In this document: piece after piece, positions 1-16,182 of the stretch
How positions within the stretch are numbered: position 1 is the first letter of the stretch
Layout: each line of letters opens with the position of its first letter
IMG/VR virus record: IMGVR_UViG_2526164689_000027
Coordinates: 1 to 16,182 of that record
Source: a virus
Taxonomy: Duplodnaviria; Heunggongvirae; Uroviricota; Caudoviricetes
DNA length: 16,182 bases
Reading direction: 5' to 3' (one strand)
The notes under the pieces: model-generated
Told to the model about the DNA's origin: nothing
Databases searched by the model: none
What the model saw: the letters and a program-made list of their open reading frames with translations, nothing else
Made by a program: the position numbers and the translations under genes

Positions 1-399
1 ATTCAGCGTACTCATATCCTGCACATCATGCAGGCAGTGGTCAGCCGGGATGATGTCGTTATACGTACAACTCTCTCCACCCGGAGTTACCGTGCTGCGG
101 CGCGCCAGCTGTTTAATGCGCGGATCCGGAGCATCGTAAGAATCCGGTAACGGAAGCCCTTCACCGTAGGCCATGCCGTTGGACTGTCCGGCAAGCACAA
201 CCACGTAGAACCAGTCCGGCTCAGATGAAGGGCCGACCTGTGGATCTCCTTCAATAGCCACCGCCTGCATCAGTGTGTACGGCGTAATGGCAACCGGTCC
301 GCCATATGGCTGCCAGCCCTCTTTCAGTTTGTGTGTCAGCTTTTCCGCAAGGTCTGACGGCGACGCCGCCCTGACAACATCATAATGTTTAATCGACAT
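1..399 (-). CDS. N-terminal 133 codons of a prophage NanS-p-like sialate O-acetylesterase (DUF1737-like N-terminus plus SGNH/SASA esterase domain); 3' end beyond window
   Basis: ATG at 399-397 with GGGAG SD 7 nt upstream; frame stays open to position 1. Translation begins MSIKHYDVVRAASPSDLAEKL and contains DWFYVVVLAGQSNGMAYGEG, which matches the GQSN catalytic-serine block of SGNH esterases. Not in the supplied ORF track because it is truncated. Confidence 0.6.
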   Translation of the reverse strand, partial: MSIKHYDVVRAASPSDLAEKLTHKLKEGWQPYGGPVAITPYTLMQAVAIEGDPQVGPSSEPDWFYVVVLAGQSNGMAYGEGLPLPDSYDAPDPRIKQLARRSTVTPGGESCTYNDIIPADHCLHDVQDMSTLN

Positions 400-782
400 C
401 GAATTTCTCCCGTGTACAGGAACAGAGTTAAAAAGCCGGAACCGGAATCAAATTACAGGATGGCCATCTGCCAGTGGCTGGTCGTAAAAAAAGGCCACGC
501 CATGCGCAGCCGGAAATAAAGGGATAACGATGATAGTTTGAGAAAAACAGAAACGACACTTTTGTGGCAAAGCATGGTGCCGGGTGCCTCCCGGTGAGTT
601 CAGCCCGGTGCCACTAAACCCTCGTCATTCTCGTTTTGATAATCAGAGATTATACCGTCACCAGTCGCCCCTCCGCTCAGGGGGATTCACCATGCAGTTT
701 TTTTCTAACAAATTCTCATCCGGGCAGACAACATTCAACTGACTTAATTGTGAGGTATGTAACATTCCTGTTGAACGGATAC

Positions 783-812
783 AAAAAAAGCCAGCCACTG
801 GGGGAGGCTGGC
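783..812 (-). terminator. Rho-independent terminator (minus-strand transcripts)
   Basis: Perfect 7-bp stem GCCAGCC (790-796) / GGCTGGC (806-812) with a 9-nt loop, followed on the minus strand by a run of 7 U (complement of A783-A789). Confidence 0.5.
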
Positions 813-995
813 GAAACTCGTAGAGCAAAAGTGTTGTTACACTAACTTCGTCACAGGGTTATCCTGCAATACTCAAAATACACAATATTTACAAAACTAA
901 TAGTATACAAGGCGATCTTTAAGATTTTGTTATAAATTATTGCCTTTCTCCTCTTTCCATGAGCTTTCTGGATAGCCACAGAATTCCGGGTACAG

Positions 996-1020
996 AAAAA
1001 CCCGCTCAGCGGCGGGTTTT
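996..1020 (-). terminator. Rho-independent terminator, tR'-like, closing the short transcript from the Q-adjacent promoter; symmetric so possibly bidirectional
   Basis: Stem CCCGC (1001-1005) / GCGGG (1012-1016) with a 6-nt loop, flanked by A5 on one side and T4 on the other, so a U-run follows the hairpin on either strand. Confidence 0.5.
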
Positions 1021-1069
1021 GCTACTTTGCCATCACGTACAAAATCGGCAAAATATCAGATTTGCATGA

Positions 1070-1098
1070 AATATATGCCTTTTAATCTACTTTTGCAA
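1070..1098 (-). promoter_or_regulatory. Sigma-70 late promoter, pR'-like, immediately downstream of the Q-like gene
   Basis: On the minus strand: -35 TTGCAA (1098-1093), 17-nt spacer, -10 TATATT (1075-1070). Predicted start near 1062 gives a ~65-nt transcript ending at the 996-1020 terminator, the arrangement used by Q antiterminators in lambda and phage 82. Confidence 0.35.
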
Positions 1099-1102
1099 TA
1101 CT

Positions 1103-1771
1103 TTACTGTGAAAATGCCGCCTTTTGTTTTAAACGTGTTATCGTCACGAACAATAAAGCCTCATTATCCAGCCGGTGAAAAATGTGTTTCATTGCAACCC
1201 AGTGGCCAGTAAATGTTTTGGACCAGTTTTTGGTTGTCACTCCCGCCAGTAATGCCAGCTCCTGGTATTCATAACCTTCCCCACCAAAAAGTTCTGCTTT
1301 TACTGCCTGCGCCGCCAGCCAGATTAATTTTTTCAGGCGTTCCTGCGTTTTCCCTGCAATTTTTCTGGTACCAGATTGAGTATTAAATTCATTCCACGCC
1401 CACTGTGTTATCGCGATCTGATATTCCCAACAAATGCTCTCGCTGTAACACCACAACAACCAGGCTTTATGATGTTCTTCAAGAGACAGAACAGCCCGCC
1501 GCCACGATGATGTCGAAAACTCAACCGGACTGACCAGAGGAATTGATGTCCCCTTCGCCAGCGATTGCTTTCCCGGGATTGGTGGATTATCCCGCGTTAT
1601 CATTTTTCCGGTCACCTCATCTCTGTACCGGATTTTTTTTCTCCTGTAACGCCCTGTATCGAACATGGCATTCTCCTGCCAGGCTTCAAGCTGACCTTTT
1701 GTTGCCTCACTCAAATCAGCGGTGGCGATAATGAGCTGCTCACGCACAAACTGTAAATACTGGTTATTCAT
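1103..1771 (-). CDS. Late-gene antitermination protein Q-like (222 aa)
   Basis: ATG at 1771 overlaps the rusA stop (ATGA) with GGAG SD; the track start at 1777 is a GTG. Position directly after RusA/DUF968 and directly before a promoter-terminator pair is the canonical Q position. Family assignment is from recollection of prophage Q proteins of this size, not from a computed alignment. Confidence 0.5.
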   Translation of the reverse strand: MNNQYLQFVREQLIIATADLSEATKGQLEAWQENAMFDTGRYRRKKIRYRDEVTGKMITRDNPPIPGKQSLAKGTSIPLVSPVEFSTSSWRRAVLSLEEHHKAWLLWCYSESICWEYQIAITQWAWNEFNTQSGTRKIAGKTQERLKKLIWLAAQAVKAELFGGEGYEYQELALLAGVTTKNWSKTFTGHWVAMKHIFHRLDNEALLFVTITRLKQKAAFSQ

Positions 1772-2127
1772 GCGCACTCCAGTTCTGTGATTTTTATCCC
1801 CAGCCGCCCACCAGAAACGAGCTGACCGCGCACAATATTGATTTCATCAAACTGCTCGTCGTCTATGAGAAGTCCGGCATGCGTCAGCGCATCCAGTGGT
1901 GCTTTCAGGATATTGTCCAGGTCACGACGGCGCTTATCCGGTGGCTCTGCAATAATTTTTATTGCCAGCCGTCCGGACAGGCTTAATTTCAGTCGCTGCT
2001 GGCGAACAATTAGTGCCACATCACGGCGATAACGCTCACCGACTTTTGATACAAAATATGTGTTGCCACGACGTCGCCAGTAAGTATTCACCGTCGGCGG
2101 GTAAGGTAAAACCAAATCTATGAGCAT
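1768..2127 (-). CDS. rusA: Crossover junction endodeoxyribonuclease RusA (Holliday junction resolvase)
   Basis: 119 aa with ATG at 2127 and GAGGTG SD. Contains LPYPPTVNTYWRRRG and PDKRRRDLDNILKAPLDALTHAGLLIDDEQ, matching the conserved RusA core including the catalytic DRRRRDLDN-type block. Confidence 0.85.
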   Translation of the reverse strand: MLIDLVLPYPPTVNTYWRRRGNTYFVSKVGERYRRDVALIVRQQRLKLSLSGRLAIKIIAEPPDKRRRDLDNILKAPLDALTHAGLLIDDEQFDEINIVRGQLVSGGRLGIKITELECA

Positions 2128-2139
2128 CAGTCACCTCTT

Positions 2140-3189
2140 TTACCCGAGCACGCCAGTCGCAAAGGCGTGATCAAGAAAACGAAAAATTAACTCAATCTGA
2201 GAGCCGTACTTTTTCTCAAACTTCAGCGGGTCTGCATGAAGTTCGTTGTGGTGCTCCCGGCACAACGGTAGCGTGAAAATATCGTGGGCCTTTGTTCCCA
2301 CTCCCCCCTGACCATGACCAATCAGGTGATGCGGATCGTCAGCTGGCTTACCACAACACGCACACGGCTGTGTCTTTACCCAGCGCGTGTATTTCTCATT
2401 AACCCAACGGCGACGTTTAGGCCGCCTCATGAACGATTCAGGAGACTCCGGATCAACGGCGATACTGACAACCGTTTTTTTCTGTGGTGGATTTTGTTGC
2501 TGGTGGACGTGAAGTGGCAGCGCAATATTTTTTGTGCGCTGCTTCAGTATGCTGATGGCTGTCTGTTCTCCCGGTACGATGTCACTCTCACGGTATACGG
2601 AGCGGATTTTTTCCGCTGGTAATCCCAGCGAACGACGCGCTACTGCCTCAGGTAGTGCATCCACCACCTGATTGCAGGCCGCCCACCAGGATAATTCGGC
2701 CAGCGATAACTCCCTCTCCTGCGTACCGCTTATTGCGTGACGGATGACATCAATCATCCAGGCAACCAGATTCTGCTGAGCAAGTTGATCGAGTGATTCT
2801 GATGTCTGGTCGCGCAGCTGGTTGTCACAGTGCCAGCACAACACCATCGCGCCGGTACCATAACGGTGAATGACTGTTTCGCTGTGATGATAATCGCCGT
2901 GTGGCCACTGGCAGGATTTCACGTGACGTAATAACCAGTCAGACAGTGCACCTGCACCACCTGCTGCACGAATAACCCGCTCATCGCTGAAAAATGGCAG
3001 TAATGTTTTATCCTCTGCCAGCGGCTGGCGAACGGCAGGAACGACTCCGGACGGCAGACCACGCATGTTTTTCGGTTCCGGCTCCACCAATATTCTGCCG
3101 TTATGGAATACTGACATTGATTCACGGCCTGGCTTAACGATAACCAGACCGAGTTCCGGTACCAGAACAGGTCGAAGTAATACCCGCAC
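2140..3189 (-). CDS. ydfU: DUF968-family prophage protein (YdfU-like) with C-terminal HNH-like motif
   Basis: 349 aa from a GTG start at 3189 with GGAGGT SD, 1 nt after the upstream stop. Synteny with rusA and the Q-like gene matches Qin ydfU. C-terminus CACCGKPADDPHHLIGHGQGGVGTKAHDIFTLPLCREHHNELH resembles an HNH/zinc-finger nuclease motif. Confidence 0.65.
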   Translation of the reverse strand: MRVLLRPVLVPELGLVIVKPGRESMSVFHNGRILVEPEPKNMRGLPSGVVPAVRQPLAEDKTLLPFFSDERVIRAAGGAGALSDWLLRHVKSCQWPHGDYHHSETVIHRYGTGAMVLCWHCDNQLRDQTSESLDQLAQQNLVAWMIDVIRHAISGTQERELSLAELSWWAACNQVVDALPEAVARRSLGLPAEKIRSVYRESDIVPGEQTAISILKQRTKNIALPLHVHQQQNPPQKKTVVSIAVDPESPESFMRRPKRRRWVNEKYTRWVKTQPCACCGKPADDPHHLIGHGQGGVGTKAHDIFTLPLCREHHNELHADPLKFEKKYGSQIELIFRFLDHAFATGVLG

Positions 3190-3190
3190 G

Positions 3191-3460
3191 TTACCTCCAG
3201 ATGCGCTGCAGGAATGTGCGGGACGGACGCGGTGGGCGTTCGGAATAAGGGAGCCTGACGGAGATTATCCAGTGACGACGATCGAAGCTGAGGGCTTTCT
3301 CAAACTCATATCCGCGCCTGCGGTAACACTGGATCAGCCATTCGGCCTGTTCTTCAGTGCATAGGGGATGCTGGAACCAGTCGGTTTTAAATACGTGCGA
3401 ACACCGCCCTTGCCTACTGGCAAGGGCGGCAGAATTGTGCAATCTGCTATCGTGCGCCAT
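3191..3460 (-). CDS. Hypothetical nin-region protein (89 aa)
   Basis: ATG at 3460 with GGAG SD about 9 nt upstream; the stop abuts the DUF968 start. No recognisable motif. Confidence 0.4.
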   Translation of the reverse strand: MAHDSRLHNSAALASRQGRCSHVFKTDWFQHPLCTEEQAEWLIQCYRRRGYEFEKALSFDRRHWIISVRLPYSERPPRPSRTFLQRIWR

Positions 3461-3513
3461 CGGGATCTCCGGTGGCACGGTGTTTCTCAGCGACGGTTCA
3501 AGTCAGCCTGATT

Positions 3514-3741
3514 TTATAGCTGCTTCTGAATATCATCAACAGGTAATCCTGCCAACTCTCTTACCTCAGAAAGAAGAGAAAGGCTTACAACAACCTCATT
3601 ACTTCGCATAACAAAACCACATTGAAAAGAACCATCACTGTTTCTGTAAACAACAACCGGGCGCGTGCTCTCATAAAACCCCGGGATCAAACTGGCTGGG
3701 ATTTTCACAACACCTCCTGACGTAAAGGAAATGAAATGCAT
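3514..3741 (-). CDS. Hypothetical small protein (75 aa; alternative start at 3786)
   Basis: Open frame on the operon strand; ATG at 3741 has only a weak purine-rich SD. No recognisable motif. Confidence 0.3.
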   Translation of the reverse strand: MHFISFTSGGVVKIPASLIPGFYESTRPVVVYRNSDGSFQCGFVMRSNEVVVSLSLLSEVRELAGLPVDDIQKQL

Positions 3742-3929
3742 TATCGCTTCTCTCGGACTATAACCATGAAAAGAGACGCATTTCACTCAGTAAATCTGAG
3801 GATTTTATGCGCAAGAACAATGACTTTTTCTGTCTGCCGTTTATACAATCTGAATTACGTCTATTTTTTGAACACCGATAAATCAGCAAGCATTCTCAAA
3901 TAAAGATTGCCTCCATAGTCCACATGGTG

Positions 3930-3944
3930 TAACACTATGTGTTA
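3930..3944 (+). promoter_or_regulatory. Palindromic putative operator in the promoter of the toxin-antitoxin pair
   Basis: TAACAC-TAT-GTGTTA perfect inverted repeat, overlapping an AT-rich -10-like TATATAAAAT about 20 nt upstream of the toxin ATG (3965). Type II TA operons are usually autoregulated through such palindromes. Confidence 0.3.
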
Positions 3945-3964
3945 TATAAAATGCAGAGGCAGGT

Positions 3965-4336
3965 ATGCGAATTTTCAAAAACGCCTGGTTTGAACGTTTC
4001 GCCCGAAAACATCGGATTTCCGATAAATCGCTGCGCAAAATCGTGGAGCAGGCCGATAAGGGGATCATATCCGCAAATTTGGGTAGTGGTGTCATTAAAC
4101 AAAGATTAGCCCGAAGTGGTGGCGGAAAATCAGGCGGTTACCGGACAATAATTTTTTACCGCGTTGCAGAAAAAGCCTTTTTCATCTACGCATACGCAAA
4201 GAATGAACGAGAGAATATCACTGCTATAGAGGAAAATGCTTTTCGAAAAGCCGCTCCCCATGTCCTCAATCTTACTGATGAACAGCTGGCACAATTGATT
4301 CAACAAGGCCAGTTCACGGAGGTACCCAATGAGTAA
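3965..4336 (+). CDS. RelE/ParE-superfamily toxin, HigB-2 / Gp49-like (123 aa)
   Basis: Block GSGVIKQRLARSGGGKSGGYRTIIFYRVAEKAFFIYAYAKNERENITAIEENAFRK parallels the V. cholerae HigB-2 core (GTGGLRKIRV...GKRGGSRIIYYF...YLLTIYGKNE). Its stop overlaps the start of the next gene by 8 nt, with toxin first as in HigBA-type operons. Confidence 0.7.
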   Translation: MRIFKNAWFERFARKHRISDKSLRKIVEQADKGIISANLGSGVIKQRLARSGGGKSGGYRTIIFYRVAEKAFFIYAYAKNERENITAIEENAFRKAAPHVLNLTDEQLAQLIQQGQFTEVPNE

Positions 4337-4646
4337 AAATTACCGCAGTGATGCACTTGCATCTGTACATGAAATGATGGAGTCACTCCATGATATCGGT
4401 GCAATCACAAAACAAACTATGCGCGAATTCGATGAAACTTGTCTTCAGCCTGCGCCGGTAATGTCTCCGGAAAGGATCCGTGCACTGCGAGAACGAGAGC
4501 ATCTGTCTCAACCTGTTTTTGCCAGATACCTCAACGTCAGTAAAAACCTGATATCAGACTGGGAACGAGGAGTGAAACGCCCGGGAGGTGCAGCTCTTCG
4601 GCTTCTTTCAGTTGTCGAGAAAAACGGGATCCAGGTAATATCCTGA
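4329..4646 (+). CDS. HTH (XRE-type) antitoxin, HigA-2-like (105 aa)
   Basis: Translationally coupled to the toxin. C-terminal region RIRALREREHLSQPVFARYLNVSKNLISDWERGVKRPGGAALRLL is a typical XRE helix-turn-helix. Confidence 0.7.
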   Translation: MSKNYRSDALASVHEMMESLHDIGAITKQTMREFDETCLQPAPVMSPERIRALREREHLSQPVFARYLNVSKNLISDWERGVKRPGGAALRLLSVVEKNGIQVIS

Positions 4647-4748
4647 TATTCTAATACAACAAAACCCGCCGAAGCAGGTTAAGTGCGGGTGCGTTGAGGA
4701 TGCCTGACACATCAGAGGTGGCGAGGGATTTCTCCCTCGCCAGGTCTC

Positions 4749-4904
4749 TTACTCCTCAGGTTCGTAAGCTGTGAAGACAGCGACCTCCGTCTGGCCGGTT
4801 CGGATTCGTACCTCGCAGAGGTCTTTCCTCGTTACCAGTGCCGTCACTATGACGGTTAAACAGATGACAATCAGGGCGATTAACATCGCCTTTTGCTGCT
4901 TCAT
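4749..4904 (-). CDS. hokD: Hok/Gef-family type I membrane toxin (HokD/RelF-like, 51 aa)
   Basis: MKQQKAMLIALIVICLTVIVTALVTRKDLCEVRIRTGQTEVAVFTAYEPEE matches the Hok/Gef family across its full length (transmembrane helix then conserved CEVR..GQTEVAVFTAYE). ATG at 4904; the track ORF extends in frame to an upstream ATG at 4961. Confidence 0.85.
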   Translation of the reverse strand: MKQQKAMLIALIVICLTVIVTALVTRKDLCEVRIRTGQTEVAVFTAYEPEE

Positions 4905-5175
4905 AGCCTGCTTCTCCTTGCCTTTCGGCACGTAAGAGGCTAACCTACATGTGCAAAGCATGAAATTGGCCTCAGATTAATGTTAAGCGTCCTGCAAGAC
5001 GCGTAATGTTAACTGGGGCTTTTCTCTGTCTGCCTTACGGCGGCATGCCCGAGGCAGACAGCCTCAAGCACCCGCAGCAATTCTACTTAACTCTTCTTTC
5101 CCCGCAAATCATTTTATCCCCGATGGTAATGTTCTCCCGATATGGGAATTCCCATATCAAGGTTAACTCAATCGG

Positions 5176-5727
5176 TTAAAGCTCCATTAATTTTCCGGCC
5201 AGTTCATCTCGTGGCATTACCAGCCATCCGCGCGATTTAAGCAAAGCCAGGGCTTCTTCAACCGTCACCAGCTGGCCAGGCGCATAACTTCGGATGAAGG
5301 CGGTTTTATCGTCACGGATCGCCAGGTGAAAATCGATATTCATTTTTCCCATAGCCCGCTCTTTCTCGTACTGGTTGAAGTAACTGTCTTCGAGTTTTTC
5401 GAATACTTCCCACGCCTGATCGGTTTCGAGCATTTTTGCATGACGGGCTGCTCCGCGTTCTGTCCAGAGGATGAGAGTGCGGGTTTTGGGAGAAATTTTC
5501 ACCTCATTTTGCGACTCGTTTAAAACTAGTCGCAAATTTTTGAGCTCATCACCAACAGCTTTAAAGAAGTGTTTTCCCTCAATAAATCGAGATTTATTTT
5601 CATGGTGATTCTGCTGTATACGGATTGCTTCTGTTCCGTAAAGGCGGGCGAGTAACTCAGTTGTGATTACAGGAATCTGGTTATAAGTGACAGGGGAAAG
5701 GTTTTTGACAGTAACTTGAGTCGTCAT
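5176..5727 (-). CDS. ORF6N-domain protein (phage antirepressor-like, 183 aa)
   Basis: ATG at 5727 with GAGGG SD. N-terminus ITTELLARLYGTEAIRIQQNHHENKSRFIEGKHFFKAVGDEL fits the ORF6N/KilA-N-like consensus (from recollection). Confidence 0.5.
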   Translation of the reverse strand: MTTQVTVKNLSPVTYNQIPVITTELLARLYGTEAIRIQQNHHENKSRFIEGKHFFKAVGDELKNLRLVLNESQNEVKISPKTRTLILWTERGAARHAKMLETDQAWEVFEKLEDSYFNQYEKERAMGKMNIDFHLAIRDDKTAFIRSYAPGQLVTVEEALALLKSRGWLVMPRDELAGKLMEL

Positions 5728-5891
5728 GATAACGCCCTCTGGTTGATGAATTTAACTATCACCACCTTCAGGTCTCAATCATCAGGTGGCGAGACGTACA
5801 GGGTTGAGACTACCGGATCAACCAACCGGCCAGCCTTTCGGCTGCCCCATACGCCTCACCATAATTCAGATGTGCGTGCGCATACGACAAT

Positions 5892-5913
5892 AAAAAACAC
5901 GCTCGCGGCGTGT
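5892..5913 (-). terminator. Rho-independent terminator in the nin-type region (tR2-like position)
   Basis: On the minus strand: stem ACACGC / GCGTGT with 5-nt loop CGCGA, followed by 6 U (complement of A5892-A5897). Confidence 0.45.
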
Positions 5914-5998
5914 GTCTGTCGCGGTTGAATATCCGGGGTCTCAATCCCGACGGTCAACTCGACCGTGCGGTGAATATAGCCCCGGATTAGTAATTACG

Positions 5999-6082
5999 TC
6001 AACCCCAGCGGCAAATCGAATAAACCACCAGCGCTACCGCCATTGCAACTCCTGCCGTTACGAATGCCTCAGGCCAGGTCAT
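5999..6082 (-). CDS. Possible 27-aa hydrophobic peptide (MTWPEAFVTAGVAMAVALVVYSICRWG)
   Basis: ATG overlaps the stop of the upstream small gene (ATGA, 6082-6079). The peptide is one predicted transmembrane helix. Below the size cutoff of the ORF track; no dedicated SD. Confidence 0.2.
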   Translation of the reverse strand: MTWPEAFVTAGVAMAVALVVYSICRWG

Positions 6083-6264
6083 CGTAAACTATCCTCAGCG
6101 CCAATCAGTCCGTTTCGCTTCAGGCAGTCCATCGCTTTATACGGTAATTTGGCTGACAGGCGAAAATCACCCTGCAGCATCAGGCTTATTCCCTTATCCC
6201 GGGCTTTCGCTCTGACCGCTGCCTCGCTACGACCAATCAGACTGCCGATACTTTCGACAGTCAT
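6079..6264 (-). CDS. Small putative DNA-binding protein (61 aa, NinH-like position)
   Basis: ATG at 6264; start is uncertain because the track ORF begins upstream at a non-ATG codon. MTVESIGSLIGRSEAAVRAKARDKGISL looks like a helix-turn-helix. Confidence 0.35.
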   Translation of the reverse strand: MTVESIGSLIGRSEAAVRAKARDKGISLMLQGDFRLSAKLPYKAMDCLKRNGLIGAEDSLR

Positions 6265-6323
6265 CGTTCCCGCGCACTGCCGGAGTATCAGAATTTCAGC
6301 CCGGCACCACGTCTTCCACCCAC

Positions 6324-7085
6324 TCACCGCTGCTGTTCTCTGGTGGCGGTAATATCCCGGAGAATATCCCGGCACTTGTTCAGCTCCCGCAGCGCGGCGC
6401 AGACTCGCTCCCACTTCTGAACCTGACCTTTTGCCCGGCGCAGCTCGCGGTTAGCCACATGCAGCGATGGTAAAATCAGCCCATCCGGATGCTTTCTGGT
6501 GAACGACGGCTGTGACTGCACTGTGACCGCCACACTTTCCGTTTTTATTTCTTCCTGTGTTTCCGCTTCCCGGACTGGTAACGCAACACATGCTGGCTGA
6601 GGAAAGGCTTTACCATCGGTTTCCGCTACGGATGCAGCTTCCGGCTCTGCCGGTAAATCAGCGCCCGGTATGCAGTAACGAAATTTACCGTTCTGATTTA
6701 CGCGTGCCAGGCGCCCCGTTGCTGTTACGACCGCCAACGTGGAAGCAACCTTGCGAATGCTAACACCGAACTTATCCGCCAGTTCCTCACACGTTTTAGC
6801 CCCATCCTGACAGATAAACTCAATCATCATGTCCGCGGTAACTTTTTGTTCGACCTCCCCGGTCAGCACATCCGGTACTTCAGACTGTGCTGGCTGTTCT
6901 TCGGTTACCCCGGATTCACCTTCGACAGCCAGAAACCAGGTGTGACCCGTTTTATCAACAACGCCATTTTTTTTGAGTTCCCACAGTTCGTTGAGAACTT
7001 CTTCACGGCTGATATCAAGCCGCGCCGCCAGTTCAACAGAATTGGCTTTACCCATCGCTTTCAGTGCATGCAATACGGTTCCCAT
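6324..7085 (-). CDS. Tandem winged-helix protein (254 aa), function unknown
   Basis: ATG at 7085 with GGAGG SD 9 nt upstream. Two repeated wHTH-like segments, [44 protein letters not shown] and [43 protein letters not shown], plus a charged C-terminal helix. Confidence 0.5.
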
Positions 7086-7119
7086 TAAAATTTCCTCCGG
7101 ATAAAAATTACTTCTCAAA

Positions 7120-7785
7120 TCAGACAAAACCAGCCGCTTTCCGGCGTTCATACTCCTGTTTCAGCAACTCAATTGGCGTTGGTCCCAACGGGCGTTTTGG
7201 TGCCGCCAGTTGTCGCCGTACTGGCGGAACGCTCAGGCCGTTACTAACATGCTTTGCCCATTTCGTCAGCTGCCGTTCTGCAAGCCGTTTTAATTCCCCT
7301 TCGGTCATCTGGCGTTCAATCCCCTTTGAACGCATCTCGAGGCAAATGTGATACAGCACAGGCTGAGGCCACGGATATTTGTCGCTTCCGTTATATCGCC
7401 AGGACTCATTACGCCAGCGGCGATACTCCTCCATCACAGCATCCACCGTCAGGCCAAATGGATTGGCCCCGCTTTCCGAAATCAGCGCCACAAACTCAGC
7501 CAGGTCCGGAGGCCATGTTTCACCCGCCCGGCAGCGGTCCATGCACTGGCGGCAGACCTGCCGGATTTGCTGCTCAGTCATCGCGCCAATCTGTGCAATC
7601 CAGAGCTTCGAAGGTGCGGCCCCGTTCTTCTGGGTCCAGCGGTTCGAATAAACCTCCCCCATGAGTTCCCACAGCTTCCAGGCCGTTTCCGTCGCTGATA
7701 AATCCGTTTTCACGTTCCCACTGCTCACGTGCTGCCCGAATTTCCTGAACTGCCCGTGATGCGGTGCCACCTGGTGCTGCTGCAT
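7120..7785 (-). CDS. Replication protein P-like (lambda P family helicase loader, 221 aa)
   Basis: ATG at 7785 with AGGGGG SD, 4 nt after the O-like stop. Recalled blockwise similarity to lambda P: [13 protein letters not shown] vs [28 protein letters not shown] vs [33 protein letters not shown] vs TDAELRRKAADEL. Confidence 0.6.
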
Positions 7786-7788
7786 GGT

Positions 7789-8613
7789 TTACCCCCTTGC
7801 TGACTGGTTAACCTGCGCCCTGACGTGATTTACGTGACGGGCGAATTTCTGCTCCCACTGAATCTGCGTAAACACTTTCCCCTCCGCTGCCCAGTAGTCC
7901 CGGAATGCGGTAAGTTCAGCAGGTGTAAATTCTGTCTCCGGCAAAGCCATCCCCCACAACGCAGCCCGTCGTCGAAAATCCCGTGACGGATACCAGCTAT
8001 CGGTCATCGGAAATTTTCCGATGGGTTCGCTCAGGCCATCCAGGAATACATGGGGGGCTGCCTGTAACGACAAAACTTCCTGCTCACTGATCGGAGCACT
8101 CTCGCGTGCGTTATGTGTGGGGTTTAGATCTTTGGGTTCCTTTGGGTTCCGTGATCCGTTTTTGGGTGTCTTTGATGGAAAATTTGGGTGTCTTTGGTTA
8201 TTTTCCATGCAACAAAGAGTTCCGTTTTTGGGGCTCTTTTGTGCTGAAACATAACCGTTTTCGGTACTGTTTTTATTAACAGCACCAATTTTACCCACCT
8301 TTAAAGACACCCGTTTTTGGGTGTATTCAGGCTCGGCAACACTTTCTTCTACACCGATAAGTCGGTACACCACAATTTGCTTTGTTCTGCCTTTTCTCTC
8401 ACCGGTATCAACAATTAACCCAATCTCCATCAGGTGTCGTAAGCTGTCCTGCACAGTCTTTTTGTTCAGTTCCGTTACTTCTGCCAGTGCAGATACAGAC
8501 GGGTATGCACACAAATCGGCACCGCACATATCAGCAAGCCAGGTCAATACAGACTTACTGGATGAACTGCCGGTTTTCACCTTTTTAGCCCATCGTAGTG
8601 CATCGATACTCAT
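7789..8613 (-). CDS. Replication initiator, lambda O-like (274 aa), with ori iterons embedded in the coding sequence
   Basis: ATG at 8613 with AGGGG SD; the track's longer start at 8688 would overlap the upstream gene by about 100 nt. N-terminal wHTH (MSIDALRWAKK...LRHLMEIGLIVD), a repeat-encoded linker (KSPKNGT...SKTPKNGSRNPKEPK), and a C-terminal domain, directly upstream of the P-like gene. Confidence 0.6.
   Translation of the reverse strand: MSIDALRWAKKVKTGSSSSKSVLTWLADMCGADLCAYPSVSALAEVTELNKKTVQDSLRHLMEIGLIVDTGERKGRTKQIVVYRLIGVEESVAEPEYTQKRVSLKVGKIGAVNKNSTENGYVSAQKSPKNGTLCCMENNQRHPNFPSKTPKNGSRNPKEPKDLNPTHNARESAPISEQEVLSLQAAPHVFLDGLSEPIGKFPMTDSWYPSRDFRRRAALWGMALPETEFTPAELTAFRDYWAAEGKVFTQIQWEQKFARHVNHVRAQVNQSARG
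8131..8324. repeat. Iteron cluster, putative prophage origin of replication
   Basis: TTTGGGTTCC twice in tandem (8131-8150); TTTGGGTGTCTTTG at 8161-8174 and 8184-8197; degenerate copies at 8225-8240 and 8311-8324; an inverted copy AAAGACACCC at 8303-8312; AT-rich stretch 8253-8300. Lies in the linker region of the O-like gene, as the lambda ori does. Confidence 0.5.
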
Positions 8614-9136
8614 ACGAACCCCTGGCAGATATTTGTTTATCTGCAAAGTAATATTGATACTGCTGACGATACGCATGCTTGAAAGCAATAGCTTTTTCTA
8701 TAAGCTCGTCAGTCTCACGTTCCACAACAGATGGATCCGCAAAAAGCAGTCCGGACTCCACCACATCGCCATATTCTTTGTTTAACCCGGCGATCATGTA
8801 CGTGATGCTTTTTCCGTCACTAATTTCACGATACAACCTGAAATCATTAATCCGGATAGCCTCCATAATTGCAGGCACTAGCGCCGTGAACTTTTCACGC
8901 TTATCCCTGGTGTCGATAGCCTTCCAGCGTTCGAATATCTTCACTCGATTAACGCCAAGCGCTCGCTGATCAACCGCGCCACCTTCATCTGTGACACGCT
9001 GAACATCGATGTTCGGGCGCTCTTTCAAAACCCAGAATGCTTCAGTGATTAATATCGTCGCCTGCTCCTGTGTCATTCCTGGTCGACATATCCAGGCATC
9101 CAGAGCCTCACGAGCCTGTTCAGGAGTGATTTTCAT
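8585..9136 (-). CDS. Protein in the cII position (183 aa), possibly YdaT-like
   Basis: ATG at 9136 overlaps the end of the cro-like gene by 17 nt. Sits between cro-like and O-like genes. Family assignment is by position only and is weak. Confidence 0.4.
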   Translation of the reverse strand: MKITPEQAREALDAWICRPGMTQEQATILITEAFWVLKERPNIDVQRVTDEGGAVDQRALGVNRVKIFERWKAIDTRDKREKFTALVPAIMEAIRINDFRLYREISDGKSITYMIAGLNKEYGDVVESGLLFADPSVVERETDELIEKAIAFKHAYRQQYQYYFADKQISARGSYEYRCTTMG

Positions 9137-9347
9137 TGTTCAACCGCCCCGCCCGCTTCGTCTTACGATATTCGTCATAAACCTTGGGATCATACAGAAG
9201 CTCGCCGCCAGATGCCTCCTGTAGACGCATCGCGCGACCTTCAGGAACTAGCTCTTGCCATTGAGAAACAGCAGATGGGTCAACGCCAGCAGCTTTCGCT
9301 ACTTTGGCTTTCGTACCGTAAAAATTAATTACGTCTGATTTAAACAT
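9120..9347 (-). CDS. dicC: Cro-like HTH regulator (DicC / YdaS family, 75 aa)
   Basis: ATG at 9347 with GGAGGT SD; the track start at 9374 is upstream of the SD. Divergent from the repressor gene. AKVAKAAGVDPSAVSQWQ is a Cro/CI-type HTH, and the C-terminus RAMRLQEASGGELLYDPKVYDEY is typical of this family. Confidence 0.65.
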   Translation of the reverse strand: MFKSDVINFYGTKAKVAKAAGVDPSAVSQWQELVPEGRAMRLQEASGGELLYDPKVYDEYRKTKRAGRLNNENHS

Positions 9348-9354
9348 CGCACCT

Positions 9355-9424
9355 CCAATATTGAGTTTTCTCAATACTAATCACTCAAGGAATCTCAAGT
9401 CAAGGGTTATTAAGATATCTAAAT
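9355..9424. promoter_or_regulatory. Divergent immunity promoter/operator region (oR-like)
   Basis: 14-bp palindrome TTGAGTTTTCTCAA at 9361-9374. On the minus strand, -35 TTGACT (9403-9398) and a -10-like TAGTAT follow with the palindrome over the start site. The repressor gene starts at 9425 with no strong SD. Confidence 0.45.
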
Positions 9425-9832
9425 ATGAACGAGAAAACTTTAGGTCAACGCATTAGAGAAAGACGTAAGCAGGTAGGCTTAAGTCAAAACGGTTTAAGCA
9501 AAGCTGCTGGCGTATCTGGCTCATCAATTTCATTATGGGAAAGTGACCATACAGCCCCGCGCGGGCAAAATTTGCATCGCCTCGCCGAGGTATTGCAATG
9601 TTCACCAACCTGGATACTGTTTGGCGACGAGGACAAAACACCAGCTCCCCCTGTTTCACTCGATAGTACCCTAGACTTATCGGAAGATGAGTTAGAGATG
9701 CTGCGTTTGTATCGCGCACTTCCTAAATCAGAGCAACAAGCACAACTCAGCGAACTCCGCGCCCGCGTTGAGAATTTTAATCGCCTGTTCACCGAGCTAT
9801 TAGAGGCTCGCAAACGCAACAAGCATCAATAA
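9425..9832 (+). CDS. dicA: DicA-like prophage repressor (XRE HTH, 135 aa)
   Basis: N-terminal HTH QRIRERRKQVGLSQNGLSKAAGVSGSSISLWESDH, then LQCSPTWILFGDEDK and C-terminus ELRARVENFNRLFTELLEARKRN, closely matching my recollection of E. coli DicA, which is also 135 aa. Confidence 0.8.
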   Translation: MNEKTLGQRIRERRKQVGLSQNGLSKAAGVSGSSISLWESDHTAPRGQNLHRLAEVLQCSPTWILFGDEDKTPAPPVSLDSTLDLSEDELEMLRLYRALPKSEQQAQLSELRARVENFNRLFTELLEARKRNKHQ

Positions 9833-9890
9833 TCATCCCTTCACAAAATTTTAAAGCCTTACATTTCAATGTATTGGCTTTATCTTGCGC

Positions 9891-9948
9891 CAATACTTGA
9901 GTTTTCTCATCAAAAAACCTTGACGAAAAATAATGAGAAAACTAAATT
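9891..9948 (+). promoter_or_regulatory. oL/pL-like operator-promoter for the leftward early operon
   Basis: CAATACTTGAGTTTTCTCA (9891-9909) repeats the oR motif CAATATTGAGTTTTCTCA (9356-9373) with one extra base; an inverted copy ATGAGAAAACTA is at 9932-9943. -35 TTGACG (9920-9925), 17-nt spacer, -10 TAAATT (9943-9948), with operator copies covering the spacer. Confidence 0.4.
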
Positions 9949-10024
9949 ATCTCCATCAACACACCGCACGGTGTTCTCCGCAAACAGTTCCGCTACCCCG
10001 GCGTTAAGGGGAAATGAGGTCAGC

Positions 10025-10177
10025 ATGGATACTATCGATCTTGGCAACAACGAATCTCTGGTATGTGGCGTGTTTCCCAATCAGGACGGCACGTTTACCG
10101 CGATGACGTATACCAGAAGCAAAACGTTTAAAACGGAAGCTGGCGCGCGTCGCTGGTTAGCAAGAAACTCTGACTGA
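10025..10177 (+). CDS. ydfA: YdfA-like small protein (50 aa), first gene of the dicB-type operon
   Basis: ATG at 10025 with GAGG SD 7 nt upstream; the longer track ORF from 9869 has no SD and crosses the promoter. Size and position after dicA match Qin ydfA. Confidence 0.5.
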   Translation: MDTIDLGNNESLVCGVFPNQDGTFTAMTYTRSKTFKTEAGARRWLARNSD

Positions 10178-10827
10178 TGAGGTTGACGATGGAATTTAAA
10201 GATTTACCTCCTTCAATCCAGGAGATTGCAGCACACACACTTCGTCATCGTCTGAACGAACTTGAATTGGAATCGGTAACGAAAAAAGACACTGATAATA
10301 TGGCTCGTAATGTGCGCGATGCGTTTACCGGATTGTATTTCTGTGCGTCTATAAATAAACACGACTCAGAGAGTGTGGCAAATAAAATTGCAGAAACGAC
10401 AGCGCAAAACATCAATACGAAACCAACGGAAGAAGAAATTGATCAGTTTGCTCATGATGCTGGTTTAAAAAACAAGAAAGAAAAATCGCCATATGCGGGG
10501 AACATGTTTGTTTATGACAATCTCATCAGAATTCGTGGCGAAATTCCGGCGGAATACCTGGCAAGAGTCCATCAGGCATTGCTTAAAAATTTGGAAACAG
10601 AATTATTTGATGGCAACACTAACGGTTTCTTCATGGTATCAGGCCTTGAGAAAGACTGGGATGCAGAAAAACGCTGGAATGTTGCTACATGGTTATTCAG
10701 TAACAGAGCCGCTGCACTGGAAGCTTCGGCATGTATTTGCGGCCTGTTCTTAACAGACCACAAATATAATCTGGATGTGTACAGTTATATTTACGCTGAA
10801 CACGGTCCACTCTGGATTGACTGGTAA
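10177..10827 (+). CDS. Hypothetical 216-aa protein, no recognisable domain (alternative start 10189)
   Basis: ATG at 10177 overlaps the upstream stop (TGATG); the internal ATG at 10189 has a GAGG SD. Soluble, acidic, no transmembrane segment or nucleotide-binding motif seen. Occupies the slot where I recall Qin carrying only the small ydfB/ydfC genes. Confidence 0.5.
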   Translation: MRLTMEFKDLPPSIQEIAAHTLRHRLNELELESVTKKDTDNMARNVRDAFTGLYFCASINKHDSESVANKIAETTAQNINTKPTEEEIDQFAHDAGLKNKKEKSPYAGNMFVYDNLIRIRGEIPAEYLARVHQALLKNLETELFDGNTNGFFMVSGLEKDWDAEKRWNVATWLFSNRAAALEASACICGLFLTDHKYNLDVYSYIYAEHGPLWIDW

Positions 10828-11037
10828 TTATAAGGAAACACCAGCAGGGCCGCGGCGACCAACAGAACGATTAAAATCAATAATGCCATTATAAAGGACA
10901 TTATTTAATTTATCGTCGAATGCTGATTCTGTGAGCCTCAACTCTGAATGAGTTTTTAATAACCCTGATTGCCTGAGTTGATTTACCAGGCATTCAATCT
11001 GTTTTTCAATAAGCGGATTTCTTTTTTTGTTTGGCAT
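10828..11037 (-). CDS. Hypothetical 69-aa protein, convergent with and abutting the 216-aa gene
   Basis: ATG at 11037 with GGAGGA SD 5 nt upstream. Its stop codon (10830-10828) directly abuts the stop of the plus-strand gene (10825-10827). Opposite orientation to the surrounding operon. Confidence 0.35.
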   Translation of the reverse strand: MPNKKRNPLIEKQIECLVNQLRQSGLLKTHSELRLTESAFDDKLNNVLYNGIIDFNRSVGRRGPAGVSL

Positions 11038-11376
11038 TTTATCCTCCATTGAGGTTCTGGGTTAAAAATGGAGACCAACACGCTGTCACGTGTGGTCGTG
11101 CGCCGGACACGGATAAGAATCCGGTACTGACAGTTTACTGAAAGGATATTTCCCTGAAAAGTCAGTGCATAACGCGAAAGCGTACGGCGAAGCTCTTTCC
11201 CTTAGAAGGCTTGTCGTTAGATTTCTTCGAACGTGCGCTTCCGGTTGTGGCACTCCGCGAAATGGCGCGGCGGTAAGTATGGCGGGGTTATTCCTTCCCC
11301 AGTTGAGGACACCGGGTTGTCAGGTTGACCATACGCTTAAGTGACAACCCCGCTACAACGCCCTCTGTTATCAATA

Positions 11377-11434
11377 TTCTGGTGACATTTGGCGGTATCA
11401 GTTTTACTCCGTGACTGCTCTGCCGCCCTTTTTT
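11377..11434 (+). ncRNA. dicF: DicF small regulatory RNA (Hfq-dependent sRNA targeting ftsZ and other mRNAs)
   Basis: TTCTGGTGACATTTGGCGGTATCAGTTTTACTCCGTGACTGCTCTGCCGCCCTTTTTT matches my recollection of E. coli DicF almost base for base, including the terminator hairpin GGCGG (11391-11395) / CCGCC (11423-11427) and U-tract. Lies just upstream of dicB as in Qin. The 5' end is approximate (RNase-processed in K-12). Confidence 0.7.
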
Positions 11435-11604
11435 AAAAGTGAATTTTGTGATGCGGTGAATGCGGCTCAGCGCACGCGGAACAGTTAAAACCAAAAACAG
11501 TGTTATGGGTGGATTCTCTGTATCCGGCGTTAATTGTTAACTGGTTAACGTCACCTGGAGGCACCAGGCACCGCATCACAAAATTCATTGTTGAGGACGC
11601 GATA

Positions 11605-11793
11605 ATGGAAAAGTTATCATGTAATGCCAGCACGTCTGAACTTCGTTTCGAAATTGGCGTTATCACTGGAGACAAAACATTTATTGAAGACGCCATTAAG
11701 CAGAGAAAACTCGAGCAGGACCTGTTAAATGAAGTATGCATTCCTTCAATGCTGGCTCGTCTGGACCTGCTGCAAAAAGGATATAAACAATGA
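11605..11793 (+). CDS. dicB: Cell-division inhibitor DicB (62 aa)
   Basis: ATG at 11605 with GAGGA SD; the track ORF from 11500 would run through DicF. MEKLSCNASTSELRFEIGVITGDKTFIEDAIKQRKLEQDLLNEVCIPSMLARLDLLQKGYKQ aligns with recalled DicB (FEIGV, EDAI, SMLARL blocks) at the same 62-aa length. Confidence 0.8.
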   Translation: MEKLSCNASTSELRFEIGVITGDKTFIEDAIKQRKLEQDLLNEVCIPSMLARLDLLQKGYKQ

Positions 11794-11981
11794 ATACAAC
11801 ATTTGCACTCGTTCTGACAGTTTATCTTGTTTCCGGCGAATCTCTTGAGCTGGTGACTGGCTTATACGGTTCAATGAAAGAATGCATGGCTGCAGCAGCA
11901 GAACAAAAAATTCCCGGTAACTGTTATCCGGTAGATAAAACTACTCACACTAATAATAACGAAATACCGGCAGGACTTTAA
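11790..11981 (+). CDS. ydfD: YdfD-like small lysis/membrane protein (63 aa)
   Basis: ATG overlaps the dicB stop (ATGA). Hydrophobic N-terminus MNTTFALVLTVYLVSG, 63 aa, immediately after dicB as in Qin. Confidence 0.65.
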   Translation: MNTTFALVLTVYLVSGESLELVTGLYGSMKECMAAAAEQKIPGNCYPVDKTTHTNNNEIPAGL

Positions 11982-12074
11982 AACAGCACCGTAATTAATA
12001 TCCGGTTTCATTTTTATATGCCAGCAATGGCAGGGATTTGTTCACCCTTAAATCTGTAATGAGGTTAAAACAAA

Positions 12075-14546
12075 ATGAGTAAAGTCTTTATTTGCGCCGC
12101 CATTCCGGACGAACAGGCAATAAAAGAAGAGGGCGCAGTTGCTGTAGCCACTGCCATTGAAGCCGGTGATGAACGCCGCGCCCGTGCCAAATTTACCTGG
12201 CAATTCCTGGAGCAATATCCTGCTGCTCAGGACTGCGCTTATAAATTTCTTGTCTGCGAAGATAAACCTGGCATGCCCCGCCCTGCTATCGACTCCTGGG
12301 ATACCGAATATATGCAGGAAAACCGCTGGGATGAGGAATCCGCTTCCTTTATTCCGGTCGAACCAGAATCCGATCCTATTAACGTCAATTTTGACAAGCT
12401 GTCCCTTGAAGTACAGAACGCGGTCCTGGTTAAGTTCGGTACATGTGAAAACATCACCGTTGATATGGCGATTGACGCGCAGGAATTACTGCAAGAAGAC
12501 GTGGCTACCTTTGACGGACATATCGTTGAAGCACTGATGAAAACGCCTGAAATTAACGCTATGTATCCGGAACGCAAACTGTTCGCTATCGGATGGGTTA
12601 AACACAAATGTAAGCCGGGTACCAAATGGCCCGAAATTCAGGCTGAATTACGTAACTGGAAAAAACGGCAGGACGCAGAGCGCAAAGAGACTGGAAAATA
12701 CACGTCTGTTGTTGATCTTGCCCGCGCCAAAGCCAACCGACAGCACACTGAAAACCCAGCAGAAAAAATCCCTCCTGTAACTGCCGCCATTCATCGCGAA
12801 TACAAGCAGACATGGAAAACCCTGGACAGGGAGCTGGCCTACTATCTCTGGCCTGGTGATGCGGATGCCGGAAACATTGACGGCAGCATCCTTCGCTGGG
12901 CTAAAAATGAAGTTATCGCCAGAGATCGCGAAGACTGGAAGCGCATCTCCGCATCAATGCGCAAACAACCTGATGCGCTTCGCTACAGCCGCCAGACTAT
13001 TTTTGGCCTTGTCCGTGAACGTCCGATCGACATTCACAAAGACCCTGTGGCACTGAACAAATACATTACTGAATACCTGACTACAAAGGGCGTGTTTGAA
13101 GATGAAGGAAGAAATCAGAGCGCAACTGATACTCTCTCGTCGCCAGTACCAGAAACTGATGCAGTGGAAACGGCAATTCAGGACAACGAAAAAACCGAAT
13201 GCAAAGTGGAAGTCGAATCATCTGTAGAGCGTGAGGGGCCGTTCTACTTCCTCTTCAGCGACAAGGATGGCGAAAAATACGGTCGTGCAAACAAACTTTC
13301 TGGTCTGAATAAGGCGCTGGCTGCAGGGGCTACTGAAATCACGAAAGAAGAATATTTTGCCCGCAAAAACGGTACATACTCAGGTTCACAACAAAATACT
13401 GGTGCATCTGACACGATCGCACAACCGGAGCCGGTAAAAGTTACCGCTGACGAAGTAAACAAAATTATGCAGGCAGCCAATATCAGCCAGCCTGACGCCG
13501 ATAAGTTGCTTGCTGTATCACGTGGTGAATTTGTTGCAGGGATTAGCGACCCGAATGATCCGAAATGGGTGAAGGAGATTGAAACCCGCGATTCAGTGAA
13601 TCAGAACCAGCAAGAAACGGAACAGAACGACCAGAAAGCGGAACAAAACAGCCCAAATGCGTTACAAAACGAGCCAGAAACGAAACAATCCGAACCAGTA
13701 GTGCAACAGGAACCGGAAAAAGTCTGCACCGCCTGCGGTCAGAGCGGTGGCGGCAACTGCCCCGATTGTGGCGCTGTCATGGGCAACGCAACATACCAGG
13801 AAACATTCGATGAAGAGAATCAGGTTGAAGCTCAGGAGAATGATCCGGAGGAAATGGAAGGCGCTGAACATCCACACAAGGAGAACACTGGCGGCAATCA
13901 GCATCACGCCAGCGATAGTGAAACTGGCGAGGCGGCAGATCCCTTAATTAAGGTGAATGGTCATCACAATCTCACATCCACCAGCAGAGCGGGGATTCAT
14001 CTGATGATCGACATTGAAACCATGGGAAAAAATCCCAATGCCGCGATTATCTCAATAGGCGCAATATTTTTCGATCCACAAACCGGAGATATGGGACCGG
14101 AATTTAGCAAGACCATCGATCTGGATACTGCTGGCGGAGTTATTGATCGTGACGTCATTAAATGGTGGCTGAAGCAATCACGTGAAGCGCAGTCTGCCAT
14201 TCTGACCGATGAAATCCCGTTAGATGATGCACTACTGCAATTGCGGGAATTTATCGCCGAAAACTCCGGTGAATTTTTTGTTCAGGTCTGGGGAAATGGA
14301 GCCAACTTCGACAACGTGATTTTACGCCGTTCATACGAACGGCAGGGGATCCCCTGCCCCTGGCACTACCACAACGATCGCGATGTACGCACAATCGTTG
14401 AGCTAGGGAAAGCCATAGACTTCGATGCCAGAACAGCTATCCCATTCGAAGGTGAGCGCCACAATGCACTTGATGACGCCCGTTACCAGGCAAAATACGT
14501 TTCAGCTATCTGGCAAAAACTGATCCCGAGTCAGGCTGATTTTTAA
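12075..14546 (+). CDS. Large prophage exonuclease (823 aa): unassigned N-terminal region, Cys4 zinc ribbon, C-terminal DEDDh 3'-5' exonuclease domain
   Basis: ATG at 12075 with GAGG SD. C-terminal motifs MIDIETMG (Exo I), WGNGANFDNVIL (Exo II) and HNALDDARYQ (Exo III) define a DnaQ-like DEDDh exonuclease. CTACGQSGGGNCPDCG (about 13721-13775) is a CxxC...CxxC zinc ribbon. Position corresponds to Qin ydfE, which I recall as a 306-aa IS-truncated remnant in K-12. Confidence 0.75.
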   Translation: MSKVFICAAIPDEQAIKEEGAVAVATAIEAGDERRARAKFTWQFLEQYPAAQDCAYKFLVCEDKPGMPRPAIDSWDTEYMQENRWDEESASFIPVEPESDPINVNFDKLSLEVQNAVLVKFGTCENITVDMAIDAQELLQEDVATFDGHIVEALMKTPEINAMYPERKLFAIGWVKHKCKPGTKWPEIQAELRNWKKRQDAERKETGKYTSVVDLARAKANRQHTENPAEKIPPVTAAIHREYKQTWKTLDRELAYYLWPGDADAGNIDGSILRWAKNEVIARDREDWKRISASMRKQPDALRYSRQTIFGLVRERPIDIHKDPVALNKYITEYLTTKGVFEDEGRNQSATDTLSSPVPETDAVETAIQDNEKTECKVEVESSVEREGPFYFLFSDKDGEKYGRANKLSGLNKALAAGATEITKEEYFARKNGTYSGSQQNTGASDTIAQPEPVKVTADEVNKIMQAANISQPDADKLLAVSRGEFVAGISDPNDPKWVKEIETRDSVNQNQQETEQNDQKAEQNSPNALQNEPETKQSEPVVQQEPEKVCTACGQSGGGNCPDCGAVMGNATYQETFDEENQVEAQENDPEEMEGAEHPHKENTGGNQHHASDSETGEAADPLIKVNGHHNLTSTSRAGIHLMIDIETMGKNPNAAIISIGAIFFDPQTGDMGPEFSKTIDLDTAGGVIDRDVIKWWLKQSREAQSAILTDEIPLDDALLQLREFIAENSGEFFVQVWGNGANFDNVILRRSYERQGIPCPWHYHNDRDVRTIVELGKAIDFDARTAIPFEGERHNALDDARYQAKYVSAIWQKLIPSQADF

Positions 14547-14615
14547 TGTTCAACCATCGCCGGTTGTGACTGGTATTCTGCAACCGGCCCTCATCTGATG
14601 TAAGAGATAAAAGCG

Positions 14616-14867
14616 ATGAGCGAAGTAATCATGATTGTCTCTCCCGGTAAATGGGTATCCGAAGAGCAGTTAATTGCGCTGAAAGGAATAAAAAAAGGTA
14701 CGTTAAAAAAGGCCCGGGAAAAATCGTTTATGGAAGGAAGGGAATATAAGCATGTCGCTCATGACGGTATGCCATGGGATAACAGTCCATGCTTTTACAA
14801 CCTGGAAGAAATTGATCGCTGGATTGAGCGCCAGGCATCTGCAAGACCAAGACGTCATCTTGCTTGA
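14616..14867 (+). CDS. Excisionase-like protein (83 aa)
   Basis: Small basic protein directly upstream of the integrase; WVSEEQLIALKGIKKGTLKKAREKSFMEGREYKH is consistent with a winged-helix Xis fold. Start is uncertain (14616 or 14631). Confidence 0.5.
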   Translation: MSEVIMIVSPGKWVSEEQLIALKGIKKGTLKKAREKSFMEGREYKHVAHDGMPWDNSPCFYNLEEIDRWIERQASARPRRHLA

Positions 14868-14901
14868 CTAAAAGCAACACGAACCAATGAGAGAAGCTGA
14901 A

Positions 14902-16182
14902 ATGAAATATCCGACAGGCGTGGAAAACCATGGAGGGAAATTACGTATCTGGTTTGTTTATAAAGGTGTAAGAGTCCGGGAAAATCTTGGGGTTCCTGAC
15001 ACAGCAAAAAACAGGCGCATTGCAGGTGAGCTACGCGCCTCTGTTTGTTACGCAATAAAAACTGGCGCTTTCGACTATGCAAAACAGTTTCCCGCCTCAC
15101 ACAATCTGGAAAAATTTGGTGAGGCCCGACAAGATTTAACCATAAAAGAACTGGCTGAAAAATTTCTGGCACTGAAAGAAACTGAAGTCGCAAAAACGTC
15201 ACTCAACACGTACCGTGCCGTCATCAAAAATATTCTGAGCATAATCGGTGAAAAAAATCTTGCATCATCGATTAATAAAGAAAAATTGCTGGCGGTACGT
15301 AAAGAGTTACTGACTGGATACCAGATCCCCAAAAGTAACTATATTGTTACACAACCAGGGAGATCGGCTGTTACCGTAAATAATTACATGACAAATCTTT
15401 ACGCCGTGTTCCAGTTTGGTGTTGATAACGGTTATCTGGCAGACAATCCATTTAAGGGGATCTCACCATTAAAGGAGTCGAGAACCATCCCGGATCCACT
15501 TTCGCGGGAGGAGTTTATCCGCCTTATTGACGCGTGCAGAAATCAGCAAGCCAAAAATTTATGGTGTGTTTCCGTTTATACTGGGATTCGCCCTGGTGAA
15601 CTCTGTGCGCTTGGATGGGAAGATATAGATCTGAAAAATGGAACAATGATAATCAGAAGAAATCTGGCAAAAGACCGTTTTACAGTACCAAAAACACAGG
15701 CGGGAACCAATCGTGTGATTCACCTTATTAAGCCCGCAATCGACGCTCTCCGGAGTCAGATGGCACTAACGAGACTGAGCAAAGAGCATATCATCGATGT
15801 TCACCTCAGAGAATTCGGCAGAACAGAGAAACAAAAATGTACCTTTGTTTTTCAACCTGAAGTGTCAGCGAAAGTAAAAAATTATGGTGACCATTTTACC
15901 GTTGACTCAATAAGGCAGATGTGGGACGCAGCGGTAAAGCGTGCCGGAATCCGCCATCGCAAATCGTATCAGTCGAGACACACTTATGCCTGCTGGTCGT
16001 TAACAGCAGGAGCTAACCCGGCATTCATTGCAAACCAGATGGGCCATGCAGATGCGCAAATGGTGTTTCAGGTGTACGGGAAATGGATGTCAGAAAATAA
16101 TAATGCGCAGGTAACGCTGTTAAATACACAGTTAAGCGAGTTTGCCCCAACCATGCCCCATAACGAAGCGATGAAAAGTTAA
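14902..16182 (+). CDS. Tyrosine-type phage integrase (426 aa from ATG 14902; alternative ATG 14887)
   Basis: Catalytic-domain signature RPGELCALGWEDID ... SRHTYACWSLTAGANPAFIANQMGHADAQMVFQVYGKWM (R, H-x-x-R, G-H, Y). N-terminus MKYPTGVENHGGKLRIWF is typical of lambdoid prophage integrases. The stop TAA is at 16180-16182, the window end. Confidence 0.85.
   Translation: MKYPTGVENHGGKLRIWFVYKGVRVRENLGVPDTAKNRRIAGELRASVCYAIKTGAFDYAKQFPASHNLEKFGEARQDLTIKELAEKFLALKETEVAKTSLNTYRAVIKNILSIIGEKNLASSINKEKLLAVRKELLTGYQIPKSNYIVTQPGRSAVTVNNYMTNLYAVFQFGVDNGYLADNPFKGISPLKESRTIPDPLSREEFIRLIDACRNQQAKNLWCVSVYTGIRPGELCALGWEDIDLKNGTMIIRRNLAKDRFTVPKTQAGTNRVIHLIKPAIDALRSQMALTRLSKEHIIDVHLREFGRTEKQKCTFVFQPEVSAKVKNYGDHFTVDSIRQMWDAAVKRAGIRHRKSYQSRHTYACWSLTAGANPAFIANQMGHADAQMVFQVYGKWMSENNNAQVTLLNTQLSEFAPTMPHNEAMKS

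Follow-up and report, generated by a model that had tools for sequence, protein, structure and literature searches.

A lambda-like prophage half of the ydfJ-integrating group in an Escherichia coli draft genome, and its likeness to K-12 Qin

Does the phage DNA analysed here preserve, in working order, the parts that the Qin prophage of E. coli K-12 lacks? The first-pass annotation had taken the whole stretch of 16,182 nucleotides (hereafter the window) for an apparently intact counterpart of Qin, possibly inducible and mobile. The window spans positions 2-16183 of AIGI01000027.1, a contig from the draft assembly of an E. coli strain in the DECA collection. Very probably it is the early half, with the regulatory, replication and integration genes from the late promoter and Q to int, of a temperate lambda-like prophage belonging to the PPydfJ (ydfJ-integrating) group. 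The idea of an intact Qin counterpart holds as to the ydfJ/rspB site and a partial sequence likeness, but O is frameshifted and the immunity is not that of Qin. Apart from its frameshifted initiator gene, the prophage is nearly complete. It is also a known kind of element, ydfJ prophages and mEp460 having already been described (PMC8112680, PMC6379469, PMC10448788); prophages at the Qin site span 11-97 kb (PMC6379469).

The rest of the element can be seen in O111:H11 strain 8D, which carries a 45.7-kb lambda-like prophage with nleC; the window is identical to it except for one base. The 8D prophage lies within the 5′ end of ydfJ with rspB adjoining, exactly the Qin site; the 11-bp att core is found at both of its ends, the lambda-type late region is complete, and nleC is carried as cargo at the end opposite int. 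By annotation, and in 8D only, the late genes comprise holin, lysozyme, Rz, terminase, portal, protease, D, E, FI, FII, Z, U, V, G, T, H, M, L, K, I, J, lom and stf. Since the source contig stops at window base 1 and does not include the remainder of the prophage, we infer the intactness of the source-strain prophage from 8D. PGAP annotates short remnants as well, at 376-518, at 6148-6327 and within the lysis region of 8D.

Intact xis and int genes had been claimed, and both were found: excisionase Xis (14616-14867, plus strand; DUF1233) and a 431-residue tyrosine integrase, Int (14887-16182, plus strand), which has both an arm-binding and a catalytic domain and shows the R235, R364, H387, Y397 pattern. 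An att site was sought beyond position 16182, as the first-pass annotation had proposed, and the core GAAATCCATAA was located 36-37 nt past the end of the window. This 11-bp exact core sits within a 16-17-bp imperfect match and is present at both ends of the 8D prophage and, on the source contig, at the end with int. Precise excision in silico recreated an unoccupied ydfJ at 100% identity, and the ydfJ site was unoccupied in 2,009 of 5,426 complete genomes. The PPydfJ prophages of EHEC and EPEC include a nleC-carrying non-Stx phage at ydfJ in O26:H11 strain 11368 (Nakamura et al. 2021, PMC8112680). To define an att sequence of 18-19 bp, that study used an attP amplicon obtained from the strain's PPydfJ-R (PMC8112680), which implies a circularised form of that prophage. 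The strain 11368 prophage resembles the present one, by description rather than direct alignment, in being lambda-like, inserted in ydfJ, short in att and provided with nleC cargo; its published att is 18-19 bp (PMC8112680), as against the 11-bp exact core in a 16-17-bp imperfect match found here.

Comparison with the K-12 Qin reference (NC_000913.3, 1632277-1652745) bore out what the first-pass annotation said of Qin: IS2E interrupts ydfE, intQ has become a pseudogene, and O and P are both missing. Qin is also without xis, an intact int, a full exonuclease and most late genes. The window element has what Qin lost, namely P, an iteron-type putative origin, the full exonuclease, xis and int, with late genes and both att cores present in 8D. 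The two elements occupy the same site at the 5′ end of ydfJ beside rspB and their genes follow one order between Q and int. Identity to the K-12 proteins was 100% for HokD, 97% for the YdaT N-terminus (YdfX), 94% for the IntQ remnant, 92% for YdfA, 85% for YdfU and 84% for the YdfE remnant (N-terminus); DicF is two of 52 bases apart and the dicBp leader is homologous. The window shows traits of the Qin/PPydfJ group: ydfJ integration by rspB, an Int 94% identical to the IntQ remnant, and ydfA...dicF-dicB-ydfD-ydfE downstream of dicA. On the other hand, DicA is only 57%, DicC 70%, DicB 55% and YdfD 63% identical, the operators have the form TTGAG-N4-CTCA rather than TGTTAG...CTAACA, Q is unrelated, and the Qin genes relBE, rem, ydfV, flxA, ydfB and ydfC are absent or replaced. 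Nucleotide similarity is patchy, with 7 blocks of 82-98%.

The genes of the DicA-type switch were present, as annotated. A 135-residue DicA-family repressor (9425-9832, plus strand; NCBIfam NF007257, 239 bits against a cut-off of 101, covering 1-135/135) diverges from a 75-residue DicC/Cro-type regulator (9120-9347, minus strand), likewise above its NCBIfam cut-off. Pfam domains in the repressor were HTH only; the same search found no S24 peptidase domain in its 135 residues. Identity of the repressor is 57% with K-12 DicA and 99% with its counterpart in mEp460_ev081, and the corresponding values for Cro are 70% (DicC) and 100%. Next to Cro is a 183-residue YdaT-family (CII-like) protein (8585-9136, minus strand), of which K-12 ydfX is a 93-residue N-terminal remnant. 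In the divergent control region (9348-9424), one palindromic operator-like site lies at 9360-9375 (ATTGAGTTTTCTCAAT) and another at 9408-9425, with a promoter directed leftward at 9403-9374. A dicBp-like (PL-like) promoter (9893-9950, plus strand; TTGACG-17-TAAATT at 9920-9948), with a leader homologous to that of K-12 dicBp, is flanked and overlapped by two further copies of the operator motif, at 9897-9909 and 9934-9946, so that the divergent repressor and Cro genes share operator-like sites with it. The 13-mer TTGAGTTTTCTCA, at ≤1 mismatch, occurs only at 9361, 9897 and 9934; these predicted sites overlap promoter-like sequences, as does the 9408-9425 palindrome. The operator sequences of K-12 DicA are absent from the window, and those of the window are absent from K-12. 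Judged by sequence, the immunity is not that of Qin, with its different operators and 57% identical repressor; it is in essence the immunity of mEp460_ev081, a viable phage.

Downstream of the dicBp-like promoter, on the plus strand, are a YdfA homologue (10025-10177), a 212-residue ORF (10189-10827), the 52-nt DicF sRNA (11377-11428; Rfam 77 bits), DicB (11605-11793; NCBIfam 123.7 against a cut-off of 100), a YdfD/DUF1482 lysis-protein homologue (11790-11981) and an 823-residue YdfE-family exonuclease (12075-14546). The 212-residue ORF and an antisense 69-residue ORF (10828-11037, minus strand), both without family assignment, stand in place of K-12 ydfB/ydfC. The exonuclease is full-length, in agreement with the first-pass annotation, matching phrog_2082 end to end (1-823/823); its C-terminus is a DEDD 3′-5′ exonuclease (Rv2179c-like) domain in Pfam, and the source annotations name it YdfE_N and YdfE_C. 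Assignment as RecE was rejected: NF007259 gave 286 bits against a cut-off of 1269, over residues 246-625 only, and the C-terminus is of DEDD type. Rfam, NCBIfam, Pfam and K-12 identity matches all upheld the reported presence of DicF, DicB, YdfD and Hok. Their placement under a single DicA-type switch is right for dicF, dicB and ydfD, which follow the dicBp-like promoter, but not for hok/sok, which lies on the other side under its own control. The killing functions should be repressed in a lysogen, their expression being a prediction only.

The leftward region, on the minus strand except where noted, begins with the first late gene (1-399), cut by the contig and window start to the first 133 codons of a 617-residue NanS-p-like protein (DUF1737 + SASA sialate-esterase + DUF6645). 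The late-promoter region (493-1098), which lies downstream of Q, contains a promoter-like sequence (1098-1070), an STnc100-type leader RNA (724-536; Rfam 133.7 bits) and an intrinsic terminator (511-493), promoter and terminator having come from a scan; by analogy, this region may correspond to PR′/6S/tR′, with a PR′ role for the promoter. Antitermination protein Q (1103-1771; 222 residues, intact; Pfam Phage_antiter_Q, 1-216/220) had no BLASTP match to K-12 YdfT/QuuQ and is not homologous to it. A RusA resolvase (1768-2127) and the DUF968/YdfU homologue (2140-3189) come next. At the rem position of K-12 and mEp460 is a 64-residue ORF (3514-3708), a candidate Rem-like protein with weak likeness to mEp460 Rem (41% over 32 residues, 13/32) and to phrog_340, the Rem family (E=0.0033); the window has no clear rem orthologue. 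A RelE/ParE-superfamily toxin (PF06296; 3965-4336, plus strand) and an HTH antitoxin (4329-4646, plus strand) form a type II pair in place of K-12 relBE, unrelated in sequence and inverted in orientation. The hok/sok-type locus (4749-5073) is complete (Rfam sok 117 bits against a gathering score of 59; Pfam HOK_GEF 81.7 bits), with hokD at 4749-4904, an extended ORF of 70 codons reaching 4961, and a sok/leader RNA region at 4899-5073; the ancestral hokD ORF has ~70 codons (PMC6379469). A P1 immI-like antirepressor module (5176-6002) consists of a promoter (6002-5973; score 10/12), an IsrK-like RNA (5966-5892; Rfam isrK 51 bits), a C4 antisense RNA (5866-5782; Rfam C4 69 bits) and an ORF6N antirepressor gene (5727-5176; Pfam ORF6N, PHROG anti-repressor 1e-77). 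The hok/sok locus, the RelE/ParE pair and the C4/IsrK-antirepressor module are under their own control, across the switch from dicBF. A small DNA-binding-protein remnant (6079-6327; 6148-6327, partial, in PGAP) and a DUF1627 protein (6324-7085) complete this region.

The replication genes are where the window departs from 8D. Of the O/P-like genes, described as uninterrupted, P is intact; O breaks off at codon 268 of its 346. The O-like initiator gene (7574-8613, minus strand) encodes an N-terminal HTH and a DnaT-like domain. One base is missing relative to 8D, TTT becoming TT at 7808-7809 (plus strand), and the frame beginning at 8613 ends at 7789, with 268 native residues followed by 6 frameshifted ones, where in 8D it runs for 346 residues to 7574; the recognised DnaT-like domain (residues 201-267) ends directly before the truncation. 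The P-like helicase loader (7120-7581, minus strand; 153 residues; Pfam Phage_lambda_P, phrog_109) is in a frame that, because of the O frameshift, is open upstream as far as an ATG at 7785. The long ORFs 7789-8688 and 7120-7785, probably what the first reading took for O and P, are both products of the frameshift and were rejected. The reported iteron origin was recovered as a repeat family within the O-like gene: a putative origin at 8130-8330, mid-gene, has iteron-like repeats of the CCGTTTTTGGG[T/G]GTCTTT family plus shorter TTTGGGT units, in a stretch of low GC (35-45%). With ≤3 mismatches allowed, the iteron 19-mer has 3 matches where 0.01 would be expected. By analogy with lambda ori, these repeats may be the replication origin.

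Among known phages, mEp460_ev081 (LR597641.1) is a functional phage with dicB, dicF, dicAC and rem (PMC10448788). Besides Cro and the repressor, it resembles the window in HokD (100%), Xis (99%), YdaT (97.5%), Int (96%), exonuclease (90%) and YdfU (89%), and it has all four operator-like sites; because their spacing is identical, the two are presumably homoimmune. Their differences are another O/P replication module, another Q, a true rem gene and a K-12 Qin-like pin/ydfK end in mEp460, whose DicB is 56% identical to that of the window; 54% of the window could be aligned to mEp460, at 91% nucleotide identity. By these comparisons, viable phages have closely similar immunity and integration modules. 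The layout is also that of lambda (int-xis-exo...PL / repressor / PR-cro-cII-like-O-P...Q-PR′), with iterons lying in the initiator gene, a helicase loader of the P family, an arm-binding domain on the tyrosine integrase and, in 8D, a lambda-type virion gene set. Q followed by a late promoter, leader and terminator, and Int and Xis by an att site duplicated at the prophage ends (8D), are further lambdoid traits; lysis, head and tail genes are complete in 8D. Unlike lambda, the window has a short DicA-type repressor without an autocleavage domain, an HTH + DnaT-like initiator rather than lambda O, a DEDD exonuclease in place of Exo/Bet, and a PL operon with dicF, dicB and ydfD, and it adds the hok/sok, RelE/ParE and C4/Ant modules.

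The O deletion is probably a homopolymer sequencing error, since it and a second deletion are both homopolymeric and unique to the draft. Over 18.6 kb, the contig differs from 8D only by these two single-base homopolymer deletions, with 0 substitutions, which is a sequencing-error signature; the second (T6 to T5, directly after the int stop and beyond the window) is absent in 8D and 8 other genomes. In a search of 5,426 complete genomes, the 79-nt context of the O frameshift allele was nowhere matched exactly over its full length; in 1,127 of them it occurs with one difference, and the in-frame 8D allele is of this kind. If the deletion is such an error, the prophage is intact, as in 8D. That the deletion is real seems rather unlikely to us; the source strain would then harbor a freshly 'grounded' copy that has lost its normal initiator while keeping immunity, killing genes, excision functions and ori. 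The deletion does stand in the sequence as given, the truncated 274-residue product is recorded for the source contig only, and the run is of only three bases, where consensus homopolymer errors are less common. Moreover, the O C-terminus is conserved across genera, the 78 lost residues being kept in Klebsiella, Enterobacter and Salmonella homologues. A grounded copy could not start its own replication, at least with a normal initiator, and induction would bring excision and host killing with little or no autonomous replication. A co-resident lambdoid prophage supplying O would be the exception; such complementation in trans is conceivable given the up to 3 copies of the O segment per genome found in other strains in the complete-genome search. 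The truncation falls past the DnaT-like domain, however, and even if real might leave partial function.

As to Qin itself, it is possible, if rather doubtful, that the element is no genealogical counterpart but an unrelated mosaic lambdoid phage that shares the integrase/att module, and hence ydfJ. K-12 Qin has no equivalent for Q, the toxin-antitoxin pair, the rem position, the ydfB/ydfC region or the O/P module; the repressor and DicB are 57% and 55% identical to their K-12 counterparts, similarity is confined to the 7 patches, and the K-12 Qin end with ydfK and pinQ resembles mEp460, not the 8D prophage. Yet the order Q, ydfU, hok, ydaT/ydfX, dicC, dicA, ydfA, dicF, dicB, ydfD, ydfE, int is common over ~14 kb, and several blocks are 92-98% identical; among mosaic lambdoid phages, a shared site, order and many modules are as close as counterpart status can come. 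The original reading of a fully intact Qin counterpart, SOS-inducible by mitomycin C and with DicB, DicF, YdfD and Hok all under one DicA-type switch, we regard as improbable. It draws on the position of dicF, dicB and ydfD downstream of a promoter bracketed by operator-like sites, on intact int, xis, exonuclease, P, iterons and att site, and on the in-frame O and complete late genes of 8D. It is at odds with the broken O and the non-Qin immunity, and with hokD lying across the switch with its own sok/leader RNA and the RelE/ParE pair and antirepressor module being separate units. Nor is mitomycin C an obvious inducer (PMC10448788), because the repressor is without an S24 domain and neither antirepressor candidate has a LexA box upstream, the sole perfect CTGT-N8-ACAG site lying within O; in K-12, dicBp induction is RecA-independent (PMC10448788).

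Within a lambda-like layout seen in the sequence, and with functions taken from work on lambda and Qin, the following regulation can be proposed for this ydfJ prophage. The non-cleavable 135-residue DicA-family repressor, on four TTGAG-N4-CTCA-type sites, would keep two promoters off: a leftward PR-like promoter serving cro/dicC, ydaT, O and P and on to Q, and the rightward dicBp/PL-like promoter serving ydfA, the 212-residue ORF, dicF, dicB, ydfD, exonuclease, xis and int. DicA represses dicBp, Rem is an antirepressor and DicA/DicC form a bistable switch (PMC10448788); derepression here would probably come through an antirepressor or a flip of the DicA/DicC switch, not RecA-mediated cleavage. 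The ORF6N protein behind the C4/IsrK-type RNAs and the small rem-position ORF are candidate antirepressors. After derepression, DicF and DicB would block division and YdfD would lyse the cell, Xis and Int would excise the prophage at the 11-bp core in ydfJ, O and P would replicate it from the iterons within O, and Q would turn on the late genes. Outside the switch, hok/sok and the RelE/ParE pair would act as autonomous addiction modules. We suggest, tentatively, that the P1 immI-like module (5176-6002), possibly with the Rem-position protein (3514-3708), governs lysogeny of this DicA-type prophage. If so, its induction would be SOS-independent and RNA-gated, an uncharacterised wiring of the lambdoid DicA/DicC switch.

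The only full-length match to the whole window among 5,426 complete E. coli genomes searched with megablast was the chromosome of E. coli O111:H11 strain 8D (NZ_CP077469.1, 2613204-2629386, reverse strand, 100.0% identity); at least 80% of the window was covered in 8 of the 5,426. The 8D span comprises 16,183 bases to the window's 16,182, and direct comparison placed the one difference at 7808-7809, where 8D has TTT and the window TT. The window itself is bases 2-16183 of contig AIGI01000027.1 from draft assembly GCA_000249855.2, and the AIGI accession belongs to the series given to drafts of the E. coli DECA collection (PMC3558956). This contig begins within the prophage, and the late half of the element is known from 8D, not from the source strain.

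On its int side the 8D element adjoins rspB, and its other end abuts a ydfJ gene truncated at the 5' end; Qin sits between this same gene pair in K-12. Both ends carry an identical 11-bp sequence, TTATGGATTTC, the two copies being 45,707 bp apart. The first-pass annotation had proposed looking beyond 16182 for the att site, and this is where it was found: in window orientation the core begins 36-37 nt past the int stop, just outside the window. Joining the outer flanks in silico across one core copy regained the open ydfJ reading frame, and the rebuilt junction was 100% identical over 311 nt to unoccupied ydfJ loci; the ydfJ junction is unbroken in 2,009 of the 5,426 genomes. The predicted attP junction of the prophage is ...CACCTGTGAATTATGGATTTCAAGAGTCATTC.... 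By annotation, the 8D element has complete lambda-type lysis, head and tail genes, with nleC and a DinI-like gene near its far end, and PGAP marks nothing in it beyond small remnants. Between its holin and lysozyme genes is an insert of ~1 kb (3211-4452 of L003, 8D DNA outside the window) that contains two ORFs, one a DUF1327 fusion and the other, on the reverse strand, 233 aa long, unannotated and without a family; the insert is possibly a moron. In some genomes with an identical int (L007 and L013), nleG-carrying prophage DNA, not rspB, lies beyond the att core, a sign that prophages occur here in tandem or nested (cf. PMC8112680).

The element had been described as an apparently intact counterpart of K-12 Qin, and the description given of Qin was accurate: IS2E cuts ydfE, both ydfE and intQ are pseudogenes, and O and P are gone. 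K-12 ydfX is an N-terminal remnant of a YdaT-like gene. At the nucleotide level the window resembles Qin patchily, in seven blocks of 82-98% identity. Protein identities to K-12 ranged widely: HokD (100%), the YdaT N-terminus with YdfX (97%), Int with the IntQ remnant (94%), YdfA (92%), YdfU (85%), the exonuclease N-terminus with the YdfE remnant (84%), Cro with DicC (70%), YdfD (63%), the repressor with DicA (57%), and DicB (55%). The 52-nt DicF differs from that of K-12 at two bases. Qin has no homologue of the window's Q, its toxin-antitoxin pair, or the ORF at its rem position. The term counterpart thus holds for position and synteny, but the relationship is a mosaic one and the immunity differs.

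Two genes that are remnants in Qin are whole in the window, as had been claimed. The exonuclease is 823 aa long and matched phrog_2082 over residues 1-823 of 823; its C-terminus is a DEDD Rv2179c-like domain. A RecE identity was considered and rejected: the RecE model matched in a central, non-catalytic stretch only and far below cut-off, so the protein is assigned to the YdfE family. Its gene contains a 21-nt tandem repeat (13598-13688, 4.3 copies) encoding a Q/E/N-rich low-complexity linker. Int has arm-binding and catalytic domains with the expected Arg, Arg, His, and Tyr residues, and the identical 431-aa protein occurs in 8,957 indexed blocks of an assembly collection and is indexed in thousands of assemblies. 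At the other end, a full-length Q is followed by an STnc100-type leader, a terminator, and, at the window start, the 5' end of a NanS-p-like esterase gene. This first gene past the late promoter (1-399, minus strand; L003 989-2842) encodes a 617-aa protein with DUF1737, SASA (sialate O-acetylesterase), and DUF6645 domains. Proteins of this type are located downstream of stx in Stx phages; no stx genes are present here. No tRNA genes were found, screening of the unassigned ORFs with PADLOC revealed no anti-phage defence systems and gave only hits of a generic HTH or DEDD kind, and a search by sequence found no solved structure for the YdaT-like protein. The source annotation names all hypothetical proteins just 'hypothetical'.

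The replication genes had been read as uninterrupted. The 8D initiator is 346 aa long and combines an N-terminal HTH with a DnaT-like domain (residues 201-267), and its stop codon overlaps the start of a 153-aa P-like helicase loader. In the window, the O-like frame runs from an ATG at 8613 to 7789 and comprises 268 native and 6 frameshifted residues, and the next ATG, at 7785, starts a 221-codon ORF in the P frame. The window ORFs at 7789-8688 and 7120-7785, though they resemble intact O and P genes, are thus frameshift products. The claim of an uninterrupted O therefore fails for the window sequence, in which a 1-base deletion at 7808-7809 truncates the gene, but is probably right biologically. 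An exact-protein look-up found the truncated product on one contig only, AIGI01000027.1, and none of the 5,426 complete genomes has the window's O allele: 1,127 genomes fully cover a 79-nt query around the site, and every one of them differs from the window at one or more positions. Full-length homologues in Klebsiella, Enterobacter, Salmonella, and Yokenella, at 51-58% identity, conserve the 78 residues that the truncation removes. The second and only other difference between contig and 8D in 18.6 kb is a T6 run reduced to T5 directly after the int stop (contig bases 16184-16188, in L016, the contig DNA just past the window). The T6 run is found in 8D and 8 other genomes and the T5 run is unique to the draft, which suggests that the draft carries homopolymer undercalls. 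Two unique undercalls with zero substitutions make a sequencing error the probable origin of the O frameshift, an argument drawn wholly from the pattern of differences and not from the sequencing platform. A single homopolymer base in a draft assembly can thus yield two ORFs that are mistaken for intact O and P genes.

Midway through the O-like gene, a 200-bp stretch of 35-45% GC (8130-8330) contains repeats of the family CCGTTTTTGGG[T/G]GTCTTT together with related units that are shorter. A 19-mer has 3 matches at ≤3 mismatches, against 0.01 expected by chance, and the iterons lie inside the initiator gene as they do in lambda. We infer that this stretch would act as the replication origin. 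A perfect LexA-box-like palindrome, CTGTTTTTATTAACAG, lies in the same iteron-bearing, AT-rich part of the gene at 8267-8282 and may be a chance occurrence.

The 135-aa repressor matched the NCBIfam DicA model from end to end (239 bits against a cut-off of 101), and the product of the divergent gene, 75 aa long, matched the DicC model (165 bits against a cut-off of 130). The 13-mer TTGAGTTTTCTCA has two exact copies, at 9361 and 9897, and a third with one mismatch, at 9934; a palindrome related to it spans 9408-9425. Of these four predicted operator sites, of TTGAG-N4-CTCA type, two are in the dicC-dicA intergenic region, adjoining a leftward promoter-like site; the other two bracket a rightward promoter-like TTGACG-17-TAAATT whose leader is homologous to that of K-12 dicBp. 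K-12 Qin has different operator palindromes, TGTTAG...CTAACA. In the viable phage mEp460_ev081, each of the four window-type sites is present with the spacing unchanged, and its proteins are close to those of the window (Cro 100%, repressor 99%, YdaT 97.5%, Xis 99%, Int 96%, exonuclease 90%). Judged from these sites and identities, the window prophage is very probably homoimmune with mEp460 and heteroimmune to Qin.

In K-12, DicA represses dicBp and forms a bistable switch with DicC (PMC10448788). The window's dicBp-like promoter is followed on the plus strand by ydfA, a 212-aa ORF, dicF, dicB, a ydfD homologue, the exonuclease gene, xis, and int, so that the DicF, DicB, and YdfD genes are indeed placed downstream of it, with an antisense 69-aa ORF inserted within the row. 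The 212-aa ORF (plus strand) and the abutting 69-aa ORF (minus strand, with its own promoter-like site) occupy 10189-11037, where they replace ydfB/ydfC of the dicBF-type operon; each of the two is common in E. coli, and neither matches a Pfam, NCBIfam, or PADLOC family. The further claim, that a single DicA-type switch governs all the killing functions, is unsupported because the hok, toxin-antitoxin, and antirepressor units are separate. The hok locus (4749-5073, minus strand) belongs to the opposite arm, with a sok/leader RNA of its own (Rfam, 117 bits); it is complete, with a full sok/leader hit and a 70-codon extended ORF. An extended hokD ORF of ~70 codons is the ancestral form (PMC6379469). 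Homology to K-12 ends 14 nt upstream of the hokD ATG, where K-12 has relE. At the K-12 relBE map position, in opposite orientation and without sequence similarity, the window has a RelE/ParE (PF06296) toxin and HTH antitoxin (3965-4646, plus strand). A minus-strand unit at 5176-6002 consists of a promoter (6002-5973, 10/12), an IsrK-like RNA, a C4 antisense RNA, and an ORF6N antirepressor gene, an arrangement in a lambdoid early region that resembles P1 immI. Among phages, the small ORF just upstream of it (6079-6327) matches the D6 genome best. At the rem position, between ydfU and hok, a 64-aa ORF (3514-3708, minus strand) has only marginal similarity to Rem (phrog_340, E=0.0033).

Mitomycin C had been proposed for induction, but is not well matched to this prophage because the repressor lacks a cleavage domain: Pfam finds HTH domains only and no S24 peptidase. 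LexA control of an antirepressor was also considered and found no support, since the sole perfect CTGT-N8-ACAG in the window is that inside O (8267-8282) and none lies upstream of the ORF6N module or the Rem-position ORF; two one-mismatch LexA-type sites fall within the latter (3638-3659). In K-12, the small protein Rem acts as an antirepressor, and dicBp is induced by urea or heat without need for RecA (PMC10448788). With a non-cleavable DicA-type repressor, induction work would be better aimed at antirepressors or the bistable switch.

The element is real, ordinary, and already documented. Prophages integrated in ydfJ (PPydfJ) are known in EHEC/EPEC lineages, one in O26:H11 being an nleC-carrying non-Stx phage, and PPydfJ-R of strain 11368 has yielded an attP amplicon (PMC8112680); a catalogue covering 189 strains lists Qin-site prophages of 11-97 kb (PMC6379469); and mEp460_ev081 has been named as a functional phage with dicB, dicF, dicAC, and rem (PMC10448788). 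The int/xis/exonuclease end is common to the isolated coliphages mEp460, HannyBb, PhiR42_1, and Tritos. The practical value of the present analysis is mainly corrective, its questions having already been raised by published work on Qin, PPydfJ, and mEp460. Intact Qin relatives exist and are common, and in attaching-and-effacing E. coli lineages they combine virulence cargo (nleC) with the host-control genes DicF, DicB, and YdfD.

Follow-up and report, generated by a model that had tools for sequence, protein, structure and literature searches.

The window, a 16,182-nucleotide stretch of a Caudoviricetes virus (positions 1 to 16,182 of IMG/VR record IMGVR_UViG_2526164689_000027), contains a promoter and a strong hairpin immediately after a gene resembling the late-gene antiterminator gene Q. 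This arrangement raises the questions of (i) whether these elements form a late-gene control unit (pR', qut, tR'), as the first-pass annotation had proposed; (ii) which of the known Q systems they resemble; and (iii) whether the short RNA that such a unit would produce is more than a by-product. As judged from its sequence, the unit is very probably the late-gene control of a phage-82-type lambdoid prophage. Its promoter, pause element and terminators all lie on the minus strand; the first-pass annotation, whose elements proved real, had left the strand unstated.

The plus strand of the window carries the integrase, excisionase, exonuclease, DicF and cI-like repressor genes, and the minus strand those for cro, a YdaT-like protein, an O-like protein, P, DUF1627, ORF6N, hok/sok, DUF968, RusA and Q. 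Given the lambda gene order, Q thus ends the rightward early operon, which is where a pR' is expected. Over this stretch, the window shows 100% identity with the prophage found in E. coli O111:H11 strain 8D (locus L001), in which an esterase-like gene is followed by genes for a holin, a lysozyme and a lysis protein, all on the strand of Q.

The Q open reading frame extends from an ATG at 1771 to a TAA at 1105–1103 on the minus strand, and its product of 222 amino acids matches the Pfam profile PF06323 (phage antitermination protein Q) with an E-value of 1.9e-90. The coverage of the profile is nearly complete, residues 4–219 of Q corresponding to profile positions 1–216 of 220, and pairwise identity amounts to 77.0% with phage 82 Q and to 73.9% with the Q82-like protein from phage 434. 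A search of PDB sequences with the Q protein detected no relative of solved structure. Of the three unrelated Q families that have been described, Q82 was at that time the one lacking a structure (bioRxiv 10.1101/651190); structures have been solved for the Q21 and Q-lambda complexes.

Alignment of the 3' end of the gene revealed that Q is truncated by seven codons relative to phages 82 and 434, a CAA codon having been replaced by TAA, and that other lineages have TAA or TAG at the identical or a neighbouring codon (L029, L020). Because Q stops seven codons sooner than in phage 82, the -35 hexamer of pR', which belongs to the Q gene in phage 82, in phage 434 and in 83 of the 112 distinct relatives (where the Q stop codon comes 14 nt into the promoter), lies just outside it in the window. 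Given the loss of the last seven codons of the 82/434 form, the activity of Q is not certain; the tail may be dispensable, or the early-stop copies of Q may be decaying. The record of phage 434 annotates, on the strand opposite to the -35 hexamer, a CII-binding site (TTGC-N6-TTGC) together with the -35 element of paQ. As a consequence of the C-to-T change that ends Q early, this CII-type repeat becomes TTGC-N6-TTAC in the window (1093–1108, plus strand); about half of the distinct relatives retain TTGC-N6-TTGC.

A consensus scan placed the promoter TTGCAA-17-TATATT at 1098–1070, with 9 of 12 consensus matches. The -35 hexamer begins 4 nt past the Q stop codon, with AG TA preceding TTGCAA, in agreement with the earlier claim that the promoter starts within 10 bp of that codon. 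The spacer length is likewise optimal; the accompanying label of a near-consensus promoter was slightly generous, since the -35 hexamer matches at four of six positions and the -10 hexamer at five of six. Downstream of the -10 hexamer follow TCATGC and then AAATCTGATATTTTGCCGATTTTGTACGTGATGGCAAAGTAGC. We placed the transcription start at A1063 because this numbering reproduces the published phage 82 positions of GCC (+15 to +17), G (+24) and U (+25); shifting the start by one base in either direction spoils the fit. For the 82 promoter itself, a report cited in PMC5001585 describes heterogeneous initiation by slippage.

The pause element of 82 pR' has been dissected in detail: (i) its -10-like element is an extended -10 and is nearer to consensus than that of lambda; (ii) insertions at +9 shift everything that the pause needs; (iii) insertions at +15 part the -10-like element from a discriminator-like GCC at +15 to +17; (iv) the stretch from +18 to +25 is AT-rich, and a one-base insertion at +18 puts a G at the pause end; and (v) the paused RNA has its 3' U at +25, and another species ends at +26 (PMC5001585). 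With A1063 as +1, all of the position-specific descriptors of that study are reproduced in the window. The pause-element sequence is TGATATTTTGCC (1058–1047), the extended -10-like element TGATATTTT covers +6 to +14, and positions +18 to +25 read GATTTTGT, which is AT-rich and has G at +24 and U at +25. This match was made by positions described in the text of the publication and not by alignment, as the phage 82 record (X92588) stops at the Q stop codon and alignment to it spans the -35 hexamer and the first 11 spacer bases. Over this span the start of the spacer is shared, 9 of the 11 comparable bases being identical and two differing (AAGTAGATTAA in the window versus AACTGGATTAA in phage 82).

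The Q-binding element of such promoters is located between the -35 and -10 hexamers, where 82Q probably binds as a dimer (PMC4914094). By analogy, a putative Q-binding element is expected here within the 1076–1092 spacer.

The transcript would soon encounter an intrinsic terminator. Read from 1020 to 996, tR' consists of AAAACCCGC-CGCTGA-GCGGGUUUU plus U, the 3' side including the U-tract being GCGGGTTTTT; the hairpin, followed by U5, folds with -14.9 kcal/mol (z -2.8). Its U-tract occupies +64 to +68 when counted from A1063, which bears out the claim of a terminator about 65 nt from the promoter. The second terminator reported earlier, at 783–812, is also real and more stable (-18.0 kcal/mol, z -3.75; none of 200 shuffles equalled it), and we identified a third, at 511–493, of -12.8 kcal/mol. 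A simple terminator scan listed neither the 1020–996 nor the 812–783 hairpin: at tR', an A/U extension of the stem consumes the T-run, and at 812–783 the loop of 9 nt falls outside the rules of the scan. The coordinates of all features are collected in Table 1.

Table 1. Positions of the features discussed (window coordinates unless another locus is named).
Feature	Position	Strand	Basis or remark
Gene Q, Q82-family late-gene antiterminator	1103..1771	minus	PF06323 profile match
Early-stop region of Q	1103-1126	minus	CAA to TAA relative to phages 82 and 434
Palindromic TTGCAA region, plus-strand reading	1093-1108	plus	Annotation of the phage 434 record
pR' -35 hexamer TTGCAA (palindrome)	1093..1098	minus	Consensus scan
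pR' spacer, 17 bp, AAGTAGATTAAAAGGCA	1076..1092	minus	Expected site of the Q-binding element
pR' -10 hexamer TATATT	1070..1075	minus	Consensus scan
Inferred transcription start, AAA run, +1 = A1063	1061..1063	minus	7 nt past the -10 hexamer; 82 pR' numbering
Sigma-70-dependent pause element: TG (+6/+7), TATTTT (+9..+14), discriminator-like GCC (+15..+17)	1047..1058	minus	Sequence; description of 82 pR'
Predicted promoter-proximal pause, +25 (U) and +26	1038..1039	minus	Homology to 82 pR'
Leader hairpin, +9..+17 (UAUUUUGCC) with +33..+41 (GGCAAAGUA)	1023..1055	minus	Folding, z -2.25
tR' intrinsic terminator	996..1020	minus	Folding; predicted RNA end at about +64..+68
Inserted 221-nt module, terminator 2 at its end	775-995	minus	Distribution of the module
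Second intrinsic terminator, GCCAGCC-9 nt-GGCUGGC-U7	783..812	minus	Folding
STnc100-family sRNA element (PasD-like)	536..724	minus	Rfam RF02076, 133.7 bits versus a gathering score of 47
Third intrinsic terminator, stem 511-493, U7 at 492-486	486..511	minus	Scan and folding
Start of the first late-region gene (DUF1737 N-terminus of a sialate-esterase-like protein), which leaves the window	1..399	minus	PF08410, E 2.5e-16
True isrK copy	5892-5966	minus	Rfam
isrK promoter and terminator of Gifsy-1	L097 1395-1500		After a Q82-family gene

Q82-family loci were collected from species-representative genomes, viral contigs (with four Q queries) and phage records. A fixed layout (-35, 17 bp, -10, 11 bp, NGNTA) was found in 266 of the 298 loci, and these yielded 182 distinct promoter-leader sequences. 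Among the latter, the -35 hexamer is TTGCAA in 180, the -10 hexamer is CATATT, TATATT, TACATT or GATATT in 175, and the element at +6 is TGATAT (154) or TGGTAT (20) in 174. The layout occurs across many Enterobacteriaceae and is still present in Hafnia phage yong2 and Citrobacter phage phiNP, the Q proteins of which are only 34% and 30% identical, respectively. Of the loci that lack the motif, most are cut contigs or show one-base departures (TATATC in L006, TTGCAG in L013, a 10-nt gap in L004); Gifsy-1 and N15 are true exceptions.

An intrinsic terminator is present at the equivalent place in 169 of the 182 distinct relatives, formed by at least eight unrelated hairpin sequences. In a covariance-model alignment, 94.7% of the cells of the tR' helix are paired, a figure that does not exceed 61% once the partners are shifted against each other, and nine of nine pairs have changes on both sides, although pairing counts from an alignment that was itself fitted to the model are biased in the model's favour. 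The distance to the terminator varies: the U-tract starts at +47–49 in 39 relatives, at +58 to +76 in about 91 and at +84–93 in 33, and farther downstream in the remainder, out to about +165. This conserved layout, together with the Q82-family protein, the pause positions and the lysis genes downstream, supports the proposal of a Q-dependent late antitermination signature. The related claim, that the cis elements back the assignment of Q independently of protein similarity, also holds, given the conservation of the layout and the match to the 82 pR' positions.

Beyond the sequence features described above, the unit shares with the late region of phage 82, the model system of the Roberts laboratory, a terminator close downstream. 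The locus of phage 434 (OL657226) is similar in its Q, its -35/-10/TGnTAT layout and its CCCGC/GYGGG-type terminator, but its leader is 17 nt shorter, with the U-tract at +47, it is without the 3' arm of the leader hairpin described below, and it has GTA rather than GCC at +15 to +17. The lambda pR'-qut-tR' system, the source of 6S RNA, offers a more distant parallel: there too, a constitutive promoter follows Q, a Q-binding element lies in the promoter, and a sigma-dependent pause, a terminated short RNA and processive antitermination are found. However, lambda Q belongs to an unrelated family (PF03589), pausing occurs at +16/+17 and the short transcript has a length of about 194 nt. In phage 21 and the Shiga toxin phages, a terminated late-promoter transcript is likewise made from pR'-tR' and accumulates in lysogens as StxS (PMC7547250), but the Q proteins are of another family, pR' and tR' are 258 nt apart, and RNase E cleavage yields a 74-nt Hfq-binding sRNA with known targets. 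Gifsy-1, finally, also has a Q82-family gene (66% identity), directly downstream of which lie a promoter and a terminated RNA of short length. There the promoter is TTGACA-17-TATATT, TGnTAT is absent at +6, and the RNA is IsrK, the isrK promoter and terminator taking the place of an 82-type pR'.

From the sequence elements and their exact spacing, together with the agreement with the published phage 82 positions and the conservation among relatives, we infer transcription, pausing, Q binding and read-through in this prophage along the following lines. The host sigma-70 RNA polymerase would start constitutively near A1063; region 2 of sigma-70 would then re-bind the extended -10-like element at +6 to +14, and the complex would scrunch and pause at +25/+26. 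Without Q, the polymerase would leave the pause and terminate at 1020–996, producing an RNA of about 64–68 nt. Once the early operon had supplied enough Q, the protein, bound between the -35 and -10 hexamers, would join the paused complex and stay on; the Q-modified polymerase should then resist tR' and the terminators at 812–783 and 511–493, so that the esterase and lysis genes are transcribed.

Could the hairpin instead be no more than the terminator of the early (Q) operon, with promoter hexamers next to it by chance? We regard this as extremely improbable. Promoter-like sites are indeed no commoner in the window than in shuffled sequences (23 versus 19.0 +/- 5.1 expected), so that the promoter alone proves nothing, and the tR' hairpin, having an A-tract upstream as well as its U-tract, could act bidirectionally. 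Chance would nevertheless have to account for a -35, -10 and TGnTAT spacing that is identical in nearly nine-tenths of the loci, for a nearly invariant TTGCAA, and for positions that match the published 82 pR'. The composite motif TTGCAA-N17-TATATT-N11-TGNTAT occurs a single time in the window and in none of 200 dinucleotide-preserving shuffles with two mismatches permitted. Moreover, the promoter is kept although in most relatives its -35 hexamer is inside the Q frame. A different possibility is that the elements are intact but a relic, the prophage being defective and its shortened Q no longer able to antiterminate. We consider this unlikely. The seven missing codons are compatible with it, as are the stops at the same or nearby codons in other lineages and the visibly damaged terminators of three relatives (L004, L006, L007). 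Yet the early stops, independent of one another in several lineages, are as compatible with a dispensable tail as with decay, and Q still covers the Pfam model almost end to end. In addition, the promoter, the pause element and the terminator of the window are undamaged, and the 1.4-kb stretch from Q to the esterase gene is 99.8–100% identical in 12 genomes belonging to several serotypes.

The remaining alternative concerns the RNA itself. The late promoters of phages 21, phi80, 82 and P22 give rise to short terminated RNAs, and the authors of the StxS study have proposed antiterminated phage promoters as a source of sRNAs (PMC7547250). With StxS of the Shiga toxin phages as precedent, the main role of the unit in lysogens might be to provide a stable, trans-acting sRNA of about 66 nt, antitermination being either kept or lost. 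The predicted fold of this RNA, a 5' hairpin followed by the U-tailed terminator (-23.6 kcal/mol, z -3.57), is in line with this, as is the retention of the segment: of 5426 complete E. coli genomes, 1107 contain its 116 nt (990–1105) with a coverage of at least 80%, in up to four copies each, and the segment carries no regulatory or RNA annotation in the records listed. We nonetheless think such a role distinctly improbable, as Hfq binding and targets are hypothetical for the RNA, DNA-level signals (the pause element and the terminator) occupy most of its length, and the wide variation of the leader in both length and sequence among relatives argues against a conserved seed. Its sole Rfam match, to isrK (RF01394), is sub-threshold; the segment 995–1065 scores 18.3 bits (E 0.18) against a gathering score of 50. 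We rejected an identity with IsrK, since alignment to the real isrK of the window and to that of Gifsy-1 revealed an unconvincing, generic similarity only.

Within the reading as a phage-82-type late switch, one feature of the leader deserves separate consideration. A hairpin pairs the RNA copy of the pause element with a downstream segment. Equivalent pairings are present in long-leader relatives, as GUGCCA/UGGCA, GUCG/CGAC and UAUGCUGCC/GGCGGCAUG (the last with z -3.9), giving four sequence versions in total with two-sided changes among them; the hairpin includes G-U pairs, which would pair on the minus strand alone. Within the window's own hairpin type, three arm substitutions are all pairing-neutral. 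In the model-fitted alignment, from which versions C and D were excluded and which shares the bias noted for tR', 81% of the cells are paired and eight of nine pairs are changed on both sides. On the other hand, many short-leader relatives are missing the hairpin, a helix-length shuffle test gave weak results (p 0.05–1.0 per sequence), and the energy z-scores span -0.7 to -3.9. A MAFFT alignment of 15 leaders analysed with RNAalifold yielded no consensus structure, as the different versions of the hairpin are shifted relative to one another. With such mixed statistics the hairpin is a lead, and suggestive only; that it is a selected RNA element, which would make the RNA of about 66 nt more than a by-product, seems to us unlikely. 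If it were so, the hairpin might add to the stability of the short RNA, help to maintain the efficiency of tR' or belong to an StxS-like sRNA, and in the last case a regulatory RNA of that kind would be present in about a fifth of E. coli genomes.

The phage-82-type late switch is a known and well-studied textbook arrangement, and its presence here leaves current understanding unchanged. Its value lies mainly in annotation, as the late operon of a common type of STEC prophage is thereby assigned a strand, a transcription start and a regulatory logic. Since Q82 is the sole Q family for which a sequence search found no solved structure, the survey of cis elements, with its fixed -35/-10/TGnTAT positions and variable leader, may also guide the choice of templates for structural work.

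The interval from tR' to the first late gene is 664 nt, and three terminators and two inserted RNA modules are encountered from pR' on. The first module, of 221 nt, is present in 105 of 5426 E. coli genomes; in some genomes it follows another antiterminator gene, of the ydfT type, with similarity from the tR' hairpin onward and 100% identity over about 940–781. It matches no Rfam family above threshold (the sub-threshold scores are 26 bits for Qrr and 16 bits for Esr41), and it may be a previously undescribed sRNA gene. An identification of this module (995–775) with PasA/PasC was dismissed on account of its position, as PasA/PasC come after the esterase gene. The second module, the STnc100-family element, adjoins the esterase-like gene on its upstream side and is followed by the third terminator; a related sRNA, PasD, has been reported in the equivalent position upstream of an esterase-like gene (2026 preprint). 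Additional genes and sRNAs are known to be inserted in the region after pR' (PMC4104026), and the modules between tR' and the late gene fit this pattern.

Elsewhere in the window, we noted several further RNA and toxin loci. An isrK (51.2 bits), a C4 antisense RNA (69.4 bits) and the ORF6N-domain gene lie together on the minus strand at 5176–5966 and constitute an IsrK/anti-repressor-type module inside the nin region. A hokD/sok toxin-antitoxin locus occupies 4749–5073 on the same strand (sok, 117.3 bits), and a RelE-like toxin gene with an HTH partner is found on the opposite strand (3965–4646, plus). DicF RNA (77 bits) is encoded in the leftward early region, at 11377–11428 on the plus strand.

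What the first reader, a model, noticed from the sequence alone, without database searches (positions are those of the whole stretch)
3927..4646. HigB-2/HigA-2-like toxin-antitoxin pair inserted antisense in the nin region beside Hok
The pair is on the plus strand, opposite to the surrounding rightward operon, with its own palindromic operator, which points to an independently acquired cassette. In K-12 Qin I recall relBE sitting next to hokD; here a different type II family occupies the neighbourhood and relBE is absent. Two toxin systems of different types side by side in a prophage could serve stabilisation or abortive-infection defence.
Basis: partly seen in the sequence, partly recalled or inferred. 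Interest (0 to 1): 0.6.

Follow-up and report, generated by a model that had tools for sequence, protein, structure and literature searches.

The report
HigBA-2-type toxin-antitoxin cassette in prophage
The two small plus-strand genes are an intact toxin-antitoxin pair of the well-studied HigB-2/HigA-2 kind, carried as a mobile add-on in a Shiga-toxin-type E. coli prophage next to a Hok toxin; this is a correct but fairly ordinary finding, and databases already annotate the pair as a toxin-antitoxin system.

Summary
3965-4336 (+) encodes a full-length PF06296 toxin (161 bits), the Pfam family that holds Vibrio cholerae HigB-2. 4329-4646 (+) encodes an XRE-HTH protein. For both proteins the nearest solved relative, by sequence and by predicted fold, is V. 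cholerae HigB-2 or HigA-2. The four experimentally defined HigB-2 active-site residues align with R47, R60, Y77 and K79.

The genes overlap by 8 nt (ATGAGTAA). They evolve under strong purifying selection (dN/dS 0.03-0.05). They are preceded by a unique palindrome, TAACAC-TAT-GTGTTA (3930-3944). Its core is kept 32-58 nt upstream of the toxin gene in relatives from many phyla.

The cassette (~3928-4646) lies antisense to the early-right operon, between hokD and nin-type genes. It recurs in at least 7 different flank contexts and in 223 of 5,426 complete E. coli genomes. relBE, which flanks hokD in K-12 Qin, is absent here. The toxin gene is frameshifted by three independent events in 16 of 45 related loci, while the antitoxin is never disrupted.

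It does not match Gp49 (PF05973). Toxicity, neutralisation and any role in prophage stability or phage defence remain untested. It is a new member of a known kind, of low interest.

The parts
3928..3946 (.). Putative operator. Perfect inverted repeat TAACAC-TAT-GTGTTA (core 3930-3944), extendable to TGTAACA-N5-TGTTATA. It also marks the left edge of the sequence shared by all cassette contexts.
   Evidence: sequence; one match in the window, 0.03 expected; conserved in all diverged cassettes while the upstream sequence diverges; the core mAyAC-N3-GTGTk lies 32-58 nt upstream of the toxin start in 50 of 79 genomes from many phyla, against 4 of 294 control windows. Binding by the antitoxin is inferred by analogy with the single HigA2 operator (PMC11006873).
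3940..3948 (+). Candidate extended -10 element (TG-t-TATATA) overlapping the right arm of the palindrome. The -35 is poorly defined.
   Evidence: Read from the sequence. The TGTTATA string is kept in 4 of 5 context types. The consensus scanner did not call it. Inference only; no transcription start data.
3956..3959 (+). Shine-Dalgarno GAGG, 5 nt before the toxin ATG.
   Evidence: sequence.
3965..4336 (+). Toxin gene (123 aa): HigB-2-type RelE-fold mRNA interferase, PF06296. Putative active site R47, R60, Y77, K79; Gly-rich beta2-beta3 loop 49-59.
   Evidence: PF06296, 161 bits, 1-120/120. (best PDB sequence hits HigB-2). (model pLDDT 84; top 10 PDB folds are all HigB2). (conservation). (dN/dS 0.05). 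(PGAP: type II TA RelE/ParE family toxin).
4318..4322 (+). Shine-Dalgarno GGAGG for the antitoxin, inside the 3' end of the toxin gene. It is followed by the 8-nt overlap ATGAGTAA (4329-4336), which suggests translational coupling.
   Evidence: The block ACGGAGGTACCCAATGAGTAAAAATTACCGCAGTGATGC is invariant in all five aligned contexts.
4329..4646 (+). Antitoxin gene (105 aa), HigA-2/YiaG-like. N-terminal part 1-44 (two predicted helices) is the presumed toxin-neutralising part. C-terminal XRE helix-turn-helix 45-99 is the presumed dimerisation and operator-binding domain.
   Evidence: HTH_3, HTH_31. (HigA-2, E 7e-8 and 3e-8). (top 8 PDB folds are all HigA2; C-terminal domain rmsd 0.9-1.4 A). 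(86% mean column identity). (dN/dS 0.01-0.04). (intact in all 45 related loci).
4663..4680 (-). Hairpin plus T-run on the minus strand: the terminator at the 3' end of the hok locus. It lies just beyond the right edge of the cassette. There is no T-run on the plus strand, so it is not a plus-strand terminator in this window.
   Evidence: terminator-like site on the minus strand; hok-locus homology to other phages begins at window 4652-4677; the O104:H4 copy has a symmetric version, AACCCGCCGAAGCGGGTTTT.
4749..5073 (-). Neighbouring type I hok/sok locus: hokD CDS 4749-4904, overlapping mok-like ORF to 4961, sok/leader region 4899-5073. It is convergent with the cassette.
   Evidence: HOK_GEF, 81.7 bits. 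(hokD, WP_000813254.1, the same protein as in K-12). (Rfam sok RF01794, 117 bits).
3493..3927 (-). Variable segment to the left of the cassette. It holds orf90 (3514-3786, phrog_31309, function unknown) and the divergent intergenic region. It is not part of the TA unit but accompanies it in the STEC context.
   Evidence: homology to Qin-like prophages including K-12 stops at window ~3490, and 167 genomes cover at least 80% of 3150-3930. (PHROG hit).

Best explanation
This is an intact bicistronic type II toxin-antitoxin module of the HigBA-2 kind: a PF06296 toxin followed by a HigA-2/YiaG-like XRE-HTH antitoxin. It is carried as a self-contained, horizontally exchanged accessory cassette ('moron') in a Qin/DLP12-like lambdoid prophage of Shiga-toxigenic E. 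coli.

Proposed working, all inferred by homology. The two genes are transcribed together from a promoter whose -10 region overlaps the palindrome at 3930-3944, and they are translationally coupled through the ATGAGTAA overlap. The toxin is a RelE-fold, ribosome-dependent endoribonuclease that cleaves mRNA in the ribosomal A site, using R47, R60, Y77 (or Y75) and K79. The antitoxin dimerises through its C-terminal HTH domain, binds the single inverted repeat to repress the operon, and wraps its N-terminal ~44 residues around the toxin to neutralise it. If antitoxin synthesis stops, the antitoxin decays and the freed toxin arrests translation.

Shown here by computation: gene structure, family membership, fold similarity, active-site conservation, family-wide operator conservation, purifying selection, mosaic contexts, and repeated decay of the toxin gene only. 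The biological pay-off for the prophage (addiction/stabilisation, or exclusion of other phages) is not determined.
For: Family and fold:
- PF06296 at 161 bits, full length. PMC11980606 places V. cholerae HigB-2 in PF06296 and describes toxin-first relE-yiaG modules with HigA2-like HTH antitoxins in E. coli.
- The only significant PDB sequence hits are HigB-2 (E 4e-4; profile 1e-4) and HigA-2 (E 7e-8; profile 3e-8).
- The AF2 toxin model (pLDDT 84) has HigB2 chains as its top 10 PDB neighbours, probability 1.00, TM 0.56-0.63.
- The antitoxin model (pLDDT 83) has HigA2 as its top 8. Its C-terminal domain superposes at 0.9-1.4 A over 62-63 residues.

Active site:
- The alanine-scanned HigB2 residues R51, R64, Y82 and K84 (PMC5416850) align with R47, R60, Y77 and K79.
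- The Gly/Lys-rich beta2-beta3 loop is present.
- R60 and K79 are invariant and R47 is at least 90% conserved in 35 homologues.

Operon and operator:
- 8-nt overlap and internal GGAGG.
- The palindrome is unique in the window, with 0.03 expected.
- It is conserved in cassettes whose toxins are only 46-52% identical.
- It is present in 50 of 79 genomes across phyla at 32-58 nt from the start, against 4 of 294 control windows.
- Its geometry resembles the single V. cholerae higBA2 operator, which spans the region from the -35 to over the -10 (PMC11006873).

Selection:
- dN/dS is 0.03-0.05 for both genes.
- A homologous antitoxin lies immediately downstream of the toxin in 77 of 80 genomes.
- Three independent 1-nt indels disrupt the toxin in 16 of 45 related loci, while the antitoxin is intact in all 45. 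This is the decay pattern expected if the toxin is harmful without its partner.

Mobility:
- At least 7 left-flank and 8 right-flank clusters.
- Four annotated contexts, in each case opposite in orientation to the neighbouring phage genes.
- 223 of 5,426 complete E. coli genomes, all copies chromosomal.
Against: - No experiment: toxicity, neutralisation, RNA cleavage and DNA binding are all inferred.
- Direct sequence similarity to HigB-2 is weak (E ~1e-4, about 21-25% identity) and covers only residues 38-90.
- Only one of the five AF2 toxin models was confident; the other four had pLDDT 59-67.
- The antitoxin N-terminus has no detectable similarity to the HigA2 disordered segment. It is predicted as two helices rather than disordered, so the 'beta-strand sliding' neutralisation of V. 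cholerae need not apply.
- Y77 is Phe in most distant homologues, so the catalytic Tyr assignment is uncertain. Y75 is the conserved Tyr.
- The four base-contacting residues of HigA2 all differ here (N73, S76, D77, V82), and the operator sequence is different.
- The consensus scanner did not find the proposed promoter.
- There is no plus-strand intrinsic terminator after the antitoxin.
- The toxin has no hit in PADLOC and no NCBIfam model.
Confidence: 0.85

Rival explanations
1. The cassette's selected function is anti-phage defence. It would act as an abortive-infection or superinfection-exclusion module that protects the lysogen, triggered when an infecting phage shuts off host transcription and the antitoxin decays. 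Prophage addiction would be secondary. This concerns the biological role and is compatible with the TA mechanism above.
For: It sits in a variable accessory slot of prophages, packed with other toxin systems: hok/sok here; a Doc-family toxin plus hokD in O104:H4; an extra HigA-family antitoxin in SCU-104. It has its own regulatory region and is oriented against the lytic operon, as lysogen-expressed morons are. RelE/ParE-superfamily toxins are discussed as defence toxins in PMC11980606.
Against: The toxin has no PADLOC hit, and the antitoxin gives only generic HTH hits. The family is mostly chromosomal in very diverse bacteria, with no obvious phage link. The toxin is frequently pseudogenised in prophages, which argues against strong selection for a defence function. 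No phage-challenge data exist.
Confidence: 0.2
2. The pair is functionally decayed in this window. The 'toxin' no longer poisons, and only the HTH protein matters, as a transcription regulator or anti-addiction factor.
For: 16 of 45 related loci carry frameshifted toxins with intact antitoxins. The antitoxin is more conserved than the toxin in 73 of 77 genomes.
Against: In this window the toxin ORF is full length (1-120 of 120 Pfam positions) and identical to the commonest E. coli allele. It keeps R47, R60, Y77 and K79. Between intact alleles dN/dS is about 0.05.
Confidence: 0.07
3. It belongs to a different type II family: classical RelBE (as in K-12 Qin), Rts1-type HigBA, or Gp49/HigA (PF05973).
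For: PGAP gives the generic name 'RelE/ParE family toxin'. The literature uses 'HigBA2-like' loosely, including for Gp49-domain toxins of Acinetobacter (PMC5906591).
Against: Pfam gives only PF06296 at E<=0.01, with no PF05973, PF05015 or PF05016. Gene order is toxin-first and the antitoxin is an XRE-HTH, not a RelB ribbon-helix-helix. tblastn with K-12 RelB/RelE finds nothing in the window. After HigB2, fold hits drop to probability 0.6 or less.
Confidence: 0.02

Closest known systems
Vibrio cholerae HigB-2/HigA-2 (VCA0468/VCA0469; PDB 5JA8, 5JAA, 5J9I, 8A0X)
   Same: Same Pfam toxin family, PF06296 (PMC11980606). Toxin-first bicistronic order. Nearest solved structure for both proteins. RelE-like active-site residues align (R51/R64/Y82/K84 with R47/R60/Y77/K79). 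A Gly-rich beta2-beta3 loop is present. The antitoxin has an N-terminal neutralising part and a C-terminal XRE-HTH. A single inverted repeat lies next to or over the -10 region (PMC11006873).
   Different: Only about 21-25% (toxin) and 27-35% (antitoxin) identity. The toxin is 123 aa against 110 aa. The antitoxin N-terminus shows no sequence similarity and is predicted as two helices rather than disordered. The operator is TAACAC-N3-GTGTTA against TGTACGC-N5-GCGTACA, and all four base-contacting residues differ. The genomic setting is a lambdoid prophage rather than a superintegron cassette.
Bicistronic relE-yiaG modules (PF_RelE toxin plus YiaG-like antitoxin) described by Gerdes, mBio 2025 (PMC11980606)
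   Same: PF06296 toxin upstream of an HTH antitoxin. That antitoxin has two N-terminal helices joined to a C-terminal HigA2-like HTH, which matches the model. The modules were reported in E. coli strains.
   Different: That paper highlights a subfamily whose toxins have extended, disordered N-termini. This toxin matches the Pfam model from residue 1 with no extension. The antitoxin is not a YiaG orthologue: PRK10072 scores 24.6 bits against a cut-off of 110. I could not check whether this exact protein is in that paper's tables.
relBE-hokD (relBEF) of the E. coli K-12 Qin prophage
   Same: A type II RelE-superfamily module directly beside the same HokD protein (WP_000813254.1), in the same kind of prophage, between the replication and DUF968/antiterminator genes.
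   Different: relBE is antitoxin-first, co-oriented with and upstream of hokD, and has a RelB ribbon-helix-helix antitoxin. The cassette here is toxin-first, on the opposite strand, on the other (downstream) side of hok, and has an XRE-HTH antitoxin. There is no sequence similarity.
Gp49-type toxins with HTH antitoxins (PF05973; N15 tad-ata, Acinetobacter 'HigBA2-like')
   Same: Sister family in the RelE/ParE superfamily. Toxin-first order, XRE-HTH antitoxin, often on phages and plasmids (PMC11980606; PMC5906591).
   Different: No PF05973 match at E<=0.01, so this toxin is not a member.
Phage morons (independent accessory transcription units in lambdoid phages; PMC3594210)
   Same: A compact unit with its own regulatory region. 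It is present or absent among related prophages, sits in several mosaic contexts, and is oriented against the surrounding operon.
   Different: No plus-strand terminator in this window. No flanking direct repeats. Promoter activity has not been shown.

Membership tests
Type II toxin-antitoxin system (generic) | Two small adjacent co-oriented genes forming one operon, often overlapping | tested here: met
   123-aa and 105-aa ORFs with an 8-nt overlap ATGAGTAA and an internal GGAGG. The pairing is kept in 77 of 80 genomes.
Type II toxin-antitoxin system (generic) | Toxin arrests growth and the cognate antitoxin neutralises it by direct binding | not testable with these tools
   Indirect only. 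The toxin is frameshifted in 16 of 45 related loci and the antitoxin never. Homologues in V. cholerae have been tested (PMC5416850).
HigBA-2 / PF06296 ('PF_RelE') modules | Toxin matches Pfam PF06296 above the gathering score | tested here: met
   161.3 bits against a cut-off of 27, residues 1-120 on profile positions 1-120 of 120. All 120 listed homologues carry PF06296.
HigBA-2 / PF06296 ('PF_RelE') modules | Toxin gene upstream of the antitoxin gene | tested here: met
HigBA-2 / PF06296 ('PF_RelE') modules | RelE-type fold closest to V. cholerae HigB2 | tested here: met
   The top 10 Foldseek PDB hits are all HigB2 chains (probability 1.00, TM 0.56-0.63). The next hit has probability 0.60. 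Caveat: only the best of five models is confident.
HigBA-2 / PF06296 ('PF_RelE') modules | RelE-like active site (HigB2 R51, R64, Y82, K84) and basic Gly-rich beta2-beta3 loop | tested here: met
   These align with R47, R60, Y77 and K79, and with loop ARSGGGKSGGY. R60 and K79 are invariant and R47 is at least 90% conserved. Position 77 is Phe in most distant homologues, while Y75 is at least 90% conserved.
HigBA-2 / PF06296 ('PF_RelE') modules | Antitoxin with a C-terminal XRE-HTH dimerisation and DNA-binding domain like HigA2 | tested here: met
   HTH_3 and HTH_31. HigA-2 at E 7e-8. Rmsd 0.9-1.4 A to 5J9I over 62-63 residues.
HigBA-2 / PF06296 ('PF_RelE') modules | Antitoxin N-terminal intrinsically disordered segment that folds onto the toxin | tested here: inconclusive
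   Residues 1-44 have no sequence match to HigA2. They are highly conserved and predicted as two helices with pLDDT about 61-82. No complex model could be made.
HigBA-2 / PF06296 ('PF_RelE') modules | Single inverted-repeat operator overlapping the promoter, bound by the antitoxin | tested here: inconclusive
   One conserved inverted repeat lies 22-36 nt upstream of the ATG, which meets the sequence requirement. The promoter position and antitoxin binding are not testable here.
HigBA-2 / PF06296 ('PF_RelE') modules | Ribosome-dependent cleavage of mRNA at the A site | not testable with these tools
   Inferred from V. cholerae HigB-2 (PMC5416850; PMC11980606).
Gp49-like toxins (PF05973) | Match to PF05973 | tested here: not met
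   PF06296 was the only Pfam family reported at E<=0.01.
RelBE (K-12 type) | Antitoxin-first order, RelB ribbon-helix-helix antitoxin, RelE of PF05016 | tested here: not met
   The order is toxin-first and the antitoxin is an XRE-HTH. tblastn with K-12 RelB/RelE gives no hit better than E 4.8.
Phage moron | Self-contained unit present in some and absent from other related phages, in varied contexts | tested here: met
   At least 7 left-flank and 8 right-flank clusters. K-12 Qin lacks it. Boundaries are ~3928 and ~4646.
Phage moron | Own promoter and terminator | tested here: inconclusive
   A candidate extended -10 overlaps the palindrome, but the scanner did not call it. No plus-strand terminator was found.
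Catalogued anti-phage defence systems (PADLOC-DB v2) | Match of the effector to a defence-system model | tested here: not met
   The toxin matched 0 families. The antitoxin gave only generic HTH matches.

The most novel reading that the evidence does not exclude
The antisense placement may be functional. To reach the antiterminator gene, the early-right (PR-type) transcript must cross the whole cassette in the antisense direction. Prophage induction would therefore silence higBA-2 transcription by collision and antisense RNA, the antitoxin would decay, and the HigB-2-like RNase would be released at induction. The same release could follow when a superinfecting phage shuts off host transcription. 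Under this reading the cassette is an induction- or infection-coupled translation switch (abortive infection or control of lytic timing) rather than a passive addiction module. Plus-strand read-through, with no terminator after 4646, would also make RNA antisense to the entire hok mRNA and so link the two toxin systems.
Probability: 0.1. Interest if true: 0.55.

Novelty: new member of a known kind. Interest (0 to 1): 0.22.

Why it matters
If the pair is active, a group of Shiga-toxigenic E. coli prophages (223 of 5,426 complete genomes, including O157:H7, O145, O26, O103 and, with a broken toxin, O104:H4) carries a translation-arresting RNase next to Hok. That could help keep these prophages in the population, affect the outcome of induction, or exclude other phages.

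The practical gains from this analysis are modest:
- a precise family assignment in place of the generic 'RelE/ParE' label;
- precise cassette boundaries;
- a family-wide operator motif (mAyAC-N3-GTGTk) that can be tested directly;
- the observation that this subfamily's antitoxin is unusually conserved.

None of this changes current understanding of TA systems.

Tried and rejected
- NCBIfam has no model for the toxin. The antitoxin gives only sub-threshold hits (MqsA family, YiaG-like PRK10072, DicA, NadS), so none is a family assignment.
- PADLOC gave nothing for the toxin.
- PHROGs places both proteins only in families of unknown function, phrog_5869 and phrog_2104.
- A literature search by RefSeq protein accession found no paper. 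I found no experimental study of this E. coli prophage pair.
- The sigma-70 consensus scan found one plus-strand site only, at 3820-3849 (ATGACT-18-TACAAT). That site lies in flank sequence shared with just one other context, so I do not take it as the cassette promoter. A consistent -35 could not be defined across contexts.
- No direct repeats bracket the cassette, so there is no sign of transposition or site-specific insertion.
- GC content is lower in the cassette (0.42-0.48) than in the DUF968 flank (0.54). The neighbouring unrelated segment is lower still, so this says little.
- I first recalled V. cholerae HigB-2 as a Gp49-family protein. The literature (PMC11980606) and the Pfam result corrected this.
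Full report
**What is there**

The window is part of a Qin/DLP12-like lambdoid prophage read mostly on the minus strand. In order it carries replication genes, a DUF1627 gene, an ORF6N gene, hok, two small ORFs, DUF968 (ydfU-like), RusA and an antiterminator. The DicA/DicC-type immunity region, DicF and an integrase lie further right.

Two ORFs lie on the plus strand inside this minus-strand array, at 3965-4336 (123 aa) and 4329-4646 (105 aa). They overlap by 8 nt (ATGAGTAA). A GAGG precedes the first start codon and a GGAGG precedes the second. An identical locus in E. coli O157:H7 PV15-279 is annotated by PGAP with exactly these two CDS. PGAP names them 'type II toxin-antitoxin system RelE/ParE family toxin' and 'helix-turn-helix domain-containing protein', and hokD follows at window 4749-4904.

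**Family assignment**

The first protein matches Pfam PF06296 over the whole model (161 bits, E 1.4e-47) and no other Pfam family at E<=0.01. The second matches XRE-type HTH models. PF06296 carries the misleading name 'RelE'. According to Gerdes (PMC11980606) it is the family of V. cholerae HigB-2, whereas K-12 RelE is in PF05016 and Gp49 toxins are in PF05973.

Searches of the PDB by sequence return only HigB-2 chains for the toxin (E 4e-4; 1e-4 with a 35-sequence profile). HigA-2 is the best hit for the antitoxin (E 7e-8; 3e-8 with a profile).

An AlphaFold model of the toxin has pLDDT 84, although only one of five models was confident. Its ten nearest PDB folds are all HigB2 chains (probability 1.00, TM 0.56-0.63), and the next hit drops to probability 0.6. 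The antitoxin model (pLDDT 83) has HigA2 as its eight nearest folds. Its C-terminal domain superposes on 5J9I at 0.9-1.4 A over 62-63 residues at 35% identity.

The four HigB2 residues whose replacement by alanine cripples the toxin are R51, R64, Y82 and K84 (PMC5416850). They align with R47, R60, Y77 and K79 here, and the Gly-rich beta2-beta3 loop is present. Across 35 homologues R60 and K79 are invariant and R47 is nearly so. Position 77 is Phe in most distant members, where Y75, two residues before it on the same predicted strand, is the conserved tyrosine.

Its side remark equating this family with Gp49 is not.

**Regulatory region**

The palindrome TAACAC-TAT-GTGTTA lies at 3930-3944, 21 nt before the toxin start codon. 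With up to one mismatch allowed it occurs once in 16 kb, where 0.03 matches are expected by chance.

In an alignment of five cassette contexts, similarity begins at this palindrome (about 3928) and the sequence to its left is unrelated between contexts. Every E. coli-type cassette keeps it with at most single-base changes. Two metagenomic viral loci whose toxins are only 47-52% identical carry TAACACTAAGTGT in the same place.

I also examined 80 species-representative genomes from Gamma-, Beta-, Alpha- and Deltaproteobacteria, Cyanobacteria, Acidobacteriota, Chloroflexota, Nitrospirota and others, of which 79 had enough upstream sequence to score. In 50 of these 79, AACAC-N3-GTGTT with up to two arm mismatches lies 32-58 nt upstream of the toxin start. 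Only 4 of 294 control windows from the same loci show such a match.

This phylogenetic footprint, together with the near-invariant recognition-helix region of the antitoxin, makes an operator function very likely. The V. cholerae operon is likewise controlled through a single inverted repeat lying after the -35 and across the -10 (PMC11006873). Its sequence is different (TGTACGC-N5-GCGTACA), and the four base-contacting HigA2 residues are all different here. The fold and geometry are therefore shared, but the specificity is not.

The promoter itself is uncertain. An extended -10 (TG-t-TATATA, 3940-3948) overlaps the right arm, but no consistent -35 exists and the scanner did not call it.

**Evidence that the genes are functional**

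Between intact alleles, synonymous sites are near saturation while dN/dS is 0.03-0.05 for both genes. A homologous antitoxin follows the toxin in 77 of 80 genomes.

Among the 45 related loci fetched here, 16 carry a disrupted toxin. Three different 1-nt indels are responsible, singly or in combination. The antitoxin is intact in all 45. This asymmetry is what one expects if the toxin is harmful without its partner, and it is the best indirect evidence for toxicity available without an experiment. The copy in the window is the intact, commonest allele.

**Mobility and boundaries**

- Homology of the left flank to Qin-like prophages, including K-12, ends at about 3490.
- Homology of the hok locus to many phages starts at 4652-4677.
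- The sequence common to all cassette contexts runs from about 3928 to the antitoxin stop at 4646.

The unit occurs in 223 of 5,426 complete E. coli genomes, always on the chromosome, and in 40 IMG/VR contigs. Clustering 600 nt on either side gives at least 7 left-flank and 8 right-flank groups, in 12 combinations.

The annotated contexts are:
- hokD / cassette / orf90-orf95-DUF968 (this window);
- hokD-Doc toxin / cassette / ORF6N-NinB (O104:H4 HUSEC2011, toxin frameshifted);
- BRO-N and a HigA-family gene / cassette / ORF6N, near the integrase (SCU-104 and phage PhiR12_3);
- DUF551 / cassette / orf95-DUF968.

In each of these the cassette is opposite in orientation to its phage neighbours. 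No direct repeats bracket it. It therefore behaves as a moron exchanged by recombination, not as a transposable element.

K-12 Qin has relB-relE-hokD-rem-ydfU, all in one orientation. Here relBE is absent, and the new pair lies on the other side of hok.

**Mechanism and role**

By homology, the most likely working is a HigBA-2-type module. Its parts would be a ribosome-dependent mRNA endonuclease, an antitoxin that neutralises it through its N-terminal ~44 residues, and autorepression through the HTH dimer on the palindrome. I put this at 0.85.

How the N-terminus neutralises the toxin is open. It is as conserved as the HTH, is predicted as two helices and has no similarity to the disordered HigA2 segment. 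This resembles the 'YiaG-type' antitoxins that Gerdes modelled for E. coli relE-yiaG modules.

What the cassette does for the prophage is unknown. Plasmid stabilisation is documented for V. cholerae higBA-2 (PMC11980606) and for a HigB2A2-like pair in Acinetobacter (PMC8914354). Anti-phage defence is possible but unsupported (no PADLOC hit).

One structural point is worth recording as inference. The early-right transcript has to cross the cassette in the antisense direction to reach the antiterminator gene. In addition, the plus-strand transcript has no terminator before the hok locus. Induction could therefore interfere with antitoxin supply, and cassette read-through could generate RNA antisense to hok.

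**Verdict**

The finding is real and correctly interpreted, but it is a new, uncharacterised member of a family that is known structurally and biochemically. It is already flagged as a TA toxin by the standard annotation pipeline, and it sits in a setting (a prophage accessory slot) where TA modules are common.

The mildly unusual points are the family-wide conserved operator and an antitoxin more conserved than its toxin (mean 70% against 58% identity; higher in 73 of 77 genomes). Interest is 0.22.

Noticed in passing
window 5782-5866 (-) and 5892-5966 (-), upstream of ORF 5176-5727 (-): Rfam hits to C4 antisense RNA (69 bits) and isrK (51 bits) lie directly upstream of the ORF6N-domain gene. 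The arrangement resembles the P1 immI (c4-ant) or Salmonella Gifsy isrK-antirepressor modules. This comparison rests on my own knowledge. The ORF6N protein also gives weak PADLOC PDC-S05 hits.
   Followed up: no
L002, L003, L030-L043 (toxin gene); alignment columns 52, 105 and 297: Three different single-base indels, alone or combined, disrupt the toxin gene in 16 of 45 related loci, including E. coli O104:H4 HUSEC2011 and phage PhiR12_3. The antitoxin gene is intact in all 45. Orphan antitoxins are thus common in this prophage group.
   Followed up: partly
L047-L126 (80 species-representative genomes) compared with window 3965-4646: In this subfamily the antitoxin is more conserved than the toxin: mean 70% against 58% identity to the window proteins, and higher in 73 of 77 loci. 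Antitoxins are 75-82% identical between E. coli and Beta-/Gammaproteobacteria, NC10 and Bdellovibrio MAGs. This is the reverse of the usual pattern for type II TA pairs and is unexplained.
   Followed up: partly
L003 4770-5818 (HUSEC2011); L004 4696-5001 (SCU-104): In other prophages the cassette abuts further toxin-antitoxin genes: a Doc-family toxin with a small upstream ORF plus hokD, or an extra HigA-family antitoxin gene. The slot looks like a hotspot that collects TA modules.
   Followed up: no
window 8585-9136 (-): RefSeq names the homologue of this 183-aa ORF, located next to the Cro/CI-like gene, 'toxin YdaT family protein'. It would be a third toxin-labelled gene in the window.
   Followed up: no
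window 11377-11428 (+), 536-724 (-): Rfam finds DicF RNA (77 bits) in the immunity-left region and STnc100 sRNA (134 bits) near the left end of the window.
   Followed up: no
L046 4375-4692 and 4721-5035: A metagenomic viral contig has two tandem antitoxin-like genes (about 62% identity to the window antitoxin) after a single toxin gene.
   Followed up: no
window 3514-3786 (-): orf90 (phrog_31309, no Pfam hit) lies in the variable segment between the cassette and the conserved orf95-DUF968 block. It accompanies the cassette in the STEC context. Its start faces the toxin promoter region across a 178-nt divergent spacer.
   Followed up: no

Follow-up and report, generated by a model that had tools for sequence, protein, structure and literature searches.

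An intact hokD-type hok/mok/sok locus, with mok in frame with hok, predicted in a lambdoid prophage of Escherichia coli

Described hok/mok/sok systems and the prophage locus

The hok/mok/sok (parB) system of plasmid R1, the mechanism of which has been described (PMC9841398, PMC1635323), is plasmid-borne and has a proven role in post-segregational killing. In E. coli K-12, hokC (gef)/mokC/sokC adjoins nhaA and has lost its fbi and terminator to IS186, and hokD (relF) of the Qin prophage is found without tac, leader stem, ucb, mok start, Sok and the Sok promoter, with relBE directly upstream. The stretch of DNA analysed here (the window, 16,182 nucleotides) carries at positions 4657-5107 what its sequence indicates, with high probability, to be a complete hokD-type hok/mok/sok type I toxin-antitoxin locus of a lambdoid E. 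coli prophage, working as in the R1 scheme. The locus is an ordinary, conventional prophage copy of a well-known RNA-controlled toxin system, already known and with nothing new in it. The following features were assigned:

4749-4904, minus: hokD toxin gene, 51 aa, 100% identical to K-12 HokD, PF01848
4914-4919, minus: hok Shine-Dalgarno (SD) AAGGAG, 9 nt before the hok ATG, nearly invariant
4763-4766, minus: UACG motif at hok codon 47 (Tyr), TadA A-to-I recoding site (Tyr to Cys)
4749-4961, minus: mok reading frame, 70 codons, in frame with hok, common stop
4969-4973, minus: mok SD region GAGGC, invariant in 90 sequences
5062-5073, minus: mRNA 5' end and tac element GGGUGCUUGAGG, start of the RF01794 match
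5026-5061, minus: conserved leader stem-loop CUGUCUGCCU / AGGCAGACAG, variable loop with GGCAUGCC; equals the long stem of the RF01794 consensus
5013-5019, minus: ucb (anti-SD box, GCCCCAG), closed-form partner of the mok SD region
4934-4938, minus: dcb (GCCUC), partner of the mok SD after processing of the mRNA
4720-4741, minus: 9-bp GC-rich hairpin GGCGAGGGA-GAAA-UCCCUCGCC, predicted 3'-terminal stem of the processed hok mRNA
4687-4699, minus: fbi (fold-back inhibition element) CCUCAACGCACCC, pairs with tac through 12 bp and one bulge
4657-4680, minus: intrinsic terminator of the hok mRNA, the sole terminator-like site in the scan; forms in the fold and is conserved in K-12 hokD
5080-5107, minus: putative hok/mok mRNA promoter, by homology (-10 TAGAAT 5085-5080, weak -35 TTGCGG 5107-5102, 16-nt spacer)
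4918-4946, plus: predicted Sok promoter, by homology (-35 TTGCCT 4918-4923, 17-nt spacer, -10 TAACCT 4941-4946)
4953-5029, plus: predicted Sok antisense RNA, about 77 nt, ends mapped by alignment from annotated K-12 sokC (16952..17010)

The likeness to K-12 hokC is extensive: the mRNAs agree at every base of ucb (AAAAGCCCC) and of their initial 25 nt, in which tac lies. Leader stem, hok SD and the core of Hok are conserved as well (82% identity for Hok), each leader matches RF01794 with about 118 bits, and Sok, as predicted for the window, lies opposite the mok start in both; of the mok SD, just the core GAGGCC is common to the two. In contrast to hokC, the window locus is intact and lies in a prophage. 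K-12 hokD shares with it an identical HokD protein and a lambdoid prophage context; the DNA is also nearly identical over a stretch that opens 17 nt before the hok ATG and takes in the post-stop hairpin, fbi and the terminator. This homology begins at about 4918, right at the hok SD, and relative to K-12 hokD the window is the carrier of the ancestral complete leader. The K-12 relE-hokD arrangement (100% identical upstream) was found in 3 of 125 HokC/D-clade loci.

Identity to R1 is only about 49% over an aligned 460-nt stretch around hok, and 39% for Hok, but tac, the metastable hairpin, the leader stem, ucb, the mok SD, dcb, the hok SD, the 3' protective stem, fbi and the terminator are common to both, with tac/fbi and the stems kept via compensatory changes and the predicted Sok likewise opposite the mok start. 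The R1 locus differs further in having its role in killing proven, and in being borne by a plasmid instead of a prophage.

Sequence and comparison indicate a single minus-strand mRNA of about 415 nt (5073 to about 4657) bearing mok (ATG 4961) and hok (ATG 4904), closed in its full-length form by pairing of the 5' tac to the 3' fbi and of ucb to the mok SD. By homology to R1 hok/sok, expression may then be envisaged as follows. The full-length form would be stable, untranslated and unbound by Sok. Slow 3' trimming up to the 4720-4741 hairpin would strip off fbi, after which the leader would refold to tac/ucb and SD/dcb and expose the mok start in a stem-loop. The unstable, constitutive plus-strand Sok (about 4953-5029) would bind this region via its 5' tail, block mok translation and trigger RNase III cleavage. 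Upon decay of Sok, mok would be translated, the hok start region opened and HokD made, with damage to the inner membrane.

Folding and covariation of the mRNA

An earlier sequence-only reading of the region recognised a Hok toxin gene and a leader rich in structure, and both are borne out by the identity to K-12 HokD, by the folds and by covariation. The match of the 51-aa ORF to PF01848 has E = 2.7e-23 (81.7 bits versus a cut-off of 22), and the Rfam covariance model of the hok leader, RF01794, matches the minus strand, the hok-sense one, from end to end of the model (1-157) at 4899-5073, with 117.3 bits against a gathering score of 59. The entropies of the hok codon positions 1, 2 and 3 (0.30, 0.19 and 0.57) indicate purifying selection at codon level. 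As to the recoding site, TACGAA is invariant in 90 sequences, and editing of the hokD mRNA in K-12 has been reported at 6% (PMC12214031).

The full-length mRNA (5073 to 4657) folds with -181.4 kcal/mol, as compared to -135.1 +/- 6.4 for shuffled sequences (z = -7.3). In 90 homologous mRNAs 88.7% of cells are paired versus 34-42% in slid controls, a contrast which is inflated since the structure behind the pairing counts was itself obtained from the window sequence. Covariation comprises 42 pairs changed on both sides, a level that 0 of 500 shuffles reach.

The fbi, tac and ucb elements, which the sequence-only reading had named as those to look for, were all found, as were dcb and the metastable 5' hairpin, and covary across the 90 homologues. 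The long-range tac/fbi pairing (5073-5062 with 4699-4687) closes the full-length mRNA in both the MFE and the centroid fold. Its helix is 97.3% paired in the 90 sequences, with compensatory changes, and fbi covaries with tac in Photorhabdus, Kluyvera, Citrobacter and Pantoea loci. The mok SD is sequestered by ucb in the full-length fold, where ucb pairs with 4975-4969 (MFE fold; helix 97.6% paired, 2 compensatory pairs), and positions 4700-4712 are engaged with the mok start region. The alternative partners of tac are ucb or, in the metastable 5' hairpin of the nascent RNA (-21.2 kcal/mol, 92% paired), positions 5055-5043. In the open form, ucb and two A residues (5021-5020) pair with tac (99.5% paired) and the mok SD is paired with dcb, which sits in a nearly invariant block (4932-4942); the SD/dcb pairing is kept at 100% in the 90 sequences.

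The nested inverted repeats noticed earlier in the leader, CTGTCTGCC at 5026-5034 and GGCAGACAG at 5053-5061, are present and correspond to the conserved leader stem, which has a fold z of -4.0 and a helix 95.8% paired in the 90 homologues, with 3 pairs changed on both sides. The palindrome GGCATGCC is also present between them, at 5042-5049, but its palindromy is not conserved. Only GGCAU, the first half, is kept, where it forms the 3' arm of the metastable 5' hairpin; pairing by the second half is seen in 20 of 90 sequences. A role for GGCATGCC in protein binding or regulation was rejected on these grounds.

The perfect 9-bp hairpin reported past the hok stop was likewise recovered. Its arms, GGCGAGGGA (4720-4728) and TCCCTCGCC (4733-4741), lie 7 nt past the stop TAA (4751-4749), and the hairpin folds with -20.5 kcal/mol (z = -6.0) and is 97.0% paired in the 90 homologues. 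It is predicted to protect the processed (truncated) hok mRNA from 3' exonucleases; the homologous R1 stem is needed for the stability of truncated hok mRNA (PMC9841398). All sequence features of the earlier reading were thus found where it had placed them, with structures beyond chance as judged from the fold z scores and the pairing in homologues.

The energies of the two forms were compared before and after trimming. For the full-length mRNA the closed form (-181.4 kcal/mol) is about 15 kcal/mol better than the open form (-166.7), while for mRNA trimmed to the 4720-4741 hairpin the values are -143.3 and -142.4, about 1 kcal/mol in favour of the closed form. The tac/ucb open form is absent from the unconstrained MFE fold of the truncated mRNA, which leaves the mok SD occupied by ucb and has tac bound up in the 5' hairpin. 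Because enforcing tac/ucb costs only 0.9 kcal/mol in these models, the open form of the truncated mRNA may be regarded as accessible, but not as predicted.

The in-frame mok

Upstream of hok the frame is open for a further 19 codons to an ATG at 4961-4959, giving the 70-aa ORF, and GAGG at 4973-4970 precedes this ATG by 8 nt. The extension with its own GAGG is thus present as had been described; mutations in the GAGG of R1 abolish toxicity (PMC9841398). The accompanying claim that an in-frame upstream start is unusual was wrong. Among 125 related HokC/D-clade loci, collected by a single-protein query, the distance from an upstream mok ATG with its SD to hok is 57 nt, and mok hence in frame, in 97, 56 nt in 13 and 58 nt in 8, so that the start position (56-58 nt) is kept in 118 of the 125. 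Counted by distinct leaders, mok is in frame in 44 of 60. K-12 mokC (b0018, 16751..16960) and hokC (16751..16903) have a common stop and are exactly 19 in-frame codons apart, as in the window, and the K-12 mokA pseudogene has its stop in common with hokA. Only R1 mok and K-12 mokB, among the named mok compared, are out of frame, starting 58 nt upstream; R1 mok reads the +1 frame and ends 4 nt before the hok stop. The statement that plasmid mok is out of frame therefore holds for R1, but not for an IncFII plasmid variant of the R1 locus, in which mok is in frame.

The sequence-only reading had also held that the extension would be coincidental if alignment showed a conventional out-of-frame mok with an annotated sok. 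The in-frame ORF aligns base for base with annotated mokC/sokC, which agrees with the spirit of that check in that mok is conventional, though in frame. By this alignment, the ORF from ATG 4961 is the conventional mok of the hokC/hokD clade.

With mok in frame, initiation at 4961 in this locus must give rise to a HokD extended at its N-terminus to 70 aa. It might then be asked whether this Mok-HokD fusion is a distinct, selected long toxin isoform with altered targeting or toxicity, the gene being a dual-start gene rather than a leader-coupled one. In favour of this are the majority status of the in-frame arrangement, the fact that any mok translation must yield the long product, the naming of the 70-aa ORF as Hok family toxin by gene callers and NCBI (the exact sequence is on at least 1000 public contigs under this name), and the conserved stretch ...LASY.PKGKEKQA with which the extension closes. 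We consider it very improbable, as in near-identical HokD loci mok begins at 56 nt and terminates at a TGA overlapping the hok ATG, or begins at 58 nt and reads the +1 frame, and the fusion is therefore dispensable. The mok-only codons have entropies of 0.52, 0.52 and 0.48, with neither 3-nt periodicity nor a third-position excess of variation, and therefore the position of mok is conserved and its frame is not. Further, the conserved blocks of the extension fall on dcb, the hok SD and the hexamers of the Sok promoter, so that constraints at nucleotide level explain their conservation, and the sequence of the R1 Mok peptide is reported to be irrelevant, with only translation up to the hok SD being of importance (PMC9841398). 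The frame state is an incidental outcome of indels of one base, in a stretch under constraint from RNA structure and the Sok promoter rather than from an encoded peptide. The extension was also considered as a coding domain and rejected, codon periodicity being absent and the frame variable.

Sok, promoters and the state of the locus

The antisense Sok had been expected on the plus strand between about 4930 and 5060 but had not been placed with confidence. The predicted gene falls inside this interval and can be placed by homology, as 4953-5029 aligns end to end with annotated sokC, with an 18-nt insertion in the hairpin relative to SokC (59 nt). In the predicted layout the RNA opens with a 5' tail, GCAAAGCAU, complementary to the region around the mok start codon, and closes with a long terminator hairpin followed by a U-rich tail; it folds with -30.2 kcal/mol (z = -4.8). 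The predicted +1 (C4953 on the hok strand) is invariant and lies 49 nt upstream of the hok ATG, as compared to 44-49 nt for the annotated 5' ends of K-12 Sok RNAs. In K-12, mokC/sokC dsRNA has been recovered by capture from living cells, and the stability of toxin transcripts depends on RNase III (PMC7373196). Hypervariable patches were observed in the Sok 5' tail and its target, at 4954-4958 and 4962-4967.

The predicted Sok promoter is the positional homologue of the sequence upstream of annotated sokC, though its -10 is TAACCT as against a CACTCT-like sequence in K-12 sokC; in 90 sequences there is no or almost no variation at TTGCC of the -35, nor at the T, the A and the last T of the -10. 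An RpoD genomic SELEX study (PMC3946193) names sokC merely as a flanking gene and offers no promoter evidence of use here. The hok/mok -10, TAGAAT, aligns with TATAAT upstream of K-12 hokC and with the R1 hok -10 TATGAT, which has been validated by mutations (PMC9841398). A sigma-70 consensus scan of 4600-5250 gave no site on either strand, both predicted promoters being below threshold, in line with the earlier difficulty in locating Sok. We do not read this as absence of promoters, because the experimentally strong R1 Sok promoter region (TTGCGC-17-TATCCT, R1-type sequence) would fail the same scan.

These low promoter scores could also be taken to mean that the locus, like the hok loci of K-12, is a relic without activity, its sequence elements persisting but with no expression of toxin or Sok and no function for the prophage. 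As far as the available portion of the literature goes, the chromosomal homologues tested (hokA, hokB and hokC) did not mediate post-segregational killing, and decay is seen in relatives: tac is disrupted in one locus (L091), ATA replaces the mok ATG in another (L116), Hok is frameshifted in a third (L133), and the K-12-type relE-hokD truncation also occurs. Still, we find a relic unlikely, given that all known regulatory elements are intact and covary, that hok is under purifying selection at codon level, and that no IS element or rearrangement interrupts the window locus, unlike K-12 hokA, hokC, hokD and hokE. The 531-bp locus is, moreover, present in 100% identical copies in many EHEC genomes, has at least 99% identity at the best place in 147 records, and is found in 4722 of 5426 complete E. 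coli genomes. A complete locus of the hokD type remains the preferred reading.

Many EHEC prophages carry the identical locus, which in RefSeq is annotated with the 51-aa hokD only, without mok and without Sok; one identical copy lies in E. coli O26:H11 11368 (NC_013361.1, 2206099-2206629). Although named "sok", RF01794 in Rfam models the hok-sense leader, and automated pipelines can therefore put "sok" on the wrong strand and with the wrong ends.

It is tempting to speculate, though the probability is low, that the mok-hok coupling in the hokC/hokD clade may be interchangeable, single-base indels in the stretch with the Sok promoter switching near-identical loci between a 57-nt in-frame fusion, a 58-nt +1 overlapping ORF and a 56-nt, 19-codon leader ending at the AUGA that overlaps the hok start. 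In the in-frame majority the 70-aa HokD could be a real or even the main toxic product. As a separate point, the patches at 4954-4958 and 4962-4967 could insulate the many prophage copies in the same genome from each other's Sok.

The discovery value of the locus is small, since this is a type I locus of textbook kind, the EHEC prophage is a common one and the seemingly odd trait is the norm of the clade. Its practical worth lies in the annotation of hok loci, for which, as the comparison of loci indicates, the frame of mok is unusable as a criterion.

The hokD-type locus and its prophage setting

When all ORFs on both strands were read, a 70-aa ORF was found on the minus strand from 4961 to 4749, whose final 51 codons, starting with the ATG at 4904, have the product MKQQKAMLIALIVICLTVIVTALVTRKDLCEVRIRTGQTEVAVFTAYEPEE. 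This HokD matches PF01848 and is 100% identical to K-12 HokD. The ATG at 4961 lies in frame with the hok ATG, 57 nt (19 codons) upstream, and is preceded by GAGG at 4973-4970, as the sequence-only reading had described. The exact 70-aa sequence is already public in at least 1000 contigs under the name 'Hok family toxin'. A UACG TadA editing motif is located at 4766-4763 (minus strand) in hok codon 47 (Tyr), inside a small predicted loop. TadA is reported to recode hokC, hokD and hokE at this motif by A-to-I editing (Tyr to Cys; PMC12214031), and the surrounding TACGAA is invariant in all 90 homologues, including R1.

The locus is an already known system, and it carries every defining feature of the hok/sok family that can be tested in sequence. 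Its closest relatives are two K-12 loci and the one of plasmid R1. The K-12 hokC/mokC/sokC locus has an in-frame mok as in the window, but its 3' end is lost to IS186, while hokD of the K-12 prophage Qin has no leader, its toxin and 3' UTR being identical to those of the window. The alignment of K-12 hokD with the window begins only 17 nt before the hok ATG and runs through the terminator, and what precedes it in K-12 is relE; the window therefore holds the complete form of a locus that is 5'-truncated in K-12. In hok/sok (parB) of plasmid R1 the elements are shared and mok is out of frame.

The segment 4650-5180 (531 bp) has 100% matches in many complete E. coli genomes, mostly EHEC (O157:H7, O26:H11 and others), and a homologue in 4722 of 5426 E. 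coli genomes, with 2 such places per genome at the median and 10 at most. In NC_013361.1 it lies inside a lambdoid prophage with dicC, a ydaT-family gene, an antitermination-protein gene and tRNA genes; the annotation of the locus there consists of a 51-aa 'hokD' CDS, mok and Sok being unannotated. Prophages are enriched in hok genes (preprint 10.1101/2025.08.07.668861). The neighbours in the window are:

536-724, minus strand: STnc100 sRNA (134 bits)
3965-4646, plus strand: RelE-family (PF06296) toxin gene and HTH antitoxin gene, with 8-nt overlap
5176-5727, minus strand: ORF6N-domain (antirepressor-like) gene, with C4/isrK directly upstream
within 5782-5979, minus strand: C4 antisense RNA and isrK (69 bits; 51 bits)
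11377-11428, plus strand: DicF RNA (77 bits)

The C4/isrK/ORF6N set looks like a P1/P7-type immI-like module, on the same strand as hok and immediately upstream of it; a c4-a1b1 target match beside C4/isrK was below threshold. DicF and STnc100 fit a lambdoid prophage backbone resembling Qin/Rac. In K-12 the place directly upstream of hokD is taken by another type II pair, relBE, whereas in the window the RelE/HTH pair converges on hok, with about 10 nt separating the antitoxin stop at 4646 from the end of the terminator of hok.

The mok frame among relatives

The sequence-only reading had considered an in-frame upstream start unusual. This is refuted by K-12 mokC/hokC and by 97 of 125 clade loci, all with the in-frame 57-nt spacing. 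Judged from sequence, the extension is mok and the in-frame arrangement is the norm of the hokC/hokD clade, so that the feature flagged as unusual is its commonest state. K-12 mokC (16751..16960) and hokC (16751..16903) have a common stop and differ by 57 nt, an architecture equal to that of the window, and the mokA pseudogene shares its stop with hokA. In contrast, K-12 mokB starts 58 nt upstream and out of frame, as does mok in the R1-type sequence, which is present at ≥99% identity in more than 2600 plasmids; the R1 coordinates (mok ATG 116-118, hok ATG 174-176) agree with this spacing (PMC9841398). An IncFII variant of the R1-type plasmid locus has mok 57 nt upstream, in frame.

The loci sampled were 80 IMG/VR loci with identical HokD and 53 loci from one genome per species (Escherichia, Shigella, Kluyvera, Citrobacter, Pseudocitrobacter, Photorhabdus, Pantoea, Erwinia), of which 125 with a valid hok anchor were counted.

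Position of the SD-preceded mok ATG upstream of hok (125 loci; 60 distinct leaders; L numbers are collected loci)
57 nt, in frame: 97 loci; 44 leaders
56 nt, 19-codon mok whose stop TGA overlaps the hok ATGA: 13 loci (L010 class of 11 IMG/VR loci, L100, L102; near-identical HokD/HokC); 3 leaders
58 nt, +1 frame: 8 loci (L091, L096, L097, L109, L111, L114, L115, L117; near-identical HokD/HokC); 8 leaders
absent: 7 loci, 3 of them with the K-12 relE-hokD arrangement; 5 leaders

The frame-changing indels of 1-2 nt fall inside the mok-only codons, whose complementary strand also carries the Sok promoter and 5' end; for instance, GG-CAAGG vs GGTCAAGG is the complement of the Sok -35 (TTGCC vs TTGACC) in the alignment of 90 homologous mRNAs. 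Column entropy by codon position in these 90 sequences is 0.52/0.52/0.48 for the 18 mok-only codons and 0.30/0.19/0.57 for hok, and this contrast indicates coding selection on hok and none on the extension. Inside the extension, the blocks of conserved nucleotides coincide with dcb (GCCUC, 4938-4934), the partner of the mok SD in processed mRNA, with the hok SD and with those positions that are critical in the Sok promoter. What is conserved is where mok starts, not the frame in which it reads. This fits the conclusion from R1 that mok translation as far as the hok SD matters, while the Mok peptide does not (PMC9841398). In the in-frame state, ribosomes starting at 4961 would necessarily yield a 70-aa N-extended HokD.

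Alternative pairings of the mRNA

The 417-nt mRNA has a predicted fold of -181.4 kcal/mol, compared with -135.1 ± 6.4 in shuffles (z = -7.3). Rfam RF01794 matches at full length (4899-5073, minus strand; 117 bits, gathering score 59). The repeats named in the sequence-only reading are all where it had placed them:

5026-5034: CTGTCTGCC, leader repeat
5053-5061: GGCAGACAG, leader repeat
5042-5049: GGCATGCC, leader, described as a palindrome
4720-4728: GGCGAGGGA, 3' hairpin arm
4733-4741: TCCCTCGCC, 3' hairpin arm

In the MFE and centroid folds the nested repeat is a 10-bp leader stem (z = -4.0) and a 9-bp hairpin forms after the stop codon (z = -6.0); the structured leader and 3' hairpin are classical hok mRNA elements. 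GGCATGCC does not persist as a palindrome among the homologues: GGCAU alone is kept, which is the 3' arm of the metastable hairpin. Both folds of the full-length RNA also pair tac (5073-5062, the first 12 nt) with the fold-back inhibition element fbi (4699-4687), the anti-SD box ucb (5019-5013) with the mok SD region, and the mok start region (4961-4949) with 4700-4712.

In the 90 distinct homologous mRNAs, aligned from tac to fbi, 88.7% of cells are paired in the structure derived from the window, vs 34-42% when partners are slid by 1-3 columns. Both sides have changed in 42 pairs, vs 27.4 ± 2.7 in shuffles, none of 500 reaching the observed value. Pairing is 97.3% for tac/fbi, 95.8% for the leader stem, 97.6% for ucb/SD and 97.0% for the post-stop hairpin, and tac/fbi shows compensation in Photorhabdus (GGGCGCUUGAGA / UCUCAAGCGCCC), Kluyvera (...GAGA / UCUC...) and Citrobacter (...GAAG / CUUC...). 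The helices of the open form are kept too (tac/ucb 99.5%, SD/dcb 100%), and the nascent 5' hairpin of tac with 5055-5043 (-21.2 kcal/mol) is 92% paired. The fourth nucleotide of the mRNA (U or C) covaries with its partners in both the metastable hairpin and fbi (alignment columns 4, 28 and 430; window 5070, 5046 and 4690) and is bulged in tac/ucb; such three-way covariation is expected for alternative, mutually exclusive pairings.

The closed form (tac/fbi with ucb/mok SD) is predicted to be better than the open form by 14.7 kcal/mol in the full-length RNA, and by 0.9 kcal/mol once the RNA is truncated at the post-stop hairpin. These modelled energies match the R1 model. In R1 the counterpart of the post-stop hairpin is the stem that ends the truncated hok mRNA; when that stem is disrupted, the processed form disappears (PMC9841398).

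Sok and the proposed mechanism

A consensus promoter scan called neither the predicted hok mRNA promoter nor that of Sok, and Sok was therefore placed by homology and structure. Annotated K-12 sokC (16952..17010) lies opposite the first 9 nt of mokC and runs on upstream. Alignment with this locus maps its ends to 4953 and 5029 on the plus strand, where Sok is predicted:

4918-4923, plus strand: predicted Sok -35, TTGCCT, followed by a 17-nt spacer
4941-4946, plus strand: predicted Sok -10, TAACCT, with the start G 7 nt further
about 4953-5029, plus strand: predicted Sok RNA, 77 nt

The RNA would fold (-30.2 kcal/mol, z = -4.8) into a long hairpin with GGGGCUUUUCUCUGU after it, the hairpin having an 18-nt insertion relative to SokC. 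The 90 sequences show little or no variation at TTGCC of the -35, at the T, A and final T of the -10, or at the Sok +1. The predicted Sok start lies 49 nt upstream of the hok ATG, compared with 44-49 nt in K-12 sokB, sokC and sokE. Although its name is 'sok antitoxin', RF01794 represents the sense strand of the hok leader between tac and the hok AUG; its matches (4899-5073, minus strand, in the window; 602-754 in L002, 767-918 in L006 and 690-845 in L008) include K-12 ones on the strand opposite annotated sokB, sokC and sokE and about 2.5 times longer. Pipelines relying on this family would misplace Sok.

The analysis shows the parts of the system, the ways in which they complement one another, how they are conserved and covary, and a switch in folding energy when the 3' end is truncated. 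By analogy with R1, the full-length mRNA would be stable, inert and inaccessible to Sok, and 3' processing back to the 4720-4741 stem would lead to refolding. Sok would then bind the mok start region and RNase III would cut the duplex; without Sok, mok and then hok would be translated. Killing may be due to the 70-aa extended HokD, to the 51-aa form that starts internally at 4904, or to both. The target of the R1 Sok 5' tail is the mok start, and anti-Sok PNAs (TATGTCTAGTC) mimic that stretch of hok mRNA (PMC1635323). In K-12, mokC/sokC dsRNA has been captured in vivo and toxin-transcript stability is RNase III-dependent (PMC7373196).

Two hypervariable patches of up to 1.9 bits, 4954-4958 and 4962-4967, stand out in the 90 loci, which are very similar elsewhere. 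They border the mok ATG and the Sok +1, both of which are invariant, and lie inside the Sok 5' tail and its target. These patches plausibly set Sok specificity among paralogous copies, and could prevent cross-reaction within an E. coli genome, where as many as 10 copies of hok occur.

Follow-up and report, generated by a model that had tools for sequence, protein, structure and literature searches.

An orphan palindrome in an Escherichia coli O157:H7 prophage as a remnant of a KilA-N/BstA-like gene and a candidate aba-like DNA element

The window, the whole 16,182-nt stretch of prophage DNA analyzed here, carries at 5139-5158 a perfect 20-bp palindrome that sequence comparison identifies as the surviving core of a deleted gene of KilA-N/BstA-like type, predicted to act in abortive infection. 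Comparison of intact homologues shows the 20-mer to be an element selected at the DNA level. We propose that it would be the cognate site of the family's KilA-N domain and serve in self-immunity. Taken together, the gene remnant, the DNA-level element and this inferred role form a reading for and against which we find the chances about evenly balanced.

The palindrome and its surroundings

The window was 100% identical to a prophage of E. coli O157:H7. The palindrome, GATATGGGAATTCCCATATC, was confirmed as a perfect, spacerless repeat of 10+10 nt, and the bases flanking it (c...a) did not extend the symmetry. All neighbouring genes lie on the minus strand. The layout is as follows.

4680-4663, minus strand: terminator 3′ of mok/hok
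4735..5085, minus strand: hok/sok module, left anchor of the slot, 87% identity to 1642-1985 of phage vB_EcoS-666R9 (L001)
4749-4904, minus strand: hok coding sequence
to 4961, minus strand: mok
4899-5073, minus strand: sok/hok leader (Rfam)
5086..5137, no strand: left junction, in place of 515 bp of 666R9 that span the region upstream of the gene together with its 5′ part
5138..5181, plus strand: 44-nt remnant of a KilA-N/BstA-like gene, about codons 57-72 (blastn, tblastn, profile HMM)
5139..5158, no strand: palindrome GATATGGGAATTCCCATATC, orphan copy of the inverted repeat of the KilA-N/BstA-like gene
5176..5987, minus strand: isrK-C4-ORF6N cargo, in place of the 3′ two-thirds of the KilA-N/BstA-like gene
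5176-5727, minus strand: ORF6N antirepressor gene, 183 aa (Pfam ORF6N, E 1.9e-20; PHROG 2379 'anti-repressor', E 1e-77)
5782-5866, minus strand: C4 antisense RNA (Rfam, 69 bits)
5892-5966, minus strand: isrK (Rfam, 51 bits)
5987..6151, no strand: right anchor of the slot, 85% identity to 666R9 3133-3294

Several other features of the window were recorded in passing. With isrK and C4 directly upstream of the ORF6N antirepressor gene, this part of the lambdoid prophage resembles a c4-ant immunity module of the P1/P7 style. A RelE-family toxin and HTH antitoxin pair (3965-4646, plus strand) adjoins the hok/sok type I system (4749-4961, minus strand), so that two toxin-antitoxin systems stand back to back. 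DicF sRNA (77 bits) was found at 11377-11428 upstream of dicB, and a copy of STnc100 sRNA (134 bits) at 536-724 near the Q/late region. A second perfect spacerless palindrome, GGCAGGGGATCCCCTGCC (9+9), lies at 14341-14358 within an 823-aa exonuclease ORF (12075-14546).

The preliminary description had held such a repeat to be very unlikely by chance. Taken alone it is only moderately unlikely: spacerless palindromes with arms of at least 10 nt appeared in 7 of 300 dinucleotide-preserving shuffles of the window, and a single occurrence is therefore an event of about 2%. No second copy was found in the window with up to 3 mismatches allowed; three half-sites with one mismatch, besides the two arms, were judged not meaningful. 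What excludes chance is recurrence. The exact 20-mer was present in at least 120 IMG/VR contigs and in 74 GenBank phage records, and similar matches turned up in 794 of 5426 complete E. coli genomes.

The palindrome had also been called a poor intrinsic terminator, and this held. When an 81-nt RNA containing it was folded (-23 kcal/mol, z = -2.3), it formed an 8-bp stem; no T-run follows it on either strand, and a terminator scan of the window did not flag it. A rho-independent terminator was thus rejected. So was a known RNA, as Rfam gave no family at the palindrome in the window and 14 related loci.

The palindrome is separated by 17 nt from the ORF6N stop codon (5176-5178, minus strand) and is found some 67-86 bp upstream of where the hok transcript begins (leader start at 5073 in the Rfam sok/hok model), with a putative hok -35 element, read from the sequence, about 27 bp downstream of it. 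This position, together with the predicted DNA-binding domain of ORF6N, which is of the same broad class as KilA-N, would suit an operator through which a regulator of this prophage (the ORF6N antirepressor or a Cro/CI-type protein) controls hok or the ORF6N operon. We consider such an operator very improbable indeed: the palindrome is present as a single copy in the window, it lies outside the conserved hok module, most hok loci do not have it, and the same 20-mer stands beside paa, stk, methyltransferase and helicase genes without any ORF6N gene.

The module boundaries were located by comparison. Upstream homology among many E. coli hok loci ended at about 5121-5124, and the ORF6N/isrK/C4 modules of Stx phages matched the window only over 5376-5978. 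Both stop short of the palindrome, which so belongs to neither neighbour. In a hok-anchored comparison the module boundary read ...ccgtttttaYCC; an 18-nt filler, ccgatggtaatgttctccc, separates the hok-upstream sequence from the palindrome, which it abuts. Most hok loci had other sequence at this position, and 20 of 80 loci among the matches listed in the hok-anchored scan were those already known through the palindrome. Membership of the palindrome in the hok module was thereby rejected, the Rfam sok/hok model ending at 5073; a site specific to ORF6N was rejected as well, since the neighbours vary. The hok/sok module is a neighbour of the element and not part of it. Nor is the palindrome an accessory of the ORF6N gene or the hok leader, because identical 20-mers adjoin unrelated neighbours: paa, stk/PP2C, a C5 methyltransferase and the helicase-primase of Dhillonviruses.

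A remnant of a KilA-N/BstA-like gene

Positions 5138-5181 matched the inside of a plus-strand gene of Escherichia phage vB_EcoS-666R9 with 86.4% identity over 44 nt (E 2e-5, 2.3 Gb searched). The 20-mer is identical in that gene and supplies codons 58-64 (D-M-G-I-P-I-S) for a KilA-N protein of 257 aa (URC10132.1), and in the window 5138..5181 translates as S-P-D-M-G-I-P-I-S-R-L-T-Q-S-V-K-A. E. coli strain 7/2 carries a gene identical to that of 666R9 (NZ_CP023820 1554974-1555747). The match is embedded in collinear synteny. Between the two anchors listed above, of which the right one is the block 3′ of the gene in 666R9, the palindrome with the remnant corresponds to 666R9 2501-2544 (86%), and further on a DUF1627 gene at 6349-7034 corresponds to 666R9 4359-5035 (74%). 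In sibling phages the slot of the intact gene lies between the hok module and the DUF1627/replication genes. From the match and the synteny we therefore conclude that the window keeps a 44-nt remnant of a 666R9-type gene.

A profile HMM of the family found this 44-nt fragment as its sole match in the window (E 2e-4). Neither the window nor the complete PPompW prophage (44 kb), a sibling that carries the adhesin gene paa where the window has the ORF6N module, gave a KilA-N/BstA-like ORF with it; there was only the short remnant. The ORF6N stop codon falls inside the 44 nt. The comparison with 666R9 thus shows, at the level of sequence, a gene whose 5′ part has been deleted and whose sequence from about codon 73 onward has been replaced by the isrK-C4-ORF6N module.

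We then examined the identity of the parent protein. Residues 14-112 matched the KilA-N domain (Pfam PF04383, E 4.3e-27), the full length matched PHROG 6287 'BstA abortive infection system, replication inhibitor' (E 2.7e-89), and residues 119-238, the C-terminal domain, matched PADLOC BstA (PDLC02356, E 3.2e-21). BLASTP against BTP1 BstA gave 32% identity over the 142 C-terminal amino acids (E 3e-16). The domain, PHROG, PADLOC and BLASTP matches thus describe a BstA-like protein with a canonical KilA-N N-terminal domain; the parent carries both the C-terminal BstA domain and the KilA-N(-like) one at the N-terminus by which the BstA family is recognized. In PhiR5_2 a homologue was located immediately downstream of cI, the classic position of bstA. 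On these matches the parent is predicted to be an abortive-infection gene of BstA-like type.

KilA-N genes with other C-terminal domains (contigs L023 and L100) also carry the palindrome, and because of them we link it to the KilA-N domain and not to BstA function in itself. Neither the motif nor the palindrome is present in the distant KilA-N proteins D3 orf11, HK544 and Mcat19, so the feature belongs to one KilA-N subfamily. Two side observations concern these genes. In the 429-aa KilA-N protein of L100 (1524-2813, minus strand) the motif is duplicated (VDMGIPIPG...SDMGIPISQ), and the C-terminal region resembles GIY-YIG/T5orf172 nucleases. L023, L439 and related phage contigs of 200-400 kb encode KilA-N proteins with perfect palindromes in two variants, GATATGGGAATTCCCATATC and GATATCGGAATTCCGATATC.

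Selection on DNA symmetry inside intact genes

The codon usage of the motif was examined by a scan for every synonymous spelling of D-M-G-I-P-I-S (with serine as TCN). All KilA-N contexts spelled it as GATATGGG...CCCATATC, which includes GGA, CCC and ATA, rare codons in E. coli; unrelated proteins with the same peptide used other codons. The peptide itself was not kept where the palindrome changes. Among homologues retrieved by protein similarity, the following peptides differed from D-M-G-I-P-I-S and the inverted repeat stayed perfect.

D-A-G-I-P-A-S: perfect 20-mer GATGCGGGAATTCCCGCATC
E-T-G-I-P-V-S: perfect 20-mer GAAACGGGAATTCCCGTTTC
D-T-G-I-P-V-S: perfect 20-mer GATACCGGAATTCCGGTATC
D-V-G-I-P-T-S: perfect 20-mer GATGTCGGAATTCCGACATC

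The analysis was extended to 73 homologues taken from genome_contigs with two seeds, QGTWVHP and DGYINATA, both located outside the motif. They came from Alpha-, Beta- and Gammaproteobacteria, Verrucomicrobiota, Nitrospirota, Bacteroides, Oceanobacillus and others. With a register shift of one or two codons allowed, a perfect 10+10 repeat stood at the same codon position in 27 of the 73, 9 of 10 pairs in 19 and 8 of 10 in 11. In fixed register, at least 9 of 10 pairs were found in 41/73, as against 1/19,519 control in-frame 20-mers from the same genes. Pairing was 8.0 of 10, above the 6.1 of a synonymous-codon null.

At least 9 distinct perfect variants were observed, and the changes are compensatory. 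Among distinct 20-mers, pair 6-15 was C-G in 19 and G-C in 18, pair 4-17 A-T in 25 and G-C in 12, and pair 5-16 T-A in 29 and C-G in 11. The central pair 9-12 co-varied too, being A-T in 18, T-A in 6 and G-C in 3 (AATT, TATA and GATC centres). The proline codons CCC/CCG and the valine codons GTA/GTT co-varied with their partner bases, and a change of Ser to Thr (TCG to ACN) was accompanied by Asp to Val (GAT to GTT/GTG), which restored pairing. Since compensatory changes, at synonymous sites and even from Asp to Val, keep the repeat, it is the DNA symmetry itself that is selected. The comparison thus shows the 20-mer to be a DNA-level element of the intact genes, kept in bacteria that are very distant from one another.

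The nature of the symmetry was then considered. Intermediates with G.T and with A.C on the sense strand were about equally common, with no strand bias; together with the covariation of the centre pair, this favours a two-fold duplex DNA site over an RNA hairpin of one strand. One exception is closer to a hairpin than to a duplex site of two-fold symmetry: the PaV-LD variant keeps 7-bp arms around a non-symmetric 6-nt centre.

A hairpin in the rightward early transcript, acting as a 3′-end stabilizer, a weak attenuator or an insulator between isrK-C4-ORF6N and the hok promoter, would also draw on the predicted fold given above and on position, the palindrome lying 17 nt past a stop codon here, 22 nt past one in Dhillonviruses, and 7-9 nt ahead of an intrinsic terminator in a 70-nt module described below. 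We give it little credence. Beyond the missing U-tract, the negative terminator scan and the lack of an Rfam family, bases 9 and 12 would be unable to pair in a hairpin and still co-vary, the G.T/A.C balance singles out no transcribed strand, and orphan copies conserve the arm sequence beyond pairing and stand in either orientation with respect to the genes around them.

The comparative data accordingly favour a symmetric DNA site bound by a dimeric protein. The preliminary description had already suggested a dimeric-protein site, and this part stands, on the co-varying arms and centre pair and the lack of strand bias, whereas the ORF6N/hok context in which it had been placed was wrong. The probable binding protein is not encoded in this prophage.

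An antisense ORF was also rejected, as the reverse strand in 666R9 runs straight into a stop (GCG TGA) past the motif. Mutual information between arm variants and protein columns was on average 0.43 for the N-terminal and 0.42 for the C-terminal domain; five of the six top columns outside the motif lay 14-20 residues upstream of it, a signal inseparable from phylogeny.

Copies without the gene

In E. coli, orphan copies were found in about 611 or more genomes (147 with the window type, 464 with a 27-nt type), far more than the 137 with the intact gene. About 147 genomes, most of them O157:H7, share the window haplotype at 100% identity, and recent descent is by itself enough to account for its intact state in this lineage. 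Upstream of hok, the cargo next to the palindrome was the ORF6N module in the window, paa in TW14359 and PPompW, stk/PP2C in YB14-1, and others elsewhere. The ORF6N module and the stk/PP2C cargo join at the same point, after ...gttaaag, and all deletion or replacement junctions of hok-linked copies lay 0-3 nt from the left arm.

The orphan here might be a neutral fossil, i.e. a palindrome that matters in the intact gene and is in the window an inert coding leftover caught before decay. The little time elapsed, to judge from the identity of the ~147 genomes, is in keeping with this, and decay is seen in some orphans, L226/L234 and L127 bearing deletions of 1 nt. Several observations argue otherwise. 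Over 15 hok-linked haplotypes the palindrome differed by 7% on average and the next 20 nt of the same remnant by 33.5%, about 5-fold less conserved, a contrast that is inflated because the set came partly from exact-match scans. Two decayed copies maintained pairing through a compensatory A>G/T>C change. Independent orphans kept just the 20-mer ± 1-3 nt in unrelated flanks, and virulent Dhillonviruses conserve and even amplify it. A fossil therefore seems to us unlikely, while deserving serious consideration.

Orphans were not confined to hok. A 70-nt non-coding module consisting of CTACCATACAAGC, the palindrome, GAC.. and an intrinsic terminator AGGGCCTCTTCGGAGGCCTTTTT located 7-9 nt 3′ of the palindrome was found between unrelated flanks in nin regions of lambdoid prophages (L178 1490-1560; L133, L140, L156, L166 and others). 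The genes whose stop codons it follows differ, one of them encoding a C5 DNA methyltransferase. A LexA-box-like promoter was seen downstream of it in several loci.

The 20-mer also occurs in virulent phages. About 155 Dhillonvirus records share the region carrying it, and 5 of 5 sampled genomes had it, three exactly and two with one mismatch, 22 nt past the helicase-primase stop. No KilA-N ORF was found in Dhillonvirus KarlBarth (Bas17). The Dhillonvirus insert is 24 nt long, bounded by 30-bp direct repeats, and present as a single unit outside Teewinot. In Teewinot (L497, NC_073053), five tandem 53-bp units follow the helicase-primase gene at 1159-1390; one contains a perfect palindrome and the other four have the right arm and the GGGAA core with the left arm altered.

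Variant GATATCGGAATTCCGATATC was present in 52 viral contigs. In about 17 of them its context is an orphan one; some of these genomes are G+C-rich, and in some cases the variant forms an in-frame part of a Pro/Ala-rich linker in another ORF. As separate observations, the G+C-rich phage contigs L440, L450, L465, L469 and L069 carry the A+T-rich palindrome in frame in long ORFs, the surrounding segment being Pro/Ala-rich and linker-like (for example APAPDIGIPISDHH), and in L069 a further, imperfect site (GTTACGGGAATTCCCGTTTC) lies at a distance of about 29 bp. Both strands of the palindrome read D-x-G-I-P-x-S and are free of stops.

The precise junctions at the left arm, the joining of different cargoes at one point and the Dhillonvirus insert with its direct repeats and tandem array also raise the question of a recombination hot spot or miniature mobile element, cut or mis-replicated as a cruciform or hairpin, which would mark cargo edges and be copied to new places. 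This we find distinctly unlikely, as no recombinase or transposase is associated with the palindrome, 20 bp is short for cruciform extrusion, and the compensatory symmetry of intact genes over phylum-scale distances would be left unexplained. Returning to the site derived from the gene, the distribution described here shows, from sequence occurrence, that the bare 20-mer persists or was acquired in many phages devoid of the gene.

Proposed function and significance

Selection at the DNA level, lineage-specific compensated variants and survival and spread without the gene lead us to infer a cognate KilA-N site with aba-like self-immunity, orphan copies of which would protect replicating phage DNA. 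The palindrome would be the double-stranded site bound by the family's dimeric KilA-N domain, and would either label DNA in replication as 'self' or act by titrating the protein, as aba turns BstA off. On this reading the orphan in the window would shield the replicating DNA of its prophage from KilA-N/BstA-like proteins of co-resident prophages, and would have no role in the expression of hok or ORF6N. One aba copy in the chromosome gave no protection (Owen et al. 2021, PMC8585504), and any protection by the palindrome would for this reason need a replicating prophage. A further point against the proposed role is that the three tested BstA proteins (BTP1, Ec and Kp) are not known to carry the palindrome.

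A bolder extension would see a portable, DNA-only anti-defence element, the 'self' site of a widespread KilA-N abortive-infection family, placed within the codons for the protein's own DNA-binding domain and captured as a decoy by unrelated phages, the arm variants defining immunity groups. The captors would be lambdoid prophages of E. coli O157:H7 and virulent Dhillonviruses, the latter with tandem amplification. We hold this extension only tentatively.

Even without the proposed function, an inverted repeat in a coding sequence here overrides amino-acid identity across phyla. If the proposal is true, a defence gene carries its own antidote as a palindrome and other phages steal those 20 bp, and the aba of BstA, the single known DNA-encoded self-immunity element, would become a case of a general principle detectable from sequence. 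The 20-mer could then mark phages that escape KilA-N/BstA-like defences, of use in phage therapy against E. coli, including the BASEL Dhillonviruses. It would also offer a natural set of compensatory variants for working out DNA recognition by the KilA-N domain, and would account for a 'boundary sequence' that recurs where the nin regions of EHEC prophages are mosaic.

Three core strings of 16 nt from the palindrome of E. coli type were not found in the searchable literature, nor was anything relevant on palindromes in connection with KilA-N or any follow-up on aba or on the mechanism of BstA, and Owen et al. (PMC8585504) make no mention of a palindrome. From the absence of the core strings and the silence of that paper, a compensated palindrome inside KilA-N/BstA-like genes, with its orphan copies, seems to be new, not being described in the literature that could be searched.

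Comparison with known systems

Conserved boundary or linker sequences at module junctions are known in lambdoid phages. The palindrome resembles them in being short and conserved and in standing between unrelated sequences at cargo junctions of nin regions; it differs in being a defined palindrome that arises from, and is selected in, a coding gene, and in occurring also in non-lambdoid virulent phages.

A precedent for a site within its own coding sequence, again in a lambdoid nin region, is Roi of HK022, a DNA-binding protein that Clerget and Boccard in 1996 reportedly found to bind within the gene encoding it. Roi and the KilA-N/BstA-like parent are different proteins. The HK022 Roi site was rejected as an identity for the palindrome, no copy of which was found in the HK022 nin region with up to 2 mismatches in the 14-nt core.

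The parent gene resembles the BstA family in its full-length match to PHROG 6287, its C-terminal match to PADLOC BstA and its position next to cI in PhiR5_2. It departs from BTP1 BstA in its N-terminal domain, a canonical Pfam KilA-N domain where BTP1 BstA has a KilA-N-like one, and the identity between the two (32%) is confined to the C-terminal 142 aa; the 666R9 gene moreover sits in the nin region next to hok. BTP1 BstA and a gene of BstA-Ec type in CP024289, listed in Table S1 of Owen et al. beside the tested Ec gene (NCTC10963) and of the same 897-bp length, have a different N-terminal domain and no palindrome. In the BTP1 bstA locus no palindrome with arms of at least 8 nt was found.

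BstA blocks phage DNA replication, and aba, a cognate-specific element in the bstA locus that is DNA-based and neither RNA- nor peptide-based, switches BstA off on replicating or high-copy DNA, also in trans (PMC8585504). The aba of BTP1 is a non-palindromic element of 63 bp that runs over the start codon and has CCCGCC direct repeats at its ends, and those of the Ec and Kp loci were never mapped (PMC8585504). The palindrome, in contrast, is 20 bp long and occupies codons 58-64 of genes with a canonical KilA-N N-terminal domain, where aba-BTP1 is at the 5′ end of its gene. With sequence and position both different and no similarity between the two, identity of the palindrome with the published aba was rejected. 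The main text of Owen et al. (PMC8585504) makes no mention of orphan or hijacked aba copies.

The resemblance is one of kind. Like aba, the palindrome is a short DNA element inside a BstA-family abortive-infection locus of prophages: in intact homologues it lies within the bstA-family gene, and in the window the element is left and the gene is gone. Its lineage-specific arm variants would give the same kind of cognate specificity. By this analogy the palindrome is best filed as a candidate further variant among DNA self-immunity elements of the aba kind.

Follow-up and report, generated by a model that had tools for sequence, protein, structure and literature searches.

A probable IsrK–c4-type antisense-RNA module upstream of an ORF6N antirepressor-like gene in a Qin/DicF-type prophage of Escherichia coli

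The gap upstream of the ORF6N gene in this prophage raises a simple question: what are the short repeated motifs that it carries for? The window (the whole stretch of 16,182 nucleotides that was analyzed) has an identical counterpart in E. coli O26:H11 str. 11368, where it forms a Qin/DicF-type prophage, as well as in approximately 125 other genomes. A sequence search matched it at eight places in the O26:H11 record. The prophage is defective, and the RefSeq annotation of E. coli O26:H11 has no feature between a truncated DNA-binding gene and the ORF6N gene. A first-pass annotation described the gap as a regulatory, non-coding spacer without a convincing ORF and proposed three roles for its motif copies: an antitermination site of the Q or N type at a regulated terminator, a binding array for the ORF6N protein, or a promoter for the ORF6N unit. 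An antisense RNA was not among these readings. The regulatory and non-coding character of the gap is borne out by our analysis, once the DNA is read on the minus strand, and the only ORFs in it overlie structured RNAs (Table 1). None of the three roles fits the motif copies. They are instead where a c4 RNA makes its RNA–RNA contacts, one copy being its recognition segment and the other two its targets. We conclude that the interval is very probably an IsrK–c4 antisense-RNA module of the P1/P7 immI type that controls the ORF6N (AnrP-like) antirepressor gene.

Table 1. Features of the gap and of the adjoining ORF6N gene (positions in the window; RNA features are predicted).
Feature	Position	Strand	Description
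Module promoter	5973-6002	minus	-35 TTGACG 6002-5997, 18-nt spacer, -10 TATATT 5978-5973
IsrK-like leader RNA	5892-5966	minus	Rfam isrK RF01394; carries sites A1 and B1
Leader hairpin 1	5966-5950	minus	
Leader hairpin 2	5949-5934	minus	loop presents A1
Site A1, AUUGAGACC	5937-5945	minus	hairpin 2 loop; complementary to c4 A'; second GGTCTCAAT copy
Site B1, UCAACC	5923-5928	minus	complementary to c4 hairpin 2 loop
Intrinsic terminator of leader	5892-5913	minus	stem ACACGC/GCGUGU, then U-run
c4 antisense RNA	5782-5866	minus	Rfam C4 RF01695
Recognition segment B', UUGGUUGAU	5817-5825	minus	hairpin 2 loop
Recognition segment A', AGUCUCAA	5804-5811	minus	single-stranded; the inverted copy TTGAGACT
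Site A2, AUUGAGACC	5771-5779	minus	first GGTCTCAAT copy; hairpin loop
Site B2, AUCAACCA	5747-5740	minus	directly abuts Shine-Dalgarno GAGGG 5739-5735
ORF6N gene, 183 aa	5176-5727	minus	ATG 5727-5725; Pfam ORF6N 73.4 bits
Gap ORF, 44 aa, TTG start	5810-5944	minus	overlaps structured RNA
Gap ORF, 70 aa, TTG start	5716-5928	plus	overlaps structured RNA

An Rfam scan returned two adjacent matches on the minus strand of the gap, isrK and C4, both above their curated cut-offs. The C4 model (RF01695) was matched over its full length (1-87) and scored 69.4 bits, for a curated cut-off of 45 (E = 5e-12). The c4 RNA has a 17-bp closing stem that encloses hairpin 1 (CAGCC-GAAA-GGCUG), hairpin 2 (GCCGG-loop-CCGGU) and a single-stranded segment. 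The architecture of the model is reproduced exactly by both its centroid fold and its minimum-free-energy fold, and the latter is predicted at -44.4 kcal/mol (z = -5.1), with no shuffled sequence equally stable. Both recognition segments, A' and B', are unpaired in the predicted fold and are thus displayed in the hairpin 2 loop (B') and the single-stranded segment (A').

The model for isrK, an Hfq-binding RNA (RF01394), was also matched over its full length, at 5966-5892, and its 51.2 bits just exceed the curated cut-off of 50 (E = 1e-8). A third model, c4-a1b1 (RF03163), scored 27.1 bits (E = 1e-4) at 5979-5930, which is below its cut-off of 46.7 and leaves the window's leader outside the family, compared to scores of 41-51 bits at other loci. 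The small margin of the isrK match and the sub-threshold score for c4-a1b1 are both due to the shorter leader hairpin 1 of the window. In its position and in its hairpin 2 with the site that it bears, the leader is equivalent to the c4-a1b1 motif. As a whole, the leader RNA corresponds to the P1 target region a1/b1 with a terminator added. A variant leader like the window's is also found in phage VT2phi_272 (53.0 bits for isrK).

The leader has its own promoter and intrinsic terminator, both conserved, and the transcripts that they delimit are predicted from sequence. The promoter is of the sigma-70 type (10 of 12 matches in the promoter scan), and its -35 TTG and the A and T of the -10 element are invariant in the 15 aligned loci described below. 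Thus, a conserved promoter for the ORF6N unit does exist, as had been suggested, but it lies outside the coordinates of the first-pass annotation. We place the transcription start, by homology, at A5966 because position 1 of the Rfam isrK model coincides with the mapped +1 of Gifsy-1 IsrK; the coincidence follows from the numbering of the Gifsy-1 study (A107UG, G28, G31, C159, and C162), which fits the model exactly. The terminator scan recovered the minus-strand terminator that had been noted earlier, with a stem from 5913 to 5897 followed by a T-run to approximately 5892, and both the stem and a T6 tract are invariant in the 15-locus alignment. The motifs GACGGTC (5949-5955) and GACCGTG (5961-5967) had also been correctly located, and together they form leader hairpin 1. 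A larger CCGGGG/CCCCGG dyad reported around them is present, but its right arm is at 5980-5985 and not at 5970-5975. This arm is in the untranscribed spacer of the promoter and, therefore, the large dyad is not a transcribed RNA structure. The proposal of a regulated terminator is partly upheld too, insofar as homology with Gifsy-1 IsrK predicts a leaky terminator. By contrast, no boxA (CGCTCTTA-like, up to one mismatch) was found at 5700-6010, and the combination of boxA and boxB hairpin that defines a lambda-type nut site is lacking. Nothing points to antitermination of the Q or N type.

The motif copies fall precisely on the pairing sites of these RNAs. Both copies of GGTCTCAAT (5771-5779 and 5937-5945) are exact, and the inverted copy TTGAGACT is located at 5804-5811, as first described. 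A repeat search extended the direct repeat around GGTCTCAAT to 10 nt (GGTCTCAATC) and placed the TTGAGACT copy within a 10-nt inverted repeat (90% complementary) that has its partner at 5938-5947. The same search identified B' as an 8-nt perfect inverted repeat with 5740-5747, so that the A and B pairs were both recovered without prior knowledge of the module. On the minus strand, A' (5810-5804) is complementary to A1 (5944-5938) in the leader and to A2 (5778-5772) downstream of c4. A2 is presented by a hairpin (5792-5784 with 5767-5759) whose stems have four compensatory pairs. Similarly, B' (5824-5817) is complementary to B2 (5747-5740) and, over 6 nt, to B1 (5928-5923); its duplex with 5748-5733 has a predicted energy of -17.4 kcal/mol. 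This second triplet (B1, B', and B2) is absent from the first-pass annotation. A motif search across the window returned six matches with up to one mismatch against 3.65 expected, which is not significant. Hence, it is only the comparative covariation, and not a plain count of the 9-mer, that rejects a chance repeat.

For this comparison, we aligned the window with 14 further loci from annotated phages (15 loci in total), which included Stx phages, PhiR12_1, the P1-like RCS47, Gifsy-1, and phages of Actinobacillus, Yersinia and Citrobacter. In each of the 14 further loci an IsrK-like element lies upstream of c4, and the layout is constant: isrK, approximately 25 nt, C4, approximately 55 nt, and then the first codon of a gene that is either an antirepressor gene or icd-like. 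The sequences of the sites vary widely among the loci, yet a change in one A copy is always matched in the other two, giving pairs such as TTGAGAC/GTCTCAA, TTTGCAC/GTGCAAA, TTCGAAC/GTTCGAA, TTGGCGT/ACGCCAA, TTAGGAC/GTCCTAA and TTGGAAC/GTTCCAA. Thus, the comparison with related phages that had been recommended as a check shows the three motif copies covarying in every homologous locus examined. Across the 15 loci, A1 is paired with A' in 98% of the cells and A' with A2 in 100%. In each case five of the seven pairs are compensatory and none of 500 shuffles reached the score, compared to 19-50% paired in slid controls for site A.

The covariation extends well beyond the annotated phages. When IMG/VR was scanned with a pattern for the core of c4, 120 unique modules were identified, and in 90 of them the 7-mer exactly complementary to A' occurs on both sides of c4 (0 in 200 permutations). 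The remaining modules (approximately 30) lack one or both exact site-A complements and are probably a mixture of spurious pattern matches and real modules with mismatched pairs. We counted 13 distinct site-A codes and 47 site-B loops. Because loop lengths differ in the alignment, site B was assessed by permutation on the longest complementary stretch. In the 90 modules (47 loops), the downstream complement of the c4 loop averaged 8.2 nt (4.6 in controls) and overlaps or abuts the Shine-Dalgarno sequence, and the upstream complement averaged 7.0 nt (5.0 in permuted controls). The A and B codes reassort; for example, the B loop of the window was found with three different A codes. Furthermore, the module adjoins unrelated downstream genes (icd-like, ORF6N, and BRO) and occurs in unrelated types of phages.

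The gene downstream of the window's module encodes an ORF6N protein that shares 51% identity with STM2616 of Gifsy-1 from end to end. STM2616 is located where the antirepressor-like AnrP has been placed, between isrK and isrJ (PMC4825925). A protein of PhiR12_1 that is annotated as an antirepressor likewise shares 54% identity with the ORF6N protein across the first 158 residues. These similarities point to an AnrP-like gene with a putative antirepressor product. A 135-aa HTH protein encoded at 9425-9832 is one candidate for what this product would act on. Its ATG is 54 nt from the end of the c4 match, with no icd-like ORF and, according to the terminator scan, no intrinsic terminator in between. 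The B2 site is adjacent to the Shine-Dalgarno sequence without overlapping it, unlike in most other specificity classes, where the c4 loop pairs with the Shine-Dalgarno GGAG itself. The downstream target thus lies in the ribosome-binding region of the leading gene, as is expected of a C4 element.

These features closely resemble the immI region of phages P1 and P7, whose c4 entries in Rfam are RF01695 and RF03163 (clan CL00128). As described by Citron and Schuster in 1990, the c4 RNA of immI is reportedly cut from its transcript and blocks translation of the antirepressor operon, with polarity as a consequence. In the P1 operon, icd lies between c4 and ant and is translationally coupled to ant. 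The P1 mechanism has been summarized in secondary sources (PMC8198154; PMC12197685). The immI region and the window have the same RNA fold and the same arrangement of two recognition segments, with one pair of sites upstream and one downstream in the same transcript. In each, the downstream pair lies where ribosomes would load on the leading gene of the operon, which in the window encodes a putative antirepressor. In both, the sequences of the sites may act as the immunity specificity. The P1-like RCS47 even shares site A (UUGAGAC) with the window, although the B loop of the window differs from that of the P1-type system (UUGGUUGAU and UUCCCUUUGACG, respectively). The two systems are also distinct in several respects: in the window the antirepressor-like gene comes immediately after c4, without icd; this gene is of the ORF6N/AnrP type rather than Ant1/2; the module is carried after the replication genes of a chromosomal lambdoid prophage; and a C1-type operator was not identified in the window. 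The gap of 54 nt without icd makes the window a lambdoid (Gifsy-1-like) variant of the module and not the P1 operon itself.

The module is colinear with the IsrK–orf45–anrP region of Gifsy-1: in both, a promoter is followed by a leader sRNA and its terminator, then by a c4-type element and a gene of the AnrP type. The differences are in site A (UUGAGAC in the window and UUGGCGU in Gifsy-1), in the B loop (UUGGUUGAU and UCGGUGAU, respectively), in the shorter leader hairpin 1 and closed orf45 frame of the window, and in the location of the module, which is after the replication genes and before hokD in the window but after the Q gene in Gifsy-1. More distant parallels are the CI RNA of P4 (seqA/seqC) and the CA RNA of N15 (antC), which are small processed RNAs that recognize repeated short sites flanking their own gene within one transcript and similarly keep lytic or anti-immunity genes off (PMC3632133). 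The sar RNA of P22 likewise blocks translation of the antirepressor gene ant (PMC12197685). However, sar is a true cis-antisense RNA from the opposite strand, without a processed trans-type RNA or duplicated targets, and is unrelated to the window's c4 in sequence and structure. The element is already known and the window does not contain a new kind of system. Barquist et al. (2013) described an "IsrK–C4 immunity system" that P4, P1, P7 and N15 have in common and that also occurs in lambdoid prophages (PMC3632133), IsrK was characterized in 2016 (Hershko-Shalev et al.; PMC4825925), and a 2025 review treats IsrK and c4 separately (PMC12197685). Both RNAs are annotated in some phage records and in a study of APSE phages.

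With the parts of the module, their order, their predicted folds and their complementarity established, its functional steps can be modeled on those of the homologues. Transcription would start near 5966 and most transcripts would end at the terminator, yielding an IsrK-like RNA of approximately 75 nt. Read-through transcripts would contain c4, to be excised as a stable RNA of approximately 77-85 nt. The 5' end of P1 c4 is cut by RNase P. By binding A2 and B2, c4 would block the entry of ribosomes so that the antirepressor is not made in the quiescent prophage, with Rho-dependent polarity as a probable consequence of c4 binding. The leader, which bears both sites, may serve as a target mimic, pairing in cis with the c4 portion of the precursor. 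In trans, it could titrate c4 and derepress the gene, in agreement with the 139-fold rise in anrP translation that IsrK causes in Gifsy-1. The sequences of the sites would constitute a heteroimmunity code, with a specificity that varies from phage to phage.

Experimental data for Gifsy-1 are available to evaluate this model. The IsrK sRNA ends at the leader terminator, which lets part of the transcription through, and the long transcript is made without translation of anrP (280 versus 4 units; PMC4825925). IsrK supplied in trans raises anrP translation 139-fold and a transcriptional fusion 8-fold (PMC4825925). Furthermore, single mutations at G28, G31, C159 and C162 lift anrP translation from 4 to 93-926 units (PMC4825925). 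Our comparison maps these mutations exactly on the c4 recognition sites, with G28 and G31 in A1 and C159 and C162 in the c4 segment A'. Double mutants with compensatory changes in A1 and A' stay derepressed (224 and 327 units versus 4; PMC4825925), as expected if c4 must still match an unchanged A2. The A1 mutations derepress in cis rather than tightening repression, which indicates that the leader is not a pure decoy. IsrK and STnc1160, an RNA of approximately 80 nt processed from orf45, are both highly expressed in Salmonella lysogens (PMC4825925). Taken with our mapping, the Gifsy-1 data would fit c4 as the repressor and the leader as its target mimic. The authors' own model is a structural switch in cis with translational coupling via orf45 and without a processed antisense RNA (PMC4825925), and a term search of their text found no mention of P1 or immI.

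The CI RNA of P4 and the CA RNA of N15 act by premature transcription termination. It is conceivable, but unlikely, that c4 also works mainly in this manner rather than by blocking translation. The structural similarity by which Barquist et al. group P4, N15, P1 and P7 (PMC3632133) is consistent with such a mechanism, as is the 8-fold effect of IsrK in trans on the transcriptional fusion. Yet this effect is much smaller than the 139-fold effect on translation (PMC4825925), B2 abuts the Shine-Dalgarno sequence that the loop itself pairs with in most specificity classes, and no intrinsic terminator separates c4 from the ATG. Termination is probably a secondary, Rho-dependent consequence and not an alternative mechanism.

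It is improbable as well that the module operates as the cis switch published for Gifsy-1, its closest characterized homologue, in which pairing between the leader and orf45 locks the mRNA, the leader sRNA opens it in trans and ribosomes from the upstream ORF reinitiate at the start codon of the antirepressor gene, with no processed repressor RNA (PMC4825925). The full-length minimum-free-energy fold of the window does pair the leader sites with c4 in cis, as described for Gifsy-1 (PMC4825925), and a 13-codon ORF with a GUG start (5765-5724) ends in a UGA that overlaps the ORF6N ATG. However, this ATGA overlap is missing in PhiR12_1, YYZ-2008 and phi296, so we rejected the short ORF as a coding feature. 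Furthermore, orf45 has 45 intact codons in Gifsy-1, where its stop overlaps the anrP start and its translation is required, but the equivalent frame in the window is closed after 14 codons (ATG 5862-5860 to TGA 5820-5818), with the stop inside the c4 loop. Translational coupling as in Gifsy-1 is thus impossible in the window. A cis switch also leaves unexplained the covariation of A2 and B2 with the c4 segments and the stable processed RNA of approximately 80 nt, and it is at odds with the failure of the double compensatory mutants to restore repression.

Least of all do the motif copies behave as DNA sites for the ORF6N protein or a prophage repressor, or as a nut/qut site: short repeats near a promoter and a terminator, next to a gene for a protein with a DNA-binding type of fold, could suggest it, but 13 different codes matched in all three copies, their location in RNA loops of Rfam-modeled structures, the lack of a boxA-like sequence, and the occurrence of the module beside unrelated genes in unrelated phages make it very nearly untenable. 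For example, PhiR12_1 carries the motif TTTGCAC, different from the window's, despite having a related ORF6N protein. Across phages it is the complementarity that is conserved and not the sequence, the opposite of what a fixed protein site would require, and the copies are therefore not a protein-binding array.

Identification of the IsrK–c4 module assigns two regulatory RNAs recognizable by Rfam to a gap without annotated features and would explain how the antirepressor-like gene is silenced. A more speculative and less likely extension is that the terminated leader is a dedicated mimic that titrates c4, that the ratio of termination to read-through at 5913-5892 sets the switch, and that the combinatorial code links the prophages of EHEC in an RNA cross-immunity network. 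As the A/B code is combinatorial and freely reassorting, a defective Qin-type prophage could cross-regulate co-resident phages that share its code. If true, such a cross-immunity network could influence the induction of Stx phages.

Site A2, a downstream target of the c4 antisense RNA, lies in the loop of a hairpin that pairs CGCCACCU, the 3′ strand of the stem closing c4, with the downstream AGGUGGUG. Because the 3′ strand of the closing stem is used in both structures, the A2 hairpin competes with the c4 stem. Compensatory changes occur at four of the eight hairpin pairs in the comparison loci F039, RCS47 (a P1-like phage) and YYZ-2008. The alternative pairing may constitute a folding or processing switch. 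Upstream, a perfect 8-nt inverted repeat (ATCCGGGG/CCCCGGAT) links the IsrK-like leader, at its hairpin 2, with the promoter spacer. Among the aligned loci, CCGGGGCTATATT is kept in most lambdoid homologues.

The peptide specified by an unannotated ORF of 27 codons is hydrophobic (MTWPEAFVTAGVAMAVALVVYSICRWG) and had no match in a Pfam search. The ATG of this ORF overlaps the stop of an upstream ORF (6414..6079) as ATGA, and its TGA (6001-5999) shares bases with the -35 hexamer of the module promoter. At the start of the ORF6N gene, a GUG-initiated 13-codon ORF ends in a UGA that shares bases with the gene's ATG (AUGA), an arrangement that could support translational coupling. The AUGA overlap is absent from several homologues (PhiR12_1, YYZ-2008 and phi296).

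Three further RNAs in the window (STnc100, sok and DicF) all scored above the Rfam cut-offs. In the Stx phage Stx2a_WGPS6, an sRNA-Xcc1 match lies directly upstream of a second antirepressor gene. The APSE phage paper likewise associates sRNA-Xcc1 with ORF6N genes.

In Gifsy-1, the 'orf45' of the IsrK paper (PMC4825925) coincides with an Rfam C4 match. The key mutations in that paper (G28, G31, C159 and C162) map onto the c4-type recognition sites, and term searches of its text turned up neither phage P1 nor immI nor RNase P.

In some phage contigs from IMG/VR, two or three c4 modules are arrayed in tandem. Each module has its own A and B codes (the sequences of the A and B sites), and a small icd-like gene comes after it. 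The two modules of contig L090 have a common A code (ACGCC) and different B loops, and an ORF6N-type gene follows each.

Locations of RNAs, repeats, small ORFs and c4 modules in the window and at other loci
Feature	Location	Strand	Details
STnc100	window 536-724	minus	Rfam, 133.7 bits
sok antitoxin RNA	window 4899-5073	minus	Rfam; adjoins hokD (4749-4961; Pfam HOK_GEF)
13-codon ORF	window 5724-5765	minus	
A2 hairpin	window 5759-5792	minus	
Inverted repeat	window 5931-5938 and 5980-5987		
27-codon ORF	window 5999-6082	minus	
DicF	window 11377-11428	plus	Rfam, 77 bits; upstream of dicB
sRNA-Xcc1 match	Stx2a_WGPS6 (L006) 1654-1737		73.5 bits
orf45/C4 match	Gifsy-1 (L015) 34316..34131	minus	69.0 bits
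c4 modules, three copies	contig L055		spacing 656 nt
c4 modules, two copies	contig L034		spacing 659 nt
c4 modules, two	contig L090, 4098 and 7357

Follow-up and report, generated by a model that had tools for sequence, protein, structure and literature searches.

A likely lambda-type replication origin inside the initiator gene of a common Escherichia coli prophage replication module

The stretch of DNA analysed here (16,182 nucleotides, hereafter the window) corresponds to the early region of a lambdoid prophage in E. coli. Read from right to left, it carries genes for an integrase, an excisionase, an 823-aa exonuclease, a cI-like repressor and a Cro-like protein, a gene in the ydaT/cII position, an initiator gene and a lambda-P-like helicase-loader gene, to the left of which follow, in order, DUF1627, a RelE/HTH pair, hok, DUF968, RusA and the antiterminator Q. 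Segment 9326-9407 is the operator and promoter region and, judging by the arrangement of the genes, a transcript starting at its pR-like promoter match (Table 1) would cross the cro-like gene, the ydaT-like gene, the initiator gene with its origin and the P-like gene. The original prediction had placed a P-like gene beside the initiator gene, and profile searches bear this out, with Pfam PF06992 matched at 4e-16 and phrog_109 ('P-like helicase loader') at 1e-62. The loader gene lies immediately downstream, its start codon being 4 nt past the initiator stop in the allele present here; its open reading frame encodes 221 aa, whereas the RefSeq annotation of relatives begins at Met69 and yields 153 aa. 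Segment 7100-9200 is 99.6-100% identical to many STEC chromosomes and 95.5% identical to the 'PPompW' prophages. Of the complete E. coli genomes searched, about half have matches to the 2.1-kb replication region (P-like, initiator, ydaT-like and cro-like genes), and a single genome may have up to 6 related places.

The initiator has its winged helix at aa 1-89 and a DnaT-like single-stranded DNA (ssDNA)-binding domain at aa 196-272, the two being connected by a disordered linker (aa 90-195). An AlphaFold model built from 26 homologues has a pLDDT of 80-93 for aa 1-89, below 50 for aa 90-195, and a confident C-terminal domain, for which Foldseek retrieves the DnaT structures 6aeq and 4ou6 with 54-57% identity and a TM score of 0.9. 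Pfam likewise reports DnaT (PF17948) at 7e-17 over aa 201-271, along with a weak HTH_36 match at the N-terminus. The full protein matches phrog_1032 ('replication initiation protein') at 3.5e-88 and scores 92 bits against the NCBIfam DnaT cut-off of 201; initiators of the phrog_1032 type carry only the annotations 'DnaT-like ssDNA-binding' or 'primosomal'. The winged helix, the presumed reader of the iterons described below, is 39-72% identical across phages of six genera, and its wing, DTGE(R/K)xGxT, and recognition helix, KT(V/I/L), are invariant. Searches of the PDB by sequence found no solved relative of this domain and searches by fold using Foldseek gave generic winged-helix matches only. 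The protein had been described as O-like, a label that holds to the extent that its N-terminus has matches to PHROG profiles 678 and 345 ('replication initiation O-like') in common with the N-terminus of lambda O, but it does not belong to the lambda O family as defined by Pfam, giving no match to Phage_rep_O (PF04492) at E-values up to 0.01. Direct homology between the two N-termini was considered and set aside, as hhalign assigns it an insignificant probability of 4%, and the PHROG link is transitive only.

A dense cluster of repeats spans 8119-8329, inside the minus-strand initiator gene and in the part that codes for the predicted disordered linker. The repeats encode aa 96-165, including TQKR, STENG, SPKNG, TPKNG and NPKEPK, and lie wholly within the low-confidence segment of the AlphaFold model; the original prediction was right both in assigning them to the linker-coding part and in attributing to them a PKNG-type peptide, seen here as SPKNG and TPKNG. 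The sequences which it had singled out are genuine repeats and recur far above chance, TTTGGGTGTCTTTG being present in exactly two identical copies (8161-8174 and 8183-8196) and TTTGGGTTCC twice in tandem (8131-8150). The iteron unit is, however, longer than had been seen. Five copies of an 18-23 bp unit could be placed by hand from the sequence, with the coding-strand consensus CAAAGACACCCAAAAACGG, extended by GTGT in the best copy. The pattern CCGTTTTTGGGTGTCTTTG, allowing up to three mismatches, occurs at 8156, 8222 and 8311 against an expectation of 0.01, and none of 200 shuffled sequences reaches three occurrences. GACACCCAAAAACGG has 4 matches in the window, 3 of them in the array, where 0.54 would be expected, and GGAACCCAAAG has 2 exact matches in the repeat cluster. 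The core of iteron 1, ACACCC-AAAAAC-GGGTGT (8307-8324), is a perfect 6+6 dyad and resembles the iterons of lambda, whose annotated O-binding sites inside O (ATCCCTCAAAACGAGGGA) are dyads with a central A-tract. Among the five copies one dyad is perfect, two are partial, one is weak and one is of the half-site type, and variants in which a half-site is followed by TTTTCC are present in relatives too. The spacing is uneven, adjacent copies being 22-56 bp apart (about 22, 44, 32.5 and 56 bp from centre to centre). Helical phasing was considered and rejected; some distances come close to a multiple of 10.5-11 bp, unlike the one of 56-57 bp, and relatives use 17, 39 and 61 bp. DnaA boxes (TTWTNCACA) have 0 matches in the whole window.

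Table 1. Positions of genes and sequence features in the window
Feature	Position	Strand	Remarks
Integrase gene	14887-16182		
cI-like repressor gene	9425-9832	+	
pR-like sigma-70 promoter match	9374-9403	-	TTGACT-18-TAGTAT; consensus match only; 5' of cro-like gene
cro-like gene	9120-9374	-	
ydaT/cII-position gene	8585-9136	-	
Initiator (O-like) gene	7789-8613	-	274-aa allele
N-terminal winged-helix coding region	8329-8613	-	Cross-genus conservation; pLDDT 80-93
Iteron 1	8303-8329	-	TGAATACACCCAAAAACGGGTGTCTTT; in frame T-Q-K-R
Iteron 2, weak	8252-8273	-	AAAACAGTACCGAAAACGGTTA (weak core GTACCGAAAACGGTTA); T-E-N-G
Iteron 3	8218-8240	-	AAAAGAGCCCCAAAAACGGAACT; P-K-N-G
Moderately AT-rich stretch	8197-8306		GC 0.33-0.43; between iterons 1 and 4, holding iterons 2 and 3
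Iteron 4, half-site type then TTTTCC	8175-8196	-	CAAAGACACCCAAATTTTCCAT; 22 bp from iteron 5
Iteron 5, last	8152-8174	-	CAAAGACACCCAAAAACGGATCA; P-K-N-G
Two tandem 10-bp units	8130-8150	-	GGAACCCAAA (equal to TTTGGGTTCC); from TRF and family comparison
3' edge of origin module and mosaic junction	8119-8129	-	ATCTAAACCCC; forms AGATCT with 8130-8131
One-base deletion, about 7807	7806-7810	-	AAA to AA on coding strand, against all closest genomes
Lambda-P-like helicase-loader gene	7120-7785	-	PF06992, phrog_109

From the last iteron onward the window reads ACACCCAAAAACGGATC, AC, GGAACCCAAA, GGAACCCAAA, GATCTAAACCCC, with AGATCTAAACCCC coming next after the tandem units. The TTTGGGTTCC units had been counted among the iterons; comparison with the relatives described below assigns them instead to a second class of repeat. 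In 51 of 61 loci, two bases separate the last and best iteron from a tandem of two or three 10-13 bp units, each starting with GGAAYC, which follows it (for example, GGGAC AC GGAATCTATCAAAGAATCTATCAATAGAATCTAAAAATAAAAAA), and the GGAAYC pattern is 52-fold enriched at that place. The units of the window can be aligned base by base with GGAATCTACCAAGGAACCATAAAGATCTAAACCCC of the nearest relatives and appear to be the local form of this conserved tandem class, (GGAAYC N5-8). They also resemble an iteron half-site (AAAGGAACCC as compared with AAAGACACCC), so that from their sequence both readings are possible. GGAAYC units span Enterobacteria, Acinetobacter, sphingomonads, Burkholderiales and Desulfovibrionaceae, while the peptides they encode differ by lineage (ESIR, NQSY, QNLP).

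An AT-rich stretch had been expected to follow the repeats. Such a stretch exists, with a GC content of 0.33-0.43 across 8160-8300, but it lies within the array, on its upstream side in the direction of the gene, whereas the corresponding element of the relatives lies downstream of the GGAAYC units. In the family consensus the A+T content climbs to 62-71% over the 40 nt past the last iteron, and the gene shows the iterons first, the GGAAYC units next and an A-rich tract last. The window downstream of iteron 5 is A+C-rich with about 50% GC, and no strongly AT-rich tract adjoins it. The least stable 60-nt stretch of the array region starts at 8247 and lies about two standard deviations from the mean (z = 1.8, 96th percentile of the window), outside the 8 least stable places of the window. 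Given its position relative to the family arrangement and its modest instability, the stretch at 8197-8306 was rejected as a candidate unwinding element.

The comparison rests on 61 related loci from prophages and phages of gamma-, beta-, alpha- and delta-proteobacteria. Six winged-helix sources were used, viz., the prophage of the window, Edwardsiella phage EPP-1, phiV10, Vibrio phage Her, Acinetobacter phage LZ35 and Burkholderia phage Bcep176; an alignment of four sequences scanned against one genome per species yielded 58 more loci, distributed among Enterobacterales, Acinetobacter, Vibrio, sphingomonads, Burkholderiales, Methylobacterium, Desulfovibrionaceae and others. In nearly all relatives, the DNA directly after the winged-helix coding part bears lineage-specific dyad repeats of one design, such as GATCCCAAAAACGGGAT, GTCCCAACGTTGGGAC, GTACCAATATTGGTAC, GTCCCAAATTTGGGAC, GTGCCAAAAGTGGCAC, CCCGAACnnnGTTCGGG and CCGGCAnnnnnTGCCGG. 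Relative to the rest of the 58 loci, this 440-nt region is enriched 117-fold in a loose core pattern. The repeats track the N-terminal domain regardless of the type of C-terminal domain. For example, the initiator C-terminal half and the P-like gene of the window are about 92% identical to ydaU and ydaV of Rac-SA53, the homology covering 7102-8133 and beginning at the 3' edge of the repeat block, whereas the YdaU of Rac-SA53 has an unrelated N-terminal domain and is without these repeats. An active origin, oriJ, has been reported for Rac (PMC3945230). In the recognition helix, the residue next to KT(V/I/L) on its C-terminal side tends to vary together with the iteron arm, Q being found with ACACCC or ATCCC, L, I or M with GTCCC, F with GTACC and W with GTTCC. 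Some of these switches fall within one clade, and the association, drawn from sequence comparison, is suggestive only.

Variation among close relatives was followed in 47 distinct E. coli haplotypes, obtained from near-identical prophages in a scan of viral contigs. In this set, no common polymorphism falls within segment 8117-8196 (iterons 4 and 5, the GGAAYC units and AGATCTAAACCCC), and 8.7% of its sites vary, compared with 9.5% in the winged helix, 14-36% in the internal spacers and 41% in the next 100 nt of the linker. The commonest E. coli alleles differ in the right arm of iteron 1 and in iteron 2. A recombination boundary, rather than constraint, could partly account for the low polymorphism at 8117-8196.

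The repeats, their linker-coding position and the family-wide conservation of the architecture at the level of DNA lead us to regard 8119-8329 as, in all likelihood, the replication origin of this lambdoid prophage, similar to ori-lambda and similarly placed inside the initiator gene. As far as sequence can tell, the repeats almost certainly serve a lambda-type origin as its sites for initiator binding. The lambda-type iteron origin of the original prediction is in this respect strongly supported by the 61 loci and by lambda, though its details need the corrections given above. The repeats could alternatively be a slippage by-product of a low-complexity PKNG peptide linker, functionless as DNA. 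Consistent with this, all strict-core copies are in frame in phiV10 and in two further loci (L133 and L131), as are five of six in Vibrio phage Her; the spacings in these four are multiples of three, and the perfect 24-bp tandem copies of Her look slippage-like. Elsewhere, spacings of 17, 22, 26, 39 and 61 bp occur, none a multiple of three, and in 17 of the 20 loci with at least three strict copies the copies of one DNA motif use more than one reading frame, which argues that the repeat was selected as DNA and not as peptide. In the window itself one motif is read once as TQKR and three times as PKNG or TENG, and EPP-1 also reads one motif both as TQKR and as PKNG. The dyad symmetry of the units would be meaningless for a peptide, Pro, Lys and Asn are invariably encoded by CCC, AAA and AAC, the AT-rich Acinetobacter and Vibrio being no exception, and the lineage-dependent peptides of the GGAAYC units likewise speak against a by-product of coding, which we consider very improbable. 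It is also conceivable that the repeats bind the winged-helix protein for autoregulation, copy control or incompatibility, with replication starting elsewhere, for example, in an AT-rich intergenic region. Plasmid iterons have a copy-control role too, and less stable DNA is found elsewhere in the window, as at about 8629 and at 9326-9407. Against this, the latter segment is the operator and promoter region, and the array, the GGAAYC units and the A-rich tract form one conserved block in those 51 of 61 loci, whatever the neighbours; the equivalent layout in lambda is the origin itself (PMC7466680). A purely regulatory role is thus improbable, if slightly less so than a peptide by-product.

A different question is whether the origin, even if intact, still serves this copy of the prophage. 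The original prediction had suggested that the prophage may still be able to replicate. Relative to all its closest genomes, the initiator gene has lost one base at about 7807, and the resulting frameshift leads to a stop at 7789-7791, leaving an initiator of 274 aa and removing a conserved C-terminal tail of about 72 aa. Homologues from five genera (Escherichia, Salmonella, Klebsiella, Enterobacter and Yokenella) have 328-352 aa and share in the tail of about 70 aa the motif ASRAVQxI...GG..EP.D.E, whereas a search of about 15 billion sequences gave a single instance of the exact 274-aa protein, from E. coli DEC8D. Since the tail is lost and the allele was found in one assembly only, autonomous replication of this copy is doubtful, and with the initiator truncated the origin may fire only with help from an intact initiator that shares its specificity. 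The locus might then be a relic, whose tail-less initiator cannot start replication and whose origin responds at most to the same-specificity initiator of a co-resident prophage. The multiple related places in E. coli genomes and the description of the related ompW prophages as defective, excising on induction but impaired in late functions (PMC8112680), accord with such a state. On the other side, the deletion lies in a homopolymer run of an apparently older draft assembly and could reflect an error in sequencing, no part of the DnaT-like domain is missing, and short forms with a different tail in place of this one occur naturally in phiV10, EPP-1 and P0018. The 274-aa allele is either a strain-specific mutation or a homopolymer sequencing error, and we judge the relic state to be only a little less probable than its opposite. 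A short initiator with a long P-like protein as the intact arrangement was at first favoured, since the 221-aa P open reading frame aligns with phiV10 P from residue 18, but it is countered by the C-terminal tail of the long initiator, which is conserved in homologues of 56-62% identity.

Returning to the likely origin at 8119-8329, its organization can be compared with that of several known systems. Ori-lambda and the 4- or 6-iteron origins of the Stx phages 933W and P27 likewise consist of several 18-19 bp dyads in the inter-domain part of a pR-transcribed initiator gene, with a P-type helicase-loader gene next in line. As in other lambdoid origins, the N-terminal domain with the origin, and the C-terminal domain with P, make up two exchangeable modules (PMC7466680). 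The family order of iterons, GGAAYC units and A-rich tract parallels the succession of iterons and AT-rich tract in lambda. There are differences as well, in that the five iterons here are unevenly spaced, unlike the four close-packed ones of lambda, the tandem GGAAYC units occupy the place of the 40-bp AT-rich tract of lambda, and the initiator, besides falling outside Phage_rep_O, has a DnaT-like C-terminal domain and not that of lambda O. In the iteron origins of plasmids such as RK2, F, R6K and pPS10, the sites of a winged-helix initiator adjoin a repeat-containing unwinding element. Unlike these, the origin here lies inside the initiator coding sequence, is without DnaA boxes and has dyads in place of simple direct repeats, and helicase loading presumably proceeds via the P-like protein. 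With the host DnaT only the ssDNA-binding domain (residues 196-272) is shared, fused here to an origin-specific winged helix. No published description of an origin or experiments for this initiator family were found in the literature searched, outside which many older papers lie. By its architecture, the locus would represent a lambda-type origin of a different, widespread initiator family.

From these comparisons we infer how binding, unwinding and helicase loading could proceed at this origin. Leftward transcription from the pR-like promoter would supply the initiator, the winged-helix N-terminal domain of which, probably as a dimer, would bind the dyad iterons, with 8307-8324, 8218-8240 and 8152-8174 as the expected strongest sites and 8175-8196 as a half-site copy. 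The central A5 tract in each site is expected to bend the DNA. The resulting complex would destabilize or melt the adjoining segment with the tandem GGAACCCAAA (GGAAYC) units at 8130-8150, onto which the DnaT-like ssDNA-binding domain and the P-like protein would deliver the host DnaB. For lambda in vitro, the two iterons nearest to the AT-rich tract are enough (PMC7466680), which may be likened to the invariance of iterons 4 and 5 here. A further possibility, which we raise tentatively and rate as rather unlikely, is that the tandem GGAAYC units act as a sequence-specific unwinding or single-strand-loading element of a bipartite origin, with either the winged-helix initiator or a conserved host factor as their reader, and that the recognition-helix residue after KT(V/I/L) sets the specificity for the iteron arm. 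Double-strand sites combined with a repeated melting element would be comparable to DnaA boxes and DnaA-trios, or to the 13-mers of plasmid and chromosomal origins.

The analysis places a replication origin for a very common replication module of E. coli and STEC prophages, and indicates that a widespread family of phage initiators keeps its origin within its own gene in a lambda-like manner. This provides a simple rule for finding origins in prophages and phages with such initiators, and makes natural variants of iterons and initiators available for studies of specificity. The GGAAYC units, as a testable candidate for the unwinding element, are the most interesting remaining point. Whether this prophage replicates after induction, with an effect on the dosage of neighbouring genes, would seem to hinge on the deletion of one base being genuine. 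Among E. coli plasmid records, a circle of 8.46 kb (NZ_CP148379.1) has only the cI-cro-ydaT-O-P block in common with the prophage, along with a short match of about 450 bp in the hok region, and no other replication gene is annotated in it besides the shared block. The circle might result from misassembly; a genuine one would be a natural lambda-dv-like replicon and would support the sufficiency of the cI-cro-ydaT-O-P module for replication.

The initiator (the O-like replication protein) carried by the window is shortened from about 346 aa to 274 aa by a one-base deletion, and a search of the protein collection found an exact match to this truncated product only in E. coli DEC8D. Two reading frames make competing claims on positions 7581-7785 of the window. 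One frame encodes, in the relatives, the conserved C-terminal tail of the long initiator, and the other belongs to the 221-aa ORF resembling the lambda P helicase loader, which is labelled 'replication protein' in the annotation of many records. Residues 18-68 of this ORF align weakly with P of phage phiV10, and RefSeq places the start of P at Met69, giving a protein of 153 aa. PHROG 15931 looks like a profile of a fused O-P protein.

The origin core contains two GATC (Dam) sites, and several relatives (L089-L096, Vibrio phage Her and L135) again carry AAAGATCT at the corresponding place. A run of six to seven C with a short hairpin, for example CCCCCCTTATCAGCTAAAGCTGATAAGGCCCCC, follows the GGAAYC units (the tandem repeats after the last iteron) in relatives from sphingomonads, Zoogloeaceae and Edwardsiella, and the counterpart of this run in the window is only CCCC at 8119-8122. 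In Vibrio phage Her (locus L005, 1859-1978), the iteron unit CCGAAAACGGTACTTTGAATAGGC is repeated in tandem as five nearly perfect copies of 24 bp each, which look like the outcome of a recent slippage expansion of the iteron array.

Features of the window and of related loci (L-numbers)
Feature	Position	Carrier	Remark
One-base deletion in an A-run on the coding strand of the initiator gene	7806-7810	window	from comparison with all closest genomes
GATC (Dam) site in AGATCT	8126-8131	window	within the origin core
GATC (Dam) site in iteron 5 (right arm)	8153-8156	window	within the origin core
C6-7 run and hairpin	~40-80 nt past the last iteron	L104, L112, L115, L121, L123, L144, L003/L094	
823-aa ORF	12075-14546	window	'exonuclease' by annotation of relatives

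A circular E. coli 'plasmid' of 8,461 bp (NZ_CP148379.1) shares with the prophage a sole large block, cI-cro-ydaT-O-P, which is ~93% identical to positions 6926-9987 of the window; a second, short match covers a segment of the hok region (4658-5109). Its cargo comprises a few genes, viz., hokD, rem, an HNH endonuclease and an ATP-binding protein. This record may represent a natural lambda-dv-like replicon, or else may be an assembly artefact.

The window also harbors a RelE-family toxin gene with an adjoining HTH gene (3965-4646) and a hok-family toxin gene (4749-4961), all in the interval that separates the replication genes from the Q antiterminator. The first 640 residues of the 823-aa ORF have no Pfam matches, and its Rv2179c-like 3'-5' exoribonuclease domain is confined to the C-terminus (aa 642-813).

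Follow-up and report, generated by a model that had tools for sequence, protein, structure and literature searches.

The window analyzed here is the whole stretch of 16,182 nucleotides, and the region described below is arranged around the gene for a 135-aa, DicA-type repressor. The ATG of this gene is separated by 77 bp from a divergent cro-like ORF (9347-9120), with YdaT-like, DnaT-domain and lambda-P-like replication genes farther to the left on the same (minus) strand. On the right side, beyond the ydfA-like gene and DicF RNA, exonuclease and excisionase genes are found on the plus strand; dicB is annotated in a stretch of phage mEp460_ev081 that is 91% identical to this region. The features are collected in Table 1, in which the promoters are consensus matches only.

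Table 1. Genes, predicted promoters and putative operators of the repressor region (positions in the window).
Feature	Position	Strand	Remarks
Diverged 'imm' cassette	9251..9953		cro N-terminal (HTH) half, OR, repressor gene, OL and nothing else
cro/dicC-like gene, 75 aa	9120..9347	-	ATG at 9347; GGAGG Shine-Dalgarno 9356-9352; Pfam P22_Cro, E = 3e-16
O_R1, perfect copy of the putative operator, TTGAGTTTTCTCAA	9361..9374	+	spans predicted start point of cro promoter
pR-like cro promoter	9374..9403	-	-35 TTGACT 9403-9398, 18-bp spacer, -10 TAGTAT 9379-9374 (promoter scan)
Candidate O_R2, TCAAGGAATCTCAA	9385..9398	+	one consensus half-site, within pR spacer; 2 mismatches to TTGAG-N4-CTCAA
Candidate O_R3, TTAAGATATCTAAA	9410..9423	+	overlaps -10-like TAAGAT (9411-9416), directly before repressor ATG
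Repressor gene, 135 aa, DicA-type	9425..9832	+	P22 C2-like HTH domain, short C-terminal domain
OL promoter-distal putative operator, TTGAGTTTTCTCAT	9897..9910	+	ends 9 bp upstream of -35
pL/dicBp-like promoter	9920..9948	+	-35 TTGACG 9920-9925, 17-bp spacer, -10 TAAATT 9943-9948 (promoter scan)
OL promoter-proximal putative operator, TTTAGTTTTCTCAT	9933..9946	-	in spacer, overlaps first four bases of -10
ydfA-like gene	10025..10177	+	first gene of OL-promoter operon; Pfam DUF1391, E = 9e-30
DicF RNA	11377-11428		downstream of ydfA-like gene; Rfam, 77 bits

The repressor matches Pfam HTH_3 (E = 2.5e-15) and no other domain, and a search of its 135 aa with Pfam found no peptidase (S24) domain. 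It is 57% identical to DicA of the K-12 prophage Qin (Kim) (E = 3e-52), and its residues 1-72 align without a gap to the N-terminal domain of P22 C2 (phmmer, E = 8e-16; 1adr, 2r1j), from which it differs at recognition-helix positions 32, 33, 34, 37 and 40. The protein may dimerize via its C-terminal domain, for which no relative with a solved structure was found. The HTH segment of the cro-like protein likewise differs from that of Qin DicC, and the C-terminal half of the protein is identical to DicC. As a separate observation, a perfect 14-nt inverted repeat, ACGCCAGCAGCTTT / AAAGCTGCTGGCGT, is located at 9283-9296 and 9500-9513, and its arms each encode K-A-A-G-V, with identical codons, within the cro and repressor HTH motifs; the repeat is too long for chance, and gene conversion or a common origin is possible.

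The repressor ATG has no Shine-Dalgarno sequence, and a -10-like TAAGAT lies 8 nt upstream of it (9408-9427). A -10-like hexamer is also found 6-9 nt before the repressor ATG in Qin and in five further loci, L011-L015, and the equivalent -10-like sequence of P22 directly precedes the c2 ATG. This arrangement suggests that the repressor mRNA is leaderless, as is the cI mRNA of lambda.

When compared with Qin of E. coli K-12, the window is 97% identical over 8900-9250 and 92% identical over 9954-10170, and the 9251-9953 segment between them is ~30-60% identical. The two mosaic break points, 9250/9251 and 9953/9954, enclose exactly both HTH-coding segments and all of the putative operators. DNA-binding specificities that travel together with their targets are the classic signature of an immunity cassette. 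The cassette was found in 797 of 5426 complete E. coli genomes (~15%), and the repressor has 356 relatives in IMG/VR. Two temperate phages, mEp460_ev081 and HannyBb, match the region at 98% identity. Copies nearly identical to this E. coli prophage region, or to Qin, also occur in metagenome-assembled genomes labeled Bacillota, Veillonella parvula and Collinsella (L003, L004 and L008), which are most likely binning contaminants.

The initial annotation had reported an operator motif of 18 bp that recurs on both sides of the repressor gene. The repetition, with its sequences and coordinates, was confirmed when we re-read positions 8700-10500, but the unit was not: an 18-19-bp frame (CAATA[C]TTGAG...) can only be maintained among the copies by a 1-bp indel, the region is at its most polymorphic across the CAATA part of this frame, and symmetry and polymorphism both favor a conserved, symmetric 14-bp core. 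This palindrome, TTGAGTTTTCTCAA, is exact at O_R1, recurs with one mismatch at the promoter-distal OL site and is present as an inverted copy with two mismatches at the promoter-proximal OL site. At up to two mismatches these are its only three matches in the entire window, all of them in the two control regions, against 0.28 expected by chance, and three matches were attained in one of 200 shuffles. The 10-mer AGTTTTCTCA has three exact occurrences and six matches at up to one mismatch, the latter a count attained in none of 200 shuffles, and the repeat finder recovered the same relations among the motif copies as a direct pair, D2, and two inverted pairs, I1 and I2. In the literature searched the motif string had no match and no published operator was found for this specificity.

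Could the repeats be no more than chance similarity, or a sequence common to AT-rich promoters that has no specific binding role? The region is indeed AT-rich, and if the center is left free the half-site pattern TTGAG-N4-CTCAA occurs (at up to two mismatches) at seven places in the window, which does not exceed the shuffled expectation of 8.5. However, five of those seven places, i.e., the three copies together with 9385-9398 and 9410-9423, are within about 200 bp of control DNA, and our own arithmetic from the shuffled density gives ~0.03 matches expected in the 50 bp from O_R1 to the repressor ATG. The full 14-mer, in turn, is rare, as the counts above attest, the sites are conserved against hypervariable flanks and, as detailed below, the motif changes with the repressor type across loci. 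We consider that coincidence has next to no chance of being the correct explanation. A partial fourth copy, AGTTTTCTCG at 9430-9439 (-), which in the E. coli type lies within repressor codons 2-5, was not counted among the sites; it is absent from the Buttiauxella orthologs, where the protein reads MNEMTL, is out of the 24-25 bp register described next and is probably not an operator.

In OR, the perfect copy has, by alignment, the same position as Oc of Qin and OR1 of P22. The leftward -10 hexamer abuts this copy, the predicted start point falls inside it, and the GTCAAG -35 of pR is invariant in an alignment of P22, Qin, Buttiauxella and Citrobacter. The center of O_R1 is 24 bp from that of candidate O_R2, which is in turn 25 bp from that of candidate O_R3. 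The former aligns with TAAAGGAATCTTTA of P22, the GGAAT center being common to both, and the latter, which is invariant in 17/17 haplotypes and likewise in the Citrobacter locus L007, has the position of P22 OR3 and Qin Oa. In addition, at the O_R3 position Qin (Oa, TTAGCATTAGCTAA), L013 and L014 each have half-sites of the type found in their respective group. To judge from the sequence, OR is probably three-part, like that of P22, with these two as further weak sites; O_R2 is a candidate operator, and O_R3 a candidate for binding by either the repressor or Cro. Both may nevertheless not be repressor sites, because the corresponding predicted sites of Qin, Om and Oa, are unbound by DicA when tested alone (PMC3441716).

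In OL, the well-formed -35/-10 pair that the initial annotation had placed over the inverted copy was recovered as a consensus match, and this promoter aligns with dicBp of Qin. The outer half, CTAAA, of the promoter-proximal site is degenerate and doubles as the start of the -10 hexamer. The promoter-proximal site is conserved, and the promoter-distal site is kept in 39 haplotypes and in Buttiauxella. The two sites are 36 bp apart, center to center, and since this is a non-integral number of helical turns, cooperative binding at OL is not obvious. P22 has a further site ~19 bp upstream of the distal one; no comparable third OL site was found here.

The OL copies also form an inverted pair (9893-9910 / 9933-9950), and this pair could in principle, instead of binding protein, fold into a hairpin in RNA or DNA that serves, for example, to attenuate or terminate transcription reading through from the repressor gene, given that its arms of 18 nt are 89% complementary and 22 nt apart (the inverted pair I1). 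We regard this as very improbable on several counts. Each arm is itself a dyad with the geometry of a P22 operator, and for the OR copy there is no partner that is conserved, as Buttiauxella has lost the partial copy at 9430-9439. Furthermore, there is no T-run after the pair, the scan called no terminator, and the pL start is predicted downstream of the pair; therefore, the main transcript would not contain it. The scan called no intrinsic terminator after the repressor gene either, and the minimum-energy fold there, which uses GCCAATAC, was set aside as it is not conserved in the 96%-identical group. A conserved hairpin that the scan did not call is located just past the repressor stop codon (9853-9881, +; AAAGCC ... 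GGCTTT, then ATCTTG) and may be a weak terminator between the repressor transcript and the OL promoter; L014 has a much better version of it at the equivalent position.

Variation among relatives of the same immunity type was assessed in 80 IMG/VR loci and four genome loci, in which 17 OR and 39 OL haplotypes could be distinguished. Over the 17 haplotypes, 13 of the 14 positions of O_R1 are invariant, and adjoining bases vary in up to 8-10 haplotypes. When all three copies are taken together, variation affects 9 of 42 positions in the cores versus 41 of 48 in their flanks of 8 bp (Fisher p = 7e-10, a generous value as the haplotypes are related). The conserved islands of OL are the two putative operators, the -35 TTGAC and the -10 TAAATT. 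Two Buttiauxella prophages extend this pattern: their repressors are 76% and 74% identical to the one in the window and have the same recognition helix, S[G/D]SSISLWES, and both retain (A/C)TGAGTTTTCTCAAT at all three places, in unchanged orientations, with diverged intergenic flanks.

A second line of evidence is provided by eleven loci with DicA-type repressors, 99-44% identical, which we grouped by recognition helix. A distinct palindrome characterizes each specificity group and flanks the repressor gene on both sides. Qin and L010 share TTGTTAGTCATAACTAACAA, L011-L013 have TTGTTAGATTTTCCTAACAA-like sites, L014 and L015 carry TAACTTTTGTTA, and TTGTTGAGTTT... is that of the Citrobacter locus L007. 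In all but one of the 11 loci, the longest word common to both control regions sits where the operator is expected, and its length was attained by at most one of 300 shuffles in six loci and by 2% of shuffles in a seventh, L011.

Like the repressor helix, the recognition helix of Cro, DPSAVSQW, covaries with the motif, and one may ask whether the Cro/DicC-like protein is the sole or main ligand of the palindromes while the 135-aa repressor recognizes something else. In P22 and lambda the repressor and Cro use common operators, which counts against such a division, and besides the 14-mer we found no other repeated element common to OR and OL. In Qin, the ChIP-seq peaks that flank dicA are DicC peaks (PMC11430063), which would be in keeping with binding by Cro alone, but the site corresponding to O_R1 is bound there by DicA itself, and one changed base is enough to abolish the binding (PMC3441716). 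Binding of the palindromes only or mainly by Cro is improbable.

We conclude that 9251-9953 is very probably the immunity cassette of a lambdoid, mEp460_ev081-like prophage, of the build of P22 immC and Qin, in which the 14-mers would serve as repressor operators. The operator reading is based on sequence, positions, conservation, covariation and homology. The 135-aa repressor would bind TTGAG-TTTT-CTCAA as dimers, each P22 C2-like HTH reading one TTGAG half-site, with the central T4 tract left uncontacted and its narrow minor groove favoring binding. P22 repressor binds its 18-bp sites as a dimer that contacts positions 2-7 and 12-17 and not the central 4 bp, and a site with a central A-tract is the one that it binds tightest (PMC4267663); the invariant T4 center of the sites described here fits this indirect-readout mode. 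In OR, repressor on O_R1 would cover the -10 edge and the start point and so shut off the leftward promoter of cro, ydaT and the replication genes, and in OL, repressor on the two sites, which bracket the -35 and overlap the -10, would occlude and shut off the rightward promoter for ydfA-dicF-dicB and recombination. The two weak sites would complete a three-part OR, and the one at 9410-9423, which overlaps the weak and probably leaderless promoter of the repressor gene itself, is a likely target of Cro or of repressor autoregulation.

How might such a repressor be inactivated? As it is without a peptidase domain, we infer that induction would proceed through an antirepressor and not through RecA-mediated cleavage. 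The window contains an Ant-type anti-repressor ORF (5727-5176, -; phrog_2379) with a C4 antisense RNA (5782-5866) and an isrK-like RNA (5892-5966) ahead of it, so that 5176-5966 (-) has the form of a P1 immI or Gifsy-1 isrK-style module. No homolog of rem was found in the window; mEp460_ev081 has the same immunity cassette together with rem. Nor was a LexA box (CTGT-N8-ACAG) found near the antirepressor or in the immunity region, and LexA control was rejected as the sole perfect match, CTGTTTTTATTAACAG at 8267-8282, lies inside the DnaT-domain replication gene (7789-8688, -). Three further elements were noted elsewhere in the window: a hok/sok-type module at 4749-5073 (a MokW-like ORF and an Rfam sok match), an STnc100 sRNA at 536-724, downstream of the Q antiterminator gene, and two small ORFs on the plus strand (3965-4336 and 4329-4646; an HTH in the second) that look like a toxin-antitoxin pair.

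An identical repressor with identical operators is coupled to unrelated putative induction modules, Rem in mEp460_ev081 and Ant/C4/IsrK here. A more far-reaching reading, which we hold to be rather unlikely, is that Rem and Ant both inactivate this one repressor and that it recognizes its sites in part by their shape. In that case, interchangeable antirepressors would dock on one and the same surface, the short C-terminal domain of the repressor. Similarly, the T4 center, together with Arg46 in place of Asn46, the minor-groove residue of P22, would make the protein a shape-readout variant of P22 C2.

What does the region add to an already well-described class of genetic switches? It represents a new specificity within the well-known immunity regions of the P22/Qin type; its design is a textbook one, the prediction is not surprising, and our understanding of lambdoid switches is unchanged. 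By the reading proposed here, the cassette would control the dicF/dicB cell-division inhibitors as well as phage early genes. Now that an operator of 14 bp is defined and its likely strong and weak sites are listed, reporters and ChIP or footprint experiments can be designed, and heteroimmunity against the Qin and P22 types predicted, with no further work of discovery.

The comparison with lambda that the initial annotation had drawn holds in its logic, in that one repressor gene lies between OR- and OL-type regions with a common operator, but the closest model is P22 immC and not lambda. As in lambda, the repressor gene between OL and OR is transcribed away from OR, Cro is divergent, OR is probably three-part and, as we propose, a single repressor would shut off both early promoters. 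The protein family and operator sequence differ from those of lambda, however, and here OR and OL are only 536 bp apart and there is no S24 autocleavage domain.

P22 immC DNA was included in our comparison as locus L097, and the sites that we compared are presumably OR1-OR3 and OL1/OL2 as mapped by Poteete et al. (1980). Both OR and OL are colinear with P22 in their -35 hexamers, their TAAATT -10 and the distances between sites and promoters. The three OR sites of P22 precede the c2 ATG and are spaced 23-25 bp apart, and TAAAGGAATCTTTA, the middle one, has the GGAAT center; its Cro also belongs to Pfam P22_Cro, and the N-terminal domains of the repressors are homologous over residues 1-72. Its pL (TTGACC, 17-bp spacer, TAAATT) differs from the one here (TTGACG, 17 bp, TAAATT) in a single letter of the -35. 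Of the P22 sites at this promoter, TTAAGTTTTCTTCA stops 9 bp short of the -35 on its upstream side and aligns with the promoter-distal site, and TTAAGAAGTCTTAA lies within the spacer and aligns with the promoter-proximal site. The geometry of half-sites around a 4-bp center is also matched, by sequence, although the half-site is TTAAG in P22 and TTGAG here, and the C-terminal domain of C2 is RecA-cleavable whereas that of the repressor described here is a short segment of ~60 aa. By sequence, then, the region would work like P22 immC but with another immunity specificity and another route of induction. With respect to the latter, it would resemble the Gifsy-type phages, whose non-cleavable repressors GfoR and GfhR are inactivated by antirepressors; common to both are a short HTH repressor without a cleavage domain and an antirepressor gene on the same prophage (PMC10448788). 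It differs from them in that a search ahead of the antirepressor gave no LexA box and control appears to be exerted via C4/IsrK-type RNAs.

The assignment to the DicA type is borne out by the identity to DicA given above and by gene order, orientation and operator positions that are as in Qin. In both, an HTH_3 repressor of 135 aa without a peptidase domain is adjoined by a divergent cro/dicC-like gene and by a ydfA ... dicF ... dicB operon, and one operator sequence is found at homologous positions of the dicC-type and dicBp-type promoters. The operator to cro/dicC -35 distance is 33 versus 34 bp, two sites 35-36 bp apart bracket the -35 of the downstream promoter, and DicF lies downstream. 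The differences are in the operator itself (TTGTTAGTCATAACTAACAA in Qin, TTGAGTTTTCTCAA here), in the recognition helices of both repressor and Cro, and in the antirepressor, which is rem in Qin and of the Ant type, behind C4 and IsrK RNAs, in the window. Moreover, Qin is cryptic, whereas the immunity type described here is carried by the functional phages mEp460_ev081 and HannyBb.

The operators mapped in Qin are located where the prediction made for the window would place them and not elsewhere, with Oc at the O_R1 position and peaks of DicC flanking dicA (PMC11430063). In vivo binding of DicA has been shown at Oc, a site that overlaps the dicC -10; the start site of dicC transcription was located by 5'RACE, and Oc-bound DicA also activates transcription of dicA (PMC3441716). 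On the other side of the gene, dicBp is repressed by DicA, and as early as 1988 Bejar et al. had pointed out three sequences resembling operators to each side of dicA (PMC10448788). The principle of one repressor with two control regions was already described for Qin in that year, and the region reported here would follow it with an operator and recognition helices of its own.

Follow-up and report, generated by a model that had tools for sequence, protein, structure and literature searches.

A convergent gene pair between ydfA and dicF of a lambdoid prophage, probably a mobile module of enterobacterial prophage early operons

The window analysed here is a stretch of 16,182 nucleotides (positions 1 to 16,182 of IMG/VR virus record IMGVR_UViG_2526164689_000027). 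Its lambdoid prophage adjoins rspB/ynfA, and the searched 2.1-kb segment (9400-11500) is 100% identical to E. coli O111:H11 strain 8D. The genes flanking the locus encode an HTH_3 DicA-like repressor, DUF1391/YdfA, DicB, and DUF1482/YdfD, together with the DicF RNA. These surroundings are those named by the first-pass annotation of this DNA, which had placed the locus in a dicA-ydfA-dicF-dicB-ydfD operon, in the slot where Qin carries ydfB and ydfC. The slot contains a plus-strand gene followed by a convergent minus-strand gene (Table 1). In K-12 Qin, the same DicA-repressed position between ydfA and dicF is occupied by ydfB and ydfC. Both of these lie on the plus strand without a convergent gene, they are unrelated to either protein of the pair, and in the alignment the translations differ throughout. 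Homology to K-12 Qin restarts at ~11097.

The longest open reading frames extend over 10177..10827 on the plus strand (216 aa) and 10828..11049 on the minus strand (73 aa); the minus-strand frame contains a further ATG at 11037, from which it is 69 aa long. The stop codons abut with a spacer of 0, the plus-strand TAA at 10825-10827 being followed by the minus-strand stop (tta) at 10828-10830. The abutting 216/69-aa pair first reported is confirmed in this arrangement, with the large protein most likely shortened to 212 aa. The PHROG profiles start at residue 5 in both longest frames, and RefSeq/PGAP lists lengths of 212 aa for the large and 69 aa for the small protein. The profile start and the RefSeq/PGAP call make ATG 10189, not 10177, the most likely start of the large gene. 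A strong Shine-Dalgarno sequence had also been claimed for the 69-aa frame, and GGAGGA is indeed present, 5 nt from its ATG.

Table 1. Positions of the gene pair, its parts, and its flanks in the window
Feature	Position	Strand	Remarks
Large gene	10189..10827	+	212 aa; PHROG 2151; WP_000394548.1; ECs_2211 in O157:H7 Sakai Sp11
Small gene	10828..11037	-	69 aa; PHROG 4274; WP_001133037.1; ECs_2212
N-terminal module, residues 1-55	10189..10353	+	MEFKDLPxxIQxIAAxxL...NVRDAFxGLY; two helices
C-terminal alpha/beta domain, residues ~99-212	10483..10824	+	Part travelling with the small gene
ydfA-like gene (DUF1391)	10025..10177	+	Left flank of the variable slot
dicF precursor region, conserved	11097..11428	+	Ends in DicF; right flank of the slot
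DicF RNA	11377-11428	+	
Shine-Dalgarno GGAGGA of the small gene	11042..11047	-	5 nt before ATG 11037; plus-strand TCCTCC
7-A run, small gene codons 3-5	11022..11028	-	One-base-shorter variants frameshift the small gene
Three-hairpin element 5' of the small gene	11044..11124	-	Conserved fold and compensatory changes

The large protein matches PHROG 2151 over its full length (E 1.9e-147, residues 5-216 of the longest ORF), and its N-terminal module also matches PHROGs 1363, 9419, 6937, and 33007. This module starts many phage proteins of 50-200 aa that have unrelated C-termini, and an exhaustive HMM search found more than 40 clusters that have it alone in common. It is also found on its own in proteins of 60-70 aa and, once, as a tandem duplicate. 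To judge from sequence comparison, the first ~55 residues are an autonomous module. The alleles of the large protein are mosaic. An AF2 model of the large protein (pLDDT 65) consists of four helices followed by a beta-beta-alpha-beta-beta-alpha-beta domain. The only fold matches of this C-terminal domain are ACT/ferredoxin-like, with some resemblance to ArgR-C as well, and they are generic matches to a model of pLDDT 65. No catalytic motif is evident in the domain, and a Pfam scan found no helix-turn-helix match to the large protein of the window.

The small protein matches PHROG 4274 over its full length (E 1.4e-51, residues 5-73 of the longest ORF). It is hydrophilic, predicted to be soluble, and modelled by AF2 (pLDDT 74) as a helical hairpin with helices at residues 8-24 and 37-61; the fold matches of this model are uninformative. 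The tail, GRRGPAGVxL, is conserved, basic, rich in Gly/Pro, and predicted to be disordered, and RRGPAGV-x-L within it is the most invariant feature of the protein. In two IMG/VR contigs (L022 and L024) the 7-A run of the gene has 6 A, which could reflect sequencing error or slippage. A kinship with the Qin antirepressor Rem was considered and rejected, as the two have no similarity.

Neither protein has a match in Pfam, NCBIfam, PADLOC, or the PDB sequences (Pfam-A and PADLOC with a cut of E<=1). Profile searches with the N-module and small-protein alignments returned nothing significant, and structure searches with the predicted models gave no informative fold match for either protein. HMM and fold searches thus place the two in no ordinary characterised family, and their PHROG families have no assigned function. 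The first-pass annotation described the large protein as lacking any identifiable motif; this stands as far as characterised families are concerned, but the modular build, a widespread N-module joined to a rarer C-terminal domain, is recognisable. The sole name given by the source databases is 'Ybl81', and a literature search for ECs2211/ECs2212 and Ybl81 found no paper.

The block formed by the pair had looked AT-rich by eye, and the calculation bears this out. Its GC content is 0.404 against a window mean of 0.480, and only 0.2% of the 861-bp stretches in the window are as low. GC3 is 0.385 and 0.30 for the two genes as compared with 0.485 in the exonuclease gene; dicB and ydfD are comparably AT-rich (0.41). 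Purifying selection acts on both genes. Across divergent E. coli and Salmonella alleles the large gene has a dN/dS of 0.23-0.50, the C-terminal domain having 0.11-0.20 and the N-terminal part 0.34-0.54. The small gene has 0.00-0.26 across divergent alleles, and its close alleles have 0-1 nonsynonymous changes against 3-8 synonymous changes (1 and 8 between the loci L003 and L046). The 69-aa frame, whose conservation had been left as a point to check, is 44-54% identical in distant prophages. These dN/dS values and the presence of similarly placed small-protein homologues in distant prophages indicate that both frames are real genes and not chance ORFs.

The slot was delimited as the interval from the end of ydfA to the start of the conserved dicF precursor. 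Its length varies from 448 bp in K-12, which has ydfB and ydfC, both on the plus strand, to 1173 bp, and its content comprises at least nine types across 40-odd loci. A recurrent layout consists of a plus-strand gene that starts with MEFKDLP, then a convergent small gene. Seven cassette types have the common N-module of ~55 aa, a distinct C-terminus, and a distinct convergent small gene. The lengths of the two proteins (large/small, in aa) are 212/69 in the window, 121/66 in phage mEp460_ev081, 179-186/65-84, 135-201/77, and 129/~104. The Salmonella cassettes measure 119/64 and, as the seventh, 200/69, which is a form of the window pair. The C-termini and the small proteins are mutually unrelated between cassettes, and all of them belong to PHROGs without an assigned function or to none. 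A conserved N-terminus, a variable C-terminus, and a partner that changes with it are the marks of a polymorphic cassette, and the seven types have all three, a likeness of architecture only. Nothing in PADLOC matched the slot's alternative cargo. Minus-strand genes are also found there on their own; their products are a protein of 148 aa with two TM segments, a Cys-rich protein of 143 aa, and a membrane protein of 106 aa. YdfB is present beside the pair as a separate gene in some loci, and Stx phages have an N-module protein without a convergent partner.

The pair is carried by 568 of 5426 complete E. coli genomes (about a tenth), including prophage Sp11 of O157:H7 Sakai, and each exact protein is found in ~1000 contigs. 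With this frequency, and with the many types of slot content, the pair is not the universal content of the locus. A tblastn search of 50,697 phage records gave matches to the large protein through its N-module only. The same search gave no match to the small protein. As the phage records were empty for the pair, it is seen, in the databases searched, only in the prophages of bacterial genomes and in IMG/VR contigs.

For the C-terminal domain, an exhaustive search gave just two remote relatives, P0179 and P0191, with 30-39% identity. These have a different N-terminus (MFNVKRNG...), and one of the two has an inserted XRE helix-turn-helix domain. The domain is in P0179, which matches Pfam HTH_3 and the PHROG repressor and CII-like families. 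A relationship of the large protein or of P0179 to 186 CII was rejected (BLASTP E 0.89-1.8). Both loci lie in Salmonella-type prophages with an integrase-repressor-Cox immunity region, and each has a small ORF that converges on the large gene and overlaps its 3' end. The small ORFs are 52% (E 4e-25) and 46% (E 1e-13) identical to the 69-aa protein of the window. Further Salmonella loci from a profile search show the same layout: in all six examined, the C-domain gene and the small gene converge and overlap at their 3' ends.

Seven lineages with the pair were compared (the window, L050, L135, L136, L139, L141, and L143). In every one of them, the gene for the small-protein homologue (44-77% identity) converges with that for the C-domain protein, and the 3' ends touch or overlap. 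The C-terminal domains are 30-44% identical between clades, and the small proteins are 64-69 aa long across homologues. The pairing persists where the N-terminus differs, and this marks the C-terminal domain plus the small protein as the unit that is kept together. Three backbones carry it: DicA/DicC lambdoid prophages, Mu-repressor/Ner-like Salmonella prophages, and the integrase-repressor-Cox Salmonella prophages. In each of these, the large gene is an early-operon gene and follows the immunity region. The Mu-repressor/Ner-like prophage has the N-module version of the pair, directly followed by another cassette with this layout. Downstream of the Salmonella pairs, dicF and dicB are absent. 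The pair evidently moves between prophage backbones.

The small gene is preceded by a conserved structured leader. Its initiation region, ATGGAGGATAAAATG, is common to four different minus-strand genes in five cassettes. In the first hairpin (HP1), 11044-11049 pairs with 11068-11073 (AUGGAG of the Shine-Dalgarno region with CUCCAU) and covers the Shine-Dalgarno sequence; the stem is invariant and the loop varies. The second (HP2) pairs 11073-11082 with 11089-11097, and the third (HP3) pairs 11102-11107 with 11120-11124. The predicted three-hairpin fold is the same in 9 of 9 contexts, which include unrelated small genes and the distant Salmonella clade. In the hairpin alignment 96% of the cells are paired as compared with 30-48% in slid controls, and 0 of 500 shuffles reach the observed value. 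The HP2 stems differ by clade, with 3 of 4 comparable pairs changed on both sides, and these compensatory changes may reflect few events because all of them separate two clades. HP2 does not co-vary with the small protein, as the same HP2 is present in cassettes with unrelated small genes. K-12, which has no minus-strand gene here, retains HP3 and likewise has a hairpin where HP2 would be. Since the element is palindromic, the acting strand is ambiguous and may be the minus-strand leader, the plus-strand dicF precursor, or the DNA.

A sigma-70 promoter search for the small gene gave no candidate that fits at least 9 of 12 positions, and the scan hits are no more numerous than in shuffled sequence. 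The sole candidate promoter is a weak TTTTCA-17-TAAACT picked out by eye, and no acceptable intrinsic terminator was found at the pair. The first-pass annotation had proposed an inserted two-gene cassette with its own regulation. The exchangeable cassette is upheld by the variable slot and the other backbones, but a regulation of its own is not, as no convincing sigma-70 promoter or terminator accompanies the genes. For the exclusion, anti-defence, and takeover roles that it also suggested, PADLOC gave no matching family.

Loss and exchange of partners are also seen. The C-terminal domains of L139 and L141 are 90% identical and their small proteins 61%, and this recombination argues against a tight partner specificity. 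Among 110 large-protein clusters, 17 have the ending WIDWFKG. Both WIDWFKG loci examined (L043 and L146) have an internal deletion of the small gene and an intact large gene. One locus shows the reverse loss, a frameshift in the large gene beside an intact small gene. Lone large genes are thus frequent and lone small genes rare, a pattern that would suit a lysogen-phase factor and a self-escape factor more than it would a toxin and its antitoxin.

Very probably, the pair is a two-gene module that is mobile and under selection and that occupies a recombination hotspot of prophage early operons. The left bound of the module is the coding sequence of the N-module, and the right bound is the initiation region of the small gene with its leader. 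As the 3' ends abut or overlap without a spacer, any two transcripts of these genes would be mutually antisense and must interfere. The deep co-conservation of the C-terminal domain and the small protein suggests that the two act on each other. A gene lying antisense to lytic genes is typically an accessory prophage locus with expression in the lysogen (PMC7067206). DicA represses the dicBF-type operon, which comes on in bursts, in a subpopulation or with an antirepressor (PMC10448788).

The reading favoured here, put forward tentatively, is a phase-switched antagonistic pair in which the small protein would be made in the lysogen and the large protein after derepression, with convergent transcription keeping them exclusive. 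The small gene is antisense to the lytic operon, and its expression in the lysogen is proposed because this layout is usual for moron genes; the large gene would be silent under the DicA-type repressor. Upon derepression, transcription of the early operon would cross the small gene, and transcriptional interference together with antisense pairing would silence it. The C-terminal domain of the large protein would then bind and neutralise the leftover small protein. The small protein may be a lysogen-phase factor that acts, for example, against incoming related phages or restrains an early function, and the large protein may be the escape or counter-factor of the phage itself. The N-module would give these proteins a functional handle in common and would also serve as the left handle in the recombination that swaps cassettes of C-terminal domain and partner.

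A precedent for exclusion that is combined with self-escape and antisense control is the sieB/esc/sas locus of P22 and lambda (PMC12197685). Like the pair, it is an accessory locus of the lambdoid early-left region, and it combines a factor expressed in the lysogen, a self-escape function, and control by an antisense RNA. It differs in that its frames are nested, whereas the genes of the pair are separate and convergent and the small protein is predicted to be soluble. Neither protein matches the SieB-type exclusion family in Pfam-A (E<=1) or PHROG. BstA/aba (PMC8585504), a prophage defence with cognate self-immunity, is a factor active in the lysogen together with an element that spares the phage's own lytic growth, and this concept matches the proposed one. 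BstA is a large protein and its immunity element is DNA; the proteins of the pair have no PADLOC match. A further likeness is to phage 186, judged from record annotation: the large gene of the Cox-type Salmonella prophages sits after cox/apl, as cII does, and antisense transcripts that run into the early operon are familiar from 186. In contrast to 186 CII, to which they have no similarity, most homologues of the large protein are without a helix-turn-helix.

Some of these observations could also be read as two independent accessory genes that do not interact and are carried together by physical linkage and by the conserved flanking handles. This is rather unlikely. Either partner can be lost with the other intact, partners are shuffled (L139 and L141, 90% against 61%), stand-alone minus-strand genes (148, 143, and 106 aa) also occupy the slot, and the N-module protein of the Stx phages is partnerless. 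Adjacency, orientation, and 3' contact are nevertheless kept at 30-50% identity and in three backbones, despite a changing N-terminus and changing neighbours. Linkage alone should not preserve a pair in mosaic phages and in a hotspot of replacement.

The minus-strand transcript could, with still lower probability, act mainly as an RNA, the small protein being secondary. It would be made constitutively and read into the early operon, where convergent transcription would brake leaky expression of the toxic dicF, dicB, and ydfD, or it would exclude superinfecting phages with the same cassette in the manner of STnc6030. The obligatory 3' overlap, with no terminator found, speaks for such an RNA. 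The leader and the initiation region are conserved and are common to different small genes, and many unrelated minus-strand genes lie at the exact position upstream of dicF/dicB. Precedents are STnc6030 (PMC7067206), sas (PMC12197685), and the toxicity and layered control of dicBF (PMC10448788). However, purifying selection on the small ORF is strong at the protein level, with the few nonsynonymous changes (0-1 against 3-8 synonymous) given above. The protein stays 44-54% identical despite the divergence of the DNA, so that the protein itself is selected, and the Salmonella contexts lack the dicF/dicB that the RNA would restrain.

A toxin-antitoxin or abortive-infection module, with the C-terminal domain as toxic effector and the small protein as labile antitoxin, is distinctly improbable. 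As in type II toxin-antitoxin systems, two genes form a module on mobile elements and the small partner has a predicted disordered tail; GRRGPAGVxL could be a degradation signal, and the same layout recurs in other cassette types. Type II systems, however, are co-directional and bicistronic, whereas the genes of the pair are convergent and not co-transcribed. No toxin or antitoxin family was matched in PADLOC, Pfam, or NCBIfam, and the C-terminal domain has no catalytic motif and only ACT/ferredoxin-like fold matches. The WIDWFKG clusters (17 of 110) keep the putative toxin with the antitoxin deleted in both loci examined, with the caveat that the large gene is repressed in lysogens. The small protein as a DNA- or RNA-binding regulator of its own leader or of the early operon, with the C-terminal domain for oligomerisation or sensing, is very unlikely: its tail is basic and Gly/Pro-rich, P0179 has an XRE helix-turn-helix, the C-terminal domain resembles the ACT and ArgR-C regulatory folds, and palindromic hairpins adjoin the gene, but the protein is predicted to be a two-helix hairpin and not a helix-turn-helix, HP2 does not vary with it, and neither Rem nor 186 CII is similar.

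The antagonistic pair may also be one case of a wider system, an extension that is speculative and unlikely on present evidence. The slot and the equivalent early-operon sites of enterobacterial prophages would then form an undescribed polymorphic system, in which an N-module is followed by swappable C-terminal domains, each matched to a cognate antisense small protein behind a common structured leader. Such cassettes would serve phage-versus-phage exclusion and escape or a checkpoint between lysogeny and lysis, and would diversify by recombination at two conserved handles. CdiA-CT/CdiI and Rhs systems are alike in their conserved N-terminus, swappable C-terminal domain, adjacent small gene, and tandem cassettes in one locus. 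They differ from the cassettes here, whose proteins are small and cytoplasmic, have no secretion or toxin domains, have a convergent partner, and lie in a phage early operon.

As a kind, accessory cassettes in the early regions of lambdoid phages are known; the pair, the N-module family, and the leader are undescribed in the libraries and papers searched. In those same libraries and papers, the pair is common and yet has no name, family, or publication. It lies immediately upstream of dicF and dicB, which affect cell division, metabolism, phage resistance, and the regulation of EHEC virulence. From this position directly upstream, minus-strand transcription could influence the output of the dicF/dicB operon. 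Should the cassettes prove to be cognate pairs of antagonists, genes for phage-phage competition or for the control of lysis and lysogeny would have a new reservoir in this slot. An N-module gene, a convergent small gene, and a three-hairpin leader would then be the rule by which further members are found.

The partners of the convergent pair, the large protein and the small minus-strand protein, are shuffled relative to each other. In two of the compared loci, L139 and L141, the C-terminal domains of the large protein are 90% identical, whereas the convergent small proteins share just 61% identity. This discordance between the sequences indicates that recombination occurs between the large and small partners.

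The small gene varies in other ways. A run of seven A residues spans its codons 3-5, and in two IMG/VR contigs (L022 and L024) the run comprises only six, which frameshifts the 69-aa gene. The six-A variants reflect either slippage or sequencing error. In both loci examined in which the large-protein allele ends in WIDWFKG, L043 and L146, the small gene has an internal deletion. Further to the right of this allele, L146 has a different minus-strand gene of 106 aa, and L043 has a different minus-strand Cys-rich ORF, recognised by eye in the raw translation.

A predicted three-hairpin element adjoins the small gene and is kept in every cassette type examined, and also in distant Salmonella prophages. 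The middle hairpin shows compensatory changes in the sequence comparison, and the Shine-Dalgarno sequence of the small gene is the predicted pairing partner of the first hairpin, HP1. The element may act on either strand, and its candidate roles are a leader, a processing site or a site in the DNA. The Salmonella prophage L050 contains two cassettes of the same layout in tandem, in the order 200 aa/69 aa and then 119 aa/64 aa, with the same predicted element after each. L050 lacks DicF; among its genes are one that resembles the Mu repressor and one that is Ner-like.

The slot between ydfA and dicF also holds other cargo. Loci L006, L010, and L033 have a minus-strand 148-aa protein of PHROG 6315 (unknown function) with two predicted transmembrane helices, L032 has a Cys-rich 143-aa minus-strand protein of PHROG 1244, and L045 has a 106-aa membrane protein. 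These 148-aa, 143-aa, and 106-aa slot proteins have neither a PADLOC match nor a significant Pfam match.

Elsewhere in the window, the C4 antisense RNA and isrK matches, together with the ORF6N-domain gene, look like a c4/isrK-type antirepressor control module of the same prophage. A RelE/ParE toxin and HTH pair lies beside sok/hokD. The DicB allele of the window, MEKLSCNASTSELRFEIGV..., differs markedly from its K-12 counterpart, MKTLLPNVNTSEGCFEIGV..., and loci whose DicB is K-12-like share only 66-69% identity with it. In the 823-aa 'exonuclease', the Rv2179c-like 3'-5' exoribonuclease domain is confined to the last ~180 residues, and is preceded on its N-terminal side by an extended acidic stretch of low complexity that contains a Cys4 motif.

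Positions of features in the window and in compared loci
Feature	Location	Strand	Context
STnc100 sRNA match	window 536-724	minus	near left window end
sok antitoxin RNA	window 4899-5073	minus	adjoins hokD
C4 antisense RNA and isrK matches	window 5782-5966	minus	upstream of ORF6N-domain gene
Seven-A homopolymer	window 11022-11028	minus	69-aa gene
Predicted three-hairpin element	window 11044-11124		between small gene and dicF precursor
DicB allele	window 11605-11793
823-aa 'exonuclease'	window 12075-14546
Region of WIDWFKG allele and small-gene deletion	L043 2260-2340
Region of WIDWFKG allele and small-gene deletion	L146 3136-3614
Tandem cassettes	L050 6001-7500		Salmonella prophage

The N-terminal module of the large protein also occurs outside this architecture. 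In the exhaustive search, the 204-aa protein P0203 is made up of the module twice in tandem, and many proteins of 60-70 aa consist of the module alone. It is therefore likely that the module is a small domain that is autonomous and has a function of its own.

Follow-up and report, generated by a model that had tools for sequence, protein, structure and literature searches.

DicF is a textbook sRNA, yet the RNA in front of it has been regarded as no more than a precursor to be discarded. In the 16,182-nt stretch of phage DNA analysed here (the window), a strong hairpin lies just upstream of DicF. The original prediction took the hairpin for a candidate processing site of the sRNA, within an intact dicB operon under DicA control.

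The sRNA is an ordinary copy of DicF

Both the sRNA and its terminator are where they had been predicted. A DicF covariance-model match (Rfam RF00039) covers positions 11377-11428 of the plus strand along the full model (1-52) and scores 77 bits against a gathering score of 48, and CCGCC at 11423-27 followed by T6 at 11429-34 forms a complete DicF terminator that can be read directly from the DNA.

11376-11434, plus strand: DicF sRNA (53-nt form, 11376-11428), from Rfam RF00039 and the K-12 alignment
11391-11427, plus strand: DicF terminator hairpin, GGCGGUAUCAG...CUGCUCUGCCGCC, with its U-tract U6 at 11429-11434

The region aligns to the K-12 dicF locus, the flanks matching across 11228-11600, and carries two substitutions within DicF, A for U at nt 1 and A for G at nt 12, which according to allele counts make it a minority allele. 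Nucleotides 13-53 are those of K-12 and include the 3′ half that pairs with ftsZ. The terminator is also the same, as is the place between ydf genes and dicB, and what sets the locus apart from that of the K-12 Qin prophage, besides the two substitutions, is the divergence of the neighbouring proteins (57% identity for DicA, 55% for DicB). The DicF locus occurs in about 4,000-4,700 of 5,426 complete E. coli genomes; a scan of genome contigs with a 17-base DicF core returned mostly chance matches, the real ones coming only from Escherichia, Shigella and Salmonella. The sRNA at 11376-11434 is a routine example of DicF, which is well known as a phage-borne RNA.

The operon is a heteroimmune relative of the K-12 dicB operon

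The genes and control elements around DicF are as follows.

9120-9347, minus strand: dicC/cro-like regulator
9425-9832, plus strand: dicA-like repressor, 135 aa, 57% identical to K-12 DicA
9920-9948, plus strand: PL/dicBp-like promoter TTGACG-17-TAAATT, flanked by operator-like repeats (region 9897-9948)
10025-10177, plus strand: ydfA-like gene (DUF1391), upstream operon gene
10189-10827, plus strand: gene for 212 aa, upstream operon gene with no assigned function
11605-11793, plus strand: dicB homologue, 62 aa, 55% identical to K-12 DicB
11790-11981, plus strand: ydfD-like gene (DUF1482), 63 aa

The dicC-, dicA-, ydfA-like, dicB and ydfD-like reading frames are all open and are followed by an exonuclease, xis and int, as seen in the RefSeq annotation of an identical locus. 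Compared with Qin, the host prophage has retained much more, including the exonuclease, xis, int, O/P-like genes and Q. The expectation of an intact dicB operon therefore holds as far as its reading frames go, but the operon is not that of K-12. Given the divergence of DicA and DicB, the absence from K-12 of the operator-like motif described below and the replacement of K-12 ydfB and ydfC by the 212-aa gene and a minus-strand ORF, it is a heteroimmune relative.

The operator-like motif TTGAGTTTTCTCA lies at 9897-9909 with an inverted copy at 9934-9946, and a third copy occupies 9361-9373, between dicC and dicA. Since copies flank the promoter and the same motif recurs in the dicC/dicA intergenic region, control of the sRNA by the resident repressor is plausible.

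PHROG and Pfam scans of the operons of the window, Ayreon and Tritos found no N-like protein, and phage P1 is without N. In functional phages such as Tritos the operon is the same and exo, xis and int follow the DicF terminator; the interval from the promoter to that terminator has no annotated or detected N-like protein.

The hairpin is one helix of a conserved leader RNA domain

The 9-bp stem is exactly as first described, its arms GGGTTGTCA (11314-11322) and TGACAACCC (11342-11350) forming nine perfect pairs around a 19-nt loop, with 25 nt between the end of the 3′ arm and the 5′ end of DicF at 11376. Taken alone, this hairpin is weak evidence: the window holds about nine perfect 9-bp hairpins, nine-mer hairpin matches number 14 against about 1.6 expected under a first-order Markov model, and the local fold z-score is only -2.2. 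Comparative evidence makes it real. The hairpin sequence is 100% identical in the K-12 alignment, and among 118 distinct phage and prophage copies two-sided compensatory changes affect six of the nine pairs, with pair-keeping variants such as GGGTAACCA/TGGTTACCC, GAGCTACCA/TGGTAGCTC and GGATCACCA/TGGTGATCC. Overall, 96.5% of the cells are paired, a figure that drops to 29-55% once the partner strand is displaced by 1-3 columns.

The same comparison identifies the hairpin as helix P5 within a self-contained RNA domain of 116 nt and not as an isolated RNase target.

11244-11359, plus strand: conserved leader RNA domain, 116 nt, with five helices (P1, P2, P3, SL-A, P5) and a probable pseudoknot
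11244-11251, plus strand: 5′ strand of closing helix P1, GUUGUGGC, pairing with 11352-11359 (covariation, minimum free energy (MFE) fold)
11255-11270, plus strand: P2 hairpin CCGCG-AAAUGG-CGCGG, near-invariant, 97.8-98.5% paired, with one compensatory case
11271-11274, plus strand: 5′ strand of P3, CGGU, pairing with ACCG at 11311-11314 (RNAalifold)
11277-11282, plus strand: tentative 5′ strand of the pseudoknot, GUAUGG, pairing with CCAUAC in the P5 loop
11284-11300, plus strand: SL-A hairpin GGGG-UUAUUCCUU-CCCC, varying in length and sequence among phages, with G:C replaced by A:U and U:A
11311-11314, plus strand: 3′ strand of P3, ACCG (RNAalifold), with U:A replaced by C:G in 6 sequences
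11314-11350, plus strand: helix P5 (SL-B), the hairpin (direct reading, repeat finder, covariation)
11329-11334, plus strand: tentative 3′ strand of the pseudoknot, CCAUAC, inside the P5 hairpin loop
11352-11359, plus strand: 3′ strand of closing helix P1, GCUACAAC (covariation, MFE fold)

Every helix of the domain covaries, and compensatory changes occur in 15 of 28 pairs in the 118 copies, including GCUGU/ACAGC for helix P1 in type L271, and the MFE fold of the isolated segment 11244-11360 reproduces the comparative model. G11314 is common to P3 and to the first pair of P5, and RNAalifold adds a possible 3-bp upper stem (11323-25/11335-37), leaving a 9-nt loop (11326-34) that holds the pseudoknot strand. 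The domain is most likely pseudoknotted, as judged from the nearly invariant loop of P5, which is predicted to pair back to GUAUGG at 11277-82: 99.4% of the cells of this pairing are paired, U:A is replaced by C:G in the phage P1 lineage (5 sequences) and 5 sequences have U.G intermediates. The pseudoknot and P3 have only one covarying pair each. A different pairing, of GCGGGGUU at 11282-89 with AACCCCGC at 11346-53, was rejected; it is non-complementary in phage P1 and clashes with the covarying SL-A and P5.

That the hairpin arose as a chance repeat, works at the DNA level (as an operator or as the terminal repeats of a small mobile element) or belongs to a small ORF (11165-11344, plus strand; 11288-11494, minus strand) is the reading we find hardest to credit. 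About 1.6 perfect 9-bp matches are indeed expected per window, the domain behaves as an indel bounded by inverted repeats and hypothetical ORFs are annotated over it in several phages. However, compensatory changes in internal helices, with G.U intermediates, point to selection on the plus-strand RNA, and 1-nt indels between close relatives, at 11301 and in the CCCC/CCCCC run, would break any reading frame, which rules out a coding reading of 11165-11344.

With a covariance model of the domain (R1), the window domain scores 167 bits and is the sole copy; neither patterns allowing 3 mismatches nor an unfiltered model search, covering the PR-side genes up to Q, found a second, PR-side copy in the window. 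An Rfam 15 cmscan of 11150-11650 (E≤10) returned nothing besides DicF and an STnc100-like match, and Rfam searches over the copies of phage P1, Ayreon and pPE4 (E≤1) returned nothing. The fold, its covariation and its occurrence away from DicF are undescribed in the accessible literature, and looking for the loop and core sequences in full texts yielded no paper; an early drawing of the fold in the 1990 and 1994 Faubladier papers is conceivable.

Processing occurs at the edges of the domain

RNase III needs double-stranded RNA some two helical turns long (about 20 bp), and RNase E cuts single-stranded AU-rich RNA. A 190-nt DicF precursor of K-12 was reportedly described by Faubladier et al. 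in 1990. At 11375/76 in the window, the sequence AAU↓AUU (the arrow marking the cut) fits the RN↓WUU rule of RNase E, and predicted folds place the site in the loop of a hairpin at 11366-73/11380-87. In K-12, the RNase III-dependent precursor measures 190 nt and builds up on inactivation of RNase E, the 5′ end of the 53-nt form is RNase E-dependent, and the DicF terminator provides the 3′ end of a prominent transcript of 1,146 nt (Ragunathan et al. 2023, PMC10448788). A second RNase III site yields a 72-nt DicF species (PMC9438474, PMC5069750).

11232-11239, plus strand: tentative 5′ strand of P0, CGUGCGCU, complementary to 11469-76; P0 brackets the domain and the terminator
11360-11387, plus strand: linker with the RNase E site AAU↓AUU, cut at 11375/76, 25 nt 3′ of the hairpin
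11469-11476, plus strand: tentative 3′ strand of P0, AGCGCACG (repeat finder, compensatory changes, MFE fold)

Because the K-12 sequence is identical, a 190-nt species implies an RNase III end at about 11238-11245, which is 5′ of the hairpin by roughly 70 nt; this position is deduced from that size and not from an exact base. The 5′ two-thirds of this precursor, roughly 135 nt, is the leader domain, whose sequence is essentially identical in K-12; the accessible literature treats the K-12 precursor solely as a processing intermediate.

This geometry contradicts the proposal that the hairpin itself is cut by RNase III or RNase E to free DicF, which now seems hardly tenable. The hairpin is the strongest local stem upstream of DicF, but a cut inside 11314-11350 would yield products of about 80-115 nt, against the 190 or 53 nt observed, and the RNase E cut maps 25 nt further downstream. 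No mapped RNase III end falls inside the hairpin (that of the 190-nt species is near 11238-11245, that of the 72-nt species near 11447), and its stem, of 9 pairs (12 at most, counting the upper stem), falls short of a classical RNase III substrate. Better suited to RNase III are an extended P0 and a 24-bp stem at 11435-58/11569-92. The P0 pairing is found at the same relative position across types, with C:G replaced by A:U in L320 and GUGCUCU/AGAGCAU in the Ayreon type, and is present in the MFE fold of 11222-11484; RNase III probably cuts in P0 to create the 5′ end of the 190-nt species. During DicF maturation the domain is removed, by RNase III at its 5′ base (probably at P0) and by RNase E in the linker.

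In a broader form, the original idea can be kept: the domain may be a scaffold that positions RNase III at the base formed by P0 and P1 and RNase E in the linker, and may protect the precursor, for precise excision of a terminator-borne sRNA. MicL-type 3′UTR sRNAs offer a parallel, as a stem-loop guides an RNase E cut beside a stable helix, much as in the linker here (PMC9438474). Such a role is favoured by the position of both mapped cleavages at the domain edges, by the conservation of the P0 bracket, by an RNase E site that keeps its RN↓WUU form despite the U1A change, and by the accumulation of the 190-nt intermediate when RNase E is inactive. Its weakness appears when the occurrence of the domain across phages is considered.

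The domain and an intrinsic terminator form a shuffled module

Many E. coli phages carry the domain, P1 among them, and so do K-12 and more than 80% of the complete E. coli genomes. The domain is also found in 511 plasmids, most of them P1-like, and it occurs without DicF in phage P1, Ayreon, cdtI, Stx2c phages, 2H10 and Salmonella phage F1055. A metagenome scan with a 15-base motif gave 3 real members out of 120 and, like the scan of genome contigs, did not widen the family. The domain always lies on the sense strand of an early repressor-controlled operon and is often promoter-proximal, at about 15-40 nt from the Pban start in phage P1 and about 275-300 nt past the repressor gene in Ayreon and pPE4. 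Of 29 sequence types, 27 have an intrinsic terminator 10-35 nt 3′ of the domain, and the sequence of this terminator varies; the other two types have the domain but no terminator.

In phage P1, the annotated 'dicF-like region' (misc_feature 68791-68892, NC_005856), in the ban-operon leader, is a copy of the same domain (93 bits with R1) directly downstream of the C1-controlled promoter Pban, and an intrinsic terminator follows. Unlike the window, phage P1 has no DicF: the homology is to the leader domain and not to the sRNA, and the phage P1 terminator, GCCCAUCUUCGGGUGGGC-U7, is unrelated to DicF. The phage P1 domain also has one more small hairpin, located just ahead of the closing helix's 3′ strand. 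The phage P1 and lambdoid copies have about 60 near-invariant nucleotides in common.

The domain with its intrinsic terminator is a module shuffled among the repressor-controlled early operons of P1-like and lambdoid phages, and DicF is only one of about eight different terminator hairpins joined to it. The converse arrangement exists as well. Rac-SA53 keeps the terminator and has an exact empty site where the domain would be, a 75/02 Stx and a Salmonella DicF-like locus are without an intact domain, and in all three DicF-like terminators with the same P0 and long-stem flanks stand without it.

This distribution makes a role as processing scaffold improbable in our estimation. DicF-like terminators in Rac-SA53, 75/02 Stx and Salmonella keep the same flanks and do without the domain, and the Ayreon-type terminator, about 12 nt after the domain, leaves hardly any sRNA body to excise. 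RNase III and RNase E, moreover, tolerate wide sequence variation, which leaves the roughly 60 invariant nucleotides shared with phage P1 unexplained. The lambda N-leader and sib are RNase III-cut long-range helices in PL transcripts, formed only in read-through RNA. These elements, like those of MicL, are simple extended hairpins with little sequence conservation and likewise leave the invariant core unexplained. Were the domain only a scaffold, the finding would reduce to a well-annotated copy of a known sRNA.

The domain may act in cis on transcription

The explanation of the locus that we rank first, although we put it slightly below an even chance, is that of a DicF gene with a leader domain acting in cis on transcription. 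More specifically, and more tentatively, the domain may by analogy be a put-like read-through element that depends on host factors only. The folded domain would act in cis on the transcription complex that had just made it, as HK022 put RNA does, host factors would suffice with no phage protein, and part of the polymerases would pass the adjoining terminator into dicB, into exo-xis-int in intact phages, or into the tRNAs and ban in phage P1. Terminated transcripts, as well as read-through transcripts cut by RNase III, would yield the sRNA.

This mechanism is favoured by the constant sense-strand and often promoter-proximal position of the domain, by the terminator that follows in 27 of 29 types, and by the operons of functional phages such as Tritos, with genes beyond the terminator and no N-like protein. 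The near-invariant nucleotides common to phage P1 and the lambdoid copies suggest that a conserved host machine recognizes them, and not RNases, which tolerate sequence variation. In addition, the domain and the terminator fold independently, and folding across terminator types revealed no conserved, mutually exclusive pairing between them, which fits an action on RNA polymerase better than an antiterminator hairpin.

The same folding results bear on a riboswitch-like attenuator, in which the pseudoknotted core would bind a small molecule or a host protein and toggle the terminator by alternative pairing. The layout would suit it: a conserved, aptamer-like structured core, closed by helix P1, stands directly upstream of a terminator, many types carry a GUUGUG copy of the P1 5′ strand after the P1 3′ strand, so that an alternative hairpin is possible, and the MFE fold of the 190-nt RNA pairs GGCGCGGCGG... 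with the terminator 3′ arm. That last pairing was rejected as a general mechanism, since it is not conserved across terminator types. With domain-terminator pairing unconserved, the terminators of the phage P1, L211 and L248 types mutually unrelated, the modular fold being the MFE or within 1-6 kcal/mol of it (among complete domain plus terminator units, the only ones compared) and no known riboswitch family matching, an attenuator of this kind is very unlikely.

A stronger competitor is that the domain is cargo, that is, a stable structured non-coding RNA with the hairpin in its core fold that acts in trans and might, for instance, bind or titrate a host protein. In phage P1 it would be the primary transcript that starts at Pban and stops at the terminator (about 170 nt), and in lambdoid operons a fragment of about 135 nt, released by the RNase III cut at about 11241 and the RNase E cut at 11375/76. 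The promoter-domain-terminator arrangement of phage P1 resembles a stand-alone sRNA gene, both mapped RNase sites flank the domain, and the P1-closed, compact and probably pseudoknotted fold is likely to resist nucleases. The empty site in Rac marks an optional, self-contained insert, and most invariant nucleotides belong to the structural core, a pattern shared with protein-binding RNAs. No such fragment is reported, but published Northern probes (oligo EM2684) cover DicF only, so that it would go unseen. On the other side, near-constant adjacency to a terminator within operons would be needless if RNases released the RNA, no candidate partner is known and no Rfam family of protein-binding RNAs matches. 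On balance we regard a function in trans as unlikely, while taking it more seriously than the scaffold.

As to read-through itself, derepression of dicBp alone in the cryptic Qin prophage suffices for DicB expression, and in a phage P1 lysogen the bac-1 mutation at Pban suffices for Ban expression. Termination is nevertheless substantial in K-12, given the prominent 1,146-nt transcript that ends at the DicF terminator. The domain is not strictly required for read-through or leakiness, since the Rac-type and 75/02 Stx-type loci have an equivalent terminator and no intact domain.

If functional, the domain could explain how transcription passes the DicF terminator to the toxic dicB and to exo-xis-int without an N protein, and would give a first handle on the leader of the phage P1 ban operon. 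DicF would then count among several terminator hairpins attached to a shared module, and this would point to a family of phage sRNAs not yet studied.

Comparison with put and nut elements

Terminator read-through by put is factor-independent and is blocked by mutations in the beta′ zinc-binding domain of RNA polymerase. The put RNA of HK022 needs no phage protein and consists of two long stem-loops with a triplex (PMC9378689). The leader domain resembles putL and putR in being a structured RNA of an early repressor-controlled operon without an N protein, upstream of terminators. A blastn-short comparison with the HK022 immunity and early region gave only chance 9-13-mers, with no similarity to putL or putR, and the best score of model R1 on HK022 was 9 bits. 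Whereas put has two stem-loops of about 70 nt, the domain has five helices in 116 nt and a probable pseudoknot, and HK022 has L and R copies where the window has a single one with no PR-side counterpart. The lack of similarity to put, the single copy and the two terminator-less types were counted against read-through.

A doubtful alternative, to which we attach slightly less weight than to the put-like element, is that the domain represents a new class of phage leader RNA, either a put-like antiterminator with an unrelated fold or a sensor of a cellular signal. A domain of this class would, with the same degree of doubt, decide between stopping at DicF-type terminators, which gives the sRNA, and running on into dicB/kil, recombination and excision genes, or tRNA-ban.

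Lambdoid nut sites, which act with N, have a boxA consensus and a 15-nt boxB hairpin with a GNRA-like pentaloop. By eye, a comparison with nut sites showed UGCUCUCUU 5′ of helix P1 in some types, in place of which the K-12/window type has GUGCGCUUCC; P2 is a 5-bp hairpin with the loop AAAUGG or ACAGG.

A second structured module lies between DicF and dicB

A further structured region follows the sRNA.

11435-11592, plus strand: module that separates DicF from the dicB ribosome-binding site, enclosed by a long-range stem of 24 bp (11435-58/11569-92)

The 24-bp stem covaries among 67 distinct copies, and G.U pairs of K-12 are G:C in the window. The second RNase III site, which gives rise to the 72-nt form of DicF, falls within this stem. 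A sub-threshold Rfam match to STnc100 (RF02076) covers 11442-11582 (37 bits against a gathering score of 47, E = 1e-6) and is an element separate from the hairpin and the leader domain. The window also contains a full STnc100 match at 536-724 on the minus strand.

The hairpin upstream of DicF is one helix of a conserved leader RNA domain

The identification of DicF in the original prediction was correct: the known sRNA scored 77 bits with its Rfam family at 11377-11428, where the gathering score is 48, and the 53-nt form of K-12 DicF aligns with 11376-11428, after which comes U6. The check proposed at the time, an alignment to the MG1655 dicF locus, revealed near identity from ~11228 to 11600, flanked by a dicB coding sequence that has strongly diverged from K-12. 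The DicF allele, a minority one among collected copies, differs from that of K-12 at nt 1 (U to A, 11376) and nt 12 (G to A, 11387). Nucleotide 12, which follows the 5′ seed and precedes the terminator stem, varies between G, A and U in the collected set.

The predicted hairpin is also present, with nine perfect pairs between GGGTTGTCA (11314-22) and TGACAACCC (11342-50), a 19-nt loop and a 3′ end 25 nt from DicF, and is 100% identical in K-12. Considered alone, it was unremarkable: the window contains ~9 perfect hairpins of this kind, nine-mer hits numbered 14 for 1.6 expected under a Markov model, and local fold z-scores were about −2.2. Comparison of 118 distinct sequences gathered from IMG/VR, genomes and phage records revealed that this hairpin (P5) belongs to a 116-nt leader domain (11244-11359, plus strand) 5′ of DicF:

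11244-51/11352-59 (+), P1, closing helix, supported by the 118-sequence alignment
11255-59/11266-70 (+), P2, hairpin, supported by the 118-sequence alignment
11271-74/11311-14 (+), P3, short helix, from RNAalifold
11284-87/11297-300 (+), SL-A, hairpin, supported by the 118-sequence alignment
11314-22/11342-50 (+), P5, compensatory changes in 6 of 9 pairs in the same alignment

Overall, 97.5% of the cells were paired and 11 pairs had two-sided changes, values matched by none of 500 shuffles; sliding the partner strand as a control lowered pairing to 29-55%. A model-based alignment, which is fitted to the model and hence biased in its favour, contained compensatory changes in 15 of 28 pairs, with at least one per helix. 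The minimum free energy (MFE) fold of the isolated segment 11244-11360 was exactly the comparative architecture, and a covariance model of the domain detected a single copy in the window. The 19-nt loop is nearly invariant and contains CCAUAC (11329-34), the complement of GUAUGG (11277-82). One U:A pair of this putative pseudoknot has become C:G in the phage P1 lineage (GCAUGG/CCAUGC), and a sister lineage shows U.G intermediates. Both the pseudoknot and helix P3 are tentative, each resting on one covarying pair.

Rfam 15 contains no family for the leader domain: neither the window at E≤10 nor the copies of phage P1, Ayreon and pPE4 gave a match. A full-text search with its core sequences returned no paper, and a recent dedicated DicF study does not discuss the structure of the region or read-through of the terminator. 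The hairpin is thus a single helix within a leader RNA domain that is conserved and modular, and that is absent from Rfam and the accessible literature.

The inferred RNase cuts lie outside the hairpin

According to Ragunathan et al. 2023 (PMC10448788), who confirm Faubladier et al. 1990, the 190-nt DicF species owes its 5′ end to RNase III and the 53-nt species to RNase E; the 190-nt form builds up upon RNase E inactivation and is gone in an rnc mutant. Cutting of the full-length transcript by RNase III yields a further form, of 72 nt, that has an alternative 3′ end (PMC9438474, PMC5069750). Counting 190 nt back from 11428-11434, an estimate based on species length and not on the exact K-12 base, places the RNase III cut at ~11238-11245, ~70 nt upstream of the hairpin. 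The RNase E cut falls at 11375/76 (between AAU and AUU), 25 nt downstream, and a cut inside the hairpin would yield products of 80-115 nt. The cuts and the species sizes point elsewhere: neither RNase III nor RNase E cleaves at the hairpin, and its proposed role as the DicF processing site is not supported.

Beyond the terminator, AGCGCACG (11469-76) is the complement of the 5′ flank CGUGCGCU (11232-39). This long-range helix, P0, keeps its relative position in the different types and shows compensatory changes (A:U in type L320; GUGCUCU/AGAGCAU in the Ayreon family); it is part of an interrupted duplex of ~19 bp in the fold of 11222-11484. Because the inferred cut lies at the 3′ edge of its 5′ strand, P0 is likely where RNase III creates the 5′ terminus of the 190-nt species. 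The 72-nt end (~11447) lies inside a 24-bp long-range stem (11435-58/11569-92) that is conserved with covariation among 67 distinct copies; two G.U pairs of the K-12 stem are G:C in the window. The two mapped cuts could also free the leader domain as a fragment of ~135 nt, a stable noncoding RNA carried as cargo. Such a fragment would be invisible to published DicF probes, and we regard this possibility as rather unlikely.

The module between DicF and dicB that the 24-bp stem closes contains a sub-threshold match to STnc100 (RF02076, 37 bits; 11442-11582, plus strand), and the P1 ban operon, pPE4 and Ayreon have comparable matches below threshold (L196 3842-3961; L198 2758-2942; L197 4056-4236). 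A full STnc100 at 536-724 (minus strand) comes shortly after the Q antiterminator gene, where it should be in the late-promoter leader. Phage operons may thus share a multi-hairpin module that recurs, possibly as a punctuation site for RNase III. A perfect 10-nt inverted repeat (ATTCATTGTT, 11583-11592; AACAATGAAT, 11786-11795) has its arms just upstream of the dicB ribosome-binding site and at the overlap of the dicB stop and ydfD start; the arms could pair over this distance and influence translation.

The leader domain occurs without DicF in other early operons

Sensitive DNA searches revealed that 11244-11367, which includes the hairpin and excludes DicF, stands alone in other phages. Phage P1 and its relatives carry it directly downstream of the C1-controlled Pban promoters, as a GenBank 'dicF-like region'. 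Further carriers lacking DicF are Ayreon, cdtI, 2H10, PhiR47_1, a Stx2c phage series, Salmonella phage F1055 and pPE4. Most of the 511 plasmid records that contain the segment are P1-like phage-plasmids (~90-100 kb); the genera represented are Escherichia, Salmonella, Klebsiella and Shigella. Every examined copy of the domain reads in the sense direction of a repressor-controlled early operon, at the following positions:

Phage P1: ~15-40 nt from the Pban start
pPE4 and Ayreon: ~300 nt past the repressor gene, with an intervening ORF of at most 39 aa
Type L248: following the cro/repressor pair
Qin type: following two or three small genes

An N-type antiterminator was neither annotated nor detected in the examined operons.

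An intrinsic terminator follows ~10-35 nt past the leader domain in 27 of 29 sequence types; types L250 and L271 carry the domain without one. These terminators differ, and comprise DicF, at least six other GGCGG-based hairpins, long hairpins (L211 and L248 types) and, in phage P1, GCCCAUCUUCGGGUGGGC-U7. DicF-like terminators also exist without the domain. In Rac-SA53 (L445 1454-1500), the flanks GGTTGT and AACGACATTGCTGTGTGTAG are joined by AAAT: the ~108-nt interior between the strands of helix P1 is exactly missing, with the terminator and flanking stems intact. Shigella phage 75/02 Stx (L444 1495-1530) retains only the 3′ third of the domain, and one Salmonella DicF-like sRNA locus (L029) lacks the domain.

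Wherever the full unit was folded, leader domain and terminator folded independently, and the pairing that the MFE fold gives between the conserved GGCGCGGCGG segment and the DicF terminator was not conserved between types. A ligand-sensing attenuator seems to us a highly improbable role for the domain.

In many types, including L248 (CACAAC-ACUCC-GUUGUG), L201, L261, L264 and related loci, the 3′ strand of helix P1 (CACAAC) is followed after ~5 nt by GUUGUG, a copy of its 5′ strand; these sequences could form an alternative hairpin. The window (11355-11371) and the K-12 type have only a degenerate version, ACAAC...GUUAU.

The leader domain as a candidate read-through element

The extent of the sequence invariance common to phage P1 and lambdoid phages would argue that the domain is recognised by a conserved host machine and not by RNase III or RNase E. 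A scaffold guiding processing is, in our estimation, an unlikely role. That a terminator constantly accompanies the domain, although no base-pairing between the two is conserved, suggests an effect on the polymerase during elongation. Based on this shared invariance and constant terminator neighbour, we tentatively favour, as a possibility short of even odds, that the leader domain would act in cis as a read-through element like the put antitermination RNAs of HK022. Derepression of dicBp alone in cryptic Qin suffices for DicB expression beyond the terminator, as does a bac-1 operator/promoter mutation in a P1 lysogen for Ban expression; these genetics are consistent with a read-through element and equally with leaky termination. 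However, the domain lacks similarity to put and is present in a single copy only, the Rac and 75/02 Stx types do without it, and K-12 produces a strong terminated transcript of 1,146 nt (PMC10448788).

The dicB operon is a heteroimmune relative of Qin

The window is identical to NZ_CP077469.1 2613204-2629386, reverse strand (E. coli O111:H11 strain 8D), and consists of the early region of a lambdoid prophage:

First block: Q, RusA, RelE/HTH pair, hokD/sok, c4/isrK-type antirepressor region, replication genes
Second block (−): YdaT-like gene, cro/dicC-like gene
Third block (+): dicA-like repressor, DUF1391 (ydfA-like) gene, 212-aa gene
Fourth block: DicF, dicB, DUF1482 (ydfD-like) gene
Last block: 823-aa exonuclease, excisionase, integrase

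The locus is 100% identical over 11100-11700 in O145 strain RM9872, where the integrase adjoins rspB, and the sequenced phage Tritos has the same operon (ydfABC-DicF-dicB-ydfD-exo-xis-int).

An intact dicB operon under DicA control had been proposed. The ORFs are intact and control by the resident repressor is credible, since two copies of TTGAGTTTTCTCA (9897-9909; 9934-9946, minus strand), a motif also found between dicC and dicA (9361-9373), flank a promoter-like site (TTGACG-17-TAAATT, 9920-9948) upstream of the ydfA-like gene. These three copies are probably OR- and OL-type operators of the window's immunity type. However, the motif is absent from K-12 Qin, the repressor and DicB share only 57% and 55% identity with K-12 DicA and DicB, and ydfB and ydfC are replaced. 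The window thus carries a heteroimmune relative of Qin that is considerably more complete.

A conserved 69-aa ORF (10828-11037; phrog_4274, WP_001133037.1) occupies the minus strand inside the plus-strand early operon, past the 212-aa gene and ahead of the leader domain. It has a promoter-like site at 11065-11036 and is possibly a moron-like gene that the lysogen expresses. The minus-strand segments 4749-5073, 5782-5966 and 5176-5727 cover the hokD/sok, C4 antisense RNA, isrK RNA and ORF6N-domain gene region, in which the type I toxin-antitoxin pair hokD/sok adjoins the C4 and isrK RNAs upstream of the antirepressor-like ORF6N-domain gene; hokD/sok, C4 and isrK, all above Rfam thresholds, are known kinds of prophage RNA regulators.
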